Positions 1 to 64,000 of a stretch of DNA of 64,000 bases are shown here, one piece after another. Source of the stretch: a virus; IMG/VR virus record IMGVR_UViG_3300009376_000011, positions 3,433 to 67,432 of that record; one strand, 5' to 3'. The notes under the pieces were generated by a model. That model made no database searches. It was given only the letters and a program-made list of their open reading frames with translations, and was not told the DNA's origin. The position numbers were made by a program, and so were the translations under genes. Each line of letters opens with the position of its first letter. Position 1 is the first letter of the stretch.

Positions 1-199
1 TACTGGTCGTAGTCGTCGTCGTGGTAGTCGTACTGGTCGTCGTCGTACTTATGGCAAATAGTAGTTCTGGATTAACGTTTGTTGTCGCTGCACGCGCCAT
101 GGGATGATCAGACGGTGATGCATTGTTGATGTGGGCCTGAGAAACCAAAGCAGCACAAATGAAAGCGATCCCGATTTTGAGTATTCTGGGTAGCGGCAT
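1..199 (-). CDS. Secreted or membrane-anchored protein with Thr-rich linker (3' part outside the window)
   Basis: Manual translation MPLPRILKIGIAFICAALVSQAH...AISTTTTSTTTTTTTTTS. SD GAGGAGGGA upstream, signal-peptide-like N-terminus. Absent from the ORF track because it is truncated. Confidence 0.75.
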   Translation of the reverse strand, partial: MPLPRILKIGIAFICAALVSQAHINNASPSDHPMARAATTNVNPELLFAISTTTTSTTTTTTTTTS

Positions 200-241
200 T
201 CCAAATCCCTCCTCTGACAGTTGCAGTCGCTGTTAGTAATG

Positions 242-297
242 TTGCACGACCGGCACCGATGTCGTACAGTGTAACATCTAAAGGGGTCAGTCCGCAA
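242..297. promoter_or_regulatory. Overlapping divergent sigmaA-type promoters
   Basis: Plus strand TTGCAC(242-247)-17-TACAGT(265-270). Minus strand TTGCGG(297-292)-18-TACACT(273-268). Located between divergent genes. Confidence 0.6.
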
Positions 298-333
298 GAA
301 TTTCATAACAGTTATTACAAAGGGTTTCAAAAC

Positions 334-684
334 ATGTCAGAAACAACCTTTTCAATTCCAGAAGATTTAGTTCAAGCCATTGAGATCTCTTCGTTTGAAC
401 GCCAGTTGCCCAAACAGGGAGATTCCTGTGTCCATCGTTACCTGATGACACCTGATGACAAGGAACTTCAGCAAAAGGTAGAAGACTGGATTGAGATTCA
501 AAAGGGCTTGTGGCCTAAAGTGGATGAAGTAATCATCAAGTTGCATGAAACCGTTGACATCCACTCCGAAGAGTTTCCATGGATTTATACCGACTGGTGG
601 ATGTCACTCTGTATGCCTTGGTCCTCTAACCTTGAAGTAGCAATCCAATCTGCCCACCAATGGTGCGATGCCCAGTCCGCGTAA
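334..684 (+). CDS. Hypothetical protein
   Basis: ORF 259..684; start MSETTF at 334 preferred because it lies downstream of the promoter. Confidence 0.6.
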   Translation: MSETTFSIPEDLVQAIEISSFERQLPKQGDSCVHRYLMTPDDKELQQKVEDWIEIQKGLWPKVDEVIIKLHETVDIHSEEFPWIYTDWWMSLCMPWSSNLEVAIQSAHQWCDAQSA

Positions 685-1069
685 TGCCCCTCGTCGGGAA
701 ATGGTCAGTGTTACCAAATTGGGCAAATATGGTCATGTCCAATGGGTTCATCAGTTGGTGTGCGGGCATAGCGTGGTTAGAAAACGCAAGTCTCCGACTG
801 GTGTCCTTGGATGCATCAAATGCATCGACGCTGAAAGGTTTGAAGATATGAGTCAGTCTCTTGCCATCCCTGTGGAGAGTCCTTACGACGACGATCTGTC
901 CGGCGCTGAGTTGGAAGCGTCAAAGATGAGAGCGCTTCTGGCTGGTCGGTTCAAGGTTCCTCCCGAGCAGGTTGATGTAGTGATCCGACCTGATCAGTGG
1001 GGACGAATGGTCGTAGATTCCGCAACGATCTCTTTAACGAGAAGGCAGATACGAGACACCACCCCATAG
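668..1069 (+). CDS. Hypothetical protein with Cys/His (Zn-finger-like) N-terminus
   Basis: HQLVCGH...CIKC motif; overlaps the upstream gene in an operon. Confidence 0.6.
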   Translation: MPSPRNAPRREMVSVTKLGKYGHVQWVHQLVCGHSVVRKRKSPTGVLGCIKCIDAERFEDMSQSLAIPVESPYDDDLSGAELEASKMRALLAGRFKVPPEQVDVVIRPDQWGRMVVDSATISLTRRQIRDTTP

Positions 1070-1071
1070 GC

Positions 1072-1143
1072 GGGAGTGTAGCCAAGCGGTAAGGCAGCGG
1101 ACTTTTAATCCGAAGAGCGCGGGTTCGATCCCCGCCACTCCCA
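1072..1143 (+). tRNA. tRNA-Lys(UUU)
   Basis: Acceptor GGGAGTG/CACTCCC, D-arm GCC..GGC, anticodon loop CT-TTT-AA, T-arm GCGGG-TTCGATC-CCCGC, discriminator A. CCA not encoded. Confidence 0.93.
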
Positions 1144-1207
1144 CCCCATTTGCGGAACCTGAATCCATGATCTATGATGGACGGACAGGACGGAAGGAAG
1201 GGTACCC

Positions 1208-1555
1208 ATGTCCGAACCATCGCCAGAAGAAGTCTTTGAGGTATTCCAAGAATGGGTGCTTCTCTGCCGAACCTCTCCCAAAGGACGTAAACCGGTTCTT
1301 GGGGAAAAGCGTCGCAGGAAAATCAAGCAGGCTATCAGAATGTATGGCATTCAAGACTGCAAGGACGCTATCCGTGGATGCACCAACTCTCCATGGCATA
1401 TGGGGCATAACCCGCAGGGAAAAAAGTACGACGATATCGAATTGATCTTAAGAGACGAGCAGCACATTGAAATGTTTTTGGAACTTTGCGACAAGGCGGA
1501 AGATGGCTTTGAAGTCTTAGAAGCCTTCGCCAACGGTGAAGACACAATGTTCTAA
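1208..1555 (+). CDS. Replication-associated protein (replisome-organiser C-terminal-like)
   Basis: Pattern VFEVFQEW...KRRRKIKQAI...AIRGCTNSPWHMG...YDDIELILRD; sits upstream of loader and helicase genes. Confidence 0.55.
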   Translation: MSEPSPEEVFEVFQEWVLLCRTSPKGRKPVLGEKRRRKIKQAIRMYGIQDCKDAIRGCTNSPWHMGHNPQGKKYDDIELILRDEQHIEMFLELCDKAEDGFEVLEAFANGEDTMF

Positions 1556-1562
1556 TCTGACA

Positions 1563-2018
1563 GTGGAAAAGTCAGATCTCGTCCCTATCTTAAAAAAGGT
1601 GTGCATCAACTGGGATGCTGCCACGGGCGGTCCTCCGTTCAAGGAACGGTGTTCATTATGGTGGAAGTTCCTTGAAGACTTGTCAGCCGATTCAGTGAAT
1701 GAAGCAGTTGACCAAATAATAGTTTTGGATCAGCAGCGCCTGCCGCGGGTGGGACAGGTCAGGCGATTGGCTATTGACCTTGCGTTGGGAGATGAAATCC
1801 CGGCTGCGCCTCAGGCTTGGTCACAGTTTCGTGCTGCCATAGATGCGGCTGAATCTGGAACCAGTTTCAACAAGCCCCACGATTTGGTGGGAGAAACTAT
1901 GCGTTCATTTCCCAAGAATGGTGCAGGTCTAAGAACGAATTCTGATAGAGAACTATTTCTAAAGGCTTATGAAGCGATAGTTCTAAAGGCAGAAAGAAGC
2001 AGGTATCTAGGTGGCTGA
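1563..2018 (+). CDS. Replicative helicase loader/inhibitor-like protein
   Basis: LWWKFLEDL...AV...PRVGQVR...AWSQ...RELFLKAYE pattern, directly before the primase-helicase. GTG start uncertain. Confidence 0.55.
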   Translation: MEKSDLVPILKKVCINWDAATGGPPFKERCSLWWKFLEDLSADSVNEAVDQIIVLDQQRLPRVGQVRRLAIDLALGDEIPAAPQAWSQFRAAIDAAESGTSFNKPHDLVGETMRSFPKNGAGLRTNSDRELFLKAYEAIVLKAERSRYLGG

Positions 2019-3696
2019 TAGAACACCTGAAATAGATCTCGTTCTTTCTCGTTTGAACAAGGTAACAAGTTCTGGAACCGGCTGGAACGCTGCTTGTCCC
2101 TGCCGGGGAGATGATCAAAATCCTTCCCTTACTGTTGGGTTGGGCCGTGAAGGACAGGTTCTGCTCAATTGCCATCGTGGCGACGGCTGTGATTTTGGTC
2201 AAATTTGTGAATCCATGGGACTCAAGCCAAACGAGTTGTTTCCGGATTCAGGGGAAAAGAAGTCTAAAGGTAAAATGAAACTAGAAGATACCTACGTCTA
2301 CAAGAACGCTGCCGGAGATCCGGTGATGCAAGTGCTTCGTTTCCGTGAAGACGATGGCGGGAAAACTTTCCGTCAGCAACGTTACGAAAATGGTGAATGG
2401 GTTTGGGGGACTCAGGGAATAGAAAAACCCCTGTACCGATTGCCTGAGATTATTGAGCAGATCAAAAACGATAGGATCGTTTACGTCGTAGAGGGTGAAA
2501 AGGATGTTGCCACTCTGGAGCGACTAGGGAAGGTTGCTACCTGTAATCCCGGTGGGGCAGGAGCCGAAGGTCAAGAGAAGTGGTTGCCAAACCATACAAA
2601 GGCGTTGGCTGGAGCAAAGGTTGTCATTATTGCCGATAATGACAGACCCGGCGAGATTCACGCAAGCAATGTTGCCGCTCAACTTCGTAAAGCCGGATCG
2701 AAGGTAAAGGTATTTAAGCCCACCCGAGGTAAGGATATTTCGGATCACATCGGATCCGGTTTGGAACTTTCAGATCTTGAGATTGTGGCAGGTGAGATCC
2801 GTGACGAGTTCACGAACTTTGTCGAATCGCTCATGGATCTAGACCACAGTCTCCCACTGGCTCAACGGGTCAACAAGGCTCAACGATTACTGGACGGTTT
2901 CAATGTCGATAACTCCTTGGAGGAACCGGGGCGACTGGTTGATTGGGCAACCCTGCTGCAAGAGGAAGCCAGTGACCAATATGAATGGTTGATCCCTCAC
3001 CTGTTGGAACGTCAAGAACGGGTCATCGTTGTTGCAGCGGAGGGAGTTGGGAAAACCTTCCTAGCAAGACAAGTTGCGTTAATGGCGGCAGCAGGGATTC
3101 ATCCATTCAAACGAGACAAGATGCCTCCGATAAAGACCTTGTTTATCGACTTGGAAAACCCTGAACGAATCATTCGCAGGACAGCCCGTCGCATCTACCA
3201 TCGGATCGACATGGTAGGGAAGGCGAAAGAGATGGAAGCCAATCTCGTCGTAAAACCCGACGGACTGGATCTGCTCAAGGTTGAGGACCGCAACAAACTT
3301 ATTGGTTGGATTGATGAGACTCAACCAGACCTACTGGTTTTGGGTCCGCTGTACAAAGCGTTCTTGGATCCGGGTGGACGTACCTCTGAATCGGTAACTA
3401 CAGAAGTGGCAAAGTTTTTTGATTACATCCGATATGAATATGATTGCGCTCTCTGGTTGGAACATCATGCCCCATTGGGGTCAGGTACCAGCAGGGATTT
3501 GAGGCCGTTTGGTTCAGCCGTTTGGAGTCGATGGTCTGAGTTCGGTATTGCTATCAGCCCTGACCCGACAGATCCCAACACAATGGAAGTCAATCATTAC
3601 CGTGGAATGAGAGATCAGCGGGAATGGCCGGTTCGGATGCGTCGTGGCAACGACGATGAGTGGCCGTTTATTGTTCTTGAATTCACCACTATGTGA
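2011..3696 (+). CDS. DNA primase-helicase (Zn finger + TOPRIM + RecA/AAA_25-like helicase)
   Basis: CPC...CHRGDGC zinc finger, TOPRIM VVEGEKD and IADND, Walker A AAEGVGKT. Confidence 0.9.
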   Translation: MADRTPEIDLVLSRLNKVTSSGTGWNAACPCRGDDQNPSLTVGLGREGQVLLNCHRGDGCDFGQICESMGLKPNELFPDSGEKKSKGKMKLEDTYVYKNAAGDPVMQVLRFREDDGGKTFRQQRYENGEWVWGTQGIEKPLYRLPEIIEQIKNDRIVYVVEGEKDVATLERLGKVATCNPGGAGAEGQEKWLPNHTKALAGAKVVIIADNDRPGEIHASNVAAQLRKAGSKVKVFKPTRGKDISDHIGSGLELSDLEIVAGEIRDEFTNFVESLMDLDHSLPLAQRVNKAQRLLDGFNVDNSLEEPGRLVDWATLLQEEASDQYEWLIPHLLERQERVIVVAAEGVGKTFLARQVALMAAAGIHPFKRDKMPPIKTLFIDLENPERIIRRTARRIYHRIDMVGKAKEMEANLVVKPDGLDLLKVEDRNKLIGWIDETQPDLLVLGPLYKAFLDPGGRTSESVTTEVAKFFDYIRYEYDCALWLEHHAPLGSGTSRDLRPFGSAVWSRWSEFGIAISPDPTDPNTMEVNHYRGMRDQREWPVRMRRGNDDEWPFIVLEFTTM

Positions 3697-3705
3697 GGGG
3701 TCGCT

Positions 3706-4002
3706 ATGGAAAATGTTAGCGGTATTGACGATTGGATGAAGGGTGCGGCGTGTCGGGATCAGGACACTGCCGACTTTTTCATCCTTCGTGGTGACCCGCA
3801 GCAGCGGGTAAAAAGAATTCGGGCGTATGCAATTTGTAGAGGTTGTCCGGTGAAGCGAGACTGCCTTGACTACGCCATCGTCAACCACGAACTAGGCATA
3901 TGGGGTGGGACGACCGACAGAGAGCGGAGGATTATCCGCAGAAATTGGACACCACTCAGCGAGAAACGGGCGAAGGTGAAGGGGTACTCGCAGTTCGCAT
4001 AG
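3706..4002 (+). CDS. whiB: WhiB-family Fe-S transcriptional regulator
   Basis: W..GAAC...AICRGCPVKRDCLDYA...GIWGGTTDRER signature. Confidence 0.95.
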   Translation: MENVSGIDDWMKGAACRDQDTADFFILRGDPQQRVKRIRAYAICRGCPVKRDCLDYAIVNHELGIWGGTTDRERRIIRRNWTPLSEKRAKVKGYSQFA

Positions 4003-4135
4003 CAAATATTCTGCCTTGTCGCCACAGGTAATGTCTGCCGCATTCGCAGACAATCCGGAATGTCCACATCCCGGTTGTAGCGCCGCTTTCGGCTTCTTCG
4101 CTTAAATCGTTAGAACATTTGGGACAGTGAATCAT
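3956..4135 (-). CDS. 59-aa zinc-ribbon protein (not in ORF track)
   Basis: Manual translation MIHCPKCSNDL...FRIVCECGRHYLW...; strong SD GGGAGGT. Confidence 0.65.
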   Translation of the reverse strand: MIHCPKCSNDLSEEAESGATTGMWTFRIVCECGRHYLWRQGRIFAMRTASTPSPSPVSR

Positions 4136-4190
4136 GATTAACCTCCCACAACCAAGGTACCACTACTACTAATAGTAGGTTGTAAGTCCA

Positions 4191-4787
4191 CTAAAATAGT
4201 TCCGGGCCGACCAAATCCTTGAGATAACGATTCATTTGGTAATGATAAACGTTCCACTGGTCTTTGTGTGACCTGAACTGATTGTTGTTTGATGGACGAG
4301 GATCCACTTCACCCTTTTTCAAAGGGGTGGCACGGTCGTAGAAGTCCTTCTTCGATAACCATCCTATGAACCAGCCGACGTTCCCCGGCACCTTCACTCC
4401 GTCAACCATTGCTTCTTCGTGGTAGCCGATACGCATAAAGGCGAAAGCATCTACGTCTTGGTTGTCTTCACGACCCATGGCAACGCTGCCCTCCCAAAGT
4501 TTGTCGGGCATGGTTTTGGCCCATTTGGTTTTTACGTCGATCTTGATCTGGTTGACATCTAGATCGTAATGGGGGTTGGGCTTGTGTTCGATCTCTAACG
4601 GGAACTGGTACTGGTGTGTTGTCAGAACTTCCTTGAAGGCGAGTTCTCCAAGACAACCCAAGAGGTCGCCCCCACCTTCCAGAATAGAACCACGACGACC
4701 TGTCCCGTCGCCCATGGCGTCAGCCATCTGTTGGGCCTCCGCTTTCATCTCTTCGGTCAGAACGACCTTGTTTGGAGGTAACCACAT
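4191..4787 (-). CDS. PD-(D/E)XK-like nuclease-fold protein
   Basis: LGELAF...YDLDVNQIKIDVKT motif. Confidence 0.55.
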   Translation of the reverse strand: MWLPPNKVVLTEEMKAEAQQMADAMGDGTGRRGSILEGGGDLLGCLGELAFKEVLTTHQYQFPLEIEHKPNPHYDLDVNQIKIDVKTKWAKTMPDKLWEGSVAMGREDNQDVDAFAFMRIGYHEEAMVDGVKVPGNVGWFIGWLSKKDFYDRATPLKKGEVDPRPSNNNQFRSHKDQWNVYHYQMNRYLKDLVGPELF

Positions 4788-4791
4788 AATT

Positions 4792-5121
4792 TTACCAATC
4801 GTGAATTGTTTTAAGAATAATTGGGGTTCCCTCGCCCAACCACGCGTTGAACGTGTTGTGACTTAGGAAGTCCCAAGCATCCTCAAAGTCCCAGCCCTCT
4901 GTCCAGACGAGATGTTCTACCATCTTTTGTTCGTCATAGACGAGGACTGGGTCTTTTGAGTATTGGCAACCGATGCCGATAATGGCTTCGTCAAAAGTTG
5001 GATCAACAAAACGCAATGCTTTGGGATTCGATTCTTGGAGTTCATCTAGCATGAAATCCAGTTGCGTTTGTTTTGGTTCCTCTTGATCCATAGGGATAAC
5101 CCTGAACTTTGGCCTTGGCAT
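4792..5121 (-). CDS. Hypothetical phage protein
   Basis: FDEAIIGIG...VLVYD...NTFNAWLGEGTPI, a pattern familiar from phage hypotheticals. Confidence 0.75.
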   Translation of the reverse strand: MPRPKFRVIPMDQEEPKQTQLDFMLDELQESNPKALRFVDPTFDEAIIGIGCQYSKDPVLVYDEQKMVEHLVWTEGWDFEDAWDFLSHNTFNAWLGEGTPIILKTIHDW

Positions 5122-5132
5122 CGGAGACGATT

Positions 5133-6137
5133 CTAAACAGTCTGTAGAATCAAATCTGTTGCTTTGGCCTTCATCAGATGGGACTTGTTCCCAATCGTCA
5201 TCGCAGCCATTGCGTTGCGCTTCGGGTCATCGAACCAATGATGGTCGTAGTATTCCCCAACTGCGTTCAACAGGCTCCAACCGTTGTAGCCATAACCACC
5301 TGCGTTCTTCGCATTCCCGTACAGGGAACGAACCATCGAAATGGTTTCGTCGCGGTTGACCTTCTTACGGTCGGTATCTGCATCCCTCTCAGGCCACAGA
5401 CCATTCAGAACGCTGTCAATCTTGTTGCTGGAAGCAGGCATAGGAGCCGCAAGCAGCCTCTCCGCTTTGGCGCTGAATTCACTCGCCCAATCCCGTGAGA
5501 TCTGGAGAACCTCGTTGGCCTCTTCCAAAGCCCTGTTGTAATTGGCCGTATGACGAGCAGTCACTACGGATCGTGCAGACTTCAATCCCATGCGAACCGT
5601 GTTTGCACAGACGGCCCGAATGTCGGTATTCGCATAGGTGATCGGCGTGGTGCCATCGTGGCTTGTATGAACGACAAGGAACCGCTGGATCCTGTCGGCT
5701 ACGCCCATGGGATCCAGAACGAGGGTTCCCAAGTCAATGGTCGCGAAGAACTCACGACCGTCCTTGAGGACGCCTGCTGTATCCATAATGGCATCGCCTG
5801 CGGAGGCTCCGACAACATTCAAAGCCTTCTCCAAGACCGTGGAGTTCTGTACGATCCGGTATCGGTCTTTCACAACCTCAAACGGAACGACGCCACCGTC
5901 ATCGTTCAGACGGGCCGTGATGTGCCTGTCTTCCATTTCCATCAAGATCCCATTGGGGGTGATGTACTTTACGGGCAGGAGGGTAACCTCATAGTCGGCC
6001 TTCGCTGCCTCTAGGATGGCTGGTGCCGTCTGGTATCCCGACAGGGCTACGCCCAGCCGGTGCCATGGCGCACCACCTTCTTTACGATAGGCGAAACTGG
6101 CTTCGCCGCTTCCTGATACTTCTAATTCGTGACTCAT
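5133..6137 (-). CDS. DUF932 (phage/plasmid TIGR03299-like) protein
   Basis: PWHRLG, YRIVQN, TAGVLKDGR, TSHDGT, RAVCANT, RHT motifs. Start MSHELE with SD GAGGAGG. Confidence 0.85.
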   Translation of the reverse strand: MSHELEVSGSGEASFAYRKEGGAPWHRLGVALSGYQTAPAILEAAKADYEVTLLPVKYITPNGILMEMEDRHITARLNDDGGVVPFEVVKDRYRIVQNSTVLEKALNVVGASAGDAIMDTAGVLKDGREFFATIDLGTLVLDPMGVADRIQRFLVVHTSHDGTTPITYANTDIRAVCANTVRMGLKSARSVVTARHTANYNRALEEANEVLQISRDWASEFSAKAERLLAAPMPASSNKIDSVLNGLWPERDADTDRKKVNRDETISMVRSLYGNAKNAGGYGYNGWSLLNAVGEYYDHHWFDDPKRNAMAAMTIGNKSHLMKAKATDLILQTV

Positions 6138-6168
6138 ATTTTCTACCTCCTCAAAGGTCGTTGAGATA

Positions 6169-6219
6169 ATACTATCCCATCCGGAGTCATTTGTCAAGCA
6201 TTTAGATTTGTAGTAGGTT
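6169..6219. promoter_or_regulatory. Divergent sigmaA-type promoters
   Basis: Minus strand TTGACA(6197-6192)-17-TAGTAT(6174-6169). Plus strand TTGTCA(6191-6196)-17-TAGGTT(6214-6219). Confidence 0.65.
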
Positions 6220-6228
6220 GGAATCAAC

Positions 6229-8169
6229 ATGACCACCGAAAAGGCGATTCGCCTCAACGATGACCAAATAGTTCTGAACAGCCCCTATGAGGCCAATGAA
6301 GTGGCTGCTATCAAGGGGGTTCCGGGCGCTAAGTGGGATCGACTGGGCCAAGTGTGGAGAATCCCAGTTTCCAGTTTGAAGCCCTTGAAGATCTTTGCCG
6401 TTCAGTTCGATTATTGGCTTGATCCTGATCTGCGCGTGTTGGATCTGCCTGACCCTCCTTATGAGATGCAGGGAATAGAACTGGTTGACGAAAGTCTGAT
6501 CATCAGGTTTGCCTATGATTCCGTGAAGGTCGCTGCTGTTCGTCAAATCGCAGGTTCGTGGTGGAACACGAAGAAGAAGGTTTGGGAGGCTCCAAGATCC
6601 AGTCTTTCCCAAGCACTTCAGTTCGCACGAAACTTCCGGATGAATGTTCCCGAAGAACTTGAGTCGATGGAACTCAAGGTTATTGAGGAGCAAGCACAGA
6701 AGATTGCTGCTTCCCGTTCACTGAACGCTGAGATTGAAGTTCCAGACCTTGTTGGTGAATTGCTCCCCTACCAGAAGGCCGGAGTTCAATACCTCGTAGA
6801 TCATAAGAAACTGTTCCTAGCAGACGAAATGGGAACCGGAAAATCAGTCATGTCGTTGGCTGCGGTCCAATGCGAAAATGCGTACCCCTCTCTCATCGTA
6901 TGTCCACCCAACTTGGCGTTGAATTGGGCCACGGAAATCGACAAGTTCTTTCCAAGTCGAACATGGCGACGGGTGATCAACCGAAGCGAGTTTCCAGAGG
7001 AAGAAGCAGACTTCACTATCATTGGGTATTCCAACATCGACTATCACCCCGAAGCGTTGAAGGGATACCAGTCCTACATATTTGACGAAAGCCACTATCT
7101 CAAAAATCCCAAAGCGAAGAGAACAAAGTGTGCCCAGAAACTCGCAAAAACAGTACCGAATACAGGGTTGGTTTTTTGCCTTACTGGAACGCCTATTACA
7201 TCTCGTCCGGCTGAGTACGGACCCCAACTGGAAATCATCGGAAGACTTAAGGAATTCGGAGGACTCTGGGCCTTCTACAAGAGGTACTGCGGAGCCTTCC
7301 AAGACCGGTTCAAGCAATGGCACATCGACGGAGCCACCAACCTAGATGAACTCAACGAACGCCTCAGGGGATCGTGCTATATAAGAAGGACTAAAGATCA
7401 AGTCCTCAAGGATCTTCCACCCATCCGGCATTCTGAATGGATGATCGAACCTGATCCCAAATACGCAAAGGAATACAAACAGGCAGAAGAGGACATCGTT
7501 CAGTTCCTTGCTGACCGGGCTGCTGAGTTGGCTGCCGAACTAGGTCAGGATCCAAGGAGCGCTGCGGTGCGGGCCAGATTCAAAGCAGAAGCACACGAAC
7601 ATTTGGTCAGGCTTTCCGTTCTAAAGAAAATCGCAGCCAAGTCAAAACTCAAAGCAGTGGACGAATGGGTTCAGATCCGCATCAACGAAGGACGCAAGGT
7701 GGTGTTGGCTGCCCATCATCGTGAAATCGTTGATGCCTTAGCGGATGAATATGGCGGGTTGAAAATCCAAGGCGGGATGAAAGTAGACGATGTAGAGAAG
7801 GCCAAGAGCGCATTCATGGAGCAATCGGCGGAAGATGCTCCTGTGATTGTGCTGTCCATTCAGGCTTCCAAGGCTGGACACACTCTGACGGCTGCACAGG
7901 ACATGCTTTTTATTGAGCATCCTTGGACACCCGCAGATGTGGATCAGGTGTCTGCGCGAATACACCGCATAGGAACCAAGGGAAGCGTACAGATAACTCA
8001 TGCTTTGGCGGCTGGAACTATTGATGAATCGGTCTATAGCCTCATCAACCACAAGCGTTCCGTAGTGGATGCGGCCACTGAAGGTACGGCAGAAGGGTCG
8101 GAAGGCGTAACTGCCGCAAGTCTGATGGAAGACTTTCTTTCTGAGGCAGACACTAGAGGTAAGATCTAG
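6229..8169 (+). CDS. SNF2-family helicase with two N-terminal HARP-like repeats
   Basis: LADEMGTGKS, DESH, LTGTP, RIHRIG motifs; two IKGVPGAKWD / VRQIAGSWWN repeats. Confidence 0.92.
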   Translation: MTTEKAIRLNDDQIVLNSPYEANEVAAIKGVPGAKWDRLGQVWRIPVSSLKPLKIFAVQFDYWLDPDLRVLDLPDPPYEMQGIELVDESLIIRFAYDSVKVAAVRQIAGSWWNTKKKVWEAPRSSLSQALQFARNFRMNVPEELESMELKVIEEQAQKIAASRSLNAEIEVPDLVGELLPYQKAGVQYLVDHKKLFLADEMGTGKSVMSLAAVQCENAYPSLIVCPPNLALNWATEIDKFFPSRTWRRVINRSEFPEEEADFTIIGYSNIDYHPEALKGYQSYIFDESHYLKNPKAKRTKCAQKLAKTVPNTGLVFCLTGTPITSRPAEYGPQLEIIGRLKEFGGLWAFYKRYCGAFQDRFKQWHIDGATNLDELNERLRGSCYIRRTKDQVLKDLPPIRHSEWMIEPDPKYAKEYKQAEEDIVQFLADRAAELAAELGQDPRSAAVRARFKAEAHEHLVRLSVLKKIAAKSKLKAVDEWVQIRINEGRKVVLAAHHREIVDALADEYGGLKIQGGMKVDDVEKAKSAFMEQSAEDAPVIVLSIQASKAGHTLTAAQDMLFIEHPWTPADVDQVSARIHRIGTKGSVQITHALAAGTIDESVYSLINHKRSVVDAATEGTAEGSEGVTAASLMEDFLSEADTRGKI

Positions 8170-8239
8170 AAGTCACAATGGTTCAGGTTCCCCGGCAGGG
8201 AATCTCCGACTTAGGTTAGGAGGTGCGACCGCTACACCG

Positions 8240-8275
8240 AAAGGGGCGGGTCGGACTTCCGGCCCGCCCCTTTTT
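8240..8275. terminator. Intrinsic terminator between convergent genes
   Basis: AAA-GGGGCGGGTCGG-ACTT-CCGGCCCGCCCC-TTTTT. Confidence 0.85.
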
Positions 8276-8786
8276 ATGCGTCTGGCGTAGGCGGTCGCTC
8301 TATACTGAAATCTTCACTGGCCGTGGATTCGATAGGGATCCACGCCTTGCTGTAAGAATGCTCTGAAACTTTCCTCTTCTTGACGAGGGATCCATCCAGC
8401 AGCACATCCAGTTCATCTATTTTCATATTGAATGAATTCAAGATGACCTGTTCGTCCATGGCTACGCTCAATAGACGAATCGTTTTACTGAGACGATGTG
8501 GGACAATCTCTCCTCTGGCCCTGTTGAGTTGGATGTGAAGCATCATTGCTTCTGTCTTTCCACAATCGCGCCTTTGAACGGGAATCTTTTTAAGACCCAG
8601 CGACTGTGCGGCGACCCAGCGGGCGAAACCGTCGATGATGGTGCCATCTGTCATAGTGAGAATTGGATTGATCATTCCGTATTCTTCTATAGACTTCATC
8701 AGCCCAATCAGGTTGGGTTTTAGAATATGAGTGGTTCTCCAGTCGGGAACCTTGAGGTTTTCCGTTTTGAGAAGTTCCAAGTTCAT
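8274..8786 (-). CDS. ParB/sulfiredoxin-like protein (IbrB-like)
   Basis: SIEEYGMINPI...IIDGFARW...QLNRARGE...YSKAWIP. Confidence 0.8.
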   Translation of the reverse strand: MNLELLKTENLKVPDWRTTHILKPNLIGLMKSIEEYGMINPILTMTDGTIIDGFARWVAAQSLGLKKIPVQRRDCGKTEAMMLHIQLNRARGEIVPHRLSKTIRLLSVAMDEQVILNSFNMKIDELDVLLDGSLVKKRKVSEHSYSKAWIPIESTASEDFSIERPPTPDA

Positions 8787-9937
8787 AAAAGATCATCTAC
8801 CTTATCTAAGTCGTCGGCTTCCTGTAAGGCAGCGACGCGCATCCTGTGGGCTTTCGTTTTCGGACCGACCGGTGATGGGGCTGTATGGCGAAATTCATTT
8901 AGCAGCAGTATCCGAATCAAGTGATCAATCGGATAGCCATAGGGATCGTTATTACGCTTTTTGCGAAATTCTGCTACGAATTTCATAGCGTCTTGGTGTT
9001 TTCCCGGTGAAAGCATGTTCTCGTTGATGCAACGACGAACGCCGTCCCAACTTTCCTGAGCGTAAGAAGCAATCAGGGATTCGATATTGAAATCCTTCCA
9101 CAGCCGACGCTGGGCATCTATGTGTGGAAATGCCGTCACTAGAGCGTCATAAAACTCTGGCTCCGTTGTAACTACATCATTGAGCCTGCGAGCAGCAACA
9201 GAGTGTAACGGAATTCCCACCCGTGTGTTTGCTCCCGACATTGCTGCGTAGTCGTAATACTCGCAATAGGGGAAGTTGTTGTCCACGGATACATACTTGA
9301 GAACATCGTCTGTAATCCAATCGTAAATAGGTTTGATGAGTCGCAACGGAATGGCCTTGCTCAGCCGGTATGGACGATTGATGTAGTTCTCATGGAGTTT
9401 TTGGACAACGGACCGATATCGAATCATGGATTCGTTTGCCCGAATACCCGTGAGGAAGGCGGTTCGACCTTCCTTCCCTTGCATCGTGTAATAATCAACA
9501 GGCTGCGGAACCACCACGCTATTATCTAGTCCGAAATCTTGGGCGGTGATAGCCCACGGGGGTATCTCCCGAACCAAGCGTCCTTCTTCTTGTCGCTGTT
9601 TTGACCAGAGCAGAACGTACTCTCTGCGACCAAGCACCCAAATTTCCTGCCCCATCGGCAGGCAGTACCACTCCATGTCAACCCACGGAAGATCTTTGAC
9701 CCATTCCATGTAACGGATAACGGCAGGACTGACCATTTCTTCATCACGGAAGATGGTCTTGACGGGTCCAAGTCCTCGTTCTTCATGGATTTCTTTCGCA
9801 AGAAGTAGGACGGCAGAAGAATCTTTGCCTCCGCTGAACTGGACACAAACCGTGTCGAAAGTATCGTAAACGTGTCGGAGCCGTTCACGGGCTGCTTCGA
9901 CTACGTTCATATCTAGGAATAGACGCTTACGCGGCAT
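8783..9937 (-). CDS. PAPS-reductase-family PP-loop protein (IbrA-like)
   Basis: FSGGKDS, GIRANES, PIYDW motifs; translationally coupled to the ParB-like gene. Confidence 0.88.
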   Translation of the reverse strand: MPRKRLFLDMNVVEAARERLRHVYDTFDTVCVQFSGGKDSSAVLLLAKEIHEERGLGPVKTIFRDEEMVSPAVIRYMEWVKDLPWVDMEWYCLPMGQEIWVLGRREYVLLWSKQRQEEGRLVREIPPWAITAQDFGLDNSVVVPQPVDYYTMQGKEGRTAFLTGIRANESMIRYRSVVQKLHENYINRPYRLSKAIPLRLIKPIYDWITDDVLKYVSVDNNFPYCEYYDYAAMSGANTRVGIPLHSVAARRLNDVVTTEPEFYDALVTAFPHIDAQRRLWKDFNIESLIASYAQESWDGVRRCINENMLSPGKHQDAMKFVAEFRKKRNNDPYGYPIDHLIRILLLNEFRHTAPSPVGPKTKAHRMRVAALQEADDLDKVDDLL

Positions 9938-10082
9938 AGGATTACTCTAGTTGTAACGCGGGACGGGAGGAGGGATGGTCCTCATGCCAACCTCCGGCCC
10001 CGCGCCACAACCGATAAGCATCCCCCGGCAGGGGGGCTTAGCATACCACAACCGCAAATACTGCTTACTGCAACTAATAGTG

Positions 10083-10799
10083 TTAGGCGCGTGCGGCTTC
10101 AATGGCCTCTATTAGTTCTGCTTTTCGCAAATTCCGATATGCAACACCTGCTTCGGAAGCGATTTCTTTGAGTTCTGCCACGGTCAGTGAATCCAAATCT
10201 TCTGTTGGGGTTTCTACCGCTGCCTCTTCTTCATCTTCGTAGACCCTTGTGTCTTCTCCGCCGACGCCCAACAGTTTAGGAGTTTTAAAGTCCTGCAAAC
10301 CTTTGTTCAGGTTTGTCCAGTTGATTTTGCCCGGAGATGTCCGCCCACTCGGCATGGAGGACCAAAGTAGAATCCCTTCAAAGGTAGTAAAAGTTTGTGT
10401 TCCCATTTCCCCACCTTCGTAGGTGATGGCGGGGACGGCCTCTGTGTCACACAGAAGTCTTAAAAGACGACCAGCAGATTCTTCTTGCTCCGCTGTCAGG
10501 CTCACGTTTTCCTCTTTGACAATGGCGACAAAAATGCAACGAGATGACCATTGTGGTTGAGTGGGATGAAAATCGCCTATAACCCCATAATCCGTATTGA
10601 GGATCTTATGGATCTTCAACTCATCTGGATCAATCACATAGTGGGGGCGATGAGATCTAGAATCTCGCCCATAGGACCAAAGCGCTTGTTCTCCGGTCGG
10701 TGTACCTGTGGCCTCTAGGATCAACTTGGGGTTGATGAAGGGAAGTTCTGGTCCGCGCTTGTACGAATCGGACAATATTTCTGTAAGGACTTCTATCAT
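10083..10799 (-). CDS. Degenerate amidase-like domain plus C-terminal SAP/Rho-N-like domain
   Basis: PHYVID, TAEQ..S...L...LC, PG.INW layout; C-terminal DLDSLTVAELKEIA...LRKAELIEAI. Confidence 0.55.
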   Translation of the reverse strand: MIEVLTEILSDSYKRGPELPFINPKLILEATGTPTGEQALWSYGRDSRSHRPHYVIDPDELKIHKILNTDYGVIGDFHPTQPQWSSRCIFVAIVKEENVSLTAEQEESAGRLLRLLCDTEAVPAITYEGGEMGTQTFTTFEGILLWSSMPSGRTSPGKINWTNLNKGLQDFKTPKLLGVGGEDTRVYEDEEEAAVETPTEDLDSLTVAELKEIASEAGVAYRNLRKAELIEAIEAARA

Positions 10800-10852
10800 G
10801 TTGACCTCTGAAACTAGGCGCTAATATTCAGAGTTTACACCAACTATGTGTG

Positions 10853-11305
10853 TCAGAAGTCTAGTTCCTCATCGAACGGATCCTGCGAAGCGGCAGGCTT
10901 GGCCGCAACCGCTGCTGGCTGGGCGGCGTCGTCGCGCTTTTCGCGCTTCACCCGAACGAGGCTTTCGATGTCCTCAACGGGAATCGAAATATCGTTGGCA
11001 ACGACCTGAGTAGCGTAACGCTTCTCGCCTGTATTCTTATCTTCCCAACTGCGCTCTTCTAAGTAACCAGTAACGATGATCCGCTGGCCCTTCTGAACGA
11101 TTCCTGCTGCCGCTTCAGCCAAGTCGCCCCAGACCTGAACGTTAAAGAATGAGGTGTTGGTCTTTTCCCAAGAATCACCCTGCTTGCGCCAGCGTTCGGT
11201 CGCCAGTCGCAACTTCAACATGCCGTTGCCGTTGCTGCTGTACTTGAGTTCAACGTCGATGACGTTATTACCCTTGACGGTTACTTCTGTTCCTGAACGA
11301 GCCAC
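10853..11305 (-). CDS. ssb: Single-stranded DNA-binding protein
   Basis: OB-fold motifs FFNVQVWGDLAE, KGQRIIVTGYLEERSWE; acidic tail DPFDEELDF. Confidence 0.93.
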   Translation of the reverse strand: MARSGTEVTVKGNNVIDVELKYSSNGNGMLKLRLATERWRKQGDSWEKTNTSFFNVQVWGDLAEAAAGIVQKGQRIIVTGYLEERSWEDKNTGEKRYATQVVANDISIPVEDIESLVRVKREKRDDAAQPAAVAAKPAASQDPFDEELDF

Positions 11306-11347
11306 GGTTCTCTCCTAATACAAAATGGTTGATTGCCCGAAGCCCGT

Positions 11348-11376
11348 AGTGTAGCGTGGTGGGCACGCCACCGCAA
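11348..11376 (-). promoter_or_regulatory. sigmaA-type promoter of ssb
   Basis: TTGCGG-17-TACACT. Confidence 0.6.
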
Positions 11377-11389
11377 GGGGAGGAGTACC

Positions 11390-11617
11390 GTGAGTAATTC
11401 AGATTCCATTCTGACTATTCGGGAACATCTGATTCAGGTCTGTATGGATTTAGTCGAAATTGGTGAAGAAGACGAGGCTGAGGTTCAAGAAGATTTTGAA
11501 CAGATGGTCGATCTGATTCTTGAGTCCTTGGATTTGAAGATCACAGAAACCAAAGAGTCAGAGGACTCCACGATTTTCAACTGCACTATTCAGTTGATGT
11601 CGAACCTTCAGGACTGA
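11390..11617 (+). CDS. Small acidic hypothetical protein
   Basis: GTG start with SD GGAGGAG; 75 aa; lone plus-strand gene in a minus-strand block. Confidence 0.65.
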   Translation: MSNSDSILTIREHLIQVCMDLVEIGEEDEAEVQEDFEQMVDLILESLDLKITETKESEDSTIFNCTIQLMSNLQD

Positions 11618-12332
11618 TGTGACGATTTAAAAAGGCTGTCACTTGCTCTGAGGTTGTGGCTAAACCTGCATAGGCTGGGTTTGCCTTCAAATATCTTAGG
11701 AACGAATACCACACCGCCTGCTGTTCAGCGTCGTTGAATACCAAAGTGTATTGAACCACTGTTTTGGCCCCAGCAGAACCGGTGGCTGTAGCGCCTTGGG
11801 TCACTAAAGACCTCATCGTCTCTTCGTCTGCTTCCGTTGGAGGCGGAGCGATCAGGGTCGGAGCGGTCCATCCGTCGTTGGATTCCACGGCAGATTCTGC
11901 TCCAGCAGCCGGGGTTGAAATGGTGGCAATCTCAAAATCATCCCAGCCAAGTTCCTCAAAGAAATCCGGCATGTCTTCCACCACCGAAATCAGCATGTCG
12001 TGGAGAAGTTCCTGATTATCTTCTCCCAACTCTGAGGTTCGGTTGTCGGCCAAGGCAAACGCTATGGCCTTGTCGTGGTCGAACGGAACGTACAGCACCG
12101 CCATGTGGGTCCACCCCAATTGCTTGGCTGCCGCCAATTGGTGATTCCCGGCAATGACGGTGCCCGTGCCGTCCTCGTTATCCACGGCCACGATGGGTTT
12201 GACTTGTCCGAACTTTTTATACGAAGCCGCAATAGAAGAAATGTTTCCTTTGCGTGGGTTGTTGGGAAGCGTTTGTAATTGTTCTATCGGAACAAGAAGA
12301 TTTTCCAAGTCTGGACTTACGCCATGGTTCAT
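11586..12332 (-). CDS. ParB N-terminal-domain protein
   Basis: NNPRKG...KFGQVKPIV...VIAGNHQLAAAKQLG...ALADNR. Confidence 0.85.
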   Translation of the reverse strand: MNHGVSPDLENLLVPIEQLQTLPNNPRKGNISSIAASYKKFGQVKPIVAVDNEDGTGTVIAGNHQLAAAKQLGWTHMAVLYVPFDHDKAIAFALADNRTSELGEDNQELLHDMLISVVEDMPDFFEELGWDDFEIATISTPAAGAESAVESNDGWTAPTLIAPPPTEADEETMRSLVTQGATATGSAGAKTVVQYTLVFNDAEQQAVWYSFLRYLKANPAYAGLATTSEQVTAFLNRHISPEGSTSTE

Positions 12333-12664
12333 GTTTGCGCCCTCACGTTTGCCGCAAGCGTCCTGAGAGAATCAAGCGCTGTGCGAATAGAGTTTAGTTT
12401 CTCCTTCTTGGCTTTGAGGAGAGCATCTGCCACCTTGACTTCATAGTTCTCATCGGAGAGTTTGTAATCGGCCCATGACTCACGCTCCTTGATGGAGCCG
12501 TTTGCGGCGAGATATTCCTTAGCCCAAGAAGACTTGTAGCGAGCATCTTTTTTGGAGTGATCCACAGCAAGAACTTCAAAGGCTTCGGTGTGTTCCTCTA
12601 AGTCTTCAACCAGCCTGATGATGTTGTCTTCAACGTCGGCTAGGGCTATGGGGGATGTTCTCAC
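12329..12664 (-). CDS. Coiled-coil hypothetical protein (weakly UvsY-like)
   Basis: GTG start overlapping the upstream stop; helical, ends LDSLRTLAANVR. Confidence 0.6.
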   Translation of the reverse strand: MRTSPIALADVEDNIIRLVEDLEEHTEAFEVLAVDHSKKDARYKSSWAKEYLAANGSIKERESWADYKLSDENYEVKVADALLKAKKEKLNSIRTALDSLRTLAANVRAQT

Positions 12665-13020
12665 AGCAGTCCTTCTTCTTTCGCTATGGCATTCAAGCGT
12701 TTCGCTTCTTCTTCCCAATCAAACTTATCTATTGAGTTTCGTTTGAGAATAAGTTCGTCAAACATGTCGTCACCGATCTTGTCGATTGTGAAGATCCCAA
12801 ACTCCACGGGGTTGTCGGTGAAGAACCGATGGCATGAGGCGCACAAACAGAACGCATTATCCAAGTCCGTTCGGGTCCATGAATATTTTCTAGAGATAAT
12901 ATGAGCGCACTGTAGAACATGCTTAGATCCACACTTCTCACATCTCCCACGGGATCTGACAATCAGGGCGTGCAGTTTGGTCGCCTTGCCCTTTGCCCCC
13001 TTGCCATAGATGTTGCTCAT
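12661..13020 (-). CDS. NinG/Rap-like HNH-type nuclease
   Basis: CEKCG...LQCAHIISR...NAFCLCASCH. Confidence 0.8.
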   Translation of the reverse strand: MSNIYGKGAKGKATKLHALIVRSRGRCEKCGSKHVLQCAHIISRKYSWTRTDLDNAFCLCASCHRFFTDNPVEFGIFTIDKIGDDMFDELILKRNSIDKFDWEEEAKRLNAIAKEEGLL

Positions 13021-14136
13021 TCATCGCACGCTTTCTAAGATCTTCTGCAATCTTAGTGCGCCGTACCTCGCGTCTAGGGCTTCTAATGCTTTCAGATTCT
13101 TTTCAGATTCTTCGTTTCTGATTTCAGGATCAGAAAGGGCTTCAAAGTGTTTGACCCAATCTCTGAATCTCTTGGCTGTCCTGCCAACCCCGTATTCTTC
13201 TTTGAACCGAATATATTCAGGAGACTTGGACATAACAAAAGGAATGCCAGCCGCAGCGTATTCAAGTGGTTTGATCCACGATTTAGCATGGTTGAAAGGT
13301 ATGTCATTGAGGGGAGCAATACCTATATCAAATGGAAGCATCTTGCCGATGATGGTCGGTGACACCATGGGATACAAACTGACCCGATCTTGCGTTATTC
13401 CAGTCTCTTCCCAAAATGTGGGATGACCTCCGTAGTGTCCCGTATGGTGGAAAGAAAATCGGTCTTCAGGCAATTGTGGAAAAACTTGTTTAACTTCTTC
13501 CAAATCTCCACTTCTGTGTCCTGTGGAGCCGTGCCATCCGATAATAGTTTTTCCATCGTCGTTATGTTGTCGTGGCTTGAAGGCACTAAAATCAACATGA
13601 TTTTCTAACATTTGTACGTTCGACACTCTTAGTTTATCTTTTGCTCGTTCATATAGAAATGGTGTAGAAATAATTACCAAGTCTGATGCTGCAAGAACAT
13701 TTCCATAAATGGCTGTATTTTGTTCTTTATTGTTTTTAGGGTCAATTTTTGTTTTAGCCTGATGACGTTCATGAAGACCCCAATACCAGTCATCTAAATC
13801 GTTTACAATAGTTTGACCGTTTTGTTGTGCTATCTTAATATTTTCTGGAATGCCTTTTACCATCCAGCGTTGCATATAAATAACGTTGCAATCAAAATGA
13901 TGATTGTTGTTCCAATCTGTTACGCCAAAGATTCCCAAATCGTTATTGAATACAAGCACACCAATAACGTGGGGCATCGTCAGGTATTTTGTATATTGGC
14001 CGAAGCGGATCCAACCCGATCCCCCCATACAGGGAGAGCCGTCTGGTTCGTTGATCGAACCAGACCAGTCGCCAGAAGCAAACCCGACTTTTAGTTCCAC
14101 TGACTCAACTGTTTTTCTAGGTCCACGAAACTCCAC
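13021..14136 (-). CDS. Glycosyltransferase (GT-B fold, GT4-like)
   Basis: DLDDWYW, IGWHGSTGH, DIGIAPL...FNHAKSWIKPLEYAAAGIPFV. Start uncertain. Confidence 0.85.
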   Translation of the reverse strand: MEFRGPRKTVESVELKVGFASGDWSGSINEPDGSPCMGGSGWIRFGQYTKYLTMPHVIGVLVFNNDLGIFGVTDWNNNHHFDCNVIYMQRWMVKGIPENIKIAQQNGQTIVNDLDDWYWGLHERHQAKTKIDPKNNKEQNTAIYGNVLAASDLVIISTPFLYERAKDKLRVSNVQMLENHVDFSAFKPRQHNDDGKTIIGWHGSTGHRSGDLEEVKQVFPQLPEDRFSFHHTGHYGGHPTFWEETGITQDRVSLYPMVSPTIIGKMLPFDIGIAPLNDIPFNHAKSWIKPLEYAAAGIPFVMSKSPEYIRFKEEYGVGRTAKRFRDWVKHFEALSDPEIRNEESEKNLKALEALDARYGALRLQKILESVR

Positions 14137-14585
14137 ACGCCGTCAATGGAATTCCACAACGCATGATCTATGGGTGTTGGCTCAAAGTCGTACTGCTGCA
14201 TAACAGAGCGATGTTCTAGAATGGCGTTTCGATAGAAACTGGCAAGGCGTAGGTCTTCTTCTTGACCGCTTTCACCCAAGGCGATCATTCTCTCTGCCTC
14301 AGAAAGTTTCTGAGTGACATAGAAACGAAATCTACCAATCTTGGTTTTCTTCTCGTCCGTTTCTATTCTATATGAGGAAACCAAAGAGGTTGGAAGTTTC
14401 TCCGTAACCACGGCCTCGTCTTGACCCAGTCCAGAAATCTGTTCGTCAAGGTTTTCCAATAACCTAAGAAGGGACTTCTTCCATCTTTCTAGATTTTCGT
14501 TAAGACGAAGATAGTCTTGCTTCTCAGAGGATAATACGTTTTTGACATCTTCTGAGACGATGCGGTCGAATTCTTGTTGATCCAT
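14091..14585 (-). CDS. Hypothetical coiled-coil protein
   Basis: 164-aa ORF in the operon. Confidence 0.7.
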   Translation of the reverse strand: MDQQEFDRIVSEDVKNVLSSEKQDYLRLNENLERWKKSLLRLLENLDEQISGLGQDEAVVTEKLPTSLVSSYRIETDEKKTKIGRFRFYVTQKLSEAERMIALGESGQEEDLRLASFYRNAILEHRSVMQQYDFEPTPIDHALWNSIDGVWSFVDLEKQLSQWN

Positions 14586-14597
14586 TAGTTTTATTCC

Positions 14598-15356
14598 TTA
14601 GTTCCATGCTGGACAAATATTTTTATAGGCGCACCAATTGCACAGTGGGCCTGTCTGCGTAGAAAAATGGCCGCTTTCACATCCGGCCATGACTCCCTCC
14701 CAAGTTTGATCAATTAGTTTTAAAACCGTCTTTCGTCGCTTGGGTGTAGGGGCATACCTTTTTCTTTCTTTGAATTTCACATACATTATTTCAGCGTTAT
14801 TAACTTCTAAATCATTCAAACGTTCAAGCATCTCTACATAAAGAACAATTTGAAAGATCTTATCACCCTCGTATTGAGGCTTAGAAACTTTTCCGCTTTT
14901 ATAGTCCGTAACAGTTAATGATCCGTCCTCTTCCTCAGTCCAACGATCAATGAACCCCAAGAGAGGAACATCGTTGATGGAAGCAGAGAACTTGTCCTCT
15001 ATCCCACGGATCTTGACATCTGGCGGGTTCTCCATGCCGAAAACGTTTTCGACACACCACCATGCCTGCCAGCGGAAGTCATTTAGGTTCTTGATCCGAA
15101 CCGTACTGGTTTCTTCTATGAACTTATTTTCCCATAGTTCCCGAGCGATCCGCCTTGCCTCCGAAACTGTTCGATCTTCTGGATCCAGCGCATAGAACCC
15201 TTCCAGAATTTCGTGAACGAACGTTCCCAAAATCATTGCCTCTGAGGTGGGTTCCGGTATTCGATCTATGCGAGAAAATCTGAACCGAAGAGGGCATTGC
15301 TCGTAGGTTGTAATGCTGGAGGCCGATAAGTGGGTGGGCAGCGGCAATTGTGTCAT
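14598..15356 (-). CDS. RecB/AddB-like PD-(D/E)XK exonuclease with Fe-S cysteines
   Basis: LSASSI...CP...GTFVHEILE...GFIDR...TDYKSG...Q..LY...CNWCAYKNICP. Confidence 0.9.
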   Translation of the reverse strand: MTQLPLPTHLSASSITTYEQCPLRFRFSRIDRIPEPTSEAMILGTFVHEILEGFYALDPEDRTVSEARRIARELWENKFIEETSTVRIKNLNDFRWQAWWCVENVFGMENPPDVKIRGIEDKFSASINDVPLLGFIDRWTEEEDGSLTVTDYKSGKVSKPQYEGDKIFQIVLYVEMLERLNDLEVNNAEIMYVKFKERKRYAPTPKRRKTVLKLIDQTWEGVMAGCESGHFSTQTGPLCNWCAYKNICPAWN

Positions 15357-15469
15357 TGCTCACGCTTCCGTTTCTCCTCCTTTTCTGACAGGTATTTCTC
15401 ATATTCCTTTTGCCGCTCGTCCATGATCTGCTTGTGCGTAAAGGTGTCAGGTTGATGATCAATGCCCAT
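15353..15469 (-). CDS. 38-aa charged peptide
   Basis: TGATG / ATGA coupling to both neighbours; MGIDHQPDTF... Confidence 0.5.
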   Translation of the reverse strand: MGIDHQPDTFTHKQIMDERQKEYEKYLSEKEEKRKREQ

Positions 15470-16113
15470 CAGTAGGTTTCCTCCTCTTCTACATATTCGG
15501 CATCCAACGACAGTCGAATGACCTCTACTTGACATTTGGCGAACAGGTCGGAATCCATGTGTCGGTTGGGCTTACTCTCACCCGGAACGTTCTCAGCGAA
15601 CCATGTACGGAATAGGTTTTTCTTGGCGTCGTCCAAAGATCGGAAATTTTCAGCAAAAACCTGCCAATGATCTCCCTCTATTGGATAAGACTCTTCCAAC
15701 TCCAACGTCAAGGCTTCTTCGCTTCGTGCCAGATGCAAGGCAATGCCAAGACCTTGACACGCCTTCTTGAAGGCATCGCTGGTTGCAATCTTGAAATCGT
15801 TTCCAAGATCCATCACCCCGCCGCCCTTGAGCATCTTGATTTTGGTTCCGCCATATGCTTCCTTAACGGCAGTTACTCCATCGACAGAAGCGACAACCCG
15901 AACATGAGAAATCACATGCTCTTTGTATTCGGGCTGGACATGGCACTTAAGAACTTCGTAGTTCCATCCGCCCGTACCAAGCACCTTGTTCAACCGGGCG
16001 ATGTATTCCGCCACGGCGACGTAGTCAAAGTTGCGCCCCCCAAGAGAGCGCTGATAAATAAGTGTCTCGTCAAACGGTTCTGCTAGTTGATCGGCTTGCG
16101 ACTTCTCAGCCAT
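15469..16113 (-). CDS. Rad52/Rad22-family (Sak) single-strand annealing protein
   Basis: FDYV...IARLNKVLG...W...KIATSDAFKKACQGLGIALHL. Confidence 0.88.
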   Translation of the reverse strand: MAEKSQADQLAEPFDETLIYQRSLGGRNFDYVAVAEYIARLNKVLGTGGWNYEVLKCHVQPEYKEHVISHVRVVASVDGVTAVKEAYGGTKIKMLKGGGVMDLGNDFKIATSDAFKKACQGLGIALHLARSEEALTLELEESYPIEGDHWQVFAENFRSLDDAKKNLFRTWFAENVPGESKPNRHMDSDLFAKCQVEVIRLSLDAEYVEEEETY

Positions 16114-16600
16114 TCTCATTACTCCTATAGATAAGGTTCGTATTCGGTTCTCCGACATCGCAATACTCGTCGGCATCAATTCCTAAATCACGCAAAGCCT
16201 GCACCCTCCAATAAGAGACGGCTCCGTATTGCAGCAACTCCTTGATCATCTGTCGGGGAGTTTTGGTTATCTCTCCAGTGTCCATGTCGATAGCGGTGTC
16301 AGAAATTCGTTGAGCGACCAGTTCCGCCAATTTGTCATGGTCCCACTTTTTGCGCGGCGCACCAGTTTTGGTTTCCATGTTGAACTGTTGAGCGTGAAAC
16401 GGGCTTCGATCCCAATCGGAATCCAACAGGATTGTCTTGGCCTCTTCCTGCAAAGAAGCGATAATTTTTTTTGCCTCAGACAGTATGAACCCCAAATGCA
16501 TCAAACGGTAAATTCGTTCCGGGTCTTCAGTCGTCTTCTCCAAGTGGACAGAGTCGTCCAACTTGTTTAGCATTTCCGAAAGTTCCTCTTGGATCCCCAC
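16106..16600 (-). CDS. Hypothetical protein of the recombination operon
   Basis: GTG start with SD AGGAGAGG; RKKWDH...WRVQALRDLGIDADEYC. Confidence 0.7.
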   Translation of the reverse strand: MGIQEELSEMLNKLDDSVHLEKTTEDPERIYRLMHLGFILSEAKKIIASLQEEAKTILLDSDWDRSPFHAQQFNMETKTGAPRKKWDHDKLAELVAQRISDTAIDMDTGEITKTPRQMIKELLQYGAVSYWRVQALRDLGIDADEYCDVGEPNTNLIYRSNENG

Positions 16601-16629
16601 GGGTTCCTCTCCTAGTAGTAGTTGAAAAC

Positions 16630-16658
16630 AAGATAGCACAGTGGTGAGACAAGCGCAA
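16630..16658 (-). promoter_or_regulatory. sigmaA-type promoter of the recombination operon
   Basis: TTGCGC-17-TATCTT. Confidence 0.65.
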
Positions 16659-16736
16659 CCGGCGGGTGGGCGAACGATTTTTCGCGTTTTTACTAATGTA
16701 CCTTTTAAGTAGTAATACTTAACAAGTAAGAGAATC

Positions 16737-17020
16737 GTTACTCTGGGAGCAGGAGGGCGAGAGTTCTTGGCCCTCCAAGCGGAGAGCCAAGATTTACTCC
16801 GGTCACAGTCGGACTGTCGTAAATGGCACCTTGCGCTTTGAACAGAAGCGGTCGGTCAGCGGGCATCCGCACTTCATCCGATTTCGTTCTGGTACTGGTG
16901 CTGACTGCTGCCGAGTTCCACCATGAAGTGTAGGTCAGTGCGCCCTACCACTGGGCGTGAAAATTCCAAGCCCCTCTAACGGGCGAACGACGCTGGTCAG
17001 GCGACGCCGGGGAACCGGAA
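16737..17020 (-). ncRNA. Putative structured non-coding RNA (or origin-priming transcript)
   Basis: No credible ORF; lies downstream of TTGACA-17-TATGTT; several helices including a 12-bp hairpin (16765-16792) whose G-U pair works only on the minus strand. Confidence 0.5.
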
Positions 17021-17025
17021 GGCAG

Positions 17026-17054
17026 AACATATCCCCGTCGCTGGAAGATGTCAA
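17026..17054 (-). promoter_or_regulatory. Near-consensus sigmaA promoter
   Basis: TTGACA(17054-17049)-17-TATGTT(17031-17026). Confidence 0.7.
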
Positions 17055-17057
17055 GCC

Positions 17058-18362
17058 CTAGATAATAATTGACACCCGGCCACGCTGGCGATGACCCAGA
17101 CCGGCCACCTCGTTGAAGCAAGAAGAGGTGGCATCTACCTGATCGTCGTGCCATGCCGCCTCTGGGAAGGTTGCCACTTCGTCAAGGAAGTCTGAAATGT
17201 ATGGTCCTCTGACAAGCCTGACGTTTCCGTTGGCAACCGCAGCAGACAGAGGTTTGGCACGGGTAACTTTGTCGCCCGTGGAACGAATACCGATGAAGTC
17301 GATGCCGGGTAGGACGTAGCGGGCGTATTGGTCGATCAGGTTTTTGCCGCTGCTCCCCGGCTCCTGTTCCATCCGGACGGCGACATGAGGACCGTCCAGT
17401 TGGGCAGTCTGTGCGATTAGTTTTTCTATGTCCGCTCCGTTCTTCCTGCACCTCTGGATGTCGATGATGTAGAACACCCCTTGGTCGAATGCTCCAAGGA
17501 CACCGACGGTCCAGTCGGGGTCCGGGTTCACATGGGATGGTTCGGTGGCAGCAAGATCCCAGAAGCGGCACCACTCAGGGTCCACGAAATCGGGAAGGTC
17601 GCTTGGCTCCATGATGACAAAGTTTTCACGGTCGAACAGGCTTCCTGAGGACACCGCCCACCAGTCGCCGTTTTCCAATCGTTGACGTTCGATGGGGTCG
17701 ATTTCTTGCAGGGCACGCCGATACGACTCAGGGTCGATGCCGGGGTTGTCGTCTAGGAAACTGGGAACAAAGATTCGATCAGGACTTTTTTCTCCCTCTT
17801 CGATGAAACGTTGTCTTACCCAGTTAGGCGCAGGGTTGGATGCTGCACGCATTCTTAGTGGTACTTTAGAGAGTTCGCCAGAGTTCGGTTTACGCAACCG
17901 AGAGAAAAGGTAACGATAATCAAATTCACGAATTTCAGTTACTTCGTCCATTCCAATGAACTGGAATTCTGAAGACTTGTAACGAAGGTAGTCATTTTGA
18001 TTGTTTAGATAACCGAAAGTGACTCTTGCACCAGATGGAAAGGTGGCTACATAGGTGGAGCCATTCCACCTGATCTCGTCGTACTCTTTAACCCACGAAA
18101 GAAATCTGTCCATGAGTGCGCCGGGAAGTGCGAGGTCGGCATATGTGCGTCGGAAAAGAATGGCGGAGTAGTCGGGAACGTCAACGTATTGGAGAGCAGC
18201 CATTAAAAGTGCAGAGGATTTTCCGCCACCAGCGGCTCCACCAAAGAGTCCTTCAAGGTGCCCAGCGCGCAAAAAGGTCTTTTGAGTCAGTGATGGGGTT
18301 TCTGGGCAAAAATGTGGTTCCTTCGGTTGAAGGAACTCATAGATGTCGGACCAATCTTTCAT
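17058..18362 (-). CDS. terL: Terminase large subunit
   Basis: GGAAGGGKS Walker A, IGMDE Walker B, ASNP, WDLA, EQEPGSSGK, HDDQVDA nuclease motifs. Confidence 0.96.
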   Translation of the reverse strand: MKDWSDIYEFLQPKEPHFCPETPSLTQKTFLRAGHLEGLFGGAAGGGKSSALLMAALQYVDVPDYSAILFRRTYADLALPGALMDRFLSWVKEYDEIRWNGSTYVATFPSGARVTFGYLNNQNDYLRYKSSEFQFIGMDEVTEIREFDYRYLFSRLRKPNSGELSKVPLRMRAASNPAPNWVRQRFIEEGEKSPDRIFVPSFLDDNPGIDPESYRRALQEIDPIERQRLENGDWWAVSSGSLFDRENFVIMEPSDLPDFVDPEWCRFWDLAATEPSHVNPDPDWTVGVLGAFDQGVFYIIDIQRCRKNGADIEKLIAQTAQLDGPHVAVRMEQEPGSSGKNLIDQYARYVLPGIDFIGIRSTGDKVTRAKPLSAAVANGNVRLVRGPYISDFLDEVATFPEAAWHDDQVDATSSCFNEVAGLGHRQRGRVSIII

Positions 18363-18413
18363 GATGGGTTATGATACCTTGAAACCTTTGTCTGAACGTG
18401 ACAGGATATAAAT

Positions 18414-18581
18414 GTGAGAAAGATTATCGCTTCTTTGGGACGTTCTAATATTGCTCATCTGTTCATGGTGTTGTCTGTAATACTATTGGGTTTAGGACTG
18501 GGTCAATTTCACATCGGCTGGGGGATTACGGCATGGGGACTTGGGCTAGGCATATACGGCTATCTGTTAGGTGCTGAATAA
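18414..18581 (+). CDS. 55-aa membrane protein preceding the portal (not in ORF track)
   Basis: Manual translation MRKIIASLGRSNIAHLFMVLSVILLGLGLGQFHIGWGITAWGLGLGIYGYLLGAE; two hydrophobic segments; ends 2 nt before the portal ATG. Confidence 0.7.
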   Translation: MRKIIASLGRSNIAHLFMVLSVILLGLGLGQFHIGWGITAWGLGLGIYGYLLGAE

Positions 18582-18583
18582 AT

Positions 18584-20809
18584 ATGGCTTGGAATAACAA
18601 TAAGGCAATCCAACCTGACGGTAAAAAGGCTGTTTCTATCGGAGCGCCGGTTGCCTATAACGCCGGTCTTGTAGGCAAACCTTACACCGACGGTTGGGAC
18701 ATTGAGAGAGCCTATCGCGAAGGAGTAGCGAAAGTCACTTGGGTCTATCGTGCTATTGATGCTATCGCTAGTAATCAGGCGCGATTGCCTATCATGTTTC
18801 TTCGGGACAACTCTCCGTTTGGGGAGCGGGTGGAACGTGAAGATGAAAATGCGAGCGTTACGAAAATTCTGAACCAGCAATCTAATGATGGCGAGAACTC
18901 TTTCGCTTTTCGGTATCGGCTTTCTGCTCAGTTGTTGATGAGTACCCGTGGAGCGTTTATTGAGATCGTTCGTGGCCGCGGCGGTGACCCGGTGGCGTTA
19001 CATTTGCTTCCTCCTCAGAACACGGCTCCGATCCCCCACGAAAAGAAGTTTGTATCGGCGTTTGAGGTTGAGTTGCCGAACGGCAAGAAACAAAATCTGA
19101 ATCCGAAGAATGTTATTTGGATCCGTCGCCCACATCCATTGGATCCGTATCTGTCTATGACCCCAATGGAATCATCGGGTATTGCGATAGAAACTGAAAC
19201 ACTAGCAAAGTTGTATAATAGAAACTTTCTTTTGAATGACGGTCGGCCCGGTGGGCTGCTCGTCTTGCGAGGGCAGATTGATGATGACGACAAACAGGAA
19301 CTCCAAGCCCGATTCCGAGGAAGCCTCTCAAGAGCAGGTGGTATCGGAGTTATTGCATCTGATGACGGCGCGGACTTTGTCGATACTGGTGCCTCCCCGC
19401 GTGACGCGGCGTATGAGGCTCTTAGACAGATTACGAAGGAAGAAATCCTCGCCTCCTTCGGAGTCCCCGAATCCGTAATCGGCAACGCGTCCGGTAGGAC
19501 GTTTGCCAACGCCTCCGAAGAGGGGCGTGTGTTCTGGTCGGAGACAATGGACCCACATCTGGAACTGTTGTCTAGAGGACTAGATGTTTTGGATGACAAC
19601 TACTATGTAACGTTTGACACTTCTACGGTGCCCATTTTGACTATGGGTAAGCAGGAACGTGATCGGTTCTATTTGACGGAGCATCAGCAGGGTTTGATCA
19701 CCGCTAATGAGTATCGGGATAAAACTGGAAAAGAAAAGGTCGATTCCTATCTGGCGGATTCGATGTTGGCGAACCCGAACTTGGCTCCGATTGGAAACAC
19801 CGAAGAGCCGATGACCAAGGAAGAGGCGATGGGCGGAGCGCAAGGTCCGGGCGGACCGATGCCTCCGGGCGCTGAGGGTATGCCGCCACCTGAAGGTGAG
19901 GCTCCTCCGGGCGAGGCTCCTCCGCCGGGTGCCGCTCCCCCGATTCCCGCACCCACGGAGGGTGTTCCTGAACCGGAACTACCTATTGGCGAGTTCCCGA
20001 TGCCGAAAGAGGGAACACCGGAAGGAATCGAAGTTAAGCATTTTGAATTGGGTGGCGAGTGGGAAAACAAAGCCGCACAGGATGTGGATCGTTGGGAAGC
20101 CATTTTCGCCCGGTCGTTGGAACGCTATTTTCAGCGTCAAGAGCGAGTAATCACTGAGAAGATTTCCGGAGCCAAGGCCAAGCGCTTATTGGGCAGTGGC
20201 GATCTCACTGTTGACGCTATATGGGATGCTGATACTTGGAACAAGCAATTGCGGGAAGACATGGCTCCGGTTATTGAAGGGGCGATGCTGGAAGCAACGG
20301 CTACAGCGATGAAGGAATCTGATGAAAAGGTGGATCCTTCAGAGGAAGAGATTCAAAAGTATATTGAATCTCAGTTGGTGCGAACCGAAAAAGCAAATGA
20401 AACCACAAAGAAGGAACTTGCAGCAGCAATTTTGTTGGCAATGATGCTTTTGGGTGACGATGACGATTCGGCTCCGATTTCGGCAAAAGTTGCTTTGTTG
20501 GCGACTTCTGTGGCGGCAGTATTTGTTGCGTTGCAGACGAAACGCTTGAAGCGGATTGCGGAGGTTGAGAGTAACGGCGCGTATAATGCTGGTCTGTATT
20601 TTGGTGGTCGCCGTGCTGGGGCTGCTACTAAGACTTGGTTGACTCGCAAGGATGACAAAGTTCGTACTGGTCATGCGGTGATTGAAAGTCAGACCATTCC
20701 TATTGGGGATAGTTTTAAAAAGGGTGTGACTTTGAGGTTCCCCGGTGATCCTTTGGCTCCGCCGTCCCTGACAATCAATTGTCGGTGCTTGTTAAAATTC
20801 GGGGATTAA
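18584..20809 (+). CDS. HK97-type portal fused through a Pro-rich linker to a MuF (gpF-like) minor head domain
   Basis: VYRAIDAIA, NFLLNDGRPGGLL, ILASFGVP, ITANEYR portal motifs; C-terminal KTWLT..DDKVR..H...FPGDP...INCRC. Confidence 0.92.
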   Translation: MAWNNNKAIQPDGKKAVSIGAPVAYNAGLVGKPYTDGWDIERAYREGVAKVTWVYRAIDAIASNQARLPIMFLRDNSPFGERVEREDENASVTKILNQQSNDGENSFAFRYRLSAQLLMSTRGAFIEIVRGRGGDPVALHLLPPQNTAPIPHEKKFVSAFEVELPNGKKQNLNPKNVIWIRRPHPLDPYLSMTPMESSGIAIETETLAKLYNRNFLLNDGRPGGLLVLRGQIDDDDKQELQARFRGSLSRAGGIGVIASDDGADFVDTGASPRDAAYEALRQITKEEILASFGVPESVIGNASGRTFANASEEGRVFWSETMDPHLELLSRGLDVLDDNYYVTFDTSTVPILTMGKQERDRFYLTEHQQGLITANEYRDKTGKEKVDSYLADSMLANPNLAPIGNTEEPMTKEEAMGGAQGPGGPMPPGAEGMPPPEGEAPPGEAPPPGAAPPIPAPTEGVPEPELPIGEFPMPKEGTPEGIEVKHFELGGEWENKAAQDVDRWEAIFARSLERYFQRQERVITEKISGAKAKRLLGSGDLTVDAIWDADTWNKQLREDMAPVIEGAMLEATATAMKESDEKVDPSEEEIQKYIESQLVRTEKANETTKKELAAAILLAMMLLGDDDDSAPISAKVALLATSVAAVFVALQTKRLKRIAEVESNGAYNAGLYFGGRRAGAATKTWLTRKDDKVRTGHAVIESQTIPIGDSFKKGVTLRFPGDPLAPPSLTINCRCLLKFGD

Positions 20810-20812
20810 GGG

Positions 20813-20838
20813 TTTTAGTAAACTACTTTTAGTAAACT
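20813..20838. repeat. 12-bp direct repeat TTTTAGTAAACT x2
   Basis: Copies at 20813-20824 and 20827-20838 in the portal-protease intergenic region. Confidence 0.8.
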
Positions 20839-20898
20839 TGCCATTTCAGATTATGGTGTGGTTGTATACTCCGGACAGTTCATCTATCTGGAGTCACC

Positions 20899-22245
20899 AT
20901 GCCTACATTGACTGTTATAGAAGATACAGATATTCAGTTTAAAACCCGTGCTGGTCAGGTCAATATTGACAAAGCACAGGGCATTGTTGAATGTTTTGTC
21001 GCCGCGATTGGGAACAAGGATTCCGTGGGCGACATCATTATTCCGGGGGCGTTCAGTGGCTCATTGAAACGTCGCAAGCCGCGTGTGGTTTGGGGACATA
21101 ACTGGAATGAGCCAATCGGCAAAGTGTTGACGATTGAAGAGGTCAAGCCCAAGGACAGTCGGCTTCCGAAGAAGATGTTCGATGCTGGAGTAGGTGGCCT
21201 GTATGCACGGGTTCAGTTCAATTTGAACTCCCAGCGTGGCAAGGAAGCCTTTGCCAATGTTGCCTTTTTTGGCGATGAGCAGGAGTGGAGCATCGGCTAC
21301 AAGACAATTGATGCCGATTATGACTCCACTCATCAGGCAAACGTTCTGAAAGAGGTGGAACTGTACGAGGTTTCGCCCGTCCTCCATGGAGCAAACCAGT
21401 TGACCGGCACGCTGTCCGTGAAGGACAACGAGGCGTCCGAGTGTGGCACAGAGGGGGAGTTGTGTACCGTCAAGAATTTGGCAGCGGATGAGGTTGAAGA
21501 AAAGGTCGATGAAGTCGATGAAGAGGTAACCGTATTTGCGTCATTGCTTGAGACGGCGGTTAAGGGATCCTTCGATGACGAAGATGTCAAGTTGTGGGAC
21601 TTTGACGCGGAGCAGGCTGCCGTCACTAAGGGTGACGAAGCGTGGGTTGTGAGTTACCACTACAACAAGGACAGTTCCGAGTTTCTGTTCGCTCAGCCCA
21701 AGGCTGCGGTTTTGGAAACTTTCGTTCGCGTGCTGGAGGAAACGGCATGTGGCTGCGAAAAGGAGGAAACGGCATGTGGCTGCGAAAAGGTAGACGGATC
21801 GTGCGGCTGCACCCACGAAGAAAAGTCCTTAGAGGAAGATGTTGAGGTCAAGGCTGGTCGCAAGATTTCTTCTAGGAACATTCAAAAAATCTCTAACGCT
21901 ATTGAAATTCTTCAGAGTGTTTGTAACGAGGTAATGCCATCTGAGGGTCCGTTGGAGCGGAAAGAACCTGTTGAACAAAAGGTTTTGATTCCGGGCACCT
22001 ATTCAAATTACGAGGAGTCCATTCCGTTTGAGTGCGCTACGGAAGAAGAGATTGCTGATGTCGTAGAGGCATTGGTGAAAGTTGGGGTTCCAGTTCAATG
22101 TCCAACCCCAGAATCTGTTGCCTTGGGTTACAAGACCGTAGAGGTCTTGATGCCTGAAGGCGAAAATGAAAAAAAGAGCGTTGCCCGAATCATGGGTAAG
22201 GCTTTGCTACATATCGACTGGTTAGTTAACGAGCCTTCCCAATAG
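20899..22245 (+). CDS. HK97-family prohead protease with long acidic C-terminal extension
   Basis: DSVGDIIIPGAF, WGHNW..PIG, WSIGY, LYEVSPV..GAN. Confidence 0.93.
   Translation: MPTLTVIEDTDIQFKTRAGQVNIDKAQGIVECFVAAIGNKDSVGDIIIPGAFSGSLKRRKPRVVWGHNWNEPIGKVLTIEEVKPKDSRLPKKMFDAGVGGLYARVQFNLNSQRGKEAFANVAFFGDEQEWSIGYKTIDADYDSTHQANVLKEVELYEVSPVLHGANQLTGTLSVKDNEASECGTEGELCTVKNLAADEVEEKVDEVDEEVTVFASLLETAVKGSFDDEDVKLWDFDAEQAAVTKGDEAWVVSYHYNKDSSEFLFAQPKAAVLETFVRVLEETACGCEKEETACGCEKVDGSCGCTHEEKSLEEDVEVKAGRKISSRNIQKISNAIEILQSVCNEVMPSEGPLERKEPVEQKVLIPGTYSNYEESIPFECATEEEIADVVEALVKVGVPVQCPTPESVALGYKTVEVLMPEGENEKKSVARIMGKALLHIDWLVNEPSQ
21735..21790 (+). repeat. Perfect 27-bp tandem duplication (EETACGCEK x2)
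   Basis: GGAGGAAACGGCATGTGGCTGCGAAAA repeated twice, in frame. Confidence 0.95.
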
Positions 22246-22254
22246 GAGTCCAAA

Positions 22255-23898
22255 ATGGCTAAAAACGATAAAGAAACAGAAGCAGTGGAGCCTGAAGAGA
22301 AGACTCTTGAGGACGAACTATCTGCTCTAGAAGAGGTAGCAGCCTCTTTGACGGAAACCAAGTCGGGTGATCATCCCGAAGAGGACTGTGACGACGAGGA
22401 TTGTGAAGAGCATGGAACCAAGGCTGCCACCATCACCGGTCATCCTTACGACATGGTCGTGGTCGATGACGACGATCAGGAGGATGACGCCGAGGGCTTG
22501 TTGAAGCCTCCGGGTGGCGTTGAACAGGCCAAAGAGATGGGTCCGAAAAAGCGGGTTGTCGTTGTTGAGATGGATCCGGAACAGATCACTGACGACATGA
22601 AGGCTTATGTCGTTGAGGTTCCTGACGAAGATGACGAGTATCCCAAGGCGCATGTTCCGGACCACGAAGAAGAGGGTCCAGAATTGCGCCGTCGTCCGAT
22701 CTCACCCATGCAGGCTGTACCAACGGAGGCAGTGCCTAACACTTCTCCGATGACGCCTGTTGGTGCTGGTGCTGTCGGTCCGCCGTTTGTTCCTGAAGAG
22801 GATGATGACGATCTCAAGGGCTATGGCAAGCCGGGTAAGGGCCGACTGGCCCGCTTGATGGCATTGGCTAATGGCGAAGATCCGGACGCTGAGGAAGAGG
22901 AGGACGATGACGAAAAGAACATGGTTCCTGCTCTCCCGACGGCTGTTCTGATTGGCAAAGAAGATGATGCAAACACCAATGGTATGGAAAAGCGTTTGGA
23001 GCGCATGGGCGTCAAATCTCTAGGCAATTTTGACTTCATGTGTGCCATTGAGCGGACCATCCGAAGCGGTGATGTGTGTAACTTCTGCCGCGGTGGGTGT
23101 GCCAGTGAGAAGGGTTTGCCCGGATTGCTGGAGATTGAGGTTTCTGCCGAAGCCGAGTTTGGTGGCGAGGTTGTTGACTCCGGATATGCGCCTAAGGACG
23201 ACATGTTCGTTCTGGATTTGAAGACCGCAGACGGTTACAAAGAGGCGTACTACGCAGGCAACGGAACCCGATTGGGTTGGATCGCCTTGGACGAGGGCTT
23301 GAGCGTAAAGAGTCTTGAAGACGAAGGTGCTTCAAACCCGTTGATCGTTTCATTTGAGGAAGCCGAAATGACGGCTCTCAAGTATGTCAATGGAAAGTCA
23401 TACGGAGTGGATGTTGACTTGTTCCACGGCGAAGACGCTTACGTCGTTGAGATTGACGGTGTAGACGGCAAGTCATATGACGTTTATGTGTCGATTGATG
23501 GGAAGGTTCTTGGAACCGACATGATCGAACTTACCGATGATGAGCAGGACGACCTCACCGAACTGCGTCGGGAAAAGGATGCTTTGGAAGCCGAGTTGGC
23601 TCTCAAGTCCAATTATGAAGGCGAGGCGTTGCAGGGTCTTGTAGAGGAAGGCGCTGCGCTAGAAGATGGATCTTTCCCGATTGTGGATGCCAACGATCTT
23701 GAACTTGCAGTCAAGGCTGCCTACAGGCACGTTGAGGCGAAGTCTCATATTGAGCGTCGTGCAGAAGAATTGGAACGAACAGACATCATTCCTTCTGAAT
23801 GGGTCGAAACGAAGCAAGCAGAAACAGATGAGTTCATGGCTTCCTTGATGGAACTTCAGATGTTGGAAATTGACTCTGACGAATCGACAACAGAATAG
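22255..23898 (+). CDS. Acidic head-associated (scaffold-like) protein with Cys cluster, PepSY-like domain and C-terminal DGSFPI domain
   Basis: Very D/E-rich; CAIE...CNFCRGGC; VSFEEAEMTAL...AYVVEI...YDVYVSIDGKVL; DGSFPIVDANDL. Confidence 0.65.
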   Translation: MAKNDKETEAVEPEEKTLEDELSALEEVAASLTETKSGDHPEEDCDDEDCEEHGTKAATITGHPYDMVVVDDDDQEDDAEGLLKPPGGVEQAKEMGPKKRVVVVEMDPEQITDDMKAYVVEVPDEDDEYPKAHVPDHEEEGPELRRRPISPMQAVPTEAVPNTSPMTPVGAGAVGPPFVPEEDDDDLKGYGKPGKGRLARLMALANGEDPDAEEEEDDDEKNMVPALPTAVLIGKEDDANTNGMEKRLERMGVKSLGNFDFMCAIERTIRSGDVCNFCRGGCASEKGLPGLLEIEVSAEAEFGGEVVDSGYAPKDDMFVLDLKTADGYKEAYYAGNGTRLGWIALDEGLSVKSLEDEGASNPLIVSFEEAEMTALKYVNGKSYGVDVDLFHGEDAYVVEIDGVDGKSYDVYVSIDGKVLGTDMIELTDDEQDDLTELRREKDALEAELALKSNYEGEALQGLVEEGAALEDGSFPIVDANDLELAVKAAYRHVEAKSHIERRAEELERTDIIPSEWVETKQAETDEFMASLMELQMLEIDSDESTTE

Positions 23899-23907
23899 GT
23901 AAATGTC

Positions 23908-24126
23908 ATGGACAAGAAAAGTTATTTTGATCCCAACTTGGGACGGGTTGTGCATGTGGGAGAAGAGCCAGAGGCTCCTGCTCCCGCTCCTGAGGCTGCG
24001 GCCACGGGCGAACGGGCGCGGACAGCGAAGGGCCATTTCGTTAAAGATGACGAAAGCACCCCTGATGTGAATGAAGCGTATAAGGACGGGAAGACCCCCA
24101 AGAAAAAGGGCAAATCGAACAAGTAA
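23908..24126 (+). CDS. Small virion-type protein with RART.KGHF..DD.STPDVNEA motif
   Basis: 72 aa, SD AGGT; motif familiar from phage structural regions. Confidence 0.7.
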   Translation: MDKKSYFDPNLGRVVHVGEEPEAPAPAPEAAATGERARTAKGHFVKDDESTPDVNEAYKDGKTPKKKGKSNK

Positions 24127-24144
24127 ATCACCTTAGGGAGTGCT

Positions 24145-27100
24145 ATGAGTGATAAGCCTCTTGAGGTCAAAGGGCCGCAGGACTTAATCGACGTAATCCC
24201 GCAGGAGAGAATTACCGGCGATATTTTGCGTGGTCATGGACCGCGTAGAGGTGGGTTGGAACACCTGCTCAAATTCTGGCGACCGATTATGCGGAAGCCG
24301 GGTGGTTTTCGGCGGTGCATTGTCATTCTTGCGAATCATCCAGAGTTGTATCCGCTCCAACCGTTGTGCGCGTGGTTGCACCATGAAACAACTGGCAAGT
24401 GGCCGAATGAAGGCAACCATCACGGTGGTGGTGGGGCGGCGCGGGCAGCAGGCCGGGTGGCCCGTCGCGCTATCCCCGGCAAGCGTCGTCGCCGTCGTGG
24501 CAAAAGCGAAGACGGGGTGGAGATAGCAAGTTGGAGGGTGTACCGCCGAGTGGCCCGCATGGACGGAGGTATCACGACTCGTCCTATTGATGGGGATCAA
24601 AATGCTGTCGCCTATAAGGCGGCACGGTTTGTGCAGGGTCTGCAATCGGTTCCAATGCCGGGTTCGTTCGACTGGACTAAACAACCAATTGAGGTAAAGG
24701 GCCGTGGTCACGGTCGCCTTGGGCGGACGCTTTCAAGTATCGCTTCTTATTTTACACCGGGCGATATGAGCAAATATCGCAGTCCGATCCGCTCCGCCCT
24801 GTGGGGGGCTTTGTTCCCCGGCGGTGGAGGTATTGGACCGAGTGGTGGCATTGGTGGTGGTGGCGCTAGGCCGTCTATTGGCGGTGGGGCGCTGCGTTGT
24901 CCCACGGGGTACATCAACGGTGGCAGGTTCACTGATCCCAAGTTGAGCAACTGTGGTGGTTTGGTGTTTGACGTTCCGGCAAAGGGGCCGGGAGCGGTCA
25001 CATCAGGTGATGTTTCCAAGATGACTCGTCGTTTTGAAAGCATTACGGCAGAGGACGTTCCAGATGTGGTTCGTGATGTGGTTGTCAAGAAGCCTAAGGG
25101 CGATCCTTTCGCCGTTGTACGCGAAGCGGCGATTCGTCCTAATCGTGCAGGTAGCCCTGCCCGCCGCGAGTCTGTTGTAAATGATGTTGTTGATTTTGTT
25201 GGCAAGAATGTTGGAACCACTCGTTTGGTTCGGCGTGACGGTGTGGTGTATGAACCCACGCTGACTCCAGAAGAACTAGTGAAGATGAAGGATCATGACG
25301 CGATCAAGGGTGCCGTGTATGTGACTTCAAAGATCGGGAAGGGTGCAATCGCAGGAGACGAGATACGCCTATTGAGCAAGGGTGTTGAGGCTATTGAGTA
25401 TGCGTTCGGTCAGGGTTCTGTCCGGGTGGAACGCAAGACGGACATTCCGGTTGGGGTTGGAGCAAAGATGCGTACCCGCTGGGCGTCTATTTCTAGGGAT
25501 CCCGACATCATCATCAATCCGTTTGCCCATGTTGAAAAGTTCGTTCAAGAATTTCCAGAGTTTGTGGAAATCAAACCAAAGTTTGACGGTGTCAAAAAGC
25601 CGAACGAGCGCGTTGTCGTTACTTCTAGTGATGGTCAGAAGCGTGTGGTTTCAAGATGGATTCATCACATGTTTCTGTCACCTCGCGCTCCTCGTCGTCT
25701 GGCGGGCGTCAAGCCTTACAACATTGCAAAAGAATCTGGAACTAAAACTCTGCGTGAGCAACGGTTCAACCGTGAGCAGTATGCAGTGTTTTCTGTGGAG
25801 AAAAAGAATCTGGCGTTGAGGCCGGATCTTTCCGATCAGTTCGGAAAGCCGAGTTTGGCAGACCTTCGGATTAGCGACACCGATGGTATGAGCAGAGATT
25901 CGCTAGTTGATCTAAAGGCAGCCCGGTTTGTATTAGCCCAACTTGATGAAGATATGGCAGTCAAGGTGTTTGGTCGCCGTCGGATGCGTGGCGTGCGTCT
26001 GTCTCGCTTTGCCCGCCGGATTCCCAAGGTTGTTCCTTACAACCCACGGGCACGGGATGCTGATGGTGATGGTCTGGTTCAGGAAGGAACTATCTGGGAG
26101 CGACCGTCGGGAACTATTTTCCGTGGTTTGAAGGCTGGCGCTAGGAAACTGGCTGGTTCTGTTCAACTTGTTGATGGAAATGGCAAGAATGTTGATTACA
26201 AGCCGGGTGAAAACCAGCGTTCTCCGCTTCGGACTTCCCGCTTTGATCCTCTGAAGCGTCGTTTGGCGGGAGCGTCTGAACGTTTTGGTGGACGACGCGA
26301 ACAGGGCATTCGTCGCAGGGATCAGGAGTTGGATGCTACAGCCGACTTCACTGAGGTCGAATTGCGGCGTCAGGCACGAAAGGCACGCAGGCAGCGGGCA
26401 CTTGCAAGGATTAGACAGAGGGGGGCTGGTGTCCGTGAGCGTCGGACAGCGCGAATGGAGCGTGGCGCTGAGCGAGATGAGGCTGCCGCAGGGAGACATA
26501 CTGAACGGGCTAGGGAACTGACTAGTCAACGACGCGACCGTGACGAGTTCGATAGGTCACGGCGGGATATGCGCGGTAGGCAGCGTGCTGAACGAGAAGA
26601 ACTTGATCGGCGTTCTCCGCGTCGTGAACGCAGGACGCAGCGTCGTGATGAACGCCGTCGGAGGATGCAGGAGAGACTTACTGAATTTGGGGAGCGGAAC
26701 GAGGAGGCCATCCGTCGTCGTGACCGTGAGGAGGGGGCGAGGGTTGACTTCGGGAGGCGTCGTCCAAGTATTGCGGAGCGTGCTGCTGCCGCGGCTGAAC
26801 GCTTCCGTGAACGCAGAGAAGAAGGTATCCGTGCCGAAGATCGTCGTCGTGGCGCTAGGGCAGATTTTGGGAAGTTGGATCGGGAACGTGAGAGTCGTCG
26901 CAGGGATCGTCGCGGCCCAACGAGGAGGAGCGAGAGGACTCCGGGGGAGCAGCGCGGTCGGGCGGCTGGCGCAGCAGACAGGCTCAGGGAGCGTAACGAG
27001 GAAGCGATTCGTCGTCGGGATCGTGAACAAGGTGCGCGAGCCGACTTTGGCATTTTGGAACGCGAGCGTGAAGCCAGACGACAGCGACGCGCTGAGCGTG

Positions 27101-30100
27101 GCGCGCAGCGTGGCCGTGGTTTGGCAGAGGCAACTGAAAGGTTTAGGGAGCGGAACGAGGAAGCAATTCGTCGTAGGGACCGGCGAGAAGGAGCGCGAGC
27201 CGACTTCCAGATTTTGGAACGTGAACGTAAAGCCCGTGCGGATGCCCGTGTTAAGCGAGAATTGGATCGACAAGCGGTTCGTGATCAGCGTCGGGAACGG
27301 ATTCGTCGCCGGGTTGAAACGTTCGGAGAGCGCCAAGAAGCAGCGATCAGGCTGAGGGATCGGGAGGAAGGAGCGCGAGCCGATTTCACTGAGATCGAAT
27401 TGCGGCGCGAGATGCGGCGTCAACGGGTCCGTGATTTTGCCCGTCGGGTCAGAGAAATCAATGCTGATAGGACTCCTGAAACCCGCGAGGTGGGCAGGAA
27501 AGCGGCAAGGGCTAGGAACGACCGGTCGGCAGGGGTGTCTAGAAGGTTCGATGAAATCCGTGTTAGGCAGGAATCGTTGCGTGGGATGCCGAGTTCCGAT
27601 AGATACTACGAACCGGATGATGATCCAGAGTTCCAGCGTGACTTTGAGCGCACTTTGGAACGCTTCTATGTAGATATGCAAGATTACACGCTTGTAGATC
27701 TTGGCGACGCGCTTTCAAATGCTGGTAACCGTCAATTGGAGGAGGCTTTCGACTGGGAAGACCCGGAAGTTGACGCACGACTTGAGACGCCGATCAGGGA
27801 CTTTCCTGAAGATTGGAAAGCAACAATTAGGGGTATTGTCGAAAACTCCTTCTATGACGACCCCGAAGCGCTTATGGGTCAACGTCGGTCACGAAGAAAT
27901 ATGTTTGGGCAAACGCTCCAGAGTCTGGGGAGCGACAAGGAGCCTGTTATTAGTTGGACAGCGAGGATTGAGGAGATCGACGCTCTTATTACAGAGTTGA
28001 ACGATGTGTTCTTCGACAAGTATTGGGATTTGGATGCGGACGGGTACAACATTACGTCTGGCGTTTATATGGATAGCCGATTCGGGGATCGGATATCTCA
28101 GGGTGGCGGGAATGCAGTCGGGCGCAAATATGACGAATTGATTGCTGAACGTGAAGCACTTTTCGATAAGCGTTGGATGTTGACCGATGAGGAGGAAGCG
28201 AGGATTTATGAAATTAGTGGTGAAATCGAAGCGTTATATGCAGAGACAGACTGGATGGGCGTATCAGATGTACATCGTGAACGGTTTGAGGCGATACGAG
28301 CGAGGCTTGATGAACTAGATCGACCGATAGTGTTGGATAGAGGGATGATTCAGGGGATGCCCTCTGTCAATGAGATGGTTCGATCTGAAGAGATTTTTGA
28401 GAGGGCGAAGGAGCGGCGTGAACGTTTGAGGGACATTCGGAGACGAGTCAAAGCGGGCGAAGAAGTAGATCCAGCAGAAATATTTAATGAACCGGTTCGG
28501 GGTGTTCCCGTTGTCAACGAATGGCAGGAATCACTAGAGGACAGGATAAGTGGAATTTCTGCACAGGAGCGCGTGAAGGCTAGGCGTGAACGTTTGGAGG
28601 CCATTCGGGAACGTCGCATTGCGGAGGCAAAAGCCAGAGATGCAGACTTCGATCCAGATGATATTGATCCAGACGAATGGCATGACGAAGGCTCTCCGGC
28701 GGGTGGCATATTTGATTTGGATCAGCAGATTCGGGGGATGCCTTCTGTCGAAGAGATGGTTCGGGCTGAAGAGATGCATGAGAGGGCAATGGCGCGGCGT
28801 GAACGTTTGAGGGACATTCGGAAACGAAAGGAAGCGGAGGCTAGAGAAGTTAGGGATGCTGGTGTATCGCCTGCGCTTGTCGGTCAGCCGATACAGAACT
28901 TGGTGCCGACGCCAAACGATTCGGATCTTCCCGGTGAAGATGTTCTGATTCGGTATCGGCAGGGCGATGAGGTCAAGATTGGAAACCGCTGGGGCACGGT
29001 GGTTCGCAGCGATCCGGGTGGCGGTGGTCGCGGACCCTTCTATGTAGTCCAATTTGAAGATGGACATAGCGAATCTTTCCCCATGTATCGGGTGACGGGG
29101 GATTCGGACTTGAGGCGCAAGCGTCGTGCTGAAGGAGTTGAACGACACTTTTACCCAGATGGGGCGATACCAGTTGAAGATTTCACTTCACAGGGACTAA
29201 TTGACGAAATGGCGATGATTAAGGAAAGGTGGGATGGCGCAGATGTCATCCCAGTCGAAGACATGATTCGTTTCGACAACCTGCAAATTGCGTGGCATGA
29301 GAAGAATCCCGGCAAGGATTTAGGATCGGTTCGCAATAGTCGGGGTTATCCCGTTGATGTTGAGTCTGTTGAATATGGTGATGGAACGAGGGCTGATTTC
29401 GGTAGCAGCGGTGTAGGTGGCGACCTGAACTCCCAAATGGTTCGGGGGATGCCTTCGGTAGAACGAATCTTGAGTGCGCCTCCCGACAGGTTCGATCCAG
29501 AGATTGATATTGATCCTGACACATACCACGATGATCCGCTTCGTCCGGGTCGGGATGAGCGGATTGTTAGGAGTTTGTCTGCTGCGGTAGATAAGTGGTT
29601 GGGCGAAGATTATTTTGATGCTTTTGAAGATCATGAACTTGAAAAAGCAATGAGTGATGCCATATTGCTGATTAGGGCAAAGAATGGTGGAGATCTCAAG
29701 TTTGCTGACTTCATTGAACCTAGTGCAAATTGGCCGGAAGGCTTCCTACATGCCGAACTTGGGGCAGAGGAAATGTTCACTAGGGAAGGAATTGAAAAGG
29801 GATTGCTGGCTGGCGTGTATGACGGCGACATTCCTGAGGGAGTTTTGCTTGAACTGCAAAATGATCATGGTTGGAATCGTGATCCGGTTGAACGAGTTTC
29901 GGCCATAGTTGAGGCCATGTTGTTTCATCGTGAAGATATGGACAACCCGGAAGTTTTCCAAGAGAACTTGACGGCGATGTTGGACAATCTTTCGGTATGG
30001 GACGGCATGATGAACCGTTACGAACTAAACAAGTTGAATAATAGGGATCGTGATAGAGAGCCGTGGCATGGTCGTCAACGCAAGATTCTTGTGAAGTTGA

Positions 30101-32685
30101 CTCAACGATTTTTGAGTGATCGGAAGTCGGAAAACGAACGGCGACGCAAGGCTCTTACCGCACCGTTGGAAGATGCGTCGATGGAAAGAAGGTTTGATCC
30201 GGTTCCGGGTGAAGGCGAAGTAGATGTGCCCGAAGATGAACAAACGTTCTTGCAGAAGATTGTTGACAGGATTTGGAACAAGCGGCTCAAGGTTGTGAAA
30301 AAGGAATATGAGCGTCGCGGCAAGCCGCCGGAGACGATGCCTCGTTCCTTTGAAGAGTTGGGTATCAATGTAGATGAGATTTTGGCTAGGGGTAGTACGA
30401 CTCCAGAAGAAGATGAAATTATCAAGAAGTGGGTTATTTCAGCGTTTTCGTTGGGTGATGCCAATCAGTTTGCTGGAACAGATAGTTTCATGTGGCGGCT
30501 GCGAAACCAGTGGGGGAATGATGATGATGACATACCGAATATAACTATTCAGCAGACTGGGGGACAGATCACTGCCAGTTTTAATGCTTCTATCGAATTT
30601 AAAGCCCCTAGAGACATTGAGGATCGCAATGGTCAAACAGTAAAGGGCGGCGAATGGGTTGCGAGCGGTAACACTGATCGGGTTATTACGATCAACAGAA
30701 GCAGGGGAGGTAATCCGCCAAAGATTCATGTTAAGAATAGTGAAATGTTTGTTGATACATACTCAACATACGGTGTTAGAGGAAAAGGTTTCGCAACCTT
30801 CTATAACAGCAATACTTGGATACATGTCAACCAGTTGGGTGGACCTGATTCATATATTGGTGTTACTGCTGCTGATGATGGAAAGGTGGTTTGGGGTATA
30901 CAGGGATTCAATGACCCTACTGTGGTTAAAACAGCGATGTCTAACATCCTCAAAGAATTGATTGCCTATGAGACGGATCGTAAGCCCGGTTTGATTCGCA
31001 ATGATCAAATGCACGAAGACTTGAAGAGGCTTTACAACATTCATTCCGCCAATGAAAACGACTCTCCTGTCACTCTTCAAATGATTCATCATGTTTTACG
31101 AGGGGGCGGCAAACATCCTTGGGAAGACATTGCACATACTGATGATCGTCCTTCTGGTATTAGCACAGATGTGTTGTCTAGAGACAAGGATATTGATGCT
31201 ATTGAAAAAGATCTATCCAAGAAGATTAACAAAGACGATCCCCTAGAAGCCGGGATGCTTAAAAACGCTTATGGCAATTGGTGGGCATCGAATGGACTCT
31301 TCGGCGGTGGAGATTTAGGTGTCGGGTCGGACGATCCTATCGGCAAGATTATGGCGGAGGCTGCTGATGAAATTAGGGGTGGTCCGCCGGATGCTGATGT
31401 TGATACGCCGGATTCTCCACGACGACGGGATCGGGCAGCGGAGCGTAGGGCGAGAGGCAGAGGAGAGGAAGGACCAGCAGAAGTTCCTTTGTATAGGGGA
31501 TTGAGGAGGGGGCGGTCGAACTTGACGATTGGCACTTCAGACGAACTGGGTCGTTCTGGGTTGGTTTCAACTTCGATGGAAGATAGCGACATCAAAACGC
31601 CCGCAGCCGCTGCTGAACATATTCGTAATGGAGGAAATATCTCTGATGTTCCTCGCGAGTTGATTCTGGAAGCAGCGTTGAAAAATTCCAGCGGAGACGA
31701 AAAAGACGAGTCAAAACTTTTCAGACTGGTGACCGTTGACGAAGATGGCAATCCCGGCGCGAACGTCAGTGGTGGCACTTTTGGTACATCGTATGTTTTC
31801 CTTAAGAGGGATCCAGACGGCAGGTCCGATAGTGAGCCGGGGACGGAACAAGGATTTATTATCAAAAGCCCGGACTATGCATTTGAAACGCCCGGAAGCG
31901 ACGGGGGAGGCATTGCAAATGTCAGCCAATACAACGAGATTATTGGACGACAGATAAGTCAATTGCTTGGAGATCCGACCGGTGGCGTGATGGTAGATGG
32001 AGAAGACCCACGGGGTAATCCTTATATCGTTATGGAGTTCAATAATGTAACTGCGGATATCGGACTTGAAATCCCTCTAGCACATATGAGTTTTGAGGAG
32101 CGCAACGAACCGGAAATGTTGAAGTCTCGCCTTAGGGCTTTACTGATCGGTTACAGCATGGGTCTGGGAGATAGGCACGGCGGCAACTTGTTGGTTGGTC
32201 AGAGCGAATACACGGGCGGAACAAACCAGACAGGCGTGACCAATATCGACTTCCAGCGGGCTTGGGGAGCGACAACAGATCTTCGTGGTTACATAGATGG
32301 GCATATGGCTGAAGGCAGCGGTTTCCCCGGATTTGGATTGCTTAGTGAATTGCGACAGGCGGTTAGGGAGGGCAAGTTGAGCGAATCAGAGTTGGGGGGA
32401 GTAGTTCAGGAAGTCCATGATCAGATGAGAAACATCAAAGATGTTCACTTGGAAAGAATCTTTGGGGATCTTCCCGAAGTCCACGCTTTGGGTGGGCGAG
32501 ACATGTCAACTATGGGTGCTGCTCGTCGTGGGCCGGACGATGTGGAGACTCACGCGACGAACGTTAGCAACCATCTGGAGATGACATTAGCCACCCTTTC
32601 CGGTGGAGAAATGCTAGTGATGGAACTTTTGGAAAATGATGAAGATGAAGAACCATGGTATGGGGAAGGGCAGCGGACGTTCTAA
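24145..32685 (+). CDS. Giant (2846 aa) multidomain head/ejection protein with Arg-rich repeats, GNAT-like and C-terminal HipA/PI3K-like kinase domains
   Basis: Uninterrupted ORF with SD GGGAG; RGKGFA...W..QGF; GGTFG...IIKS...NEII...DRHGGN...IDF. Confidence 0.75.
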   Translation: MSDKPLEVKGPQDLIDVIPQERITGDILRGHGPRRGGLEHLLKFWRPIMRKPGGFRRCIVILANHPELYPLQPLCAWLHHETTGKWPNEGNHHGGGGAARAAGRVARRAIPGKRRRRRGKSEDGVEIASWRVYRRVARMDGGITTRPIDGDQNAVAYKAARFVQGLQSVPMPGSFDWTKQPIEVKGRGHGRLGRTLSSIASYFTPGDMSKYRSPIRSALWGALFPGGGGIGPSGGIGGGGARPSIGGGALRCPTGYINGGRFTDPKLSNCGGLVFDVPAKGPGAVTSGDVSKMTRRFESITAEDVPDVVRDVVVKKPKGDPFAVVREAAIRPNRAGSPARRESVVNDVVDFVGKNVGTTRLVRRDGVVYEPTLTPEELVKMKDHDAIKGAVYVTSKIGKGAIAGDEIRLLSKGVEAIEYAFGQGSVRVERKTDIPVGVGAKMRTRWASISRDPDIIINPFAHVEKFVQEFPEFVEIKPKFDGVKKPNERVVVTSSDGQKRVVSRWIHHMFLSPRAPRRLAGVKPYNIAKESGTKTLREQRFNREQYAVFSVEKKNLALRPDLSDQFGKPSLADLRISDTDGMSRDSLVDLKAARFVLAQLDEDMAVKVFGRRRMRGVRLSRFARRIPKVVPYNPRARDADGDGLVQEGTIWERPSGTIFRGLKAGARKLAGSVQLVDGNGKNVDYKPGENQRSPLRTSRFDPLKRRLAGASERFGGRREQGIRRRDQELDATADFTEVELRRQARKARRQRALARIRQRGAGVRERRTARMERGAERDEAAAGRHTERARELTSQRRDRDEFDRSRRDMRGRQRAEREELDRRSPRRERRTQRRDERRRRMQERLTEFGERNEEAIRRRDREEGARVDFGRRRPSIAERAAAAAERFRERREEGIRAEDRRRGARADFGKLDRERESRRRDRRGPTRRSERTPGEQRGRAAGAADRLRERNEEAIRRRDREQGARADFGILEREREARRQRRAERGAQRGRGLAEATERFRERNEEAIRRRDRREGARADFQILERERKARADARVKRELDRQAVRDQRRERIRRRVETFGERQEAAIRLRDREEGARADFTEIELRREMRRQRVRDFARRVREINADRTPETREVGRKAARARNDRSAGVSRRFDEIRVRQESLRGMPSSDRYYEPDDDPEFQRDFERTLERFYVDMQDYTLVDLGDALSNAGNRQLEEAFDWEDPEVDARLETPIRDFPEDWKATIRGIVENSFYDDPEALMGQRRSRRNMFGQTLQSLGSDKEPVISWTARIEEIDALITELNDVFFDKYWDLDADGYNITSGVYMDSRFGDRISQGGGNAVGRKYDELIAEREALFDKRWMLTDEEEARIYEISGEIEALYAETDWMGVSDVHRERFEAIRARLDELDRPIVLDRGMIQGMPSVNEMVRSEEIFERAKERRERLRDIRRRVKAGEEVDPAEIFNEPVRGVPVVNEWQESLEDRISGISAQERVKARRERLEAIRERRIAEAKARDADFDPDDIDPDEWHDEGSPAGGIFDLDQQIRGMPSVEEMVRAEEMHERAMARRERLRDIRKRKEAEAREVRDAGVSPALVGQPIQNLVPTPNDSDLPGEDVLIRYRQGDEVKIGNRWGTVVRSDPGGGGRGPFYVVQFEDGHSESFPMYRVTGDSDLRRKRRAEGVERHFYPDGAIPVEDFTSQGLIDEMAMIKERWDGADVIPVEDMIRFDNLQIAWHEKNPGKDLGSVRNSRGYPVDVESVEYGDGTRADFGSSGVGGDLNSQMVRGMPSVERILSAPPDRFDPEIDIDPDTYHDDPLRPGRDERIVRSLSAAVDKWLGEDYFDAFEDHELEKAMSDAILLIRAKNGGDLKFADFIEPSANWPEGFLHAELGAEEMFTREGIEKGLLAGVYDGDIPEGVLLELQNDHGWNRDPVERVSAIVEAMLFHREDMDNPEVFQENLTAMLDNLSVWDGMMNRYELNKLNNRDRDREPWHGRQRKILVKLTQRFLSDRKSENERRRKALTAPLEDASMERRFDPVPGEGEVDVPEDEQTFLQKIVDRIWNKRLKVVKKEYERRGKPPETMPRSFEELGINVDEILARGSTTPEEDEIIKKWVISAFSLGDANQFAGTDSFMWRLRNQWGNDDDDIPNITIQQTGGQITASFNASIEFKAPRDIEDRNGQTVKGGEWVASGNTDRVITINRSRGGNPPKIHVKNSEMFVDTYSTYGVRGKGFATFYNSNTWIHVNQLGGPDSYIGVTAADDGKVVWGIQGFNDPTVVKTAMSNILKELIAYETDRKPGLIRNDQMHEDLKRLYNIHSANENDSPVTLQMIHHVLRGGGKHPWEDIAHTDDRPSGISTDVLSRDKDIDAIEKDLSKKINKDDPLEAGMLKNAYGNWWASNGLFGGGDLGVGSDDPIGKIMAEAADEIRGGPPDADVDTPDSPRRRDRAAERRARGRGEEGPAEVPLYRGLRRGRSNLTIGTSDELGRSGLVSTSMEDSDIKTPAAAAEHIRNGGNISDVPRELILEAALKNSSGDEKDESKLFRLVTVDEDGNPGANVSGGTFGTSYVFLKRDPDGRSDSEPGTEQGFIIKSPDYAFETPGSDGGGIANVSQYNEIIGRQISQLLGDPTGGVMVDGEDPRGNPYIVMEFNNVTADIGLEIPLAHMSFEERNEPEMLKSRLRALLIGYSMGLGDRHGGNLLVGQSEYTGGTNQTGVTNIDFQRAWGATTDLRGYIDGHMAEGSGFPGFGLLSELRQAVREGKLSESELGGVVQEVHDQMRNIKDVHLERIFGDLPEVHALGGRDMSTMGAARRGPDDVETHATNVSNHLEMTLATLSGGEMLVMELLENDEDEEPWYGEGQRTF

Positions 32686-32966
32686 TGGCTAAATTTTTAA
32701 TCACTCCTTACCAACATTCAGTTAAGCCTGCGATTATTGTTGAGAACAACGATAATCATTTTGATATTGGCGGGAATGAACGAATGGCAGCACAACTAGT
32801 TGAAGCCATGGATAGTTATGACGTTGATGAAGAAAAAAGATTGGCTGCTTTGATTCATGGTTCTACGGGCATCATGAGGTCGCATAAACTAGGAGACACA
32901 GATAATCCAGATGATAGAAAGATACTCAACGAGTATAAAAAAAAGTGGATGAATAGCGATGGGTAA
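32685..32966 (+). CDS. Small protein coupled to the kinase-bearing giant gene (candidate immunity/partner)
   Basis: TAATG overlap; start MAKFLIT; 93 aa. Confidence 0.65.
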   Translation: MAKFLITPYQHSVKPAIIVENNDNHFDIGGNERMAAQLVEAMDSYDVDEEKRLAALIHGSTGIMRSHKLGDTDNPDDRKILNEYKKKWMNSDG

Positions 32967-33204
32967 TGTAAGTGCAGAGACGATTGGCAAGATGCAGAAC
33001 TACATAGAGGCGCGCAATACGCCGGAGCGGTTGGGCATTGTCGAAATGGTGTCTCAGTATGTTCTATCCGATCTTCCTCCAGAAGAAGATAAAGAAGAGG
33101 CTTTGATTCTGTCGCGCTATCACCTGTCTACGGATAGGGGAACAGAAGATTTGAAAGCGTTGTATCCGGATGCTGTCAGTTGGATGGAGGAAGGCAATTC
33201 ATGA
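32959..33204 (+). CDS. Small helical protein (candidate immunity/partner)
   Basis: 81 aa, overlaps both neighbours. Confidence 0.65.
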   Translation: MGNVSAETIGKMQNYIEARNTPERLGIVEMVSQYVLSDLPPEEDKEEALILSRYHLSTDRGTEDLKALYPDAVSWMEEGNS

Positions 33205-36200
33205 GATATCCGGAATACCGTCTGAACGAGGTCGGTTTTCGCGCTCGTTTATATGATGTAAACCATATCCCTCTTGAAAAAGGGATAGGGAGCATAATCA
33301 GACGCGTTCCGAAGGTGGTTCCGTATGACAACGATGCCCGTGATGCTGATGGCGATGGTCTAGTTCAAGAGGGGACAATCTGGGAGCGTCCTGCTGGTAC
33401 CCGTTGGGTGAGCAAGTTGGGTAGCGCTCTTTCTTCTGGCTTGCGTGCCATTCCGGGTAACTCCAAGATTGTGGATAAAGACGGCAACGATGTTGATTAC
33501 AAGCCCGGAGATAAAGCACAGGGTGGACGGGCGAAACTTCGTGGTCTGTTGGCTCGTCGCCGGTTGCGTCGGGCAGGTAAACGTCGGCGTCGTGCAGCGG
33601 AAAGGCGCGAAGAGGACAGGGAGCGTAAGGCTCCTGAAGAATACGACAAGTTAATTGAAACTTTGGAAAACGCCGCTAATGCTGCAAGTCAAGAGCGGCT
33701 GATCGAAGCAGAGAAGCAGCGCGGCGATGCGCCGATGGACGGACCTTTCCGTTCATTCTGGGACACGTTCATGGAAGCGTTCACGGGCATGAAGGGGGGG
33801 AGGGAGGATCGCAATTCCCGTGACAAGGCGCGTGGTAGGAGCGCTATTCGCAAGGCTCTTCAGATGGAGGGAAACCGGCGGACGGCTGGCGACGAGAACG
33901 GTAATGAGCCTGATCATGACAGGGAAAAGGAGTTCGATGAGGAGGCATTAGACGGTAAGGGTGTGATGCCTTCTGCGATTGAAGAGCATCACAGGAAACT
34001 TAGAGAGGATCCTGAGTATCGCAAGCGGTGGAATCGTGCGTTGCGTGAGGGCAAGGTAGATCAGTTTATTGAGAAGGAAGGTTTGAGGCCGATTCCCGAT
34101 GGCGGGGATCGCGATCCCGACCGACCCCGACCCCGAATTGATCCCAAGCCACCAACGGATGCTCCAGAGGCCGGGAAGCCGTTGACTGATTTGACCGACG
34201 ACGAGTTACAGGCTCGGATTGAGGCATTGCAAGACATCAATGATGACATGTCTCTGGATGATTTGTCACCGGCACATCAGGCGGAGTTGGATGCGCTGTA
34301 TGAGGAGCGTAATAACCGTTGGCTGCGGGGCGAGGGTCCGCGACCCCGCCGCCCAGAGCCGGATGATCCAGAGGCAGATGTTGAACCGGGGTTTGAATTA
34401 CCCGATGAGGTAATCGAAAGCATTGAACATTACAGGGATACCGTACTGCCAGAATTGAGTGATCAAGACTTGGCTCAAGAACTTGCTGAACTGCGAGAAG
34501 CGCTGAACGCTGATGATTTGGAGGACAGGTTCCCAAGAAATGATGGGCCTGAACGGTTTGCTTTGGCGTTGCAGGAGCATCGTCGTCGTCTTGTTCAGCA
34601 AAGGGAAGAGCGGAACAGCCCGGAAGCGATGATCGCCCTCGCTGACGCTGTATCTGAAGAGGATTTAGACCAAGCGGTTGGGGGCGTACTGCCCCTACAT
34701 CTTTACCCGCGGGACATGGTGGACAACCCACGTTCGGAAGAGGCGGTGAAGGCTTTCAATGAGAGGATTCGTGAGCGTCTTGCGGAAAGGGATGAGGCTA
34801 GGGCGGCACGGGGTCTTCGTTGGAGTGACGAACGAATAACAGGTGCGTCCGATGAGGAATTGCAACGTCGTCGTGCAGAACTGGTTGCTTTGGATCCAGT
34901 TGGCAACGATTCGGCAATTAGGACAGAACTTGAACGGCTGGAGAGCGAACGGATTAGGCGTGAAGTATTAGCGGGGATGCAGAGAGATCTAGATGAATAT
35001 GAAGAATCTGACGACGATCTTCCGGGCGATGCGTTCTTCGATAACGAGGGTTGGATTGAAGGCGACTTCGCTTGGGACGATGATGCTATTGACGCCGCGA
35101 TCAATGTTGCTCTTGCTACTGACGATACGAGGACTATAGAAGGAATAGAACGCTCGCTTCAAAGGTATAAGTACGATATGACTACGAGCGAGTGGCGTGG
35201 CGCTAAGGGTCGTCGGCATCGGGAAATTCAAGCGATTTTGGATCGTAGGCGTGAGGAGAGGGAGCGTCCGACTAGGACGGTGCCGCCAAGGGACGTTGAT
35301 CCCTATGGAGATGACGAATTCGGGTTTATGAGCGATGAAGATCTTCAACGCCATATAGATGATCTTGAGAATATTGAGGATCGCTCCCCGGATCAGGAGG
35401 CGCGTTTAGAGGCTTTGGGTAATGAGTATGACGAACGGTTTGGAACAGAAGCAGATGTTGAAGACATGGAGCGCGAGGAGCGGTTGGAATGGTACGAGAC
35501 TGATCCTGCAAGTCTTTCCGATGAGGAACTTCAAACTGAAATCAATGAACTGAATTCTGAATCGGATTTGGACGACGATGCAATGGCGTGGTTGACCAAA
35601 CTTTCTGAGGAGGATGACAGGCGGCAGAAAGCCCGAAATGAACAAGAGGATCAAGAAGCGGCAGAAGCGGAAGCGGCGGAGGAAGCCCGTCAGGCTGAAC
35701 TAATTGAAGAGCAGCGAGATCCACGGGATATGACTCCTGAGGAAATGGCTGAAGAAATCAACGCCATTAACGAGGCTGATGAAGATGAGTTAAATGAGCA
35801 TTGGGGTTCGTCTGAAGCGGCGATGGATCGTTACAACGTTTTGCAGGATGCGCTTAGTGAGCGCGAAGAGCAGGATGCTAGAGATCGTGATCAGGAAGAG
35901 ATTGAGGATCGTATTGCTGAGCAGGATGATCCTACGGAGATGCGGGATGAGGACATCGGTGAAGAGATGTCTGAACTGTTTGATATTTCCGAAGATGAAG
36001 ATTACAACGAGGAAGCGCGGGCACAGGCTAGGCAGCGATGGGAGTTGTTGGCAGCCGAACAGGACAGGCGTGAACGGGAAAGAGAACAGGATGAACGGGA
36101 TCTGTCGGATGCGTTAGACGAGCGGCAGGCTGAAGAGGATGCTGAGGAGGATCGCATCCGTGAAGCGGAAGAACGAGAAGCCGAAGAGGCAGCCGAAGCC

Positions 36201-39200
36201 GAAGCAGCCCGAGAAGCGGAGATAGAAGCCGAAGAACGTCAGGTTCGTGTCGATGAACATGAGAACAATCCTCCGAGCAGTCTTTCTGAAGAAGATCTTG
36301 CTAATGAGATAGCCGAACTTAGTGATTCGGAAATCATGGATGATCTTGATAGGGATCGTTTGAATGATCTTGAAGCCGAAGTTGAACGTCGTATGGAAGC
36401 GGCGGCTAGGCGTGAAGATTCCAATAGGGGTGAACGTAGTAGAAGCCTGAGGTTCCGCGATGATGAAAGTCTTCAGGAAGAACTAGACGAGTTGATGGAG
36501 GATCCTGACGCCGATGAGGCTCGTATGGATGCGCTTGAAGCCGAATTGGATCGTCGGGAAACGCAACGGAGTCGGCGCACAAGGGAACGTACCCGTGAAC
36601 GCACAGACGAGTTGGAAGCGGCGGAACAGCGCGAGTATGAAGGAGAGGGAGAAGATGACGAAGAAATTCTCCTGCCGGAAGTAGAGCCTGATTATTCCGA
36701 CGAGGACGAAGAGGATGCTGGAGGCCCAACGGATGGGGATTTGATTGATCCTTACGCGGAGATGGAAAGGGATATGACGACTCCGCCTCCGGACGAAGAA
36801 GATGAAGAAGATGATATTGATGAGTCTGGCGCGAGGCCAATTCCGGAAGAGGACGAGACACCGGACCGAACCGGTATGCCCGATGAAGGTGGTTCGGGTC
36901 CGAATGGCGAGTGGACGGATGCGGATGAGGCGGCAGATCCAGCCGATGATCGTTTCGCTGAGTTGGAAGACAAACTGGATAGTTTGGATTGGAACATACA
37001 TGCAGCGATGGCTGCCGGTGATGACGAACAAGTTTTGGGCTACTTGCTCAGACGGGAAGAATTGTTAGAGGACGACGGCGGTTTGATCGGAACTCACCGT
37101 GAAATTATGAGGCATGAGCATGATGCTGAAATCTTGCGGTATCTGACCGAACATGAATATAAGGATGGAGCGAAGGCGAGGGAAGACGGGGGTCCATCCC
37201 ATGAGCATTATGAAAATAATCAAAAGTATTTGAATGTGTACGCGGAGGCCCAGAAACGTGGCTTGTTAGATCCCGATCCTGATCCGGTTGATGATTCGCC
37301 GGAGGCGGATCTTCCTGACCCTTTAGAGGGTAAGACCCCGGAGGTCGCTGAGGCAGAGGAAGCCATAAGGCGGGATTGGGACGGTTATTCTCCAGAAGAG
37401 AAAGAGTATTTAGCCCTTCATTTCGTAGATACTGAAGTAGCGAAACTTGAACAAGGATTGATTGACGGGTACCGCGGCAAGTCTGCTGTAACTGTGCCTC
37501 CACTTCCGGATGATGCTACGCCGGAAGAGAGGGAGATCTCTGCCTTGCAGCAGTCGTACCTGAATGCGAAGGAAGCCACGTTTCAGTTGTTGGCACGAAG
37601 GGATATGTCTGGCACGTTGGGGGGTATAGATCATTCCGTTCAAGAGCAACATGCGTTTACCGGCGATATTTCGGCTAGACAAATTCTTGCTGCCCATATT
37701 TTCGACAAGTTAGATCAAGCCGATTTGAGCAGAGTAATAGACGCACTTAATCCAAACACAAACATGCTGGGTAATGTTCCTTACGATCCCAATTGGTCAA
37801 GGATGGACTTTTATGATGACTTCGACAATCGGGACATTCCTTCGGGAATAGTAGCGTTGGCAGTTAAACGTATGCAGGACAAGATGCAAGCAGATGGAAC
37901 AGTGGTTACTGATGAACAGGTAGCCGAAGCAATGTCAGAACTAGAAGTAAATTTTGCGGCTCCGCTTGGGGAGGCGATGAGAGCCGAATTGGATCGTCAG
38001 ATAAAACGAATGGGTAGTGAAGAATTAGGCGGTACGGCTGATCCTTTCCTTCTGAATTTGATACTGCCGATGGGTGGTCCTCCTACCGGTATTGATGCCA
38101 TGAATACGCGAAATTCATTCATGGACGATCTCTGGTCGCCGGATGGGTACGGTCGTATGCATAGTGCTGACTTGTTGCGGATAACTATAGGCGCTCCGAA
38201 TGTTGGTAAGGGTATGGGCGAAATTGGTCGTCTCATAGTTGAAGATCTTGATGTTGGTTTTGTTCCGCAGAATATGCTCCATAATCCCGATTTGCTTATT
38301 CAGGGTATAATTCAGGCTTACGCTAGGCAACTGAGTAGCGGCGCTATTGACGAAGCGACTTTTGTTAATAATCTTAAGAGCCTTCCTGCTGACTTGGCAA
38401 AGGGTTACAGGAAGCACGCGACAGCGGGATTAGCAGCATCCCGATCAGGTCCGGGCGCAAGACTCCATAGGGATATGGCGACAGCACTTTTTGGGAAGAT
38501 TGGAGCAGCCGACGAAGCATCCGCTAGAGAAATGTTTGATGCTGGAGTCAAGTTAGCGCTGTTTAAGTCGGCTGAAGAGGGAGATCTCAGACATTTGGCG
38601 TTGGATGGAGTTATTGATGTTCAAATGCCGTTGACTGAGACAGAAGTCGTTGCTGGCTTGATCAGAAAGTTCCGGGTAATTACAGATGTGCCCGTATCGT
38701 TCGGCACCGCAGCGGACGGAGGATCGTTAAAATGGGAGCCTCCTATAACAAGTCGGGGACGAAAGTATCAATTGAATCCTTCAGAACAGCAGGCAGCAGC
38801 CAATGAGATTGAGGCAGCCGCTGCCCTGTTGTTGCCAGATGATTGGATTGACCTTAGCAATTCATCCGGCAGAGTTGTTCTGTATAAGCAAGATCTGGAC
38901 CGTGCTTCGTTTGGTAGTAAGACAACACTTGGCCTTGAGGCTGCCATGCCTGAAGGTGTAGGCACTAGTGACGGCGCTATAGATATCACTAGAAAGGATT
39001 TCACTATTACAGATGGTGGTCATGAAATAGTCCACAGGATTCAGTCCGTAAACGTATTCTTGCTGTTGCAGGATGATGCGTTTGCACGGCGAAGGCAAAC
39101 TCCTGCTACTGAGGCAGAAGCAAGATCTCCGAAGTTTAGAAAGCGAACCTTCAATACAATTCTAGGTAGGACTGGTATGGGTAGTGAGTCTGCTATTGAA

Positions 39201-39446
39201 GATCACTTTTCTTTGCCTTACATGGGTAAAGCCTATAAGTCACGGCGTGGTGATCTAAGAATAGAGGTAAGTTCTACAGGTGTAGAACTTTTGCTTGGAG
39301 GGAAGGTTGGTGCCGGACACCGTCCCAAAGATCAGCAGAGAGATGCTAATGGAATACCTCAGGAGTATACGCTAGCGGATGCCTTAGCGGAAGATCGAAG
39401 CAGTTCTTGGATCGGTCACGTTTTGGCAATGCTGGTTGGCGTTTAA
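33201..39446 (+). CDS. Giant (about 2081 aa) acidic-repeat head/ejection protein with C-terminal HExxH metallopeptidase-like domain
   Basis: ATGA-coupled start MRYPEY with SD GGAGG; HEIVH (39021-39035)...DHF..PYMGKAY...EVSSTGVE. Confidence 0.75.
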   Translation: MRYPEYRLNEVGFRARLYDVNHIPLEKGIGSIIRRVPKVVPYDNDARDADGDGLVQEGTIWERPAGTRWVSKLGSALSSGLRAIPGNSKIVDKDGNDVDYKPGDKAQGGRAKLRGLLARRRLRRAGKRRRRAAERREEDRERKAPEEYDKLIETLENAANAASQERLIEAEKQRGDAPMDGPFRSFWDTFMEAFTGMKGGREDRNSRDKARGRSAIRKALQMEGNRRTAGDENGNEPDHDREKEFDEEALDGKGVMPSAIEEHHRKLREDPEYRKRWNRALREGKVDQFIEKEGLRPIPDGGDRDPDRPRPRIDPKPPTDAPEAGKPLTDLTDDELQARIEALQDINDDMSLDDLSPAHQAELDALYEERNNRWLRGEGPRPRRPEPDDPEADVEPGFELPDEVIESIEHYRDTVLPELSDQDLAQELAELREALNADDLEDRFPRNDGPERFALALQEHRRRLVQQREERNSPEAMIALADAVSEEDLDQAVGGVLPLHLYPRDMVDNPRSEEAVKAFNERIRERLAERDEARAARGLRWSDERITGASDEELQRRRAELVALDPVGNDSAIRTELERLESERIRREVLAGMQRDLDEYEESDDDLPGDAFFDNEGWIEGDFAWDDDAIDAAINVALATDDTRTIEGIERSLQRYKYDMTTSEWRGAKGRRHREIQAILDRRREERERPTRTVPPRDVDPYGDDEFGFMSDEDLQRHIDDLENIEDRSPDQEARLEALGNEYDERFGTEADVEDMEREERLEWYETDPASLSDEELQTEINELNSESDLDDDAMAWLTKLSEEDDRRQKARNEQEDQEAAEAEAAEEARQAELIEEQRDPRDMTPEEMAEEINAINEADEDELNEHWGSSEAAMDRYNVLQDALSEREEQDARDRDQEEIEDRIAEQDDPTEMRDEDIGEEMSELFDISEDEDYNEEARAQARQRWELLAAEQDRREREREQDERDLSDALDERQAEEDAEEDRIREAEEREAEEAAEAEAAREAEIEAEERQVRVDEHENNPPSSLSEEDLANEIAELSDSEIMDDLDRDRLNDLEAEVERRMEAAARREDSNRGERSRSLRFRDDESLQEELDELMEDPDADEARMDALEAELDRRETQRSRRTRERTRERTDELEAAEQREYEGEGEDDEEILLPEVEPDYSDEDEEDAGGPTDGDLIDPYAEMERDMTTPPPDEEDEEDDIDESGARPIPEEDETPDRTGMPDEGGSGPNGEWTDADEAADPADDRFAELEDKLDSLDWNIHAAMAAGDDEQVLGYLLRREELLEDDGGLIGTHREIMRHEHDAEILRYLTEHEYKDGAKAREDGGPSHEHYENNQKYLNVYAEAQKRGLLDPDPDPVDDSPEADLPDPLEGKTPEVAEAEEAIRRDWDGYSPEEKEYLALHFVDTEVAKLEQGLIDGYRGKSAVTVPPLPDDATPEEREISALQQSYLNAKEATFQLLARRDMSGTLGGIDHSVQEQHAFTGDISARQILAAHIFDKLDQADLSRVIDALNPNTNMLGNVPYDPNWSRMDFYDDFDNRDIPSGIVALAVKRMQDKMQADGTVVTDEQVAEAMSELEVNFAAPLGEAMRAELDRQIKRMGSEELGGTADPFLLNLILPMGGPPTGIDAMNTRNSFMDDLWSPDGYGRMHSADLLRITIGAPNVGKGMGEIGRLIVEDLDVGFVPQNMLHNPDLLIQGIIQAYARQLSSGAIDEATFVNNLKSLPADLAKGYRKHATAGLAASRSGPGARLHRDMATALFGKIGAADEASAREMFDAGVKLALFKSAEEGDLRHLALDGVIDVQMPLTETEVVAGLIRKFRVITDVPVSFGTAADGGSLKWEPPITSRGRKYQLNPSEQQAAANEIEAAAALLLPDDWIDLSNSSGRVVLYKQDLDRASFGSKTTLGLEAAMPEGVGTSDGAIDITRKDFTITDGGHEIVHRIQSVNVFLLLQDDAFARRRQTPATEAEARSPKFRKRTFNTILGRTGMGSESAIEDHFSLPYMGKAYKSRRGDLRIEVSSTGVELLLGGKVGAGHRPKDQQRDANGIPQEYTLADALAEDRSSSWIGHVLAMLVGV

Positions 39447-39787
39447 TGGATAACTTCTTCGCCGGGACCGTCGCCTGTTTCGGCGTCATCAAATAAATCT
39501 GTATCAATGTTTAGGACTTCGCAGAATTCGCTGAGATAAGCGTCGATGGTACGAAAGATGCGTATCTCTGGTGGCTCATCGAAAGAGGGCTTATGTCCAC
39601 TACCGGGTGGGACACCGACATCGCCCCATGTCATGACAACGGAAGAAAGCGCTTCCAACTGTGTTGATGCGTGATTGGGATCTTCAGACCAGCCAGTTTC
39701 TTCCGTATAGGTGTAGTCAAAAGCGCCCCCTGTAGTGGCTTCTGCCGAATACCAGCCTTCTTTGAATGTTCCGGTGATGTGGATCAT
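39443..39787 (-). CDS. Acidic 114-aa protein convergent on the peptidase gene (candidate immunity)
   Basis: Stop codons overlap (TTAA); has its own promoter; appears leaderless. Confidence 0.7.
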   Translation of the reverse strand: MIHITGTFKEGWYSAEATTGGAFDYTYTEETGWSEDPNHASTQLEALSSVVMTWGDVGVPPGSGHKPSFDEPPEIRIFRTIDAYLSEFCEVLNIDTDLFDDAETGDGPGEEVIH

Positions 39788-39793
39788 GCTCTC

Positions 39794-39822
39794 ATCTTAT
39801 GTTAGTTGTTGTTTCTACGCAA
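39794..39822 (-). promoter_or_regulatory. sigmaA-type promoter, leaderless start
   Basis: TTGCGT-17-TAAGAT, 6 nt before the ATG at 39787. Confidence 0.6.
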
Positions 39823-39850
39823 CGATTCGATGGATGTTACAGTAGTGCCT

Positions 39851-40603
39851 ATGGCTAAAGATCCTATCGCAGATACTGTCCTTCCATCGAAGAGGCAAGC
39901 ACTCAAGGTCGGAAAGATGTTGGGATGTACCGGCGCTCACCGCAAGGGCGACGGTTGGGGCTTGTGCGAATCAGACGAATTACTGAGGATTCTGATCAAG
40001 AAGGGTTCTGCCGCCTACCGCGAGGCACGCGACGGGAAAGAGAAGAAGTCTTGTTGTCGTTCCTGCGAGATGAAGGCCAACGCTGCGGACGAAAAACTGA
40101 TCTTTCCAACACGGGAAGAAGCCGAAGCAGCAGCCCTCAACATGGGCTGTTCGGGGGCACACCAGCATGGGATCGGTCGATGGATGCCGTGTGAGACAAT
40201 GGAAGAATTCAGTGCCGCCCGTAACTCTCCGAACAAGACACGCCTTGTCATAGACGCTCCCACGATGAAACGGCGTAAGCGGATCATTGACTTGCCGAAT
40301 GTCCGGCAGAGTAATTGGGAACCCTTAGGGGGCAGGGGTATCCGTGGTGTAGAGACATTGGCTGGTGGGGGGCTAGTCGCGTCTAAGCGCCTCTATACAA
40401 CTGGCAAGCGTCGCGAGTATGCTAAGCAAGGTATAGCCATGAAGGATGGTTCTTACCCGATTCGTGATGTCGGTGATTTGCGAAATGCTATACAAGCCTT
40501 CGGTAGAGCAAAAAATAAACCTGCTGCGAAAAAACATATCAAAAAACGCGCTAGGGCATTGGGTAGGACTGATCTACTTCCGGACACTTGGAAAGATTCT
40601 TGA
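39851..40603 (+). CDS. Basic head-associated protein: two CxGAH..G.W..C repeats (DUF3721-like) plus DGSYPI domain
   Basis: LGCTGAHRKGDGWGLC and EAEAAALNMGCSGAHQHGIGRWMPC; C-terminal DGSYPIRDVGDL. Start MAKDP preferred. Confidence 0.7.
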   Translation: MAKDPIADTVLPSKRQALKVGKMLGCTGAHRKGDGWGLCESDELLRILIKKGSAAYREARDGKEKKSCCRSCEMKANAADEKLIFPTREEAEAAALNMGCSGAHQHGIGRWMPCETMEEFSAARNSPNKTRLVIDAPTMKRRKRIIDLPNVRQSNWEPLGGRGIRGVETLAGGGLVASKRLYTTGKRREYAKQGIAMKDGSYPIRDVGDLRNAIQAFGRAKNKPAAKKHIKKRARALGRTDLLPDTWKDS

Positions 40604-40737
40604 GCAACTACCTATAGCAGTTGCAATGATCTTGTAATAACGTAATCTAAACTAACTACTGTTCAAATCGGTTGTGGTGCTTACCTAAGCCGACTGACAT
40701 CAAAACCATTCAACTATGTCGAACAGGAGTTACGACT

Positions 40738-42051
40738 ATGGCATTTGACGAGAGTCGGCTGACAGAACTTCAGGGCGCATTGCGCGAGAAGATGACAGCC
40801 AACAACGAGATCGCGGATTCCTTCCGCACGGAGGATGGTACAATTATCATCGACTCCGAGCGCAAGTCTGCGTTTGATACCAACATGGCAGAGATCAAGG
40901 AGATTAAGTCCTTGATTGATTCCATGGAAGACATGCAGCGGGTTTCGGATTGGGGCACAGAGGCTCCGGCGGAATCGCTTGCTGCGGTTGCTAACGCTGA
41001 TCAGGCAGGAACGCTGGCTTCGGTCACCATTCCGACTGGCGTGAAGAGCCTTGGCGAAGCATTTGTTGACTCTGAGGAGTTCAAGTCAATGATGGTTCGT
41101 GGCTCTGGCACGATGGATAGTCCTTACAATGTCAAGAACCTTTACGAAGGTCAGGAAGTCAAGGACATGTATTCGGCGCTTCCGACCGGTACGCCGAGCG
41201 CGTTTGGCACGATTACCCGTGACCCAATCGTAACTCAGCAGCACCGTCGGACCCGAGTTCGGGATCTCTTCCCGACCCGGCGCACCAACTCAGCGGTTAT
41301 TGAGTATTTCCGCATGAGCGGATTCACGAACGCTGCCAGCACCGTTCCTGAGCGTGTTTCTTCGGCCTTCGGCGCTAAGCCGCAGACGACGATGACGTTC
41401 GTGGGCGAGCAGGCTCCGGTTCGGACCATCGCTCACTGGGAAGCAGCCCACCGCAACGTTCTTGCCGATGAGCCGCAGTTGCGGTCGATCATCGACAACG
41501 AACTCCTTTACGGCCTTAGGCTCCATGAGGATCATCAGATCCTTTCGGGTGCCGGTACCAGCGAAGACCTCACGGGTATTCTGAACACCTCCGGTATTCA
41601 GACCTACTCATGGTCCGCAGGTGCAACTACACCAGTTGCAGACACCAAGGCTGATGCAATCCGGCGTGCAGCGACTCTGTCGTTCCTCGCCTACTACGAG
41701 CCGTCGGGCGTGATCCTCAACCCGAACGACTGGGAAGACATCGAACTGACCAAGGATTCCAATGGTCAGTACCTGATGGCAGTTTCCATCGTTCAGGGTG
41801 CAGAGGCCCGTGTTTGGCGGATCCCGGTCGTGGACACCCCCGCAATCGCTTCGGGCACAGCCCTTATCGGTTCGTTCGGTCAGGGTGCCCAGTTGTATGA
41901 CCGTGAGGAGGCCACAATCCGTGTCTCCGAGCAGCACAGCGACTTCTTCGTGCGTAACGCCATTGTGGTGTTGGCCGAGCAGCGCCTCGCCCTTGCGGTG
42001 AAGCGTCCTGAGTCGTTCGTTAAGGTCACCTTCGACGCCGCTCCTTCCTAA
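40738..42051 (+). CDS. Major capsid protein, HK97 fold with N-terminal delta domain
   Basis: RVRDLF, PVRTIAHW, DHQILSG.G....L.GIL, LNPNDW, DFFVRNAIVVLAEQRLALAVKRPESF; SD AGGAG. Confidence 0.95.
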   Translation: MAFDESRLTELQGALREKMTANNEIADSFRTEDGTIIIDSERKSAFDTNMAEIKEIKSLIDSMEDMQRVSDWGTEAPAESLAAVANADQAGTLASVTIPTGVKSLGEAFVDSEEFKSMMVRGSGTMDSPYNVKNLYEGQEVKDMYSALPTGTPSAFGTITRDPIVTQQHRRTRVRDLFPTRRTNSAVIEYFRMSGFTNAASTVPERVSSAFGAKPQTTMTFVGEQAPVRTIAHWEAAHRNVLADEPQLRSIIDNELLYGLRLHEDHQILSGAGTSEDLTGILNTSGIQTYSWSAGATTPVADTKADAIRRAATLSFLAYYEPSGVILNPNDWEDIELTKDSNGQYLMAVSIVQGAEARVWRIPVVDTPAIASGTALIGSFGQGAQLYDREEATIRVSEQHSDFFVRNAIVVLAEQRLALAVKRPESFVKVTFDAAPS

Positions 42052-42095
42052 ACCGAATGGAGTGAGTCCTAGAGACTGACTGAAATACAGGACAT

Positions 42096-42131
42096 AGAGA
42101 AGCCCCCCGGAGTAATCCGGGGGGCTTTCTC
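42096..42131. terminator. Bidirectional intrinsic terminator after the capsid gene
   Basis: GAAGCCCCCCGGA-GTAA-TCCGGGGGGCTTTC. Confidence 0.88.
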
Positions 42132-42135
42132 GTTA

Positions 42136-42564
42136 CTAGATCGAAACTTCGATATGGGAATGTCCATCATCTAGAAAGGAAAGGTGGGCTAGAGGGGCTT
42201 TCCGAATGATTTCGTCATACCACTTGGCCCACATAGGTCGGGTGACGATAAAGGCGTCATTTAGATATGGGTCGTATCTGACCGACATGCCGTGTTTGAC
42301 TGGAGCGTCAGTGATTGTCCCACGAACAAAGGCGTGAACGTTTTTACGTTTTTCCTCTAGGACACGATTCCTGCCAGCGGGCTGAACGACAAACGAGACA
42401 TCTCGTAGCGTGATTGATTGGACATGATCAATGACGCGACCTTTGTCTTCACCACTCAGGGCACGGACGCTGTAACAGTCTTTGTGCAGGTTTCGATAGA
42501 CCTCTACACGGAGGTTTCTAGGTATGTGTTCCATAGGGAGCGATGTACTAGACATTCCATGCAC
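42136..42564 (-). CDS. Conserved hypothetical phage protein
   Basis: VEVYRNLH...YSVR...EKRKNVHAFVRG motif; true start may be the internal MEHIP. Confidence 0.75.
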   Translation of the reverse strand: MHGMSSTSLPMEHIPRNLRVEVYRNLHKDCYSVRALSGEDKGRVIDHVQSITLRDVSFVVQPAGRNRVLEEKRKNVHAFVRGTITDAPVKHGMSVRYDPYLNDAFIVTRPMWAKWYDEIIRKAPLAHLSFLDDGHSHIEVSI

Positions 42565-42743
42565 ACGGCGGCGATTTGGAATTCGTCATGGAACGAAAAA
42601 ATGTTACGACTCGCCAAATATACATCTCCACAATTATAGCAGTGTCCGCAAATGCCTTCCTCGCGTAACCATGCTCCATTGTCGATGGCGGCGTGGAGGG
42701 CGGCAGTTACTTCATCAAGAGAGAGTGTATGAAGTGGGTCCAT
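42504..42743 (-). CDS. Small Cys-rich hypothetical protein
   Basis: CGHCYNC...CMEC; follows the RNR gene. Confidence 0.55.
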   Translation of the reverse strand: MDPLHTLSLDEVTAALHAAIDNGAWLREEGICGHCYNCGDVYLASRNIFSFHDEFQIAAVCMECLVHRSLWNTYLETSV

Positions 42744-42752
42744 TGAGAAATA

Positions 42753-44657
42753 CTATCTTATGGGACAGGCTCCGGTAGCGCAATCATCATTAAGTAATTC
42801 ACTGACTCCTGCTCCTACTAGAACATTCTTGTTATTTATTCCTAGAAGCATTTCTTCGTACTGCTGTTTAGTGATCTCTTCAAGAGGTGCTTGATCGAAT
42901 CCGTGTTCGTTGTGCAGCAGGAAAGAGACGGATTTCATCGTTGACCAGTTCTTTTCAAGGAACTCTTGGACGCTCTCCAATTCTCCGGGTTTGATGTAAA
43001 CAGTGACGGAAACAGCGTTATCTGCCCATTCTTCTTGAATGCGACATTGAAGTTCCAATTGTTCGATTGCCGTCATGTCGGCAGCAACGATTGTTTCTTT
43101 GGGAAATTCGCAAGGAAATTCAACAACTTTGGTTCGGTTGTCGTTTTCAACCCATTCAATGTGGTAGCCGCGTTGTTCGCAGTAGTCCAGCAGGGGATCT
43201 CCGGATGCCATACGAACTCTGCGGATGTGATGTTCGCTGTAGCCGGGATGAATACCGGGGGTGACCCCGGCGAGAAGACTTAGGGTTCCGCTGGGTTTGA
43301 TTGTTGTGAGTCGAACCGAGGTCGGCCACTCTTTGTAGGTTGACCAGTAGCGGTCGAAGTCGCGAAGTGCTTCATAGGCAGGGGAAAGCCATTCAAGTTT
43401 TTCCAAGGATTGGGTTACGCCTGTAATCCCAAGTCCCAGCCGCATGTTCTTGCTGGTGATCTCATCCGATTCTCTGTCAAGGGCGGGAAGAGCGGACACT
43501 GCTTTTTGAATCTTGTACAACAATTTGGCAATGTCGATCAGTTCTTCTTGACTTTCGATATTGGGCAGCATGATTTCTGCGAGGTTGCAGGATTCACGAT
43601 TGGCGAGGCCAATTTCGGCGCAAGGATTAGTTCCTTCGATTGTTTTATCTTCACGGACTTCGTTTCGACGCCCATACTTTCTGGAGGCGTCAAGGTTGAA
43701 TAGTCCGTAAGGTTCTCCATTGCCGTGGTAGCCCTCCCAGAAGACTTCTGGGATACCAGCGATGTTAGAAGTAACGATGCTGTTGTTGGACATGGCCCGA
43801 TGGTGTGGGATATCGCCCAAGTCCCATCGCTTGGCACTAAGGAAGTCAATGTCGTATGGGCTTCCCAGAGCGATCTCTGCGCTGCGACGCACGTTGCCTG
43901 CGACAACGACTGATCCGATTATGTTGCAGATGTCCAACACTTCGGTAGAGGACAGGTTTCGTCCGACGGCATCGTTCAGAACCGCAGTGATTTTTGTGAT
44001 TCCTTCAACGAGGATTCCCGGTCCGGACGCTGTGCCTCCGAAAGTTCGGATTGGAGCGCCTGCCGGACGAATGAGTTGAGTGGAGTAGGAGAATTCTGTC
44101 GGATCGTCTTCGGAGCCGAGATAGGTTTTGATTGCACGCAATAGACATTCTGCCCATCCTTCCCGCTTGTCGGGAACAATGTAGTCGGCGTCGGCTACGT
44201 CATGGTTGTCAACCCGGCCCTGCCGAACGACCCCCAAACGCTGTGGATGGAGGATAGAAAAGCCCACTCCGCCACCGAGCATGAGTCGTTCAAACATCCA
44301 AGCAAAGTCGGAAGGATCCTTGATGTCCACGAACCAGCAGTTGCAGAGGCTATCAAGACCTAAACGGAAATTGTTGGGTGTTCCCAGTTGCCAAAGCATT
44401 CGACCACCGGGCATTCCCTTAAGGTTGAACATGTAGTCGAACATGCGTTCGGCTTCGTCATCGGAAAGTTCAGCGCCAATTTCGTTAGCACCGTCGATAA
44501 CTCGTTGGCAAGTTTGTGCCCAATCTTCGGTGGCACCAGTGTTTTTGTCAGTTGTACGAGCGTAAGTACGCTTATAGACTATGTATCCAAGTCCACTGAA
44601 ACCCCATGGAGGTGTCTTTTGAGAGTAGGGGTCTAGGAAAGTTTTTGTAAGCGGCAT
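42753..44657 (-). CDS. nrdJ: Class II (adenosylcobalamin-dependent) ribonucleotide reductase, monomeric RTPR type
   Basis: YKRTYAR, GRMLWQLG, NCW, VVAGNVRRSA, TNPCAE, TTIKPSGT, C-terminal CATGACPIR; no beta subunit gene nearby. Confidence 0.92.
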   Translation of the reverse strand: MPLTKTFLDPYSQKTPPWGFSGLGYIVYKRTYARTTDKNTGATEDWAQTCQRVIDGANEIGAELSDDEAERMFDYMFNLKGMPGGRMLWQLGTPNNFRLGLDSLCNCWFVDIKDPSDFAWMFERLMLGGGVGFSILHPQRLGVVRQGRVDNHDVADADYIVPDKREGWAECLLRAIKTYLGSEDDPTEFSYSTQLIRPAGAPIRTFGGTASGPGILVEGITKITAVLNDAVGRNLSSTEVLDICNIIGSVVVAGNVRRSAEIALGSPYDIDFLSAKRWDLGDIPHHRAMSNNSIVTSNIAGIPEVFWEGYHGNGEPYGLFNLDASRKYGRRNEVREDKTIEGTNPCAEIGLANRESCNLAEIMLPNIESQEELIDIAKLLYKIQKAVSALPALDRESDEITSKNMRLGLGITGVTQSLEKLEWLSPAYEALRDFDRYWSTYKEWPTSVRLTTIKPSGTLSLLAGVTPGIHPGYSEHHIRRVRMASGDPLLDYCEQRGYHIEWVENDNRTKVVEFPCEFPKETIVAADMTAIEQLELQCRIQEEWADNAVSVTVYIKPGELESVQEFLEKNWSTMKSVSFLLHNEHGFDQAPLEEITKQQYEEMLLGINNKNVLVGAGVSELLNDDCATGACPIR

Positions 44658-44731
44658 ATGATCCTCTGGCTTAATGTGAGGTGTTTAAAGAAGGTGCCAT
44701 AGTATGTCACAACCCTCAAATACTAAAAGGG

Positions 44732-45010
44732 TTAAAGCAGACCTAATTCTTCTGCTTTTTCTCTGCTGATCCTGCTTCCAGCGGGAAGAATCAATACTTT
44801 GGCTAGATGTTCAGAAGTGAGCCAACGTTTTTCAATGATGTCCTTCTCAACAGTGAAGATGTTCTCGTCATCTATGTTTTCTTCAAACATAATCGTGTGA
44901 TCTTCGGGTGTGCAAGTCATGGAGGAATTCCCGCAGATGATACACGGACCCGGTTCGTAGGCGGCGAATTCGATTCCGCTGAAATGGGGTTTGTCCGTTC
45001 TTCCTACCAT
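44732..45010 (-). CDS. Hypothetical protein
   Basis: 92 aa; PCIICG...C; ends ISREKAEELGLL. Confidence 0.65.
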   Translation of the reverse strand: MVGRTDKPHFSGIEFAAYEPGPCIICGNSSMTCTPEDHTIMFEENIDDENIFTVEKDIIEKRWLTSEHLAKVLILPAGSRISREKAEELGLL

Positions 45011-45052
45011 AGACAGACCCTACACCAAGAAGCGGGTTCATGGAGGGACGCG

Positions 45053-45077
45053 AAAAGGGAGGACCGAAGTCCTCCCT
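45053..45077 (-). terminator. Intrinsic terminator
   Basis: Minus strand AGGGAGGAC-TTCG-GTCCTCCCT-TTT. Confidence 0.85.
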
Positions 45078-45153
45078 GTTCACTCGTTAGGTTGTGGTGG
45101 GACGCATAGTGGGGCTATGTGTTATGTCACCTCAGCCTGTCAGATTTCGTGGG

Positions 45154-45414
45154 TTAGACAGATTCGCTGTAACGCTCGTCCGAACCCAAAGCCTCAAAGG
45201 CTGCGTTGTAAATCCTTACGAACTCTTCAGGGTAAAGAGCCTCCAAGGTCTTGTGGGCCTTGTACGCGGCGGTCATCTTGCGACGCTGCCGAATCTTACG
45301 GGCCTCAGCCTTGGCTTCTTTTTCGATTACATCTTCGTTGCGGTTGGCAGTCATGATCCTGTTTAGGGCCACCTGCTCCGCGTCGGTGATGTTGTTCACG
45401 GTGTTCCTCCTCAT
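45154..45414 (-). CDS. Small basic helical protein
   Basis: 86 aa, monocistronic between a promoter and a terminator. Confidence 0.7.
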   Translation of the reverse strand: MRRNTVNNITDAEQVALNRIMTANRNEDVIEKEAKAEARKIRQRRKMTAAYKAHKTLEALYPEEFVRIYNAAFEALGSDERYSESV

Positions 45415-45446
45415 ATCTTAGGTATAGGTTATCCGTGTGAACACAC

Positions 45447-45475
45447 AGGATAGCAAGTGTCACGATAAAGCGCAA
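45447..45475 (-). promoter_or_regulatory. sigmaA-type promoter
   Basis: TTGCGC-17-TATCCT; same -35 and TGC-TATC junction as the promoter at 16630-16658. Confidence 0.65.
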
Positions 45476-45484
45476 GTATTTGAA

Positions 45485-45784
45485 TTACTTTTCCTTGTTG
45501 GCATGTAGGGCCGAGAAGATGAAGTAGATGAGCATCCCGCAGAAGAAGAGTCTAGAGGCGTTGAAGTATCCAATTCCGGGGGAGAGTTCAGTGAAATTCG
45601 GATAAGCGTTGATGACGATGTGGTTAGCCCACAGAAGTATTAGTCCACCGAAGCAACTAATCAGTGCGGCAGATCCCACTACGTTGATAAATGTTTTGAT
45701 AATGCCTCTCCTCTTCTGCTCTGTAACGGTGTCTTGTGATGTAAGATTCTGAATGAGTCGATCAAAGTCGTTTCTTTCGTCCAT
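45485..45784 (-). CDS. Two-TM membrane protein
   Basis: Two hydrophobic segments; leaderless after TTGCAT-17-TATGAT (45819-45791). Confidence 0.7.
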   Translation of the reverse strand: MDERNDFDRLIQNLTSQDTVTEQKRRGIIKTFINVVGSAALISCFGGLILLWANHIVINAYPNFTELSPGIGYFNASRLFFCGMLIYFIFSALHANKEK

Positions 45785-45870
45785 GAACAGATCATACTAG
45801 CCCTTGCGGAGCGATGCAATAGGCTAAACTCTTTTTAACTTGTCACAAATGGCTTTAGGAGAAATAGCCC

Positions 45871-46017
45871 ATGCCCATACCAGACACTGGCAGAGATGTA
45901 GAACCTCGCGGACCTCGTCGTCGGCGTCCGGGTTGGCGTGATCGGCTCAACCGCGCTGCGGCCCGTGCCGCTGCCGCTGCCGCTCGTCGGCTACGTCGTG
46001 ACCGGAATCGGAGTTAA
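45871..46017 (+). CDS. 48-aa Arg-rich protamine-like peptide (not in ORF track)
   Basis: MPIPDTGRDVEPRGPRRRRPGWRDRLNRAAARAAAAAARRLRRDRNRS; SD AGGAG; fills the gap before the neck genes. Confidence 0.7.
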   Translation: MPIPDTGRDVEPRGPRRRRPGWRDRLNRAAARAAAAAARRLRRDRNRS

Positions 46018-46036
46018 TGGAGGTTAGAAGACCGAC

Positions 46037-46675
46037 ATGGCTCTTGTAACTACTGCCGATCTAAAAAAGTACATGGATATTACTTTTAGTAATGTTCAAG
46101 AAGATGCTGCCCAAATGATAGTTGATGGGTTGGAAGCCGACTTGGAGCATTACATCGGTCGTCCTGTTTCTGCTGCGTCTTTTTCGGAGTCGCATGTAGC
46201 GCCAGCCAATTACTCTGGCTCATCTCAATATAGTTTTTTTTATGACTACAATCTTGACAGGACGAGTAGCGCTGTATCGGATGTGACGAAGCCGCCGTTT
46301 GTTCTTTATACGCGTCGGTCGCCAGTGGTATCTGTTGCTAGTTTGACCGTACAGGGTCAGAGTGATTCTTCCGCGACGACTCAAACGGTTGGTACTGATT
46401 ATGTGGTGCGAAGATATGGCGTTGATATGTTCACAGTTCAGGATAATGATATAATTGTTATCAATTATACGGCTGGTTTGGATGCTTCCGCAGACAATAC
46501 ATCAGCATTGAAACTCATTATTCTTAGGGCAGCGTCACGCGAAGTTCAAAACCTTCATGATGATGTGGTCGGTATGAAAGACTTGACAACGCGCAATGTC
46601 GCTCCCGTGGAGACTGGTTTCACAGAAAACGAACTTAACTCAGTTAAACGGTGGCGTCGCGTCAGGGTGGCCTGA
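46037..46675 (+). CDS. Head-tail adaptor/connector
   Basis: MALVTTADLKKYM...YIGRP...INYTAG...LNSVKRWRR; first gene of the neck module. Confidence 0.8.
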   Translation: MALVTTADLKKYMDITFSNVQEDAAQMIVDGLEADLEHYIGRPVSAASFSESHVAPANYSGSSQYSFFYDYNLDRTSSAVSDVTKPPFVLYTRRSPVVSVASLTVQGQSDSSATTQTVGTDYVVRRYGVDMFTVQDNDIIVINYTAGLDASADNTSALKLIILRAASREVQNLHDDVVGMKDLTTRNVAPVETGFTENELNSVKRWRRVRVA

Positions 46676-46677
46676 CC

Positions 46678-47172
46678 ATGAGCAGAATCGAAGCGCGTGG
46701 AGTTTTAAAAACCAGAGCCTATTTTGCGGGCATGGTTAGGCGAGCAACGAATTTCCATTCCCAGTTGAAATGGGCACGCGACGAAATCAAAAAAGCAAAC
46801 CGGATGAATTTTGCCACTGATGGTGTGGCATCTGGGAAAAAGTGGAACGCTCTAGATCTAGAATACCAGTCGTGGAAAATACGACGGTATGGCAATTTGC
46901 CTACGATGATTAGAGAAGGCGATTTGTATCGTCAGTTGACCTCCCTGTCTGGTCGGGTCAACCATGTTGGATTGAAGACAGCCCAGTTCGGAACTGATTT
47001 AGAATATGCAGAATTTCATCAGACGGGTACAAGGTTCATGCCAGCCAGAAAGATCGTGTTCGTCCCGAAAGGGTTCGCCCACGATTTAGGAGTCGAAGTG
47101 GCGGAATATTTGGTGTATGGTCAAAAGGGCACTAGGGAATATAAGAAACTAAAAGCATTGGCGTTTGACTAA
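46678..47172 (+). CDS. Neck/virion morphogenesis protein (Mu gpG-like)
   Basis: W..L...K...FGTDLEYAEFHQTGTRFMPAR. Confidence 0.82.
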   Translation: MSRIEARGVLKTRAYFAGMVRRATNFHSQLKWARDEIKKANRMNFATDGVASGKKWNALDLEYQSWKIRRYGNLPTMIREGDLYRQLTSLSGRVNHVGLKTAQFGTDLEYAEFHQTGTRFMPARKIVFVPKGFAHDLGVEVAEYLVYGQKGTREYKKLKALAFD

Positions 47173-48059
47173 TGGTTGCAACAATGGAAGGCCCAGCAGC
47201 GGCCAAGAAGTATGTAAATGATTTTCTTGCGGCTGATATGCCGACAAGATTGTTGAACTATCGGAATACGTTGAGTTTGTCGGATAGTGAACTTCCGAAC
47301 CCAGTTAAGTATTTGACGTTTGAACCTTTGACTTTGGATAACTGGCCGACGTTGATTACATTGGTGGAGTCCACCGGACAGATTGTTAAAGATTCCTACG
47401 AACCGGGATTGGATGCTCTTTATCAGGTCATTTATCGGATGCGTACCTATTGTTGGGTTCGGGCCACAGGGGCTAATGAGGTAACGGTTGCCCGAGACAA
47501 TATGACAATGGTGGTGCGAGATGCACTACTAGATCGTCCTGCCCTTCGTACCGCTGCACAGGAAGGTACAGATTGTGAGATCAAAGTCGATGAGGGAACC
47601 CTTACCGAAGACTTTTCTGATCTAACGTTGCTAAAAGGTGAACGTTTCCTTGCGGCTTCATTTTTATCGTATGAACTGAGTCTGTATGAATCTATCGGTC
47701 GTGCGAATGCGGGAGTAATGCTGACTGGTGTGTTGAACGAATCTTTGATGGAAAAGGTTCCTAATAACCCAACGATGCTTGGGGGAACAGGTGGAGACAC
47801 CAATGCGACGCTGAGTTGGAAAGCACCGACCTACGACGGTGGCGGGCCTAATCCGATTACTGGTTACACAATTCAAGCCTCCACGAATAAGGGAGTGACT
47901 TGGGCAACAGTTGTTGCTAATACTGCAAGTTTGAACCCGACCCATGTTGTGGGGGGGTTATCTAATGCGACTTCTTACACGTTTAGAGTGGCTGCTTTAA
48001 ATGCTGATGGAACTGGTGCATATTCATCTGCTTCAGGAAACATCATACCTTCTGCTTGA
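47172..48059 (+). CDS. Tail terminator-like protein with C-terminal FN3 domain
   Basis: Position before the sheath; LSWKAP..DGG..PITGY...GLSNATSYTFRVAALN. Confidence 0.7.
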   Translation: MVATMEGPAAAKKYVNDFLAADMPTRLLNYRNTLSLSDSELPNPVKYLTFEPLTLDNWPTLITLVESTGQIVKDSYEPGLDALYQVIYRMRTYCWVRATGANEVTVARDNMTMVVRDALLDRPALRTAAQEGTDCEIKVDEGTLTEDFSDLTLLKGERFLAASFLSYELSLYESIGRANAGVMLTGVLNESLMEKVPNNPTMLGGTGGDTNATLSWKAPTYDGGGPNPITGYTIQASTNKGVTWATVVANTASLNPTHVVGGLSNATSYTFRVAALNADGTGAYSSASGNIIPSA

Positions 48060-48177
48060 TAACCCTATATGGGTGCTAATATAAAAAGCGGACAGATACA
48101 TGCAATGAAAGACCTTCAGAGCCATGTAAGATTTGTCCACAAAGTTCGTCATCGGCCCAACAACGGAGGCGCGGGGA

Positions 48178-49677
48178 ATGCCCGGAATCGTAATTAACAC
48201 CGCAACTAGAAGCGGACCATCAGGAACTGGGGAGACGATCTCAGCGCAGGCGTTTATGGTGGGTACCACTGAACGTGGTCAGACATCTGAGCCTAAACTG
48301 ATTCGCAATCTCACTGAGTACACAAAGTTTTTTGGTAAGTATGTTGTAGGAAACTTGCATACTTACGCTCAGACTTATTTTGAAGAGGGTGGATCGCGCT
48401 TGTATGTTCAGCGTGCTGTAGCCGATGATGCTGTAGCGGGTAGCCGTGCTTTTGTTAATTCTGCCGGTTCGACAGTTGCCACATTTTCTGCCGCAGACGT
48501 TGGGGCATGGGCAGCAAATCTAGATGTTCAGATTGTGGCTGGTGATGTTTCCGGTGTTCGTGTCAAGGTATTTCTTGATGACGAACTCGTATTGCACACT
48601 AACGATTTGACCACGCTTGATGCTTTGATCGCCGCTGTTAATGCGGAAGAGCCTACTCGTCATTTGGTTACAGTTGCTAAAGAGTCGGGGGCCACGACTC
48701 TGCCGGTGGCGACATCTGCGGTGGCTATGTCTGCTGGTGCTGATGGAACGCTGGTTACTGATGCCAGTTCAACCGACAACTATATTGAGGGTTTGGCAAA
48801 GATTGGCAAGGATCTTGGTCCGGGTTCAGTTTCGATTCCCGGTATTGCAACTGCTAACTCTTATTGGCACGCACTTATTGATCACGCGAAACTAAATGAC
48901 CGGATTGCTATTTGTGCGTTTACCGAGGCTGCCAGTCATACGACTGCCAAGAGTTCTTTGAGCGGTGCTTCCCCAACGATTTATGCTGATAACGATGCCC
49001 ATTATGCGGCCTTCTATTATCCGTGGGTGAAGATCCCCGATCCGGCTAATGCTGGTTTGACGGTTACCAACGCACCTGACGCTTATGTTCAGGCGAAACG
49101 TTCCAAGGCTGCTAACGAGGTTGGAGGCCCGTGGCGTGTTGGCGCTGGCGCTATTTCAGAGGCGAAGTATGTCAGTGGCTTGGCCCCACCGTCAGGCACG
49201 ACGATGGACAAGGCAACTGGTGACGAGTTGGATAACTCTCGCATCAATGCGTTGCGAATCATTAACGGCGGTGTTCGTGTCTATGGTGCCCGTTCTGCTT
49301 CTGTGACTGAATCCGATTGGCGATTCATTACTTCACGGGACACGATCAACCACATTGTTTATCTGACCGAGTTGGAGTTGGAACGTCACACGTTCTCCAC
49401 TATCGACAATCGGGGTGGGCTGTTTTCGGCCATCCGGTCTTCGCTGATTGGCATTTTGGAACCGATTAAAAAGGCTGGTGGCCTGTACTCAGCCCACGAT
49501 TCATCGGGCGCATTGGTAGATGATGGCTATGTGGTAACTGTCGCTGATAGTAATAATCCTGCTAATCAGTTGGCAGTTGGTCAAGTCACTGCCGATGTTG
49601 CAGTCAGGGTGTCGGCTGTTGGTGATAAGATTACTGTCAACATCACGAAGTCCAACCTTACGGCTGGCGTACTCTAA
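48178..49677 (+). CDS. Contractile tail sheath
   Basis: MPGIVI, AFMVGTTERG, YFEEGG, AAFYYPWV, INALR...VRVYGARS. Confidence 0.93.
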   Translation: MPGIVINTATRSGPSGTGETISAQAFMVGTTERGQTSEPKLIRNLTEYTKFFGKYVVGNLHTYAQTYFEEGGSRLYVQRAVADDAVAGSRAFVNSAGSTVATFSAADVGAWAANLDVQIVAGDVSGVRVKVFLDDELVLHTNDLTTLDALIAAVNAEEPTRHLVTVAKESGATTLPVATSAVAMSAGADGTLVTDASSTDNYIEGLAKIGKDLGPGSVSIPGIATANSYWHALIDHAKLNDRIAICAFTEAASHTTAKSSLSGASPTIYADNDAHYAAFYYPWVKIPDPANAGLTVTNAPDAYVQAKRSKAANEVGGPWRVGAGAISEAKYVSGLAPPSGTTMDKATGDELDNSRINALRIINGGVRVYGARSASVTESDWRFITSRDTINHIVYLTELELERHTFSTIDNRGGLFSAIRSSLIGILEPIKKAGGLYSAHDSSGALVDDGYVVTVADSNNPANQLAVGQVTADVAVRVSAVGDKITVNITKSNLTAGVL

Positions 49678-49692
49678 ACAGGGAGTGAATAG

Positions 49693-50163
49693 ATGAAACT
49701 TGCACAGAGGCAGATTATCGGCAGGATTGCGCCTTGTACTACGGTTAATGGTATGCCTGCTCCTCCGGACTTCCTTGGGCATTTTGCTCAGGTGTCTGGT
49801 GGCGAGATCACGGCTTCGGTGGAGAAGGTGTTTGAGGGTGGAAAGAAGTTCCCTGAGACGCTGTGCGCTCCTGCCGAGGTCGGTGACGTTACTCTGACCC
49901 GCCATTATGATCCGGAACGTGACGGTGAATTGGTTGCTGGTCTGCGGGGACGGGTAGGCAGTGCGTATTACAACATCACTATTGAAGAGACGAATTGTGA
50001 TCTTGTAGTGTCGGGTTCTACAAATAACCGAATTTTTACTGAGGCTCTTGTTGTTGGTTTGACTGAGCCTGATGGCGATGCTTCTTCTGGAGCGCCTGCG
50101 ACCTTTAGCATTACTTTGGCTATTGGTGGTTTGAAAGAGGGCGCTGCGAATCCCGCTACCTAA
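49693..50163 (+). CDS. Tail tube protein
   Basis: Follows the sheath; FAQVSGG...GDVTLTR...DASSG gp19-like pattern. Confidence 0.85.
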   Translation: MKLAQRQIIGRIAPCTTVNGMPAPPDFLGHFAQVSGGEITASVEKVFEGGKKFPETLCAPAEVGDVTLTRHYDPERDGELVAGLRGRVGSAYYNITIEETNCDLVVSGSTNNRIFTEALVVGLTEPDGDASSGAPATFSITLAIGGLKEGAANPAT

Positions 50164-50190
50164 TTTTCGTTTAGGTTATTAACTTAAAAC

Positions 50191-50219
50191 TTGATACCCC
50201 GGTAACGGGGTGTTATTAT
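50191..50219 (+). promoter_or_regulatory. Promoter with palindromic spacer
   Basis: TTGATA-17-TATTAT; spacer contains ACCCCG-GTAA-CGGGGT (may double as a terminator or operator). Confidence 0.5.
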
Positions 50220-50256
50220 CTGGATGTCATAACAACGTCCAATGGAGAAATATATT

Positions 50257-50784
50257 ATGGCTGATGAAAAGGTAACGAAGACTATTTCTTATGATGTTCC
50301 CGAAGATAGCAAGGAACAACTTGTAGAGAAAGAAGCAAAGCCTTCAGTTCTGGAACAGTTGCGTAATGTTGTTGAACAGAAGGTTGAGCGAGGCGAAATC
50401 GAAATCAGTGTTCCTGAGCGGGAAGGTGTTGCGGTTCGATTTTCCCCGAATGTCACTCAGCAGCAGTTGCGTGCATGGCGACGGAATTCTGGTGAAAACA
50501 GCAAGGATGGATTTGATCCTTTGAGGTTTGCCTGTTATGTGGTTGGTTCGACCTGTACCGGAATTTTGATCAACGATGAGATTGTGGAAAATCCGACAAA
50601 TGGGATTGCCATGACGTTTGCCTCTGATTTGATTTTGGAAATGACTGGTGATACTCGTCCGATCCCTGATGGGATTCGCAACTTCTACGGGATTGATCCT
50701 CATCTGGAAGCCACGGCATTGGCGATTTTGGATGCTGCTGGTTATGGAGATGAGATTGATGAGATAAACCCTACGATTCGATAA
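50257..50784 (+). CDS. Tail assembly chaperone (G-like)
   Basis: Between tube and tape measure; SD GGAG; ends ...INPTIR. Confidence 0.8.
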   Translation: MADEKVTKTISYDVPEDSKEQLVEKEAKPSVLEQLRNVVEQKVERGEIEISVPEREGVAVRFSPNVTQQQLRAWRRNSGENSKDGFDPLRFACYVVGSTCTGILINDEIVENPTNGIAMTFASDLILEMTGDTRPIPDGIRNFYGIDPHLEATALAILDAAGYGDEIDEINPTIR

Positions 50785-50981
50785 TAGAAGATTTAGCAGA
50801 ATCTCCTGTTATCGAAACAGCCGCACGGCTGGGGGAAGTATTTCACACTGATCCGATTCAACTCTTGGATTGTTCCGAGGAGGATTGGATGATTCGGATA
50901 GCATGTGCAATGGTGATAGCCGCTGATCGTGAGAAGCAAGAGAAAGAGGCGGAAGCGGCGCGTAAGGGTAGGCGTAGATAA
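50766..50981 (+). CDS. Tail assembly chaperone extension (GT-like) by -1 frameshift
   Basis: Slippery A-AAC-CCT at 50766-50772; -1 frame open to TAA at 50981 (IEDLAESPVIETAARLGEVFHTDP...). Confidence 0.78.
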   Translation, partial: KPYDSIIEDLAESPVIETAARLGEVFHTDPIQLLDCSEEDWMIRIACAMVIAADREKQEKEAEAARKGRRR

Positions 50982-50998
50982 ATAGAAAGTAACGTATC

Positions 50999-53900
50999 AT
51001 GGCTGTAGAGCAGAAGGTAGTCATTAGGGTTGAAATAGACCCGGATATGACTAAGGCTGCTGCGGTTAACGCGTTTCTAAGTACCCTTGATAAAAGACTA
51101 AATAAAACTAATAAGGTTCTCAATAAGACGAATGATCTGTTGAAAGACGGTGTGGCTTTTCACCTTGGCCGTGCCGCCCGGAGGATGGCCGACTTCGGCA
51201 AGGCGATTCTCAAAGTTAACTTCAAGGGTCTAATCGTTGAATTGGGTTTGGTCACGATAGGTCTTGTAGCCATGAAGGGGGCGTTGGCTGCCGGTAGAGG
51301 AATCATGCGCGGGTGGAATAGCACCGTCAATTTCCTCAAGGTAACTACTGCCGGTTTCACCGCGAGCATTGTCGCTTTGGTTTCTGCATTGACGGCTGCT
51401 AACAGGCAGTTTCAGCAGACTCAGTTGTCTCCATTTATTGGAGGTATGCAAAATGCCCGTGAGGCACTGGGTGCTTTACGTTCAGAGTCTCTTGCTCCCA
51501 TGGGGGTGCAGAACGTTTCGGCAACGGCTGCCATGCTTAGCCGTGCTGGGATAGACACCAGAAGGCAAGCCGCGATTATGAGGGAAATGGCAAATATTTC
51601 CAGCGGGGATCCCAAGGCTTTTCAAGCAATGTCACAAGCCGTAGCGGCTGTTCAAAGCAGTGGGTCAACGAAAGCAGGGGTTGAGGCTCTTAGAGGTTTG
51701 GGTCCGATGTTTGCCGATGTGGCCGGTAAGGCCGGTTCCATGAGCGCTGACGAATTTATGAAAGCGATGGGCAGCGGCGCTTTGACGCCTGAAGCATTTC
51801 AGGGTCAGATGGGCAGACTCAATGAAACCTTGATGGGTGGATTCAAGGCGACGGTTACCAAGTTTTATGTGGCGTTGGCTGACATGGGTATGATCTTTTT
51901 GGATCCGTTGCGTAATGCTCTAGCCCAAATCGAACATATTGTTCTTCGGAGTTTGCATCGAACCACTGCGTCGATTCAGAAGTTTGGTTTGGAAACTTTT
52001 GTTCCGAAGTTGGTTAGTGGTGTGGAACGGTTCACTAATTGGTGGGTCAAACTGATTGTTAATGATCTTCCGAAATTGATGGAAGTGTACGGAAATATTG
52101 CTGATTGGTGGAGAAATTTCACTGCTGGAACTAGCGAGTGGTTCGGTAATCTGGGCGCGGGGATGGACAAGTTTTCAGAGTCCGGTAAGGCTGCTTGGAA
52201 ATTTTGGAAGAATATTTTTCGTGAGATTGGCGACTTCATGGGGGGTCGCTTCAATGAGTACGACAAAGATATTAATAAAAATAGAGAAGCGTTTGAAATG
52301 TTTGGTACGTCAATTGGCAGGTTCGTTGCTGGCGTGTTGGGCGTAGTAACTGCTTTTAAAGATGAGTTCATGGAGATGTTGCCTGAACTCAATGATTTCT
52401 TCTCTTTCTTAACTTTGGAAGTTTTCCCTGTGATGCAGGATTTTGCTGAAGAGTTCGCTAAGGCGTTCAAGTCTGCGCTTCCTGTTATTCGTAATATCGT
52501 TGGGGCAATGCTGCCTTTGTTGAAGCGTCTCAATAGTTTGATCGGCGCTATTGGTGGTTCTAGTGGCATGGGTGGTTTGGCTGTTTTGTTTGCTGGCTGG
52601 TTGGCTATGACTCAGGGCGGTCGTGGGATGATGCACTGGACGCGGCAGGGCATGATCGGTGGTGCGGCTCCTACCGGCCCTCAGGGCGCTATTTCTCACA
52701 GGATGGGTCAAAGAATTGCCGATAGTCGCGTTGGTCAGGCGGTTGGGGGTTTCTTTGCGACTCGCCGTGCCGCCAACGCCGCAACCAAGGTTTTGCCAAA
52801 GGGTGTGCCCGGCCCTGTTCTGCCGAAGACGACGCCCGTAGCGTTCCGGGGCATGGGTATGGGAACGATGATCGCAGGAATGCTGATTGCCCAAACGCTT
52901 GGTGGAGTGATAGGTGGCTCACACGGCGCTGATGCCGGTCAGGCTATAGCGACAGCGGGCACCATGATGGCTATGGGGTCGATGATGGGACCAGCGGGTG
53001 CCTTGGGTCTGGGAGGACTCGCTATGGGTAGGACTGCTTGGAATGCTCGTACCGAACAGGGTGGTAAGGCTGCTGGTGCTATATCTGGTGGGATGGCCGG
53101 AGCCAGCGCAGGCATGATAATTGGCACACCGTTCGGCGGACCTGTTGGTACAGCGGCGGGTCTGATTATTGGCGGAATCATTGGCACCATCGCTGGCGGT
53201 ATTCTTGGTTCATGGCGGGGGCGGGATAACGAAGAGAGGTTGGCGGAGGCAGGCGAAGAATTGGCTCAGGTGTTTTCTTGGAGCATCGTAGACGCCATGA
53301 AACGGGGATCGCGTAAAGATATTCACGACAGAATGACAGAGTTGGATGAACTCCTTGCAGATGACTTCAAACTGACGGATATGGCGAGGCAGGCGGGTGT
53401 TTCAAAGGAATCATTTGTAGATGAGTTGAATTGGCAAAGGATCAAACTGATCTATGAGATAGTTCCAGATATGTTGAATAAAATAAGTGAGTCTACTGCG
53501 ACGCTGGGTGAGATAACTGGTGAAACTGCTTTGGAGATTGAAGACAACGCTAGGCGTTGGGGTATTGCTCTGCAAGCGGGTGGGCAGGCGATTGACGATT
53601 ACATCTATCAAAAAAATATTAAGTTCAAGCACACTTCGGCTGCACAGATTGATTCGCTGATAGCCGGAGCGACATATGACACGCTTTTGGGCAGTCCGAT
53701 GCATATAGAACATCGCACGAATCTGCTGGCGCTAGAGTCTAAAGCCGCGACGGATGCCCTCTTTACTAGTATGGAATCTGGCGACATTGATATGGACTTG
53801 TTAGATGCATACTTAAAGACGGGGTTGGCTGAAGTCGCAGCATTGGATCTGACTGCGTCCGAGCAGAATTTAATGATTGGGCGTGTCATTGCTAATATGG

Positions 53901-54451
53901 GTACAAATGCTACTAGGTACGGATTCGGGGGGGACATCCAAAGTGCTATAGCACAAATTCAATCCAATTATGGCGTAACTCCGGGTGGCACTGGTCAAGG
54001 CTTTGTGGATATGACCTTTGAAAAGTTTAAAGAAACTGACTTTTATGCTCAGAACTTGATTGAAATGTCAGGTCTTCTTTACGGTAAAGGCGAGGAGATG
54101 GATAGGGATGAGTTTGATGCAGACATGAAGGCCATGTTTGAGGCGTCGGATGCTGGAGAACAGATGGCGATCTTTAATCAGAAACTATGGTCTGTGGAAG
54201 CGGAAGCAATTGTCAAACACAAGAACCTTATGGACTTGGACAGTGAAGCATTGGAAACTCATCGTCTAGCGCTTCTAGCGGGTGCTGCGTTACCGTTGGG
54301 TGAGGATACCGTAGAACCTGAAAAGGTGAAGACCGGTGCCGACAACGTTGAACGTTCAGTGATGAGCGACCAAGAAAAGATGGATCTCTATGAACAACTT
54401 GAAGGATCTGTTACTTACGGCAGCGGCCTCGGCGTAGGTTACATTCTCTGA
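50999..54451 (+). CDS. Tape measure protein
   Basis: 1150 aa helical, Ala/Gly-rich with hydrophobic Gly-zipper segments; canonical position. Confidence 0.9.
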   Translation: MAVEQKVVIRVEIDPDMTKAAAVNAFLSTLDKRLNKTNKVLNKTNDLLKDGVAFHLGRAARRMADFGKAILKVNFKGLIVELGLVTIGLVAMKGALAAGRGIMRGWNSTVNFLKVTTAGFTASIVALVSALTAANRQFQQTQLSPFIGGMQNAREALGALRSESLAPMGVQNVSATAAMLSRAGIDTRRQAAIMREMANISSGDPKAFQAMSQAVAAVQSSGSTKAGVEALRGLGPMFADVAGKAGSMSADEFMKAMGSGALTPEAFQGQMGRLNETLMGGFKATVTKFYVALADMGMIFLDPLRNALAQIEHIVLRSLHRTTASIQKFGLETFVPKLVSGVERFTNWWVKLIVNDLPKLMEVYGNIADWWRNFTAGTSEWFGNLGAGMDKFSESGKAAWKFWKNIFREIGDFMGGRFNEYDKDINKNREAFEMFGTSIGRFVAGVLGVVTAFKDEFMEMLPELNDFFSFLTLEVFPVMQDFAEEFAKAFKSALPVIRNIVGAMLPLLKRLNSLIGAIGGSSGMGGLAVLFAGWLAMTQGGRGMMHWTRQGMIGGAAPTGPQGAISHRMGQRIADSRVGQAVGGFFATRRAANAATKVLPKGVPGPVLPKTTPVAFRGMGMGTMIAGMLIAQTLGGVIGGSHGADAGQAIATAGTMMAMGSMMGPAGALGLGGLAMGRTAWNARTEQGGKAAGAISGGMAGASAGMIIGTPFGGPVGTAAGLIIGGIIGTIAGGILGSWRGRDNEERLAEAGEELAQVFSWSIVDAMKRGSRKDIHDRMTELDELLADDFKLTDMARQAGVSKESFVDELNWQRIKLIYEIVPDMLNKISESTATLGEITGETALEIEDNARRWGIALQAGGQAIDDYIYQKNIKFKHTSAAQIDSLIAGATYDTLLGSPMHIEHRTNLLALESKAATDALFTSMESGDIDMDLLDAYLKTGLAEVAALDLTASEQNLMIGRVIANMGTNATRYGFGGDIQSAIAQIQSNYGVTPGGTGQGFVDMTFEKFKETDFYAQNLIEMSGLLYGKGEEMDRDEFDADMKAMFEASDAGEQMAIFNQKLWSVEAEAIVKHKNLMDLDSEALETHRLALLAGAALPLGEDTVEPEKVKTGADNVERSVMSDQEKMDLYEQLEGSVTYGSGLGVGYIL

Positions 54452-55359
54452 TGCCTCATAGACCCGGCAATATAGGACACGACCTTGAGACAGAAGAGAA
54501 GATCAGGGAACTGGGGCCGACAAGATACGCCACAATCGTACAATTTTATATAGAGAAGCATAACGGCGACTTGGCGATTCAGGAAGTTCAACAGGATCGT
54601 GCCGTCAAATTGTCACAGATACCCAATCAGGCGGATGTGGATAGAAAGCACTTTTGGGAGCCTTTCGATTACGAAAAGTACAATGTGTTGAGGTTTGAAT
54701 TTCCGTATGGACCTAAAGATATCAAATATGGAGCAAACGCTCTTGAATATTCTGAGGTTATGCGTCCCAGTCGTAAGCCGTTGCTTCGATCAAAGTTTCC
54801 AAAAAATCGCACGGTTGCTTTCACTGCTGTAATTGCCGACAAGGAGAGTCACGGATTGGTGTCTTGTGAGGATCAATTGGCGACTCTGTATGCAATGGCA
54901 GAACAGGATAAAGACTTGACTTTCTCTCACGGGGGAATAGCGTTGCCGTTCCACGTTAGGATAACTGGTTTAACTGTTACGGCGCGACAACGCACCAAAA
55001 CTGGTTTGATAACACAAGCGAAGATTCAAATGAATCTCAAAGAATCTATTTCAATTAATCAAGAAATTGTTTTCATGACTGCTGTTCCACATGAGCCAAA
55101 AATAATAGTTACCGCTGGTACGAACCCCGGTGGAAGACCAGAAGGTGGGAGCTTTGAGGATCAGGGTGGACTTCCACCCGCTGGCGGCGTTACGACTGCT
55201 TCCGGCGGTGTTCCTTTGGAAGCGGGCAGTGTGGATCCTGCTGACCGTCATTTCTTTGGCGATACTTCTAAACTGTTAAATGCTGATGGAGAGAATGTGG
55301 TTCCGGACGATCCGCGTTGGAATGGGGGGCCGCTTGTTTCTAAAGGATATCACGGTTAA
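54451..55359 (+). CDS. Tail tube initiator/baseplate protein
   Basis: FPYGP...YSEVMRP.RKPLL...ITQAKIQMNLKE; follows the tape measure. Confidence 0.65.
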   Translation: MPHRPGNIGHDLETEEKIRELGPTRYATIVQFYIEKHNGDLAIQEVQQDRAVKLSQIPNQADVDRKHFWEPFDYEKYNVLRFEFPYGPKDIKYGANALEYSEVMRPSRKPLLRSKFPKNRTVAFTAVIADKESHGLVSCEDQLATLYAMAEQDKDLTFSHGGIALPFHVRITGLTVTARQRTKTGLITQAKIQMNLKESISINQEIVFMTAVPHEPKIIVTAGTNPGGRPEGGSFEDQGGLPPAGGVTTASGGVPLEAGSVDPADRHFFGDTSKLLNADGENVVPDDPRWNGGPLVSKGYHG

Positions 55360-56470
55360 ATCTCATGGAGATTGTTGATAATTTTCTTATTTCTCATACT
55401 GATTCTAATCGTCAAACAGAGATCAATGAGTCGATCATCCGTATGTCTTGTGATTTGACGATGGATATGACAACGCAGTTGTCACTTGATGTTTATGATC
55501 CGAATTTCAAGATGTTTAAGAACAACTATTTTCAGATTCGTCGTCCTTGTTCGTATGCCGGTTATGCATATGAGATTGCTGCTGTTGAAATGGTTCGTAA
55601 TCCCAGTCAACAGGACACTGTGAATGTTACTTGTCGTTCACAAGCGGTTCAGAAATTGAAGCGGGAAAAAGGACAAAAAACTTGGACAGGTATTTCGGCG
55701 TCAACATTTGCTAAGCAGGTTGCAGATGAACATGATCTGCAATATTTTATTCAGACGAGTGATAATAAAGATTCGATCACTCGTCAACAGTCGGAAGACA
55801 TTGATGAGAATACTTGGCAAGTATTGATGCGATTGGCTGGTGAATTGGAATATGTGGTTTTTGAGTCTTACGGTATGTTGTTTTTTACGTCAATGGAATT
55901 TTTGTTAGACCGCCAGCCGGGAATCGAATGCGATCTTGAATCAACCGCAGAAGATGATCCGTGGTTTTTGCACAGTGTTTCTTTCCGGGCTAGTGATGAT
56001 TCTTTTGCGGGATCGACATGTAGTTTTCAGGTGGGTAGAAAAAATGGGCAGACTCTTCGTCCGGGTTTCAATGTCAAATTCAAAAATGCTGGAATATTTG
56101 GCGAGAGAAAGTATCTGATTTCTTCTGTGACATGGGCAGTGGGTAACAATCAGCCGGTGGCAGTTCAGGCGAGAACTTTAGTTGAGACAGAAGATACAGT
56201 CGCTGATGGTTATGGTGAGGGTAGTAATTCAGGTACATCTCTTGGATTGGGAGTGGTTCCTTGGGGTTCGCGAGATCTGAAAAGGGGAATGAGAGGAACG
56301 GATGTTAAAAGGTTGCAACTTGAAGTCGGTGTGCCAAGTTATGACCATGATGGAATATTCGGTCCGCAAACAGAAGGCTATGTTAAAAACTGGCAGTCTG
56401 TGAATGAATTAGGAACAAGGACAGTTACCAATGTTTCTGATGTGGATCCTGCTGACCGTCATTTCTTTGG
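55230..56470 (+). repeat. Identical 30-bp repeat in two adjacent genes
   Basis: TGTGGATCCTGCTGACCGTCATTTCTTTGG at 55230-55259 and 56441-56470. Confidence 0.95.
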
Positions 56471-56789
56471 TGCTACTACTGAAATTGTTACTTGGGTTGG
56501 GGACGGGATCATTGATGCAAATGATTGGAACTTCCTAAATAACGTACCAGTGACTTATAGGAATTTAATGCCGGTAGTGGAAGGTGTAGCCCAAAGTGTT
56601 GTGATGTTGACTGGTGGATATAGTTCTGCGACTAATAGCGAAGAAGAGGCTGATTTTGTTATAGATACCACAACTCGTAGTTTTCAAGAACATCCAAATG
56701 GTTCTGTTAAAGAAGTAGCGCCACGCGTGAAAAAGTCAGATGAGCCAGTGGATACTTTTTCTCCTGAAGCCAGAAGGTTTTACTGGTAA
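55365..56789 (+). CDS. Baseplate hub (gp27/late-control-D-like) with peptidoglycan-binding domain
   Basis: ENTWQVLMRLA...LRPG...YLISSVTW; LKRGMRGTDVKRLQ...DGIFGPQT..VK.WQ. Confidence 0.75.
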   Translation: MEIVDNFLISHTDSNRQTEINESIIRMSCDLTMDMTTQLSLDVYDPNFKMFKNNYFQIRRPCSYAGYAYEIAAVEMVRNPSQQDTVNVTCRSQAVQKLKREKGQKTWTGISASTFAKQVADEHDLQYFIQTSDNKDSITRQQSEDIDENTWQVLMRLAGELEYVVFESYGMLFFTSMEFLLDRQPGIECDLESTAEDDPWFLHSVSFRASDDSFAGSTCSFQVGRKNGQTLRPGFNVKFKNAGIFGERKYLISSVTWAVGNNQPVAVQARTLVETEDTVADGYGEGSNSGTSLGLGVVPWGSRDLKRGMRGTDVKRLQLEVGVPSYDHDGIFGPQTEGYVKNWQSVNELGTRTVTNVSDVDPADRHFFGATTEIVTWVGDGIIDANDWNFLNNVPVTYRNLMPVVEGVAQSVVMLTGGYSSATNSEEEADFVIDTTTRSFQEHPNGSVKEVAPRVKKSDEPVDTFSPEARRFYW

Positions 56790-57925
56790 TGGTAGGACGA
56801 CCGATCACACCGCAGAAAAGTCGTGCCAAACCGGGTACGAATAAAGGATTCTGGCAGGCAGAGGTAATGAAGGTAACTACTGCCGTCAATGACCCTTATC
56901 AGGTGTTTATCAAAATTGAACGTTTAGGGGTTGGGATCAACGATCCTGTTCCCGCAGATTATGTTGGTTCTCCCCCAAGAGTCGGTGATGTCCTGTGGTG
57001 TACATTCGTTGAAAACCGTCACGACGATTACCTGATCTTCAACACCCAGCATCAAGCCAAAGATGACATGAGTGCAGGGGTTGTTCGTTTTGGTGGACAG
57101 ACCGAACAGTTCGGGGTAACGATGAAAATCGACCCCACGGAGTATGTCGGATCCAACCGTGCATCTATCCAGATGCACGAAACAATAATGGGAGCAGGCT
57201 CTACCACCACCCACAAGGGGGACTGGTACGTCTATGACAATAGCAACTCTAAGTGGAACCTGCACCATACCGGCCATGACAATGTAGCCGCGGGTGGGCT
57301 GACCGTCAGGGCCACAGGCACGCACACGCAGGGCACTGCTGGCACGTTTGAGCGGTACATCCAGTTCACTCCGACCTATGACTGGAGTGGGTACGAACGG
57401 GGTGGCATCTTTATTAACAACCAGTACACCGACTTCTCGTTCTTCGGAACGGTGTATCAGTACGGTTGCCATCCTCTCTCAAACAATGCGTACAGCCTTG
57501 GTTACGCCAGCAGCCGATGGAGCGAGGTGTTCGCTGTTAATGGGACAATAAACACATCCGATGAGAACCAGAAAACAGACATCGCTGACTCCGATCTGGG
57601 GCTGGATTTCATCAATGCGCTACGGCCTGTGAAGTTCAAGTGGATCGAAACTGAGGGAAGAGCAGGTGTCAGGACGCACTACGGCCTACTGGGACAGGAG
57701 GTCGAAACAGTGTTAGGGGGCGCTGCTTCCGACACGGCTATTTGGATTAATGCACTGATTGAAGCACATCCTGAGATGGAGGCTGACCCTGAACGCAATG
57801 TCCCCCACGTTGCTGCCGTGGAAGAGCACTATGAGCAGGGATTGCGGTACACAGAATTGATTTCACCTATGATCAAAGCAGTACAAGAGTTAACTGCCCG
57901 CGTTGCCGCTTTGGAAGCCGGTTAG
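56789..57925 (+). CDS. Baseplate spike-like OB domain fused to fibre segment and S74 intramolecular chaperone
   Basis: PPRVGDVLWCTFVE; TSDENQKTDI...LRPVKFKW...HYGLLGQEV...LRYTELI...KAVQEL. Confidence 0.78.
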   Translation: MVGRPITPQKSRAKPGTNKGFWQAEVMKVTTAVNDPYQVFIKIERLGVGINDPVPADYVGSPPRVGDVLWCTFVENRHDDYLIFNTQHQAKDDMSAGVVRFGGQTEQFGVTMKIDPTEYVGSNRASIQMHETIMGAGSTTTHKGDWYVYDNSNSKWNLHHTGHDNVAAGGLTVRATGTHTQGTAGTFERYIQFTPTYDWSGYERGGIFINNQYTDFSFFGTVYQYGCHPLSNNAYSLGYASSRWSEVFAVNGTINTSDENQKTDIADSDLGLDFINALRPVKFKWIETEGRAGVRTHYGLLGQEVETVLGGAASDTAIWINALIEAHPEMEADPERNVPHVAAVEEHYEQGLRYTELISPMIKAVQELTARVAALEAG

Positions 57926-57963
57926 AAAGTATACTAATTCAGAAAACAACTATACCTAGTGAG

Positions 57964-58722
57964 GTGTTTAAAGTGTCATTGCCAGCAAAGAAGAATGTTG
58001 ATCTTTCGCTGCTTCATCCACGTTTCGTACAACGGTTGGAAGCCTTCTTTAGAGATCCGCGTATTAGCGGTCGTGTAAGGATTACAAGTGGTTGTCGAAC
58101 TTATGCAAAGCAGAAATATTTTTATGATGGCTATAAAAATCGTAAGGCTGGATTTAACTTAGCCGCAAATCCGGATCGTCGGTTTGGGCCTAAAGCCTTA
58201 AATGGTGTCGGCATTTGGCGTGGAAGTTGGCACATGGAACAGGACGACGGATTTTGCTACGCGGTCGATTTTGGATTGTGTGGTAGTGGAATTAAAAAGT
58301 GGGAAGTGAATAATATTGCGAAAGAGTATGGTTTGCATCCGACGGTTCGTGGTGAATGGTGGCATCATCAGCCGCGGGCTTCTACTGAGTGGTTTGATGC
58401 TCCCGCATTGGCTCAGGGTGGTGTTAAGGAAGAAGTCAAAGAACCAGTCATGGATTGGGCAGCATTGGTTAGGTATCACAATGCTCTTACTGCTGAAATC
58501 AGGACGAATCCGATTCGGAGGAAAGAGCGTTCGGATCGGGTGAAGGTGTTGCAGCGTCGGTTGGGGGCTTTGGGTATTGATTGCGGAAAGATCGACGGGA
58601 TCTTTGGTTGGAGAACTAAAAGGAAGGTCAAGCAGTTTCAGCGAATCAACCGTCTGACGAGGGACGGGGTTGTTGGGCCGAGAACGTGGGATGAAATGTG
58701 GGGGAGTGAGCCTTTGTCGTAG
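57964..58722 (+). CDS. Endolysin: M15-like peptidase plus peptidoglycan-binding domain
   Basis: ITSGCRT...SWH...AVD...EWWH; VKVLQRRL...DGIFG..T...VKQFQ...DGVVGPRTW. Confidence 0.88.
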   Translation: MFKVSLPAKKNVDLSLLHPRFVQRLEAFFRDPRISGRVRITSGCRTYAKQKYFYDGYKNRKAGFNLAANPDRRFGPKALNGVGIWRGSWHMEQDDGFCYAVDFGLCGSGIKKWEVNNIAKEYGLHPTVRGEWWHHQPRASTEWFDAPALAQGGVKEEVKEPVMDWAALVRYHNALTAEIRTNPIRRKERSDRVKVLQRRLGALGIDCGKIDGIFGWRTKRKVKQFQRINRLTRDGVVGPRTWDEMWGSEPLS

Positions 58723-58791
58723 TTTTCTTTCCGTGGTTGTTGGTGAAGGCAGGCTAAAATCTGCATGTCGTAGATCTTAGAGTAGGCTTAT

Positions 58792-59085
58792 ATGGACGTT
58801 TTATCTATACCGTTGTCGATAGATTCAAGTGGCGGATTTAAGCATGTTGATACTGCTAGTGACGAGTATAAGGCTGAACAGGTTCAAGTATTTGTTTTAA
58901 CAAACAAGGGTGAGCGTCAGTCGTGGCCGACGTTCGGTGTGACCGATCCTACCTTCGACAACATGCAAGAGGAAGACATCTTGGAAGAGTTTTCAACATT
59001 CTATGGATCATCCATTATGTTGGATCGTGTCAACATTATTAAGCGTGAGGGCAAGGTCGATAGAATAGAAGTCAATTTTCTTTAG
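58792..59085 (+). CDS. Baseplate wedge gp25/gpW-like
   Basis: TNKGER..WPTFGV.DP motif; size and position. Confidence 0.85.
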   Translation: MDVLSIPLSIDSSGGFKHVDTASDEYKAEQVQVFVLTNKGERQSWPTFGVTDPTFDNMQEEDILEEFSTFYGSSIMLDRVNIIKREGKVDRIEVNFL

Positions 59086-59094
59086 GAGTTTATT

Positions 59095-60714
59095 ATGGCA
59101 TCTCCAGATTTTAGTGATTATGTAGATTTGACTCCTTTTGATACAACTGTCTCTTCGATTTTGGAGGAGAGCATCACGCAGGCTCGCGCTTTGATTCCAA
59201 GTTGGGAACCTCGCGTCGGGCAAATGGAAACGACTTTGTTGGAAGCGACGGCGTATCAAACGGCGACTTTGGCGAATGCTGCGAATCGTTTGCCTGCTGC
59301 GACTGTGGAAACATTGTTGAAGTTGTATGGGATTAACCGTTCCAATGGTGTGAAGGCGACTGCAACCATAACGATCAACTTCACTGATACTGCTGGTTAC
59401 ACGGTTCCTGCTAGCACTCCATTTGCTTATTACGGCAATGCCGGTGAAGTTCTGGTGTACTTGTTGGATGCTGCTCAAACTGTGAGTGCGGGTGCATCGC
59501 AACTTACTTTGTCTCCTGTTACGGCTCAGGCCGTTGGGTCGGCGTATAACAATCCTGCGAATGGAAGTGTCTTGCAGGTACTGGCAACGGTTCCTTATAT
59601 TTCTTCAGTTGTTTTTGATGCTAAGCCTGCTACGGGAACGGACGCTGAATCAGATACGACGTACTTTTCTAGAGCCGTAACGGTCTTGGCTGGATATTCC
59701 GCAGCGTTGGCAACCGAGGCTCAAATTCAAAGTTATGTGTTGTCGAATTATCCGACTACTGGTTTCCGTGCAAAAACGTACAATAAGCGACGGTACGCGG
59801 ATAGAAACATGGTGACTGGTGGAGCGGAACATGCTGCTTACATTTTGTTGTCTCTTGCTAGTGAGAATGTGAATGGGTATTCCCGTTCGGTCAATGATGC
59901 GACTCTCGCTGCTGCGGATTTGGCAACTATTGCTACTGCTCTAAACGAGAAGGTTGCTACTGGGCTTTCTATCGAAGTTCATAATGCAGAATTGGTTGGC
60001 ATCGGCGTGACGGTGGAGGTTTACAAAACCACTGTGGCGGCGACTGGAACGGTGAATACAGCCGTTCAGACAGCGCTGAGAACGTATTTGGATTCCGACA
60101 CTTGGGATTGGGACCGAGTGGTTCGACAAAATGAAATCATTAGTTTGGTGGATGGGGTCGCAGGTGTTGATTATGTCAAGTCTGTGTCACTATCTCTGCC
60201 GGAGGAAACAGTTGCTTGTGCAACTACGGCAAACTTGGGCGCTACATATGCCAATGGAACTCTTGGGGTCGGCGCAACATTGACGAACAGCGGCAGTCAG
60301 GCTGCGTTCACTGTTGATGGAGTTACCCCGGCTGAAGATTCTCGTATCTTGGTCAAAGATCAAAGCAATGCTTTTGAGAACGGTATTTATACCTTGTCAA
60401 CAGCCGGTACAGGTTCGACCAATTGGGTTTTGACTAGGGCAACAGATGCAGATGTTGTTGGTGAAATGTGTGTTGACAGGTTTGTTTGGATCACAGCAGG
60501 TACGGCCAATGCCAATGAAGGGTGGTCTTGCAGTGTTGCTCCTACGACAATGGGAGCGGGTACTACAACCTTTATTCAAACGACTACGGCTGTTCGGGCC
60601 GAGGTGATGGCGTCGAACGCAACGGATACCACGGGTGCTTTGACTGGTGATATTCGCTTGAATCATTTGGGGATGCTGACTTATCCAAGCACAATATCTA
60701 TTACGGTAACTTAA
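59095..60714 (+). CDS. Baseplate J-like protein with inserted fibre/decoration domain
   Basis: W.PR.G..E, G.DAESD..Y..R, GVAGVDYV; insert CATTANL...RILVKDQ...ENGIY...WVLTRATDAD. Confidence 0.85.
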   Translation: MASPDFSDYVDLTPFDTTVSSILEESITQARALIPSWEPRVGQMETTLLEATAYQTATLANAANRLPAATVETLLKLYGINRSNGVKATATITINFTDTAGYTVPASTPFAYYGNAGEVLVYLLDAAQTVSAGASQLTLSPVTAQAVGSAYNNPANGSVLQVLATVPYISSVVFDAKPATGTDAESDTTYFSRAVTVLAGYSAALATEAQIQSYVLSNYPTTGFRAKTYNKRRYADRNMVTGGAEHAAYILLSLASENVNGYSRSVNDATLAAADLATIATALNEKVATGLSIEVHNAELVGIGVTVEVYKTTVAATGTVNTAVQTALRTYLDSDTWDWDRVVRQNEIISLVDGVAGVDYVKSVSLSLPEETVACATTANLGATYANGTLGVGATLTNSGSQAAFTVDGVTPAEDSRILVKDQSNAFENGIYTLSTAGTGSTNWVLTRATDADVVGEMCVDRFVWITAGTANANEGWSCSVAPTTMGAGTTTFIQTTTAVRAEVMASNATDTTGALTGDIRLNHLGMLTYPSTISITVT

Positions 60715-60715
60715 A

Positions 60716-62860
60716 ATGACGTTTGTCAATTTGTTAAAGACTGATACTCAAGAAGTATTTGATATCAATAGATGGTCATCTGTTAATGCCACTATTCAAA
60801 CGGTACCCGAACTGGGTGAAAGAGAAACTGTTTTAGGTAGTGGGGTTCGTAGCGAAGGAATCAATGTTACTTCTATTGCTGCGGGCGATACAGAACTCAG
60901 ATCTCCGTTGTTTGTTATTCCGGTCGGTAGGGGTTTCGTTGTAACGGGGATTATCAAAATAGGGAAGACGCTGGCTGGGGAAAAAGTCAGCATGAGAACA
61001 GAATATTTCAATGTTGACAATGTAAGTGCTGGTGCTGTTTTAAGTTACGCTGGTGAAGAAGGAGATGGTGCTGCATGGGTGCCTTCCTCCGATGCCCATA
61101 AAGTAGAAACAACTATTCTTGCTACCGACATGTTGTCAGGGCAATTGGCGGTTATTCCGTTTTCTATTGTCGTCTACGGGTCTGGTTTTCAGTATGGGAA
61201 TCCCGCCATTGGCAGGAAACGATTTTGGGTTCCTGAGGATGCCAACTATGCCCGTCTGATTTTTGAAGTCGAAGGTGTCAATTCTCCTGATCTCATGTTT
61301 GCTGTTTCTGATGTTACTGCAATTGACTTGGCACGAACATTTGCGAGTACAACGTTTAACAATACATATGATTTATTGCCAGACTTTATTAGAGCAATGG
61401 ATCTAGAAGAGTCTTCTACTTCTGGTCATCTAAGTTTGACAAGGAAACTATTGTCCTCTGCTTTCGTTAGTGGGACGGTTATCGGTGAGGAACTTCGGAC
61501 TTGGGGTTACACCAGAGCAGAGGACAGTCCAACTAATACAGAATTGTTGTCAACTTTGACTGATCCTCAAGATATCAAGTCTTCCAAATCTGAATCTAAA
61601 ACGTATCTAACATGGTTGGCTCAGTTGTTGGGAGTCAAACTGAATAATCCATTTACCGGAACGAGTATGTGGTTGTCTCTGGCTGGCTGGACCGACGAAG
61701 ACGACTCCACGACATGGCAGAACTTGGATGTTCTGGATGAAGAATCGCCAGAAGATTCCGTTACTTGGCAGTTGGCACGTTCTTCTACTTACGAAAGCAT
61801 TGATGCTTATCGACAGCAAATTCAATACGCCTTCAACGGGTTGAATGCTGGTAAGCCAGAAGCGATGCGTTCTTATTTGAAAACGGTTTTAGATACAACC
61901 ACTCCAGACGATTATTTTACAAGAATCAAAACTCGTTATCGGGAATCTCCATATTTGGTTAGGTATGTTTTTGATCCAGAAGTAGATCCAGATCCCGATG
62001 GGACGAGGGTTGAAACGGAGATGGCTCCAACCTTGTCTGCCGGGGTGGTAGGGAGTCAGTCCAATAGTCCAAGTGATGCTGCGGAATTTGCTTTTGAGGC
62101 AAAGATCATTTTGCAGAAGTGTGTACCGGGTGCCGGAGTTGCGGCAAACGATGACACTGTATTGAGATTTGGCGATGATGCCTGTACGGCAATACCGGAT
62201 AGGACTGGTTCGGGTAGACACATTTCATTGTTGTCATCAACAACTGCGATTGACCCTAAGGATTCTCGTTATGGGATCATCGCCGGAGCGCGGTATAACT
62301 CAGGATTTGCTTTTTATCCCAGCGGAGTTACTGGGTCGAAAGTATTCATGCGAGCGGATGCTGTTTCTAATGGACTTTCAGGTGGAGAAACAGAAGCAGA
62401 TTATTTATTCTTTGTGAGTGACATTAATTATGGAAACTCGTCTGACATCATTTTGTTGGAACAGGGGACTTCTGGTAACGCTAATTATCGGGCATGTGTC
62501 ATAGATGAATCTGGAGTACTGAAATACTTGACGGGAGCGTCAGGTTCGGCAGTGTCTTCGGCTTACGTCTCGGGAACTCATACAACGTTGTATGACTTCA
62601 CCACGGCGGGATTGCGGTGGATACGATTCTCTGTTTCGGCTTCTACTACAAAGTTTTATGTAGGACCAACATTGTTAGATGTCTGTCATCCAACGACCTA
62701 TTTGATTAATTCTGTTTCTCTCTCTACTCCGAATGTTTATGATAAAACTTTGGATACTGATATGTTCAAAGTTAATCACGGAGAAAACGGGATTGTTGGT
62801 TATCGGGCTATTGTAAATGATGGTCCTTTGGATAGTTCATATGCCGGGTTGTGGGGTTGA
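60716..62860 (+). CDS. Baseplate wedge (gpI-like)/tail-fibre attachment protein
   Basis: YDLLPDFIR..D, LTWLAQLLGV, AG...AMR motifs; flanking beta-rich domains. Confidence 0.7.
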   Translation: MTFVNLLKTDTQEVFDINRWSSVNATIQTVPELGERETVLGSGVRSEGINVTSIAAGDTELRSPLFVIPVGRGFVVTGIIKIGKTLAGEKVSMRTEYFNVDNVSAGAVLSYAGEEGDGAAWVPSSDAHKVETTILATDMLSGQLAVIPFSIVVYGSGFQYGNPAIGRKRFWVPEDANYARLIFEVEGVNSPDLMFAVSDVTAIDLARTFASTTFNNTYDLLPDFIRAMDLEESSTSGHLSLTRKLLSSAFVSGTVIGEELRTWGYTRAEDSPTNTELLSTLTDPQDIKSSKSESKTYLTWLAQLLGVKLNNPFTGTSMWLSLAGWTDEDDSTTWQNLDVLDEESPEDSVTWQLARSSTYESIDAYRQQIQYAFNGLNAGKPEAMRSYLKTVLDTTTPDDYFTRIKTRYRESPYLVRYVFDPEVDPDPDGTRVETEMAPTLSAGVVGSQSNSPSDAAEFAFEAKIILQKCVPGAGVAANDDTVLRFGDDACTAIPDRTGSGRHISLLSSTTAIDPKDSRYGIIAGARYNSGFAFYPSGVTGSKVFMRADAVSNGLSGGETEADYLFFVSDINYGNSSDIILLEQGTSGNANYRACVIDESGVLKYLTGASGSAVSSAYVSGTHTTLYDFTTAGLRWIRFSVSASTTKFYVGPTLLDVCHPTTYLINSVSLSTPNVYDKTLDTDMFKVNHGENGIVGYRAIVNDGPLDSSYAGLWG

Positions 62861-62863
62861 GTT

Positions 62864-64000
62864 ATGGCTGACAAAATCACAACAATTCTGGATATGGATC
62901 TGACGAGTGGCGTGACAGCGACTTCTACCGGTCCGGGTGACCCCGGTATGCCGGGTACCTTGTCGCTGGCCGCGGGCAGTCCTGCGTACACGGTTATCAC
63001 TTTGTCGTGGTCGGCGGGGGATGACGGGAATTCAACGCTCACCGGCTATCGGATCAAGAGGGACGGTGTGATTCTCGTTTCTGATACGGGGAGTACGGCA
63101 ACAACTTATTCAGCGACCGGACTAACAAACAACACCGCCTATAACTTCACCGTGGCAGCGATCAATGCTTATGGAACTGGTCCTGATGGGAACACTCCAT
63201 CATTGACAACTAGTGCCTACACGGTTCCCGGCACGCCGGGTACCTTGTCGTTGGCAGCCGGAGGGTCAGCGTCTACTGAGGTGGATCTGACTTGGTCAAC
63301 GCCTGCTTCTGACGGCGGTCAGACCATTTCGGGCTACCGGGTTCAGAAATCAACTAATGGTTCTGCGTGGTCGAACGTCACCGCTACTACTGGTAGTTCC
63401 GCGACGACTTATACGGCTACTGGGCTTACGATGAACACTCAATACTGGTTCCGGGTCGCAGCGATCAACTCCATTGGCACTGGGGCGGACAGTAATGAGC
63501 CAAACATCACAACAGCGCAGCAGATGTCTTGGACGGCTACTGGGACGTATACCACGGGTACGGACGGTGGCAACACTTGGGTCAAGTGGACTTCGACTGG
63601 GAACTTCGTTGTTAGTAATGCTGCCGCTACTGTTGATATTTTTGTGAGTGGTGGTGGCGGTTCGGGCGCTAAGGCTAGCGGCGTCTATTACGGTCCTTAC
63701 GGTGGTGCCGGTGGCGGTGGTGGTGGTGGTGCTTTGACAACGACGGGGGTGACTGTGGGAGTTGGAACCCATGTTGCGACTGTTGGTGACGGTGCGGCCA
63801 GTCCGGGTACTTCTATCGGTGTGAATGGAAGTACGGGCAACAACAGCACGTTTGCTGTGAGTGGCGGTTCGACTTACACCGGTGAGGGTGGTGGACATGG
63901 AAGTTACAACGCCAACGGAGAAAACGCTGGTTGTGGAGGTGGCGGTGGCGGCGTGAGTACCACTTCTTCTAGGAGCGGCGGTACTGGTTCGCAGGGCGGC
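62864..64000 (+). CDS. Fibre/receptor-binding protein: 2x FN3 plus Gly-rich domain (runs off the window)
   Basis: Manual translation MADKITTILDMDL...LSWSAG...YNFTVAAIN...LTWSTP...YWFRVAAIN...GGGGSG...; no stop before 64000. Confidence 0.82.
   Translation, partial: MADKITTILDMDLTSGVTATSTGPGDPGMPGTLSLAAGSPAYTVITLSWSAGDDGNSTLTGYRIKRDGVILVSDTGSTATTYSATGLTNNTAYNFTVAAINAYGTGPDGNTPSLTTSAYTVPGTPGTLSLAAGGSASTEVDLTWSTPASDGGQTISGYRVQKSTNGSAWSNVTATTGSSATTYTATGLTMNTQYWFRVAAINSIGTGADSNEPNITTAQQMSWTATGTYTTGTDGGNTWVKWTSTGNFVVSNAAATVDIFVSGGGGSGAKASGVYYGPYGGAGGGGGGGALTTTGVTVGVGTHVATVGDGAASPGTSIGVNGSTGNNSTFAVSGGSTYTGEGGGHGSYNANGENAGCGGGGGGVSTTSSRSGGTGSQGG

Follow-up and report, generated by a model that had tools for sequence, protein, structure and literature searches.

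The window, a stretch of 64,000 nucleotides covering positions 3,433 to 67,432 of the IMG/VR virus record IMGVR_UViG_3300009376_000011, carries on its plus strand a set of virion genes that includes two giant open reading frames located between an S78 prohead protease gene and an HK97-type capsid gene. These are giant1 (24145–32685, 2846 aa) and giant2 (33180–39446, 2088 aa counted from a TTG). The real start of giant2 is probably the ATG at 33201 rather than the TTG at 33180, because homologues begin at MRYPE. The upstream genes encode a fusion of a portal protein with a MuF-like domain (18584–20809; Pfam Phage_portal 3e-50, Phage_Mu_F 7.5e-07), the prohead serine protease, whose C terminus carries a long extension (20899–22245; Pfam Peptidase_S78 5.9e-14), and an acidic head-module protein of 547 aa (22255–23898), whose homologues are labelled in tandem-type loci and which is kept upstream of giant1 among relatives. 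The acidic protein may be scaffold-like, and its C-terminal 70 aa are common to the DUF3721 protein encoded immediately upstream of the capsid gene (39806–40603; Pfam DUF3721 1.9e-17). Relatives show the DUF3721 module in fusion with block proteins (see below) and also with the prohead protease. The major capsid protein (40672–42051; Pfam Phage_capsid 1.8e-43, from aa 183) carries an N-terminal propeptide.

The two giants share a block that is absent from the portal–MuF fusion. Copy 1 occupies aa 615–695 of giant1 (25987–26229, plus strand; RRIPKVVPYNPRARDADGDGLVQEGTIWERP...VDYKPGE; BLASTP, HMM i-E 1e-37, AF2), and copy 2 occupies aa 36–114 of giant2 in TTG numbering (33285–33521, plus strand; BLASTP, HMM i-E 4.6e-46). 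BLASTP aligns giant1 aa 619–689 with giant2 aa 36–111 at 42/76 identical positions (E 5e-21), and all remaining HSPs between the two proteins outside the block have E values of at least 1.8. The block is therefore the sole piece common to giant1 and giant2, in agreement with the original prediction of one shared block in two otherwise unrelated giants. The same codon is used at just 19 of the 42 identical residues (71 aligned residues), with a nucleotide identity of 61%; the block is therefore conserved at the protein level, as had also been proposed. A block HMM matches exactly giant1 and giant2 among the six-frame ORFs of at least 50 aa in the window, and again exactly these two in the 67-kb record.

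Giant1 has a modular architecture. Its N-terminal part (aa 1–607, 24145–25965, plus strand), which ends in MAVK (aa 604–607), matches two proteins of the relative G007, p207 (81% over 72 aa) and p645 (28% over 343 aa), and is a fused copy of genes that are separate in the head module of that relative. Several φ-[ED]-φ-K-A sites lie within this part, at positions conserved in eight giant1 homologues. The block is followed by a charged spacer (26230–30138, plus strand; composition profile) that is rich in R and E from aa ~700 to 1100 (31–36% K+R, 18–26% D+E), continues into acidic segments with three GMPSV-type repeats (at 1404, 1531 and 1768), and differs between homologues. The long repeat spacers of the original prediction are instead charged low-complexity protein, with no DNA tandem repeats reported by TRF in the giant spacers. 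A middle domain (aa 1999–2340; 30139–31164, plus strand) is found in all giant1 homologues, with 25–37% identity across six of them, and has no PDB sequence relative.

The C-terminal domain of giant1 (31423–32682, plus strand; GLGDRHGGN...IDF) resembles PI3K/PI4K-like kinases. The Pfam PI3_PI4_kinase match is sub-threshold (E 0.0012, 19.3 bits; cut-off 27.1), but the kinase-domain residues K148, E172, D250, H252, N255 and D276 are invariant among ten homologues and a profile of the domain matches PI4KB, PI3K, mTOR and DNA-PKcs (E 4e-5 to 4e-4), which together support assignment as a PI3K/PI4K-like kinase. Two small genes follow. Small ORF a (~93 aa; 32685–32966, plus strand), coupled to the giant1 stop, occurs solely with a kinase-ending giant1, being present in five loci (L003, L008, L012, L014 and L027) and absent from L009 and L015. 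Small ORF b (81 aa; 32959–33204, plus strand; 55–65% identity in L008, L009, L012 and L015) overlaps the giant2 start and is kept in all tandem-type loci whatever the C-termini. Since its conservation is irrespective of the giant C-terminus, small ORF b is not immunity-like. The ORFs behind kinase-ending proteins form four BLAST clusters, and a profile comparison of the two largest detected no similarity.

Giant2 begins with a leader (33201–33284, plus strand; MRYPEYRLNEVGFRARLYDVNHIPLEK) that ends in the Lys motif PLEK (33270–33281). The leader is conserved in four homologues (P0006, P0007, P0024 and P0025), and an analogous leader in P0008 ends in EFEVK. After the block come a basic stretch and a long, extremely acidic spacer (33522–38096, plus strand; by composition), with 34–45% D+E and a net charge of −21 to −32 per 100 aa over aa 700–1300; conservation among giant2-like proteins is limited to the first ~290 aa. 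The basic stretch noted originally after both blocks is a modest general tendency, with a median net charge of +2 over the next 50 aa (179 blocks) versus −2 in random windows. The C-terminal domain (38097–39443, plus strand; HEIVH at about 39021–39035) has no Pfam or PDB match and an AF2 pLDDT of 37, and its GHExxHRxQ motif is invariant in five homologues; it may be a zincin-type metallopeptidase. Of the different C-terminal enzymes originally described for the two giants, the kinase of giant1 is supported, while the case for an enzyme in giant2 is this one motif. Small coupled genes, originally described after each giant, are observed after giant1 but not after giant2, where the sole ORF (39443–39787) lies on the minus strand.

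Beyond the window, the block matches 875 cluster representatives at E≤1e-3 (315 at ≤1e-10), and in viral contigs it was confirmed in 255 of 306 candidate stretches. None of the cultured phages in INPHARED was found to carry it; the block phages are one lineage of uncultured aquatic myoviruses whose genomes encode WhiB, an S78 prohead protease and a capsid of the HK97 fold. At the core of the block is a DxDxDG loop, predicted to be of the calcium type, followed by QEGTxWERP and a tail that is predicted to form a short hairpin ending in DYKPG. Residues D25, D27, D29, Q33, E34, G35, T36 and R40 are invariant across 23 diverse copies, and the conserved stretch of ~75 aa reaches out from the loop in both directions. 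The AF2 model has a pLDDT of 85.7 and a pTM of 0.70, and comparisons with Pfam, PDB sequences and known folds gave no match to the block. The Excalibur domain is DxDxDGxxCE; in the block, D-x-D-x-D-G is invariant or nearly so, and Q-E stands where Excalibur has C-E.

At least twelve families are described as binding calcium through the Dx[DN]xDG motif (PMC3123361). A trivial origin of the similarity has to be weighed, be it a generic calcium loop of acidic residues or a recent within-genome duplication. DxDxDG is a common linear motif, and four matches in bacterial genomes are chance matches to QEGTIWE alone. The block nevertheless extends far beyond its loop: its surrounding 60 aa are family-specific, its model is confident and compact, and Pfam families that bind calcium, the EF-hand, Excalibur, TSP3 and dockerin models among them, gave no match even at E≤1. 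Its ~75-aa conservation, its occurrence in hundreds of distinct proteins and the diverged codons of the two copies contradict a trivial origin, which is very improbable, and the domain as a whole amounts to far more than its calcium-type loop.

The block heads proteins with diverse C-termini, toxin-like enzymes among them. Pfam families were assigned to 38 of 100 block representatives scanned: RNase_T (11), ADPrib_exo_Tox (10), DUF3626 (10), PI3_PI4_kinase (7), Zeta_toxin (4), DUF7178 (4), GNAT (2) and Peptidase_Mx (1), with weaker DRAT-like (E 0.005–0.015) and Tpt1-like (E 0.0013) matches. Both giant families combine constant N-terminal parts with exchanged C-termini; the kinase module belongs to giant1 in certain phages and to giant2 in other ones, and one lineage has seen it pass from the former to the latter. 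In support of the proposed interchangeability of the C-terminal enzymes, RNase T, ADP-ribosyltransferase, zeta-toxin kinase, PI3K/PI4K-like kinase, GNAT and metallopeptidase domains occur behind the block. In 118 of 155 proteins the first block begins within 40 aa of the N terminus; two or more blocks are present in 27 of the 155.

The Lys sites noted originally before the two blocks (MAVK and PLEK) generalize to a recurrent φ-E-φ-K-A motif, from which the block begins 8–20 aa downstream. The motif was defined post hoc, after inspection of the data, so that the enrichment is inflated: it stands before 51 of the 72 internal blocks (9.9% in random windows), and its strict E.K form before 27 of 75 (8.9%). 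What is new here is that the block stands either at the very N terminus or directly after this motif. Similar motifs are present in the protease tail (VEVK|AGR, about 21844–21858), where E316, K318 and G320 are invariant in 5/5 homologues, one of them merely 38% identical, and at the propeptide junction of the capsid protein (EVK|DMYSALPTG, with the K near 41161–41163, about 20 aa ahead of the Pfam capsid domain), where K143-D144 is invariant in 6/6 homologues and the E is not conserved (EVK, SQK, NVK, GQK). Because of this invariance, the φ-E-φ-K-A motif probably marks where cleavage takes place during maturation, although a role in binding is an alternative. Clusters of φ-[ED]-φ-K-A-type sites also occur at the N terminus of a block-less head-module giant.

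The short distance between motif and block, and the recurrence of the motif type in the protease's own tail, could also reflect a block that serves as a docking exosite for the S78 protease, recruiting it to the adjacent Lys motif, with N-terminal-only copies riding into the prohead on the protease by the same contact. Such a role is rather improbable, as 105 of 180 block core sites have nothing cleavable upstream, and the capsid protein and block-less giants have the motif without the block.

The genomic context is divided. Among 82 distinct block ORFs, gathered by two motif-based scans that included related contigs, so that the counts are not independent events, 47 have virion neighbours (42 head, 5 neck/tail) and 32 lie in replication or nucleotide-metabolism surroundings, beside ThyX, primase-helicase, GerE-like, methylase, SNF2 or WhiB genes and not virion genes. 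Most copies are thus placed among virion genes, but the expected head-module location is weakened by these 32 and by the G007 genome (98% complete), in which a single block gene lies more than 50 kb from the head module. The head-module giants of G007 (2041 and 1416 aa), both kinase-like, lack the block, so a giant can be encoded in the head module without it.

The 32 replication-associated genes, the lone G007 block gene far from virion genes, the block-less head-module giants and the invariant calcium-type loop, a motif through which at least twelve families bind calcium (PMC3123361), all favor a block that serves host-takeover enzymes generally as an N-terminal accessory domain, unrelated to packaging. 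Calcium might switch its folding or a regulatory function, or the block might be a shared adaptor docking different enzymes onto a single host hub, for example RNA polymerase or the ribosome, and its presence in head-module giants would merely reflect effector-gene insertion sites. This explanation, which we consider unlikely though deserving of weight, leaves unaccounted for the strict N-terminal position, the motif before internal copies that is common to the protease tail and capsid junction, and the DUF3721 fusions to block proteins and the prohead protease, and it has to accommodate the 47 copies within virion modules.

The giants can be compared with several known systems. MuF polymorphic toxins of temperate phages have reportedly been described by Jamet et al. 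in 2017. As in the block proteins, their N-terminal part is constant and virion-associated, their C-terminal toxin varies, and a small gene often lies downstream. Here, in contrast, the constant part is not MuF, which is fused to the portal (Pfam detected no Phage_Mu_F domain in giant1 or giant2), and, of the two small genes downstream, only one varies with the C-terminal domain. MuF–effector fusions do exist (PMC9503650).

Packaging in phage heads is predicted or known for polyvalent proteins and for ADP-ribosyltransferases (PMC5512222, PMC10052503, PMC12991175, PMC9503650, PMC12810830). The phage polyvalent proteins described by Iyer, Burroughs, Anand, de Souza and Aravind in 2017 are multidomain proteins of very large size from portal-terminase phages (PMC5512222). 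As described there, like the giants, they often have their genes among those of the virion and mix ADP-ribosyltransferase, peptidase, nuclease and similar domains, and the prediction is that they are packaged and then injected; a zincin-like C-terminal peptidase is common, and giant2 has an HExxH domain at its C terminus. The proteins studied here differ in being unified by one small N-terminal domain with an upstream Lys motif, in the recurrence of a PI3K/PI4K-like kinase as effector and, for the giants of the window, in consisting mostly of long charged spacers. The terms "calcium", "PI3K" and "zeta toxin" do not occur in the main text of PMC5512222.

For proteolytic maturation, the closest descriptions concern T4 capsid targeting with gp21 and the phages phiKZ and SPN3US, in which, as proposed here, internal head proteins are processed by the prohead protease at a short motif and ejected into the host; long propeptides with several sites are a further likeness, and the N-terminal propeptides of SPN3US ejection proteins are removed by the prohead protease (PMC10052503, PMC12991175). 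Those proteases cut after Glu (I/LxE; A/S/G-x-E), whereas the motif here ends in Lys and the protease is of the S78 type; furthermore, the T4 targeting peptide is removed, whereas the block would stay on the mature fragment (PMC10052503, PMC12991175). In the Dar system of P1, the ~2000-aa DarB is packaged in a myovirus head with helpers, all co-ejected with the DNA, and an N-terminal piece of DarA is cut off by the prohead protease Pro (PMC12810830). A very large packaged protein and a protease-trimmed partner liken Dar to the packaging proposed for the giants, but Dar comprises a methyltransferase-helicase and helpers (PMC12810830), whereas the effectors here are kinases or ADP-ribosyltransferases.

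The descriptive findings carry high confidence: they comprise the domain with its breadth and its place at the N terminus, the variety of enzymes behind it, and the conserved motif. The block is very probably a new autonomous, widespread and previously unannotated domain of ~75 aa at the N-terminal head of modular polyvalent effectors. Giant1 and giant2 are phage polyvalent effector proteins that are probably packaged, and a role of the block as a head-loading tag is plausible. Giant1 is organized as a head-module protein (aa 1–607), Lys motif, block, charged spacer, conserved domain and PI3K/PI4K-like kinase, and giant2 as a short leader, Lys motif, block, acidic spacer and HExxH domain. The cleavage, packaging and delivery that we infer are tentative, their chances falling slightly short of even. 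The giants would enter the prohead and be cut inside it, such that the mature effector fragment starts with the block; the block would keep this fragment inside the head, guide its exit together with the DNA, or do both; and the enzymes would act on the host as infection begins.

The window belongs to a 67.4-kb IMG/VR viral record with a completeness of 45% by CheckV. Its virion genes comprise a terminase gene on the minus strand (17058–18362) followed, on the plus strand, by the genes for a portal protein fused to MuF (18584–20809), an S78 prohead protease (20899–22245), an acidic 547-aa protein, p547 (22255–23898), the 2846-aa giant1 (24145–32685), two small ORFs, ORF a (32655/32685–32966) and ORF b (32959–33204), the 2088-aa giant2 (33180/33201–39446), a DUF3721 protein (39806–40603), and an HK97-type capsid protein (40672–42051). 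The giants are flanked by the terminase, portal-MuF, S78 protease, and capsid genes, the virion-gene setting of a portal-terminase phage. The start of giant2 is most likely the ATG at 33201, because its homologues begin MRYPE. Downstream of the capsid gene lie a class II RNR gene on the minus strand and then adaptor, sheath, tube, and tape measure genes, which make the phage a myovirus, and the left part of the window encodes a primase-helicase, WhiB, SNF2, SSB, Rad52, and a PD-(D/E)XK nuclease. The WhiB-family gene (window 2011–4002; Pfam 1.3e-17) is placed immediately 3′ of the primase-helicase gene and, together with the nearest cultured relatives by capsid, Brevibacterium and Gordonia phages (45–48% identity), hints at an actinobacterial host.

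As the original prediction held, the two giants have one block in common, which BLASTP aligns between aa 619–689 of giant1 and aa 36–111 of giant2 (42/76 identical, E 5e-21); no further similarity between them is detected by BLASTP, all remaining HSPs having E ≥ 1.8. The block is conserved as protein, with an identical codon at only 19 of the 42 identical residues and a nucleotide identity of 61%. A word-based search returned six relatives and a first scan of viral contigs 23 loci, 8 of which keep the giant1/giant2 pair with one block apiece (HMM over six-frame ORFs); among other architectures, the number of block proteins in a locus ranges from one to three, and a protein may have two blocks. 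In the 23-row alignment (A2), D25, D27, D29, Q33, E34, G35, T36, and R40 are invariant, and G30 is present in most copies and replaced by M or Q in a few. With A2 as the query, 1.84 billion representatives yielded 875 proteins at E ≤ 1e-3, 315 at E ≤ 1e-10, and 14 at E ≤ 1e-30, and a second viral scan with N-terminal-type copies as the query confirmed 255 of 306 candidate stretches. Among prokaryote genomes, five of nine scan loci are true, all on MAG contigs with similar phage-like giants. The other four are chance matches, limited to QEGTIWE within ORFs of ~280 aa, a stretch that by eye resembles the transketolase cofactor motif. For the block itself, aligned over 76 positions, a trivial similarity is scarcely credible.

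No known family accounts for the block. The giant1 copy matches no Pfam family at E ≤ 1, the sole Pfam match of the giant2 copy is TraI-like_C (E 0.066; 13.6 bits with a 28-bit cutoff), Pfam and PHROGs assign no family to the entire giants, and no PDB sequence is related to the block (best E 0.37). An AF2 model (pLDDT 85.7, pTM 0.70) depicts a loop-rich mini-domain with two short strands, for which fold searches gave no match with Foldseek in the PDB (best E 3.2) or BFVD (best E 0.59) and no Z ≥ 2 among 48,161 chains with VIA-align. The block satisfies the linear motif D-x-[DN]-x-D-G and, on that sequence, likely binds calcium; excerpts from PMC3123361 describe D-x-D-x-D-G as the classic calcium-binding linear motif.

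In cultured phages (INPHARED), the block is absent at the sensitivity of the tblastn search used, DNA megablast of 24145–42051 finds no match, and tblastn with P0071, a block protein with Zeta and ART domains, matches only through its zeta region (aa 226–393), in cyanophage P-SS2 and Bacteroides phages. The P-SS2 match (GQ334450.1 19028–19543; 32% identity to the zeta domain of the block protein, E 1e-15) falls within an annotated minor head protein/head morphogenesis gene, which suggests that a zeta-like enzyme also occurs within a head-morphogenesis gene of a cultured phage. Scanned with an HMM, the head region of Gordonia phage Chidiebere, the nearest cultured capsid relative, gives nothing below E 1. 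We found no published description of the block, which is weak evidence and does not establish absence from print, because a sequence motif is not searchable as text; excerpts from two Aravind-group papers show no domain of this kind, with zero occurrences of "calcium" in the main text of PMC5512222 and of "N-terminal domain" in PMC9503650. We are highly confident in the descriptive conclusion that this is a new domain at the head of modular effector proteins in which the enzymes are swapped.

The enzymes behind the block are diverse. The Pfam scan covered 100 of the 147 newly listed representatives (P0009–P0155) and found at least one family in 38, including RNase_T (11 proteins), ADPrib_exo_Tox (10), DUF3626 (10), PI3_PI4_kinase (7), Zeta_toxin (4), DUF7178 (4), GNAT (2), and Peptidase_Mx (1); combinations are frequent and include Zeta_toxin+ART, RNase_T+ART+Peptidase_Mx, and RNase_T+DUF3626. 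The first-scan relatives also contain Zeta_toxin, together with weaker matches to DRAT-like (E 0.005–0.015) and Tpt1/KptA-like (E 0.0013) families. In addition, C-termini are swapped within the giant families. Homologues of giant1 have aa 1–~737 (55–92% identity) and a middle domain in common and vary in their spacers and in the presence or absence of the C-terminal kinase, giant2-like proteins have only the first ~290 aa in common, and in the lineage of P0008 and P0049 the kinase is on giant2 rather than giant1. The proposed picture of a constant part plus a variable enzyme is thereby borne out. In a related locus (L016), a 301-aa block ORF (9974–10879) extends ~30 nt into the beginning of an 867-aa RNase_T+PolyA_pol ORF (10848–13451), which may reflect a frameshift, a gene that has been split, or faulty assembly; block and RNase_T are fused in one protein in P0017, P0022, and P0055.

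Each window giant has one recognizable catalytic domain, a kinase in giant1, which also has its conserved middle domain, and an HExxH motif in giant2. Its sequence identifies the C-terminus of giant1 as a true kinase-fold domain of the PI3K/PI4K-like type. Residues K148, E172, D250, H252, N255, and D276, invariant across 10 homologues, correspond to the ATP-binding Lys, the helix-C Glu, the catalytic loop DRHxxN, and the DFG-type Asp of these kinases, and the profile matches PI4KB at 4.2e-05 and PI3K, mTOR, and DNA-PKcs at ~1e-4 (overall E 4e-5 to 4e-4). It scores below the PF00454 gathering threshold (19.3 bits vs 27.1), and some relatives score above it (P0066, 40.2; P0042, 34.4; P0059, 28.2). 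ESM Atlas hits to the C-terminal half of giant1 score at most 0.89, have no Pfam family in common (LepB_N at 0.77), and are no more than leads, and a PDB profile search with the middle domain found nothing. The expectation of a different C-terminal enzyme in each giant holds for giant1, whereas giant2 offers only HExxH within GHExxHRxQ, invariant in 5 homologues, with no Pfam match, no PDB match by sequence or profile search, no usable ESM Atlas match, and an unusable AF2 model (pLDDT 37). Zincin metallopeptidases combine HExxH with a third ligand in a zincin fold, and giant2 shows the HExxH without a Pfam or PDB match. The spacers, described as long repeats, are instead charged low-complexity protein, and TRF finds no DNA repeats. 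One 600-aa stretch of giant2 (aa 700–1300; window 35277–37079) contains 34–45% D+E, with a net charge of ~−20 to −30 per 100 aa, and could act as a counter-ion or DNA-mimic segment within the head.

Small coupled genes were described after each giant. Two same-strand ORFs do follow giant1, but none on the same strand follows giant2; the 360 nt that separate giant2 from the DUF3721 gene contain a 114-aa acidic ORF on the minus strand (39443–39787), a candidate gene, and at the equivalent position in a relative (G001) a 102-aa ORF on the same strand is coupled to a kinase-ending giant2. ORF b is 55–65% identical across tandem loci whatever their C-termini and, being invariant in this respect, is not immunity-like. 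In the loci compared, all six with a kinase on giant1 (L003, L008, L012, L014, L027, and the window) contain ORF a, and two related loci with a kinase-less giant1 do not. A same-strand ORF of 88–116 aa comes after each of the 14 kinase-ending block proteins for which downstream DNA is available. These ORFs fall into four BLAST clusters, and a single conserved partner family was dropped because hhalign gives a probability of 0.5% between the two largest. There is thus weak support for a possible partner of the kinase, which might be an inhibitor, a chaperone, or an immunity protein.

The block is predominantly N-terminal. The first block begins ≤40 aa from the N-terminus in 118 of 155 proteins, typically as MA..RWGGLRxEPYxPDAxDADGDGIVQEGTAWERP, and at least two blocks are present in 27 of the 155. 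The Lys site noted before both blocks of the window (MAVKV, PLEKG) recurs elsewhere, internal or leader-bearing blocks having phi-E-phi-K-[A/S/G] 8–20 aa upstream (e.g., IETKA, VEVKA, IEYKA). The strict E.K form precedes 27/75 internal blocks vs 8.9% of random windows and a looser Lys pattern 51/72 vs 9.9%, counts that overstate significance because the pattern was defined post hoc on the same data. Outside the block proteins, the prohead protease has E316-x-K318-x-G320 (VEVKAGR) in its C-terminal extension, invariant in 5/5 homologues, one of them only 38% identical. In the capsid proteins, K143-D144 is invariant (6/6) ~20 aa N-terminal of the Pfam capsid domain, the position expected for a propeptide junction; HK97 gp5 is cleaved after Lys103. 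Lys-type sites occupy conserved positions in giant1 (~6 and ~155 in 8/8 homologues; ~185, ~590, and ~605 in some), and three lie within the first 145 aa of a head-module giant that, in a relative, has no block. We infer that the Lys motif is a candidate S78 protease cleavage site. Alternatively, it may be a binding motif. A role of the block as a protease exosite or piggy-back module would likewise accommodate sites next to blocks, and with such sites present in a block-less giant it is improbable. Cleavage by S78 would agree with the practice of T4, phiKZ/SPN3US, and P1, in which, according to excerpts from PMC10052503, PMC12991175, and PMC12810830, the prohead protease strips N-terminal pieces off internal or ejected head proteins, and would differ in the residue, Lys here and Glu in those phages. 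The T4 capsid targeting sequence is a short N-terminal peptide that is cut at I/LxE and removed, whereas the block is ~75 aa long and lies downstream of its candidate site, which ends in Lys and would be served by an S78 protease.

Neighbours of block genes within 5 kb were labelled by BLAST to reference proteins, with Pfam verification in representative loci. Among 82 distinct block ORFs, drawn from two motif-based scans that include related contigs and hence not independent events, 42 have head-module neighbours, 5 lie between neck and sheath, 32 lie among replication or nucleotide metabolism genes, and 3 have unlabelled neighbourhoods. A search with the block was predicted to find diverse C-terminal enzymes in head modules; the diversity and the 42+5 virion-gene settings agree, but the 32 replication settings do not. 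The usual replication setting is ThyX, primase-helicase, a GerE-like protein, WhiB, and then the block gene, a slot that is empty after primase-WhiB in the window and holds a block gene in relatives. The replication-context phages are of the same lineage as the window (capsid 66–69%, protease domain 70–72% identical), with 15–20 kb between the protease and capsid genes. In G007, a 98%-complete relative, this interval encodes the protease, p541, p207, p645, kinase-like proteins of 2041 and 1416 aa, and the DUF3721 protein, none with a block, and the single block gene lies >50 kb from the head module. Block genes therefore also occur outside head modules, and some head-module giants do without the block; these contexts and G007 form the main evidence against a simple head-loading tag. 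They would suit a regulatory or host-docking domain acting independently of packaging, an explanation that we regard as possible if rather unlikely beside the majority of virion-gene settings. In T4, alt and the internal-protein genes lie outside the head gene cluster, so a non-head location does not exclude packaging. Excerpts from PMC5512222 and PMC9503650 describe this ADP-ribosyltransferase, Alt, as packaged and injected. Multi-block proteins in replication contexts, such as P0009, also retain the Lys motif ahead of their internal blocks.

Giant1 aa 1–607 match two separate head-module genes of G007, p207 (81% over 72 aa) and p645 (28% over 343 aa), which means that in giant1 a conserved protein of the head module has been fused to an effector headed by the block. 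Other modules recur in this region. The C-terminal ~70 aa of p547 (aa 448–516; 23596–23802) and of the DUF3721 protein (aa 191–262; 40376–40591) are 39% identical (E 8.6e-11), with the pattern DGS[FY]PI..DL..A[IV].A....K.HI..RA..L.RTD..P..W, and between the G007 homologue p541 and the DUF3721 protein the match is 59% over 80 aa. The module could be a capsid- or scaffold-binding tail. DUF3721 is further fused to the S78 protease in one relative, N-terminal of the block in three proteins, and with DUF5872 in one head-module protein (L016 7281–8543; L017 301–2559; L018 6658–8823; L025 14304–17048; L114 17712–19901), and so, by sequence, behaves as a further mobile module of prohead-associated proteins; no mention of it was found in the literature searched. 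Two block-less head-module giants of G007 (locus L114, 6217–12339 and 12688–16935) open with GARA[LI][WF]DPxLGPSGG[WY]RCPxGSQFGGYITDRFGRGCGG after Lys-motif sites, to which giant1 aa ~248–275 (GGGALRCPTGYINGGRFTDPKLSNCGG; window about 24880–24970) are similar by eye only, with no BLAST match at E ≤ 1e-4. Chidiebere (L039, NC_071005.1, 9181–26714) has enzyme genes between portal and capsid, annotated as RNA ligase, VIP2-like ADP-ribosyltransferase toxin, and a 971-aa HTH protein, none with the block. Across a wider group that includes Chidiebere, the head module thus seems to serve generally as a place where effectors are inserted.

Among known systems, the block giants fit best into the class of polyvalent proteins described by Iyer et al. 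2017 (excerpts from PMC5512222). These are multi-effector giants predicted to be packaged in the head and injected; the multi-effector description fits the relatives, and the window giants have one recognizable catalytic domain each. Their location among virion genes of portal-terminase phages agrees with the window. MuF polymorphic toxins have an N-terminal MuF (PF04233) on the toxin, which the giants are without; as originally noted, MuF is on the portal protein (aa 649–736), and no Pfam family is on either giant. The immunity gene of those toxins immediately follows the toxin gene and varies with it; here ORF a tracks the kinase in the loci compared and ORF b is constant. Giant1 is analogous to MuF-toxin fusions in logic, with another carrier, a head-module protein.

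In the mechanism that we propose, the giants would enter the prohead and be cut by the S78 protease at the Lys motif, so that each effector unit would newly begin with a block, like the proteins that are encoded with one at the N-terminus, and the block-headed fragments would be kept in the head and delivered with the DNA. The chance that packaging proceeds in this way falls somewhat short of even. A broader proposal, which we consider doubtful, is that the block and phi-E-phi-K-A, cut by S78 between K and A, form a portable cargo module for HK97-type heads, in which the calcium-stabilized block would hold the effector in the capsid or lead its exit via the portal and tail, and any enzyme behind it would become an injected early weapon. 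If true, the module would amount to a "load and inject" tag of natural origin, transferable and equipped with a defined protease motif, that is found in hundreds of enzyme combinations of kinases, ADP-ribosyltransferases, and nucleases.

The course of the first minutes of an infection is set by packaged, injected phage proteins, whose recognition, processing, and loading have to our knowledge been worked out mainly for T4, P1, N4, and the phiKZ group. Against the known background of polyvalent and packaged effectors, what appears new is a small N-terminal domain with strict N-terminal placement, a candidate Lys site for S78, a recurrent PI3K/PI4K-like kinase, and two alternative insertion slots. 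This unannotated domain family of 875 clusters marks a large and diverse set of toxin-like enzymes in uncultured aquatic phages, and the Lys motif is a specific sequence at which an S78 prohead protease may cut. If the tag function is true, the block would provide a handle to load cargo into HK97-type capsids and a search key for injected effectors in viromes. Even without a tag function, the family documents a PI3K/PI4K-like kinase that recurs in phages, together with effector modules that move between head-module and replication-module slots.
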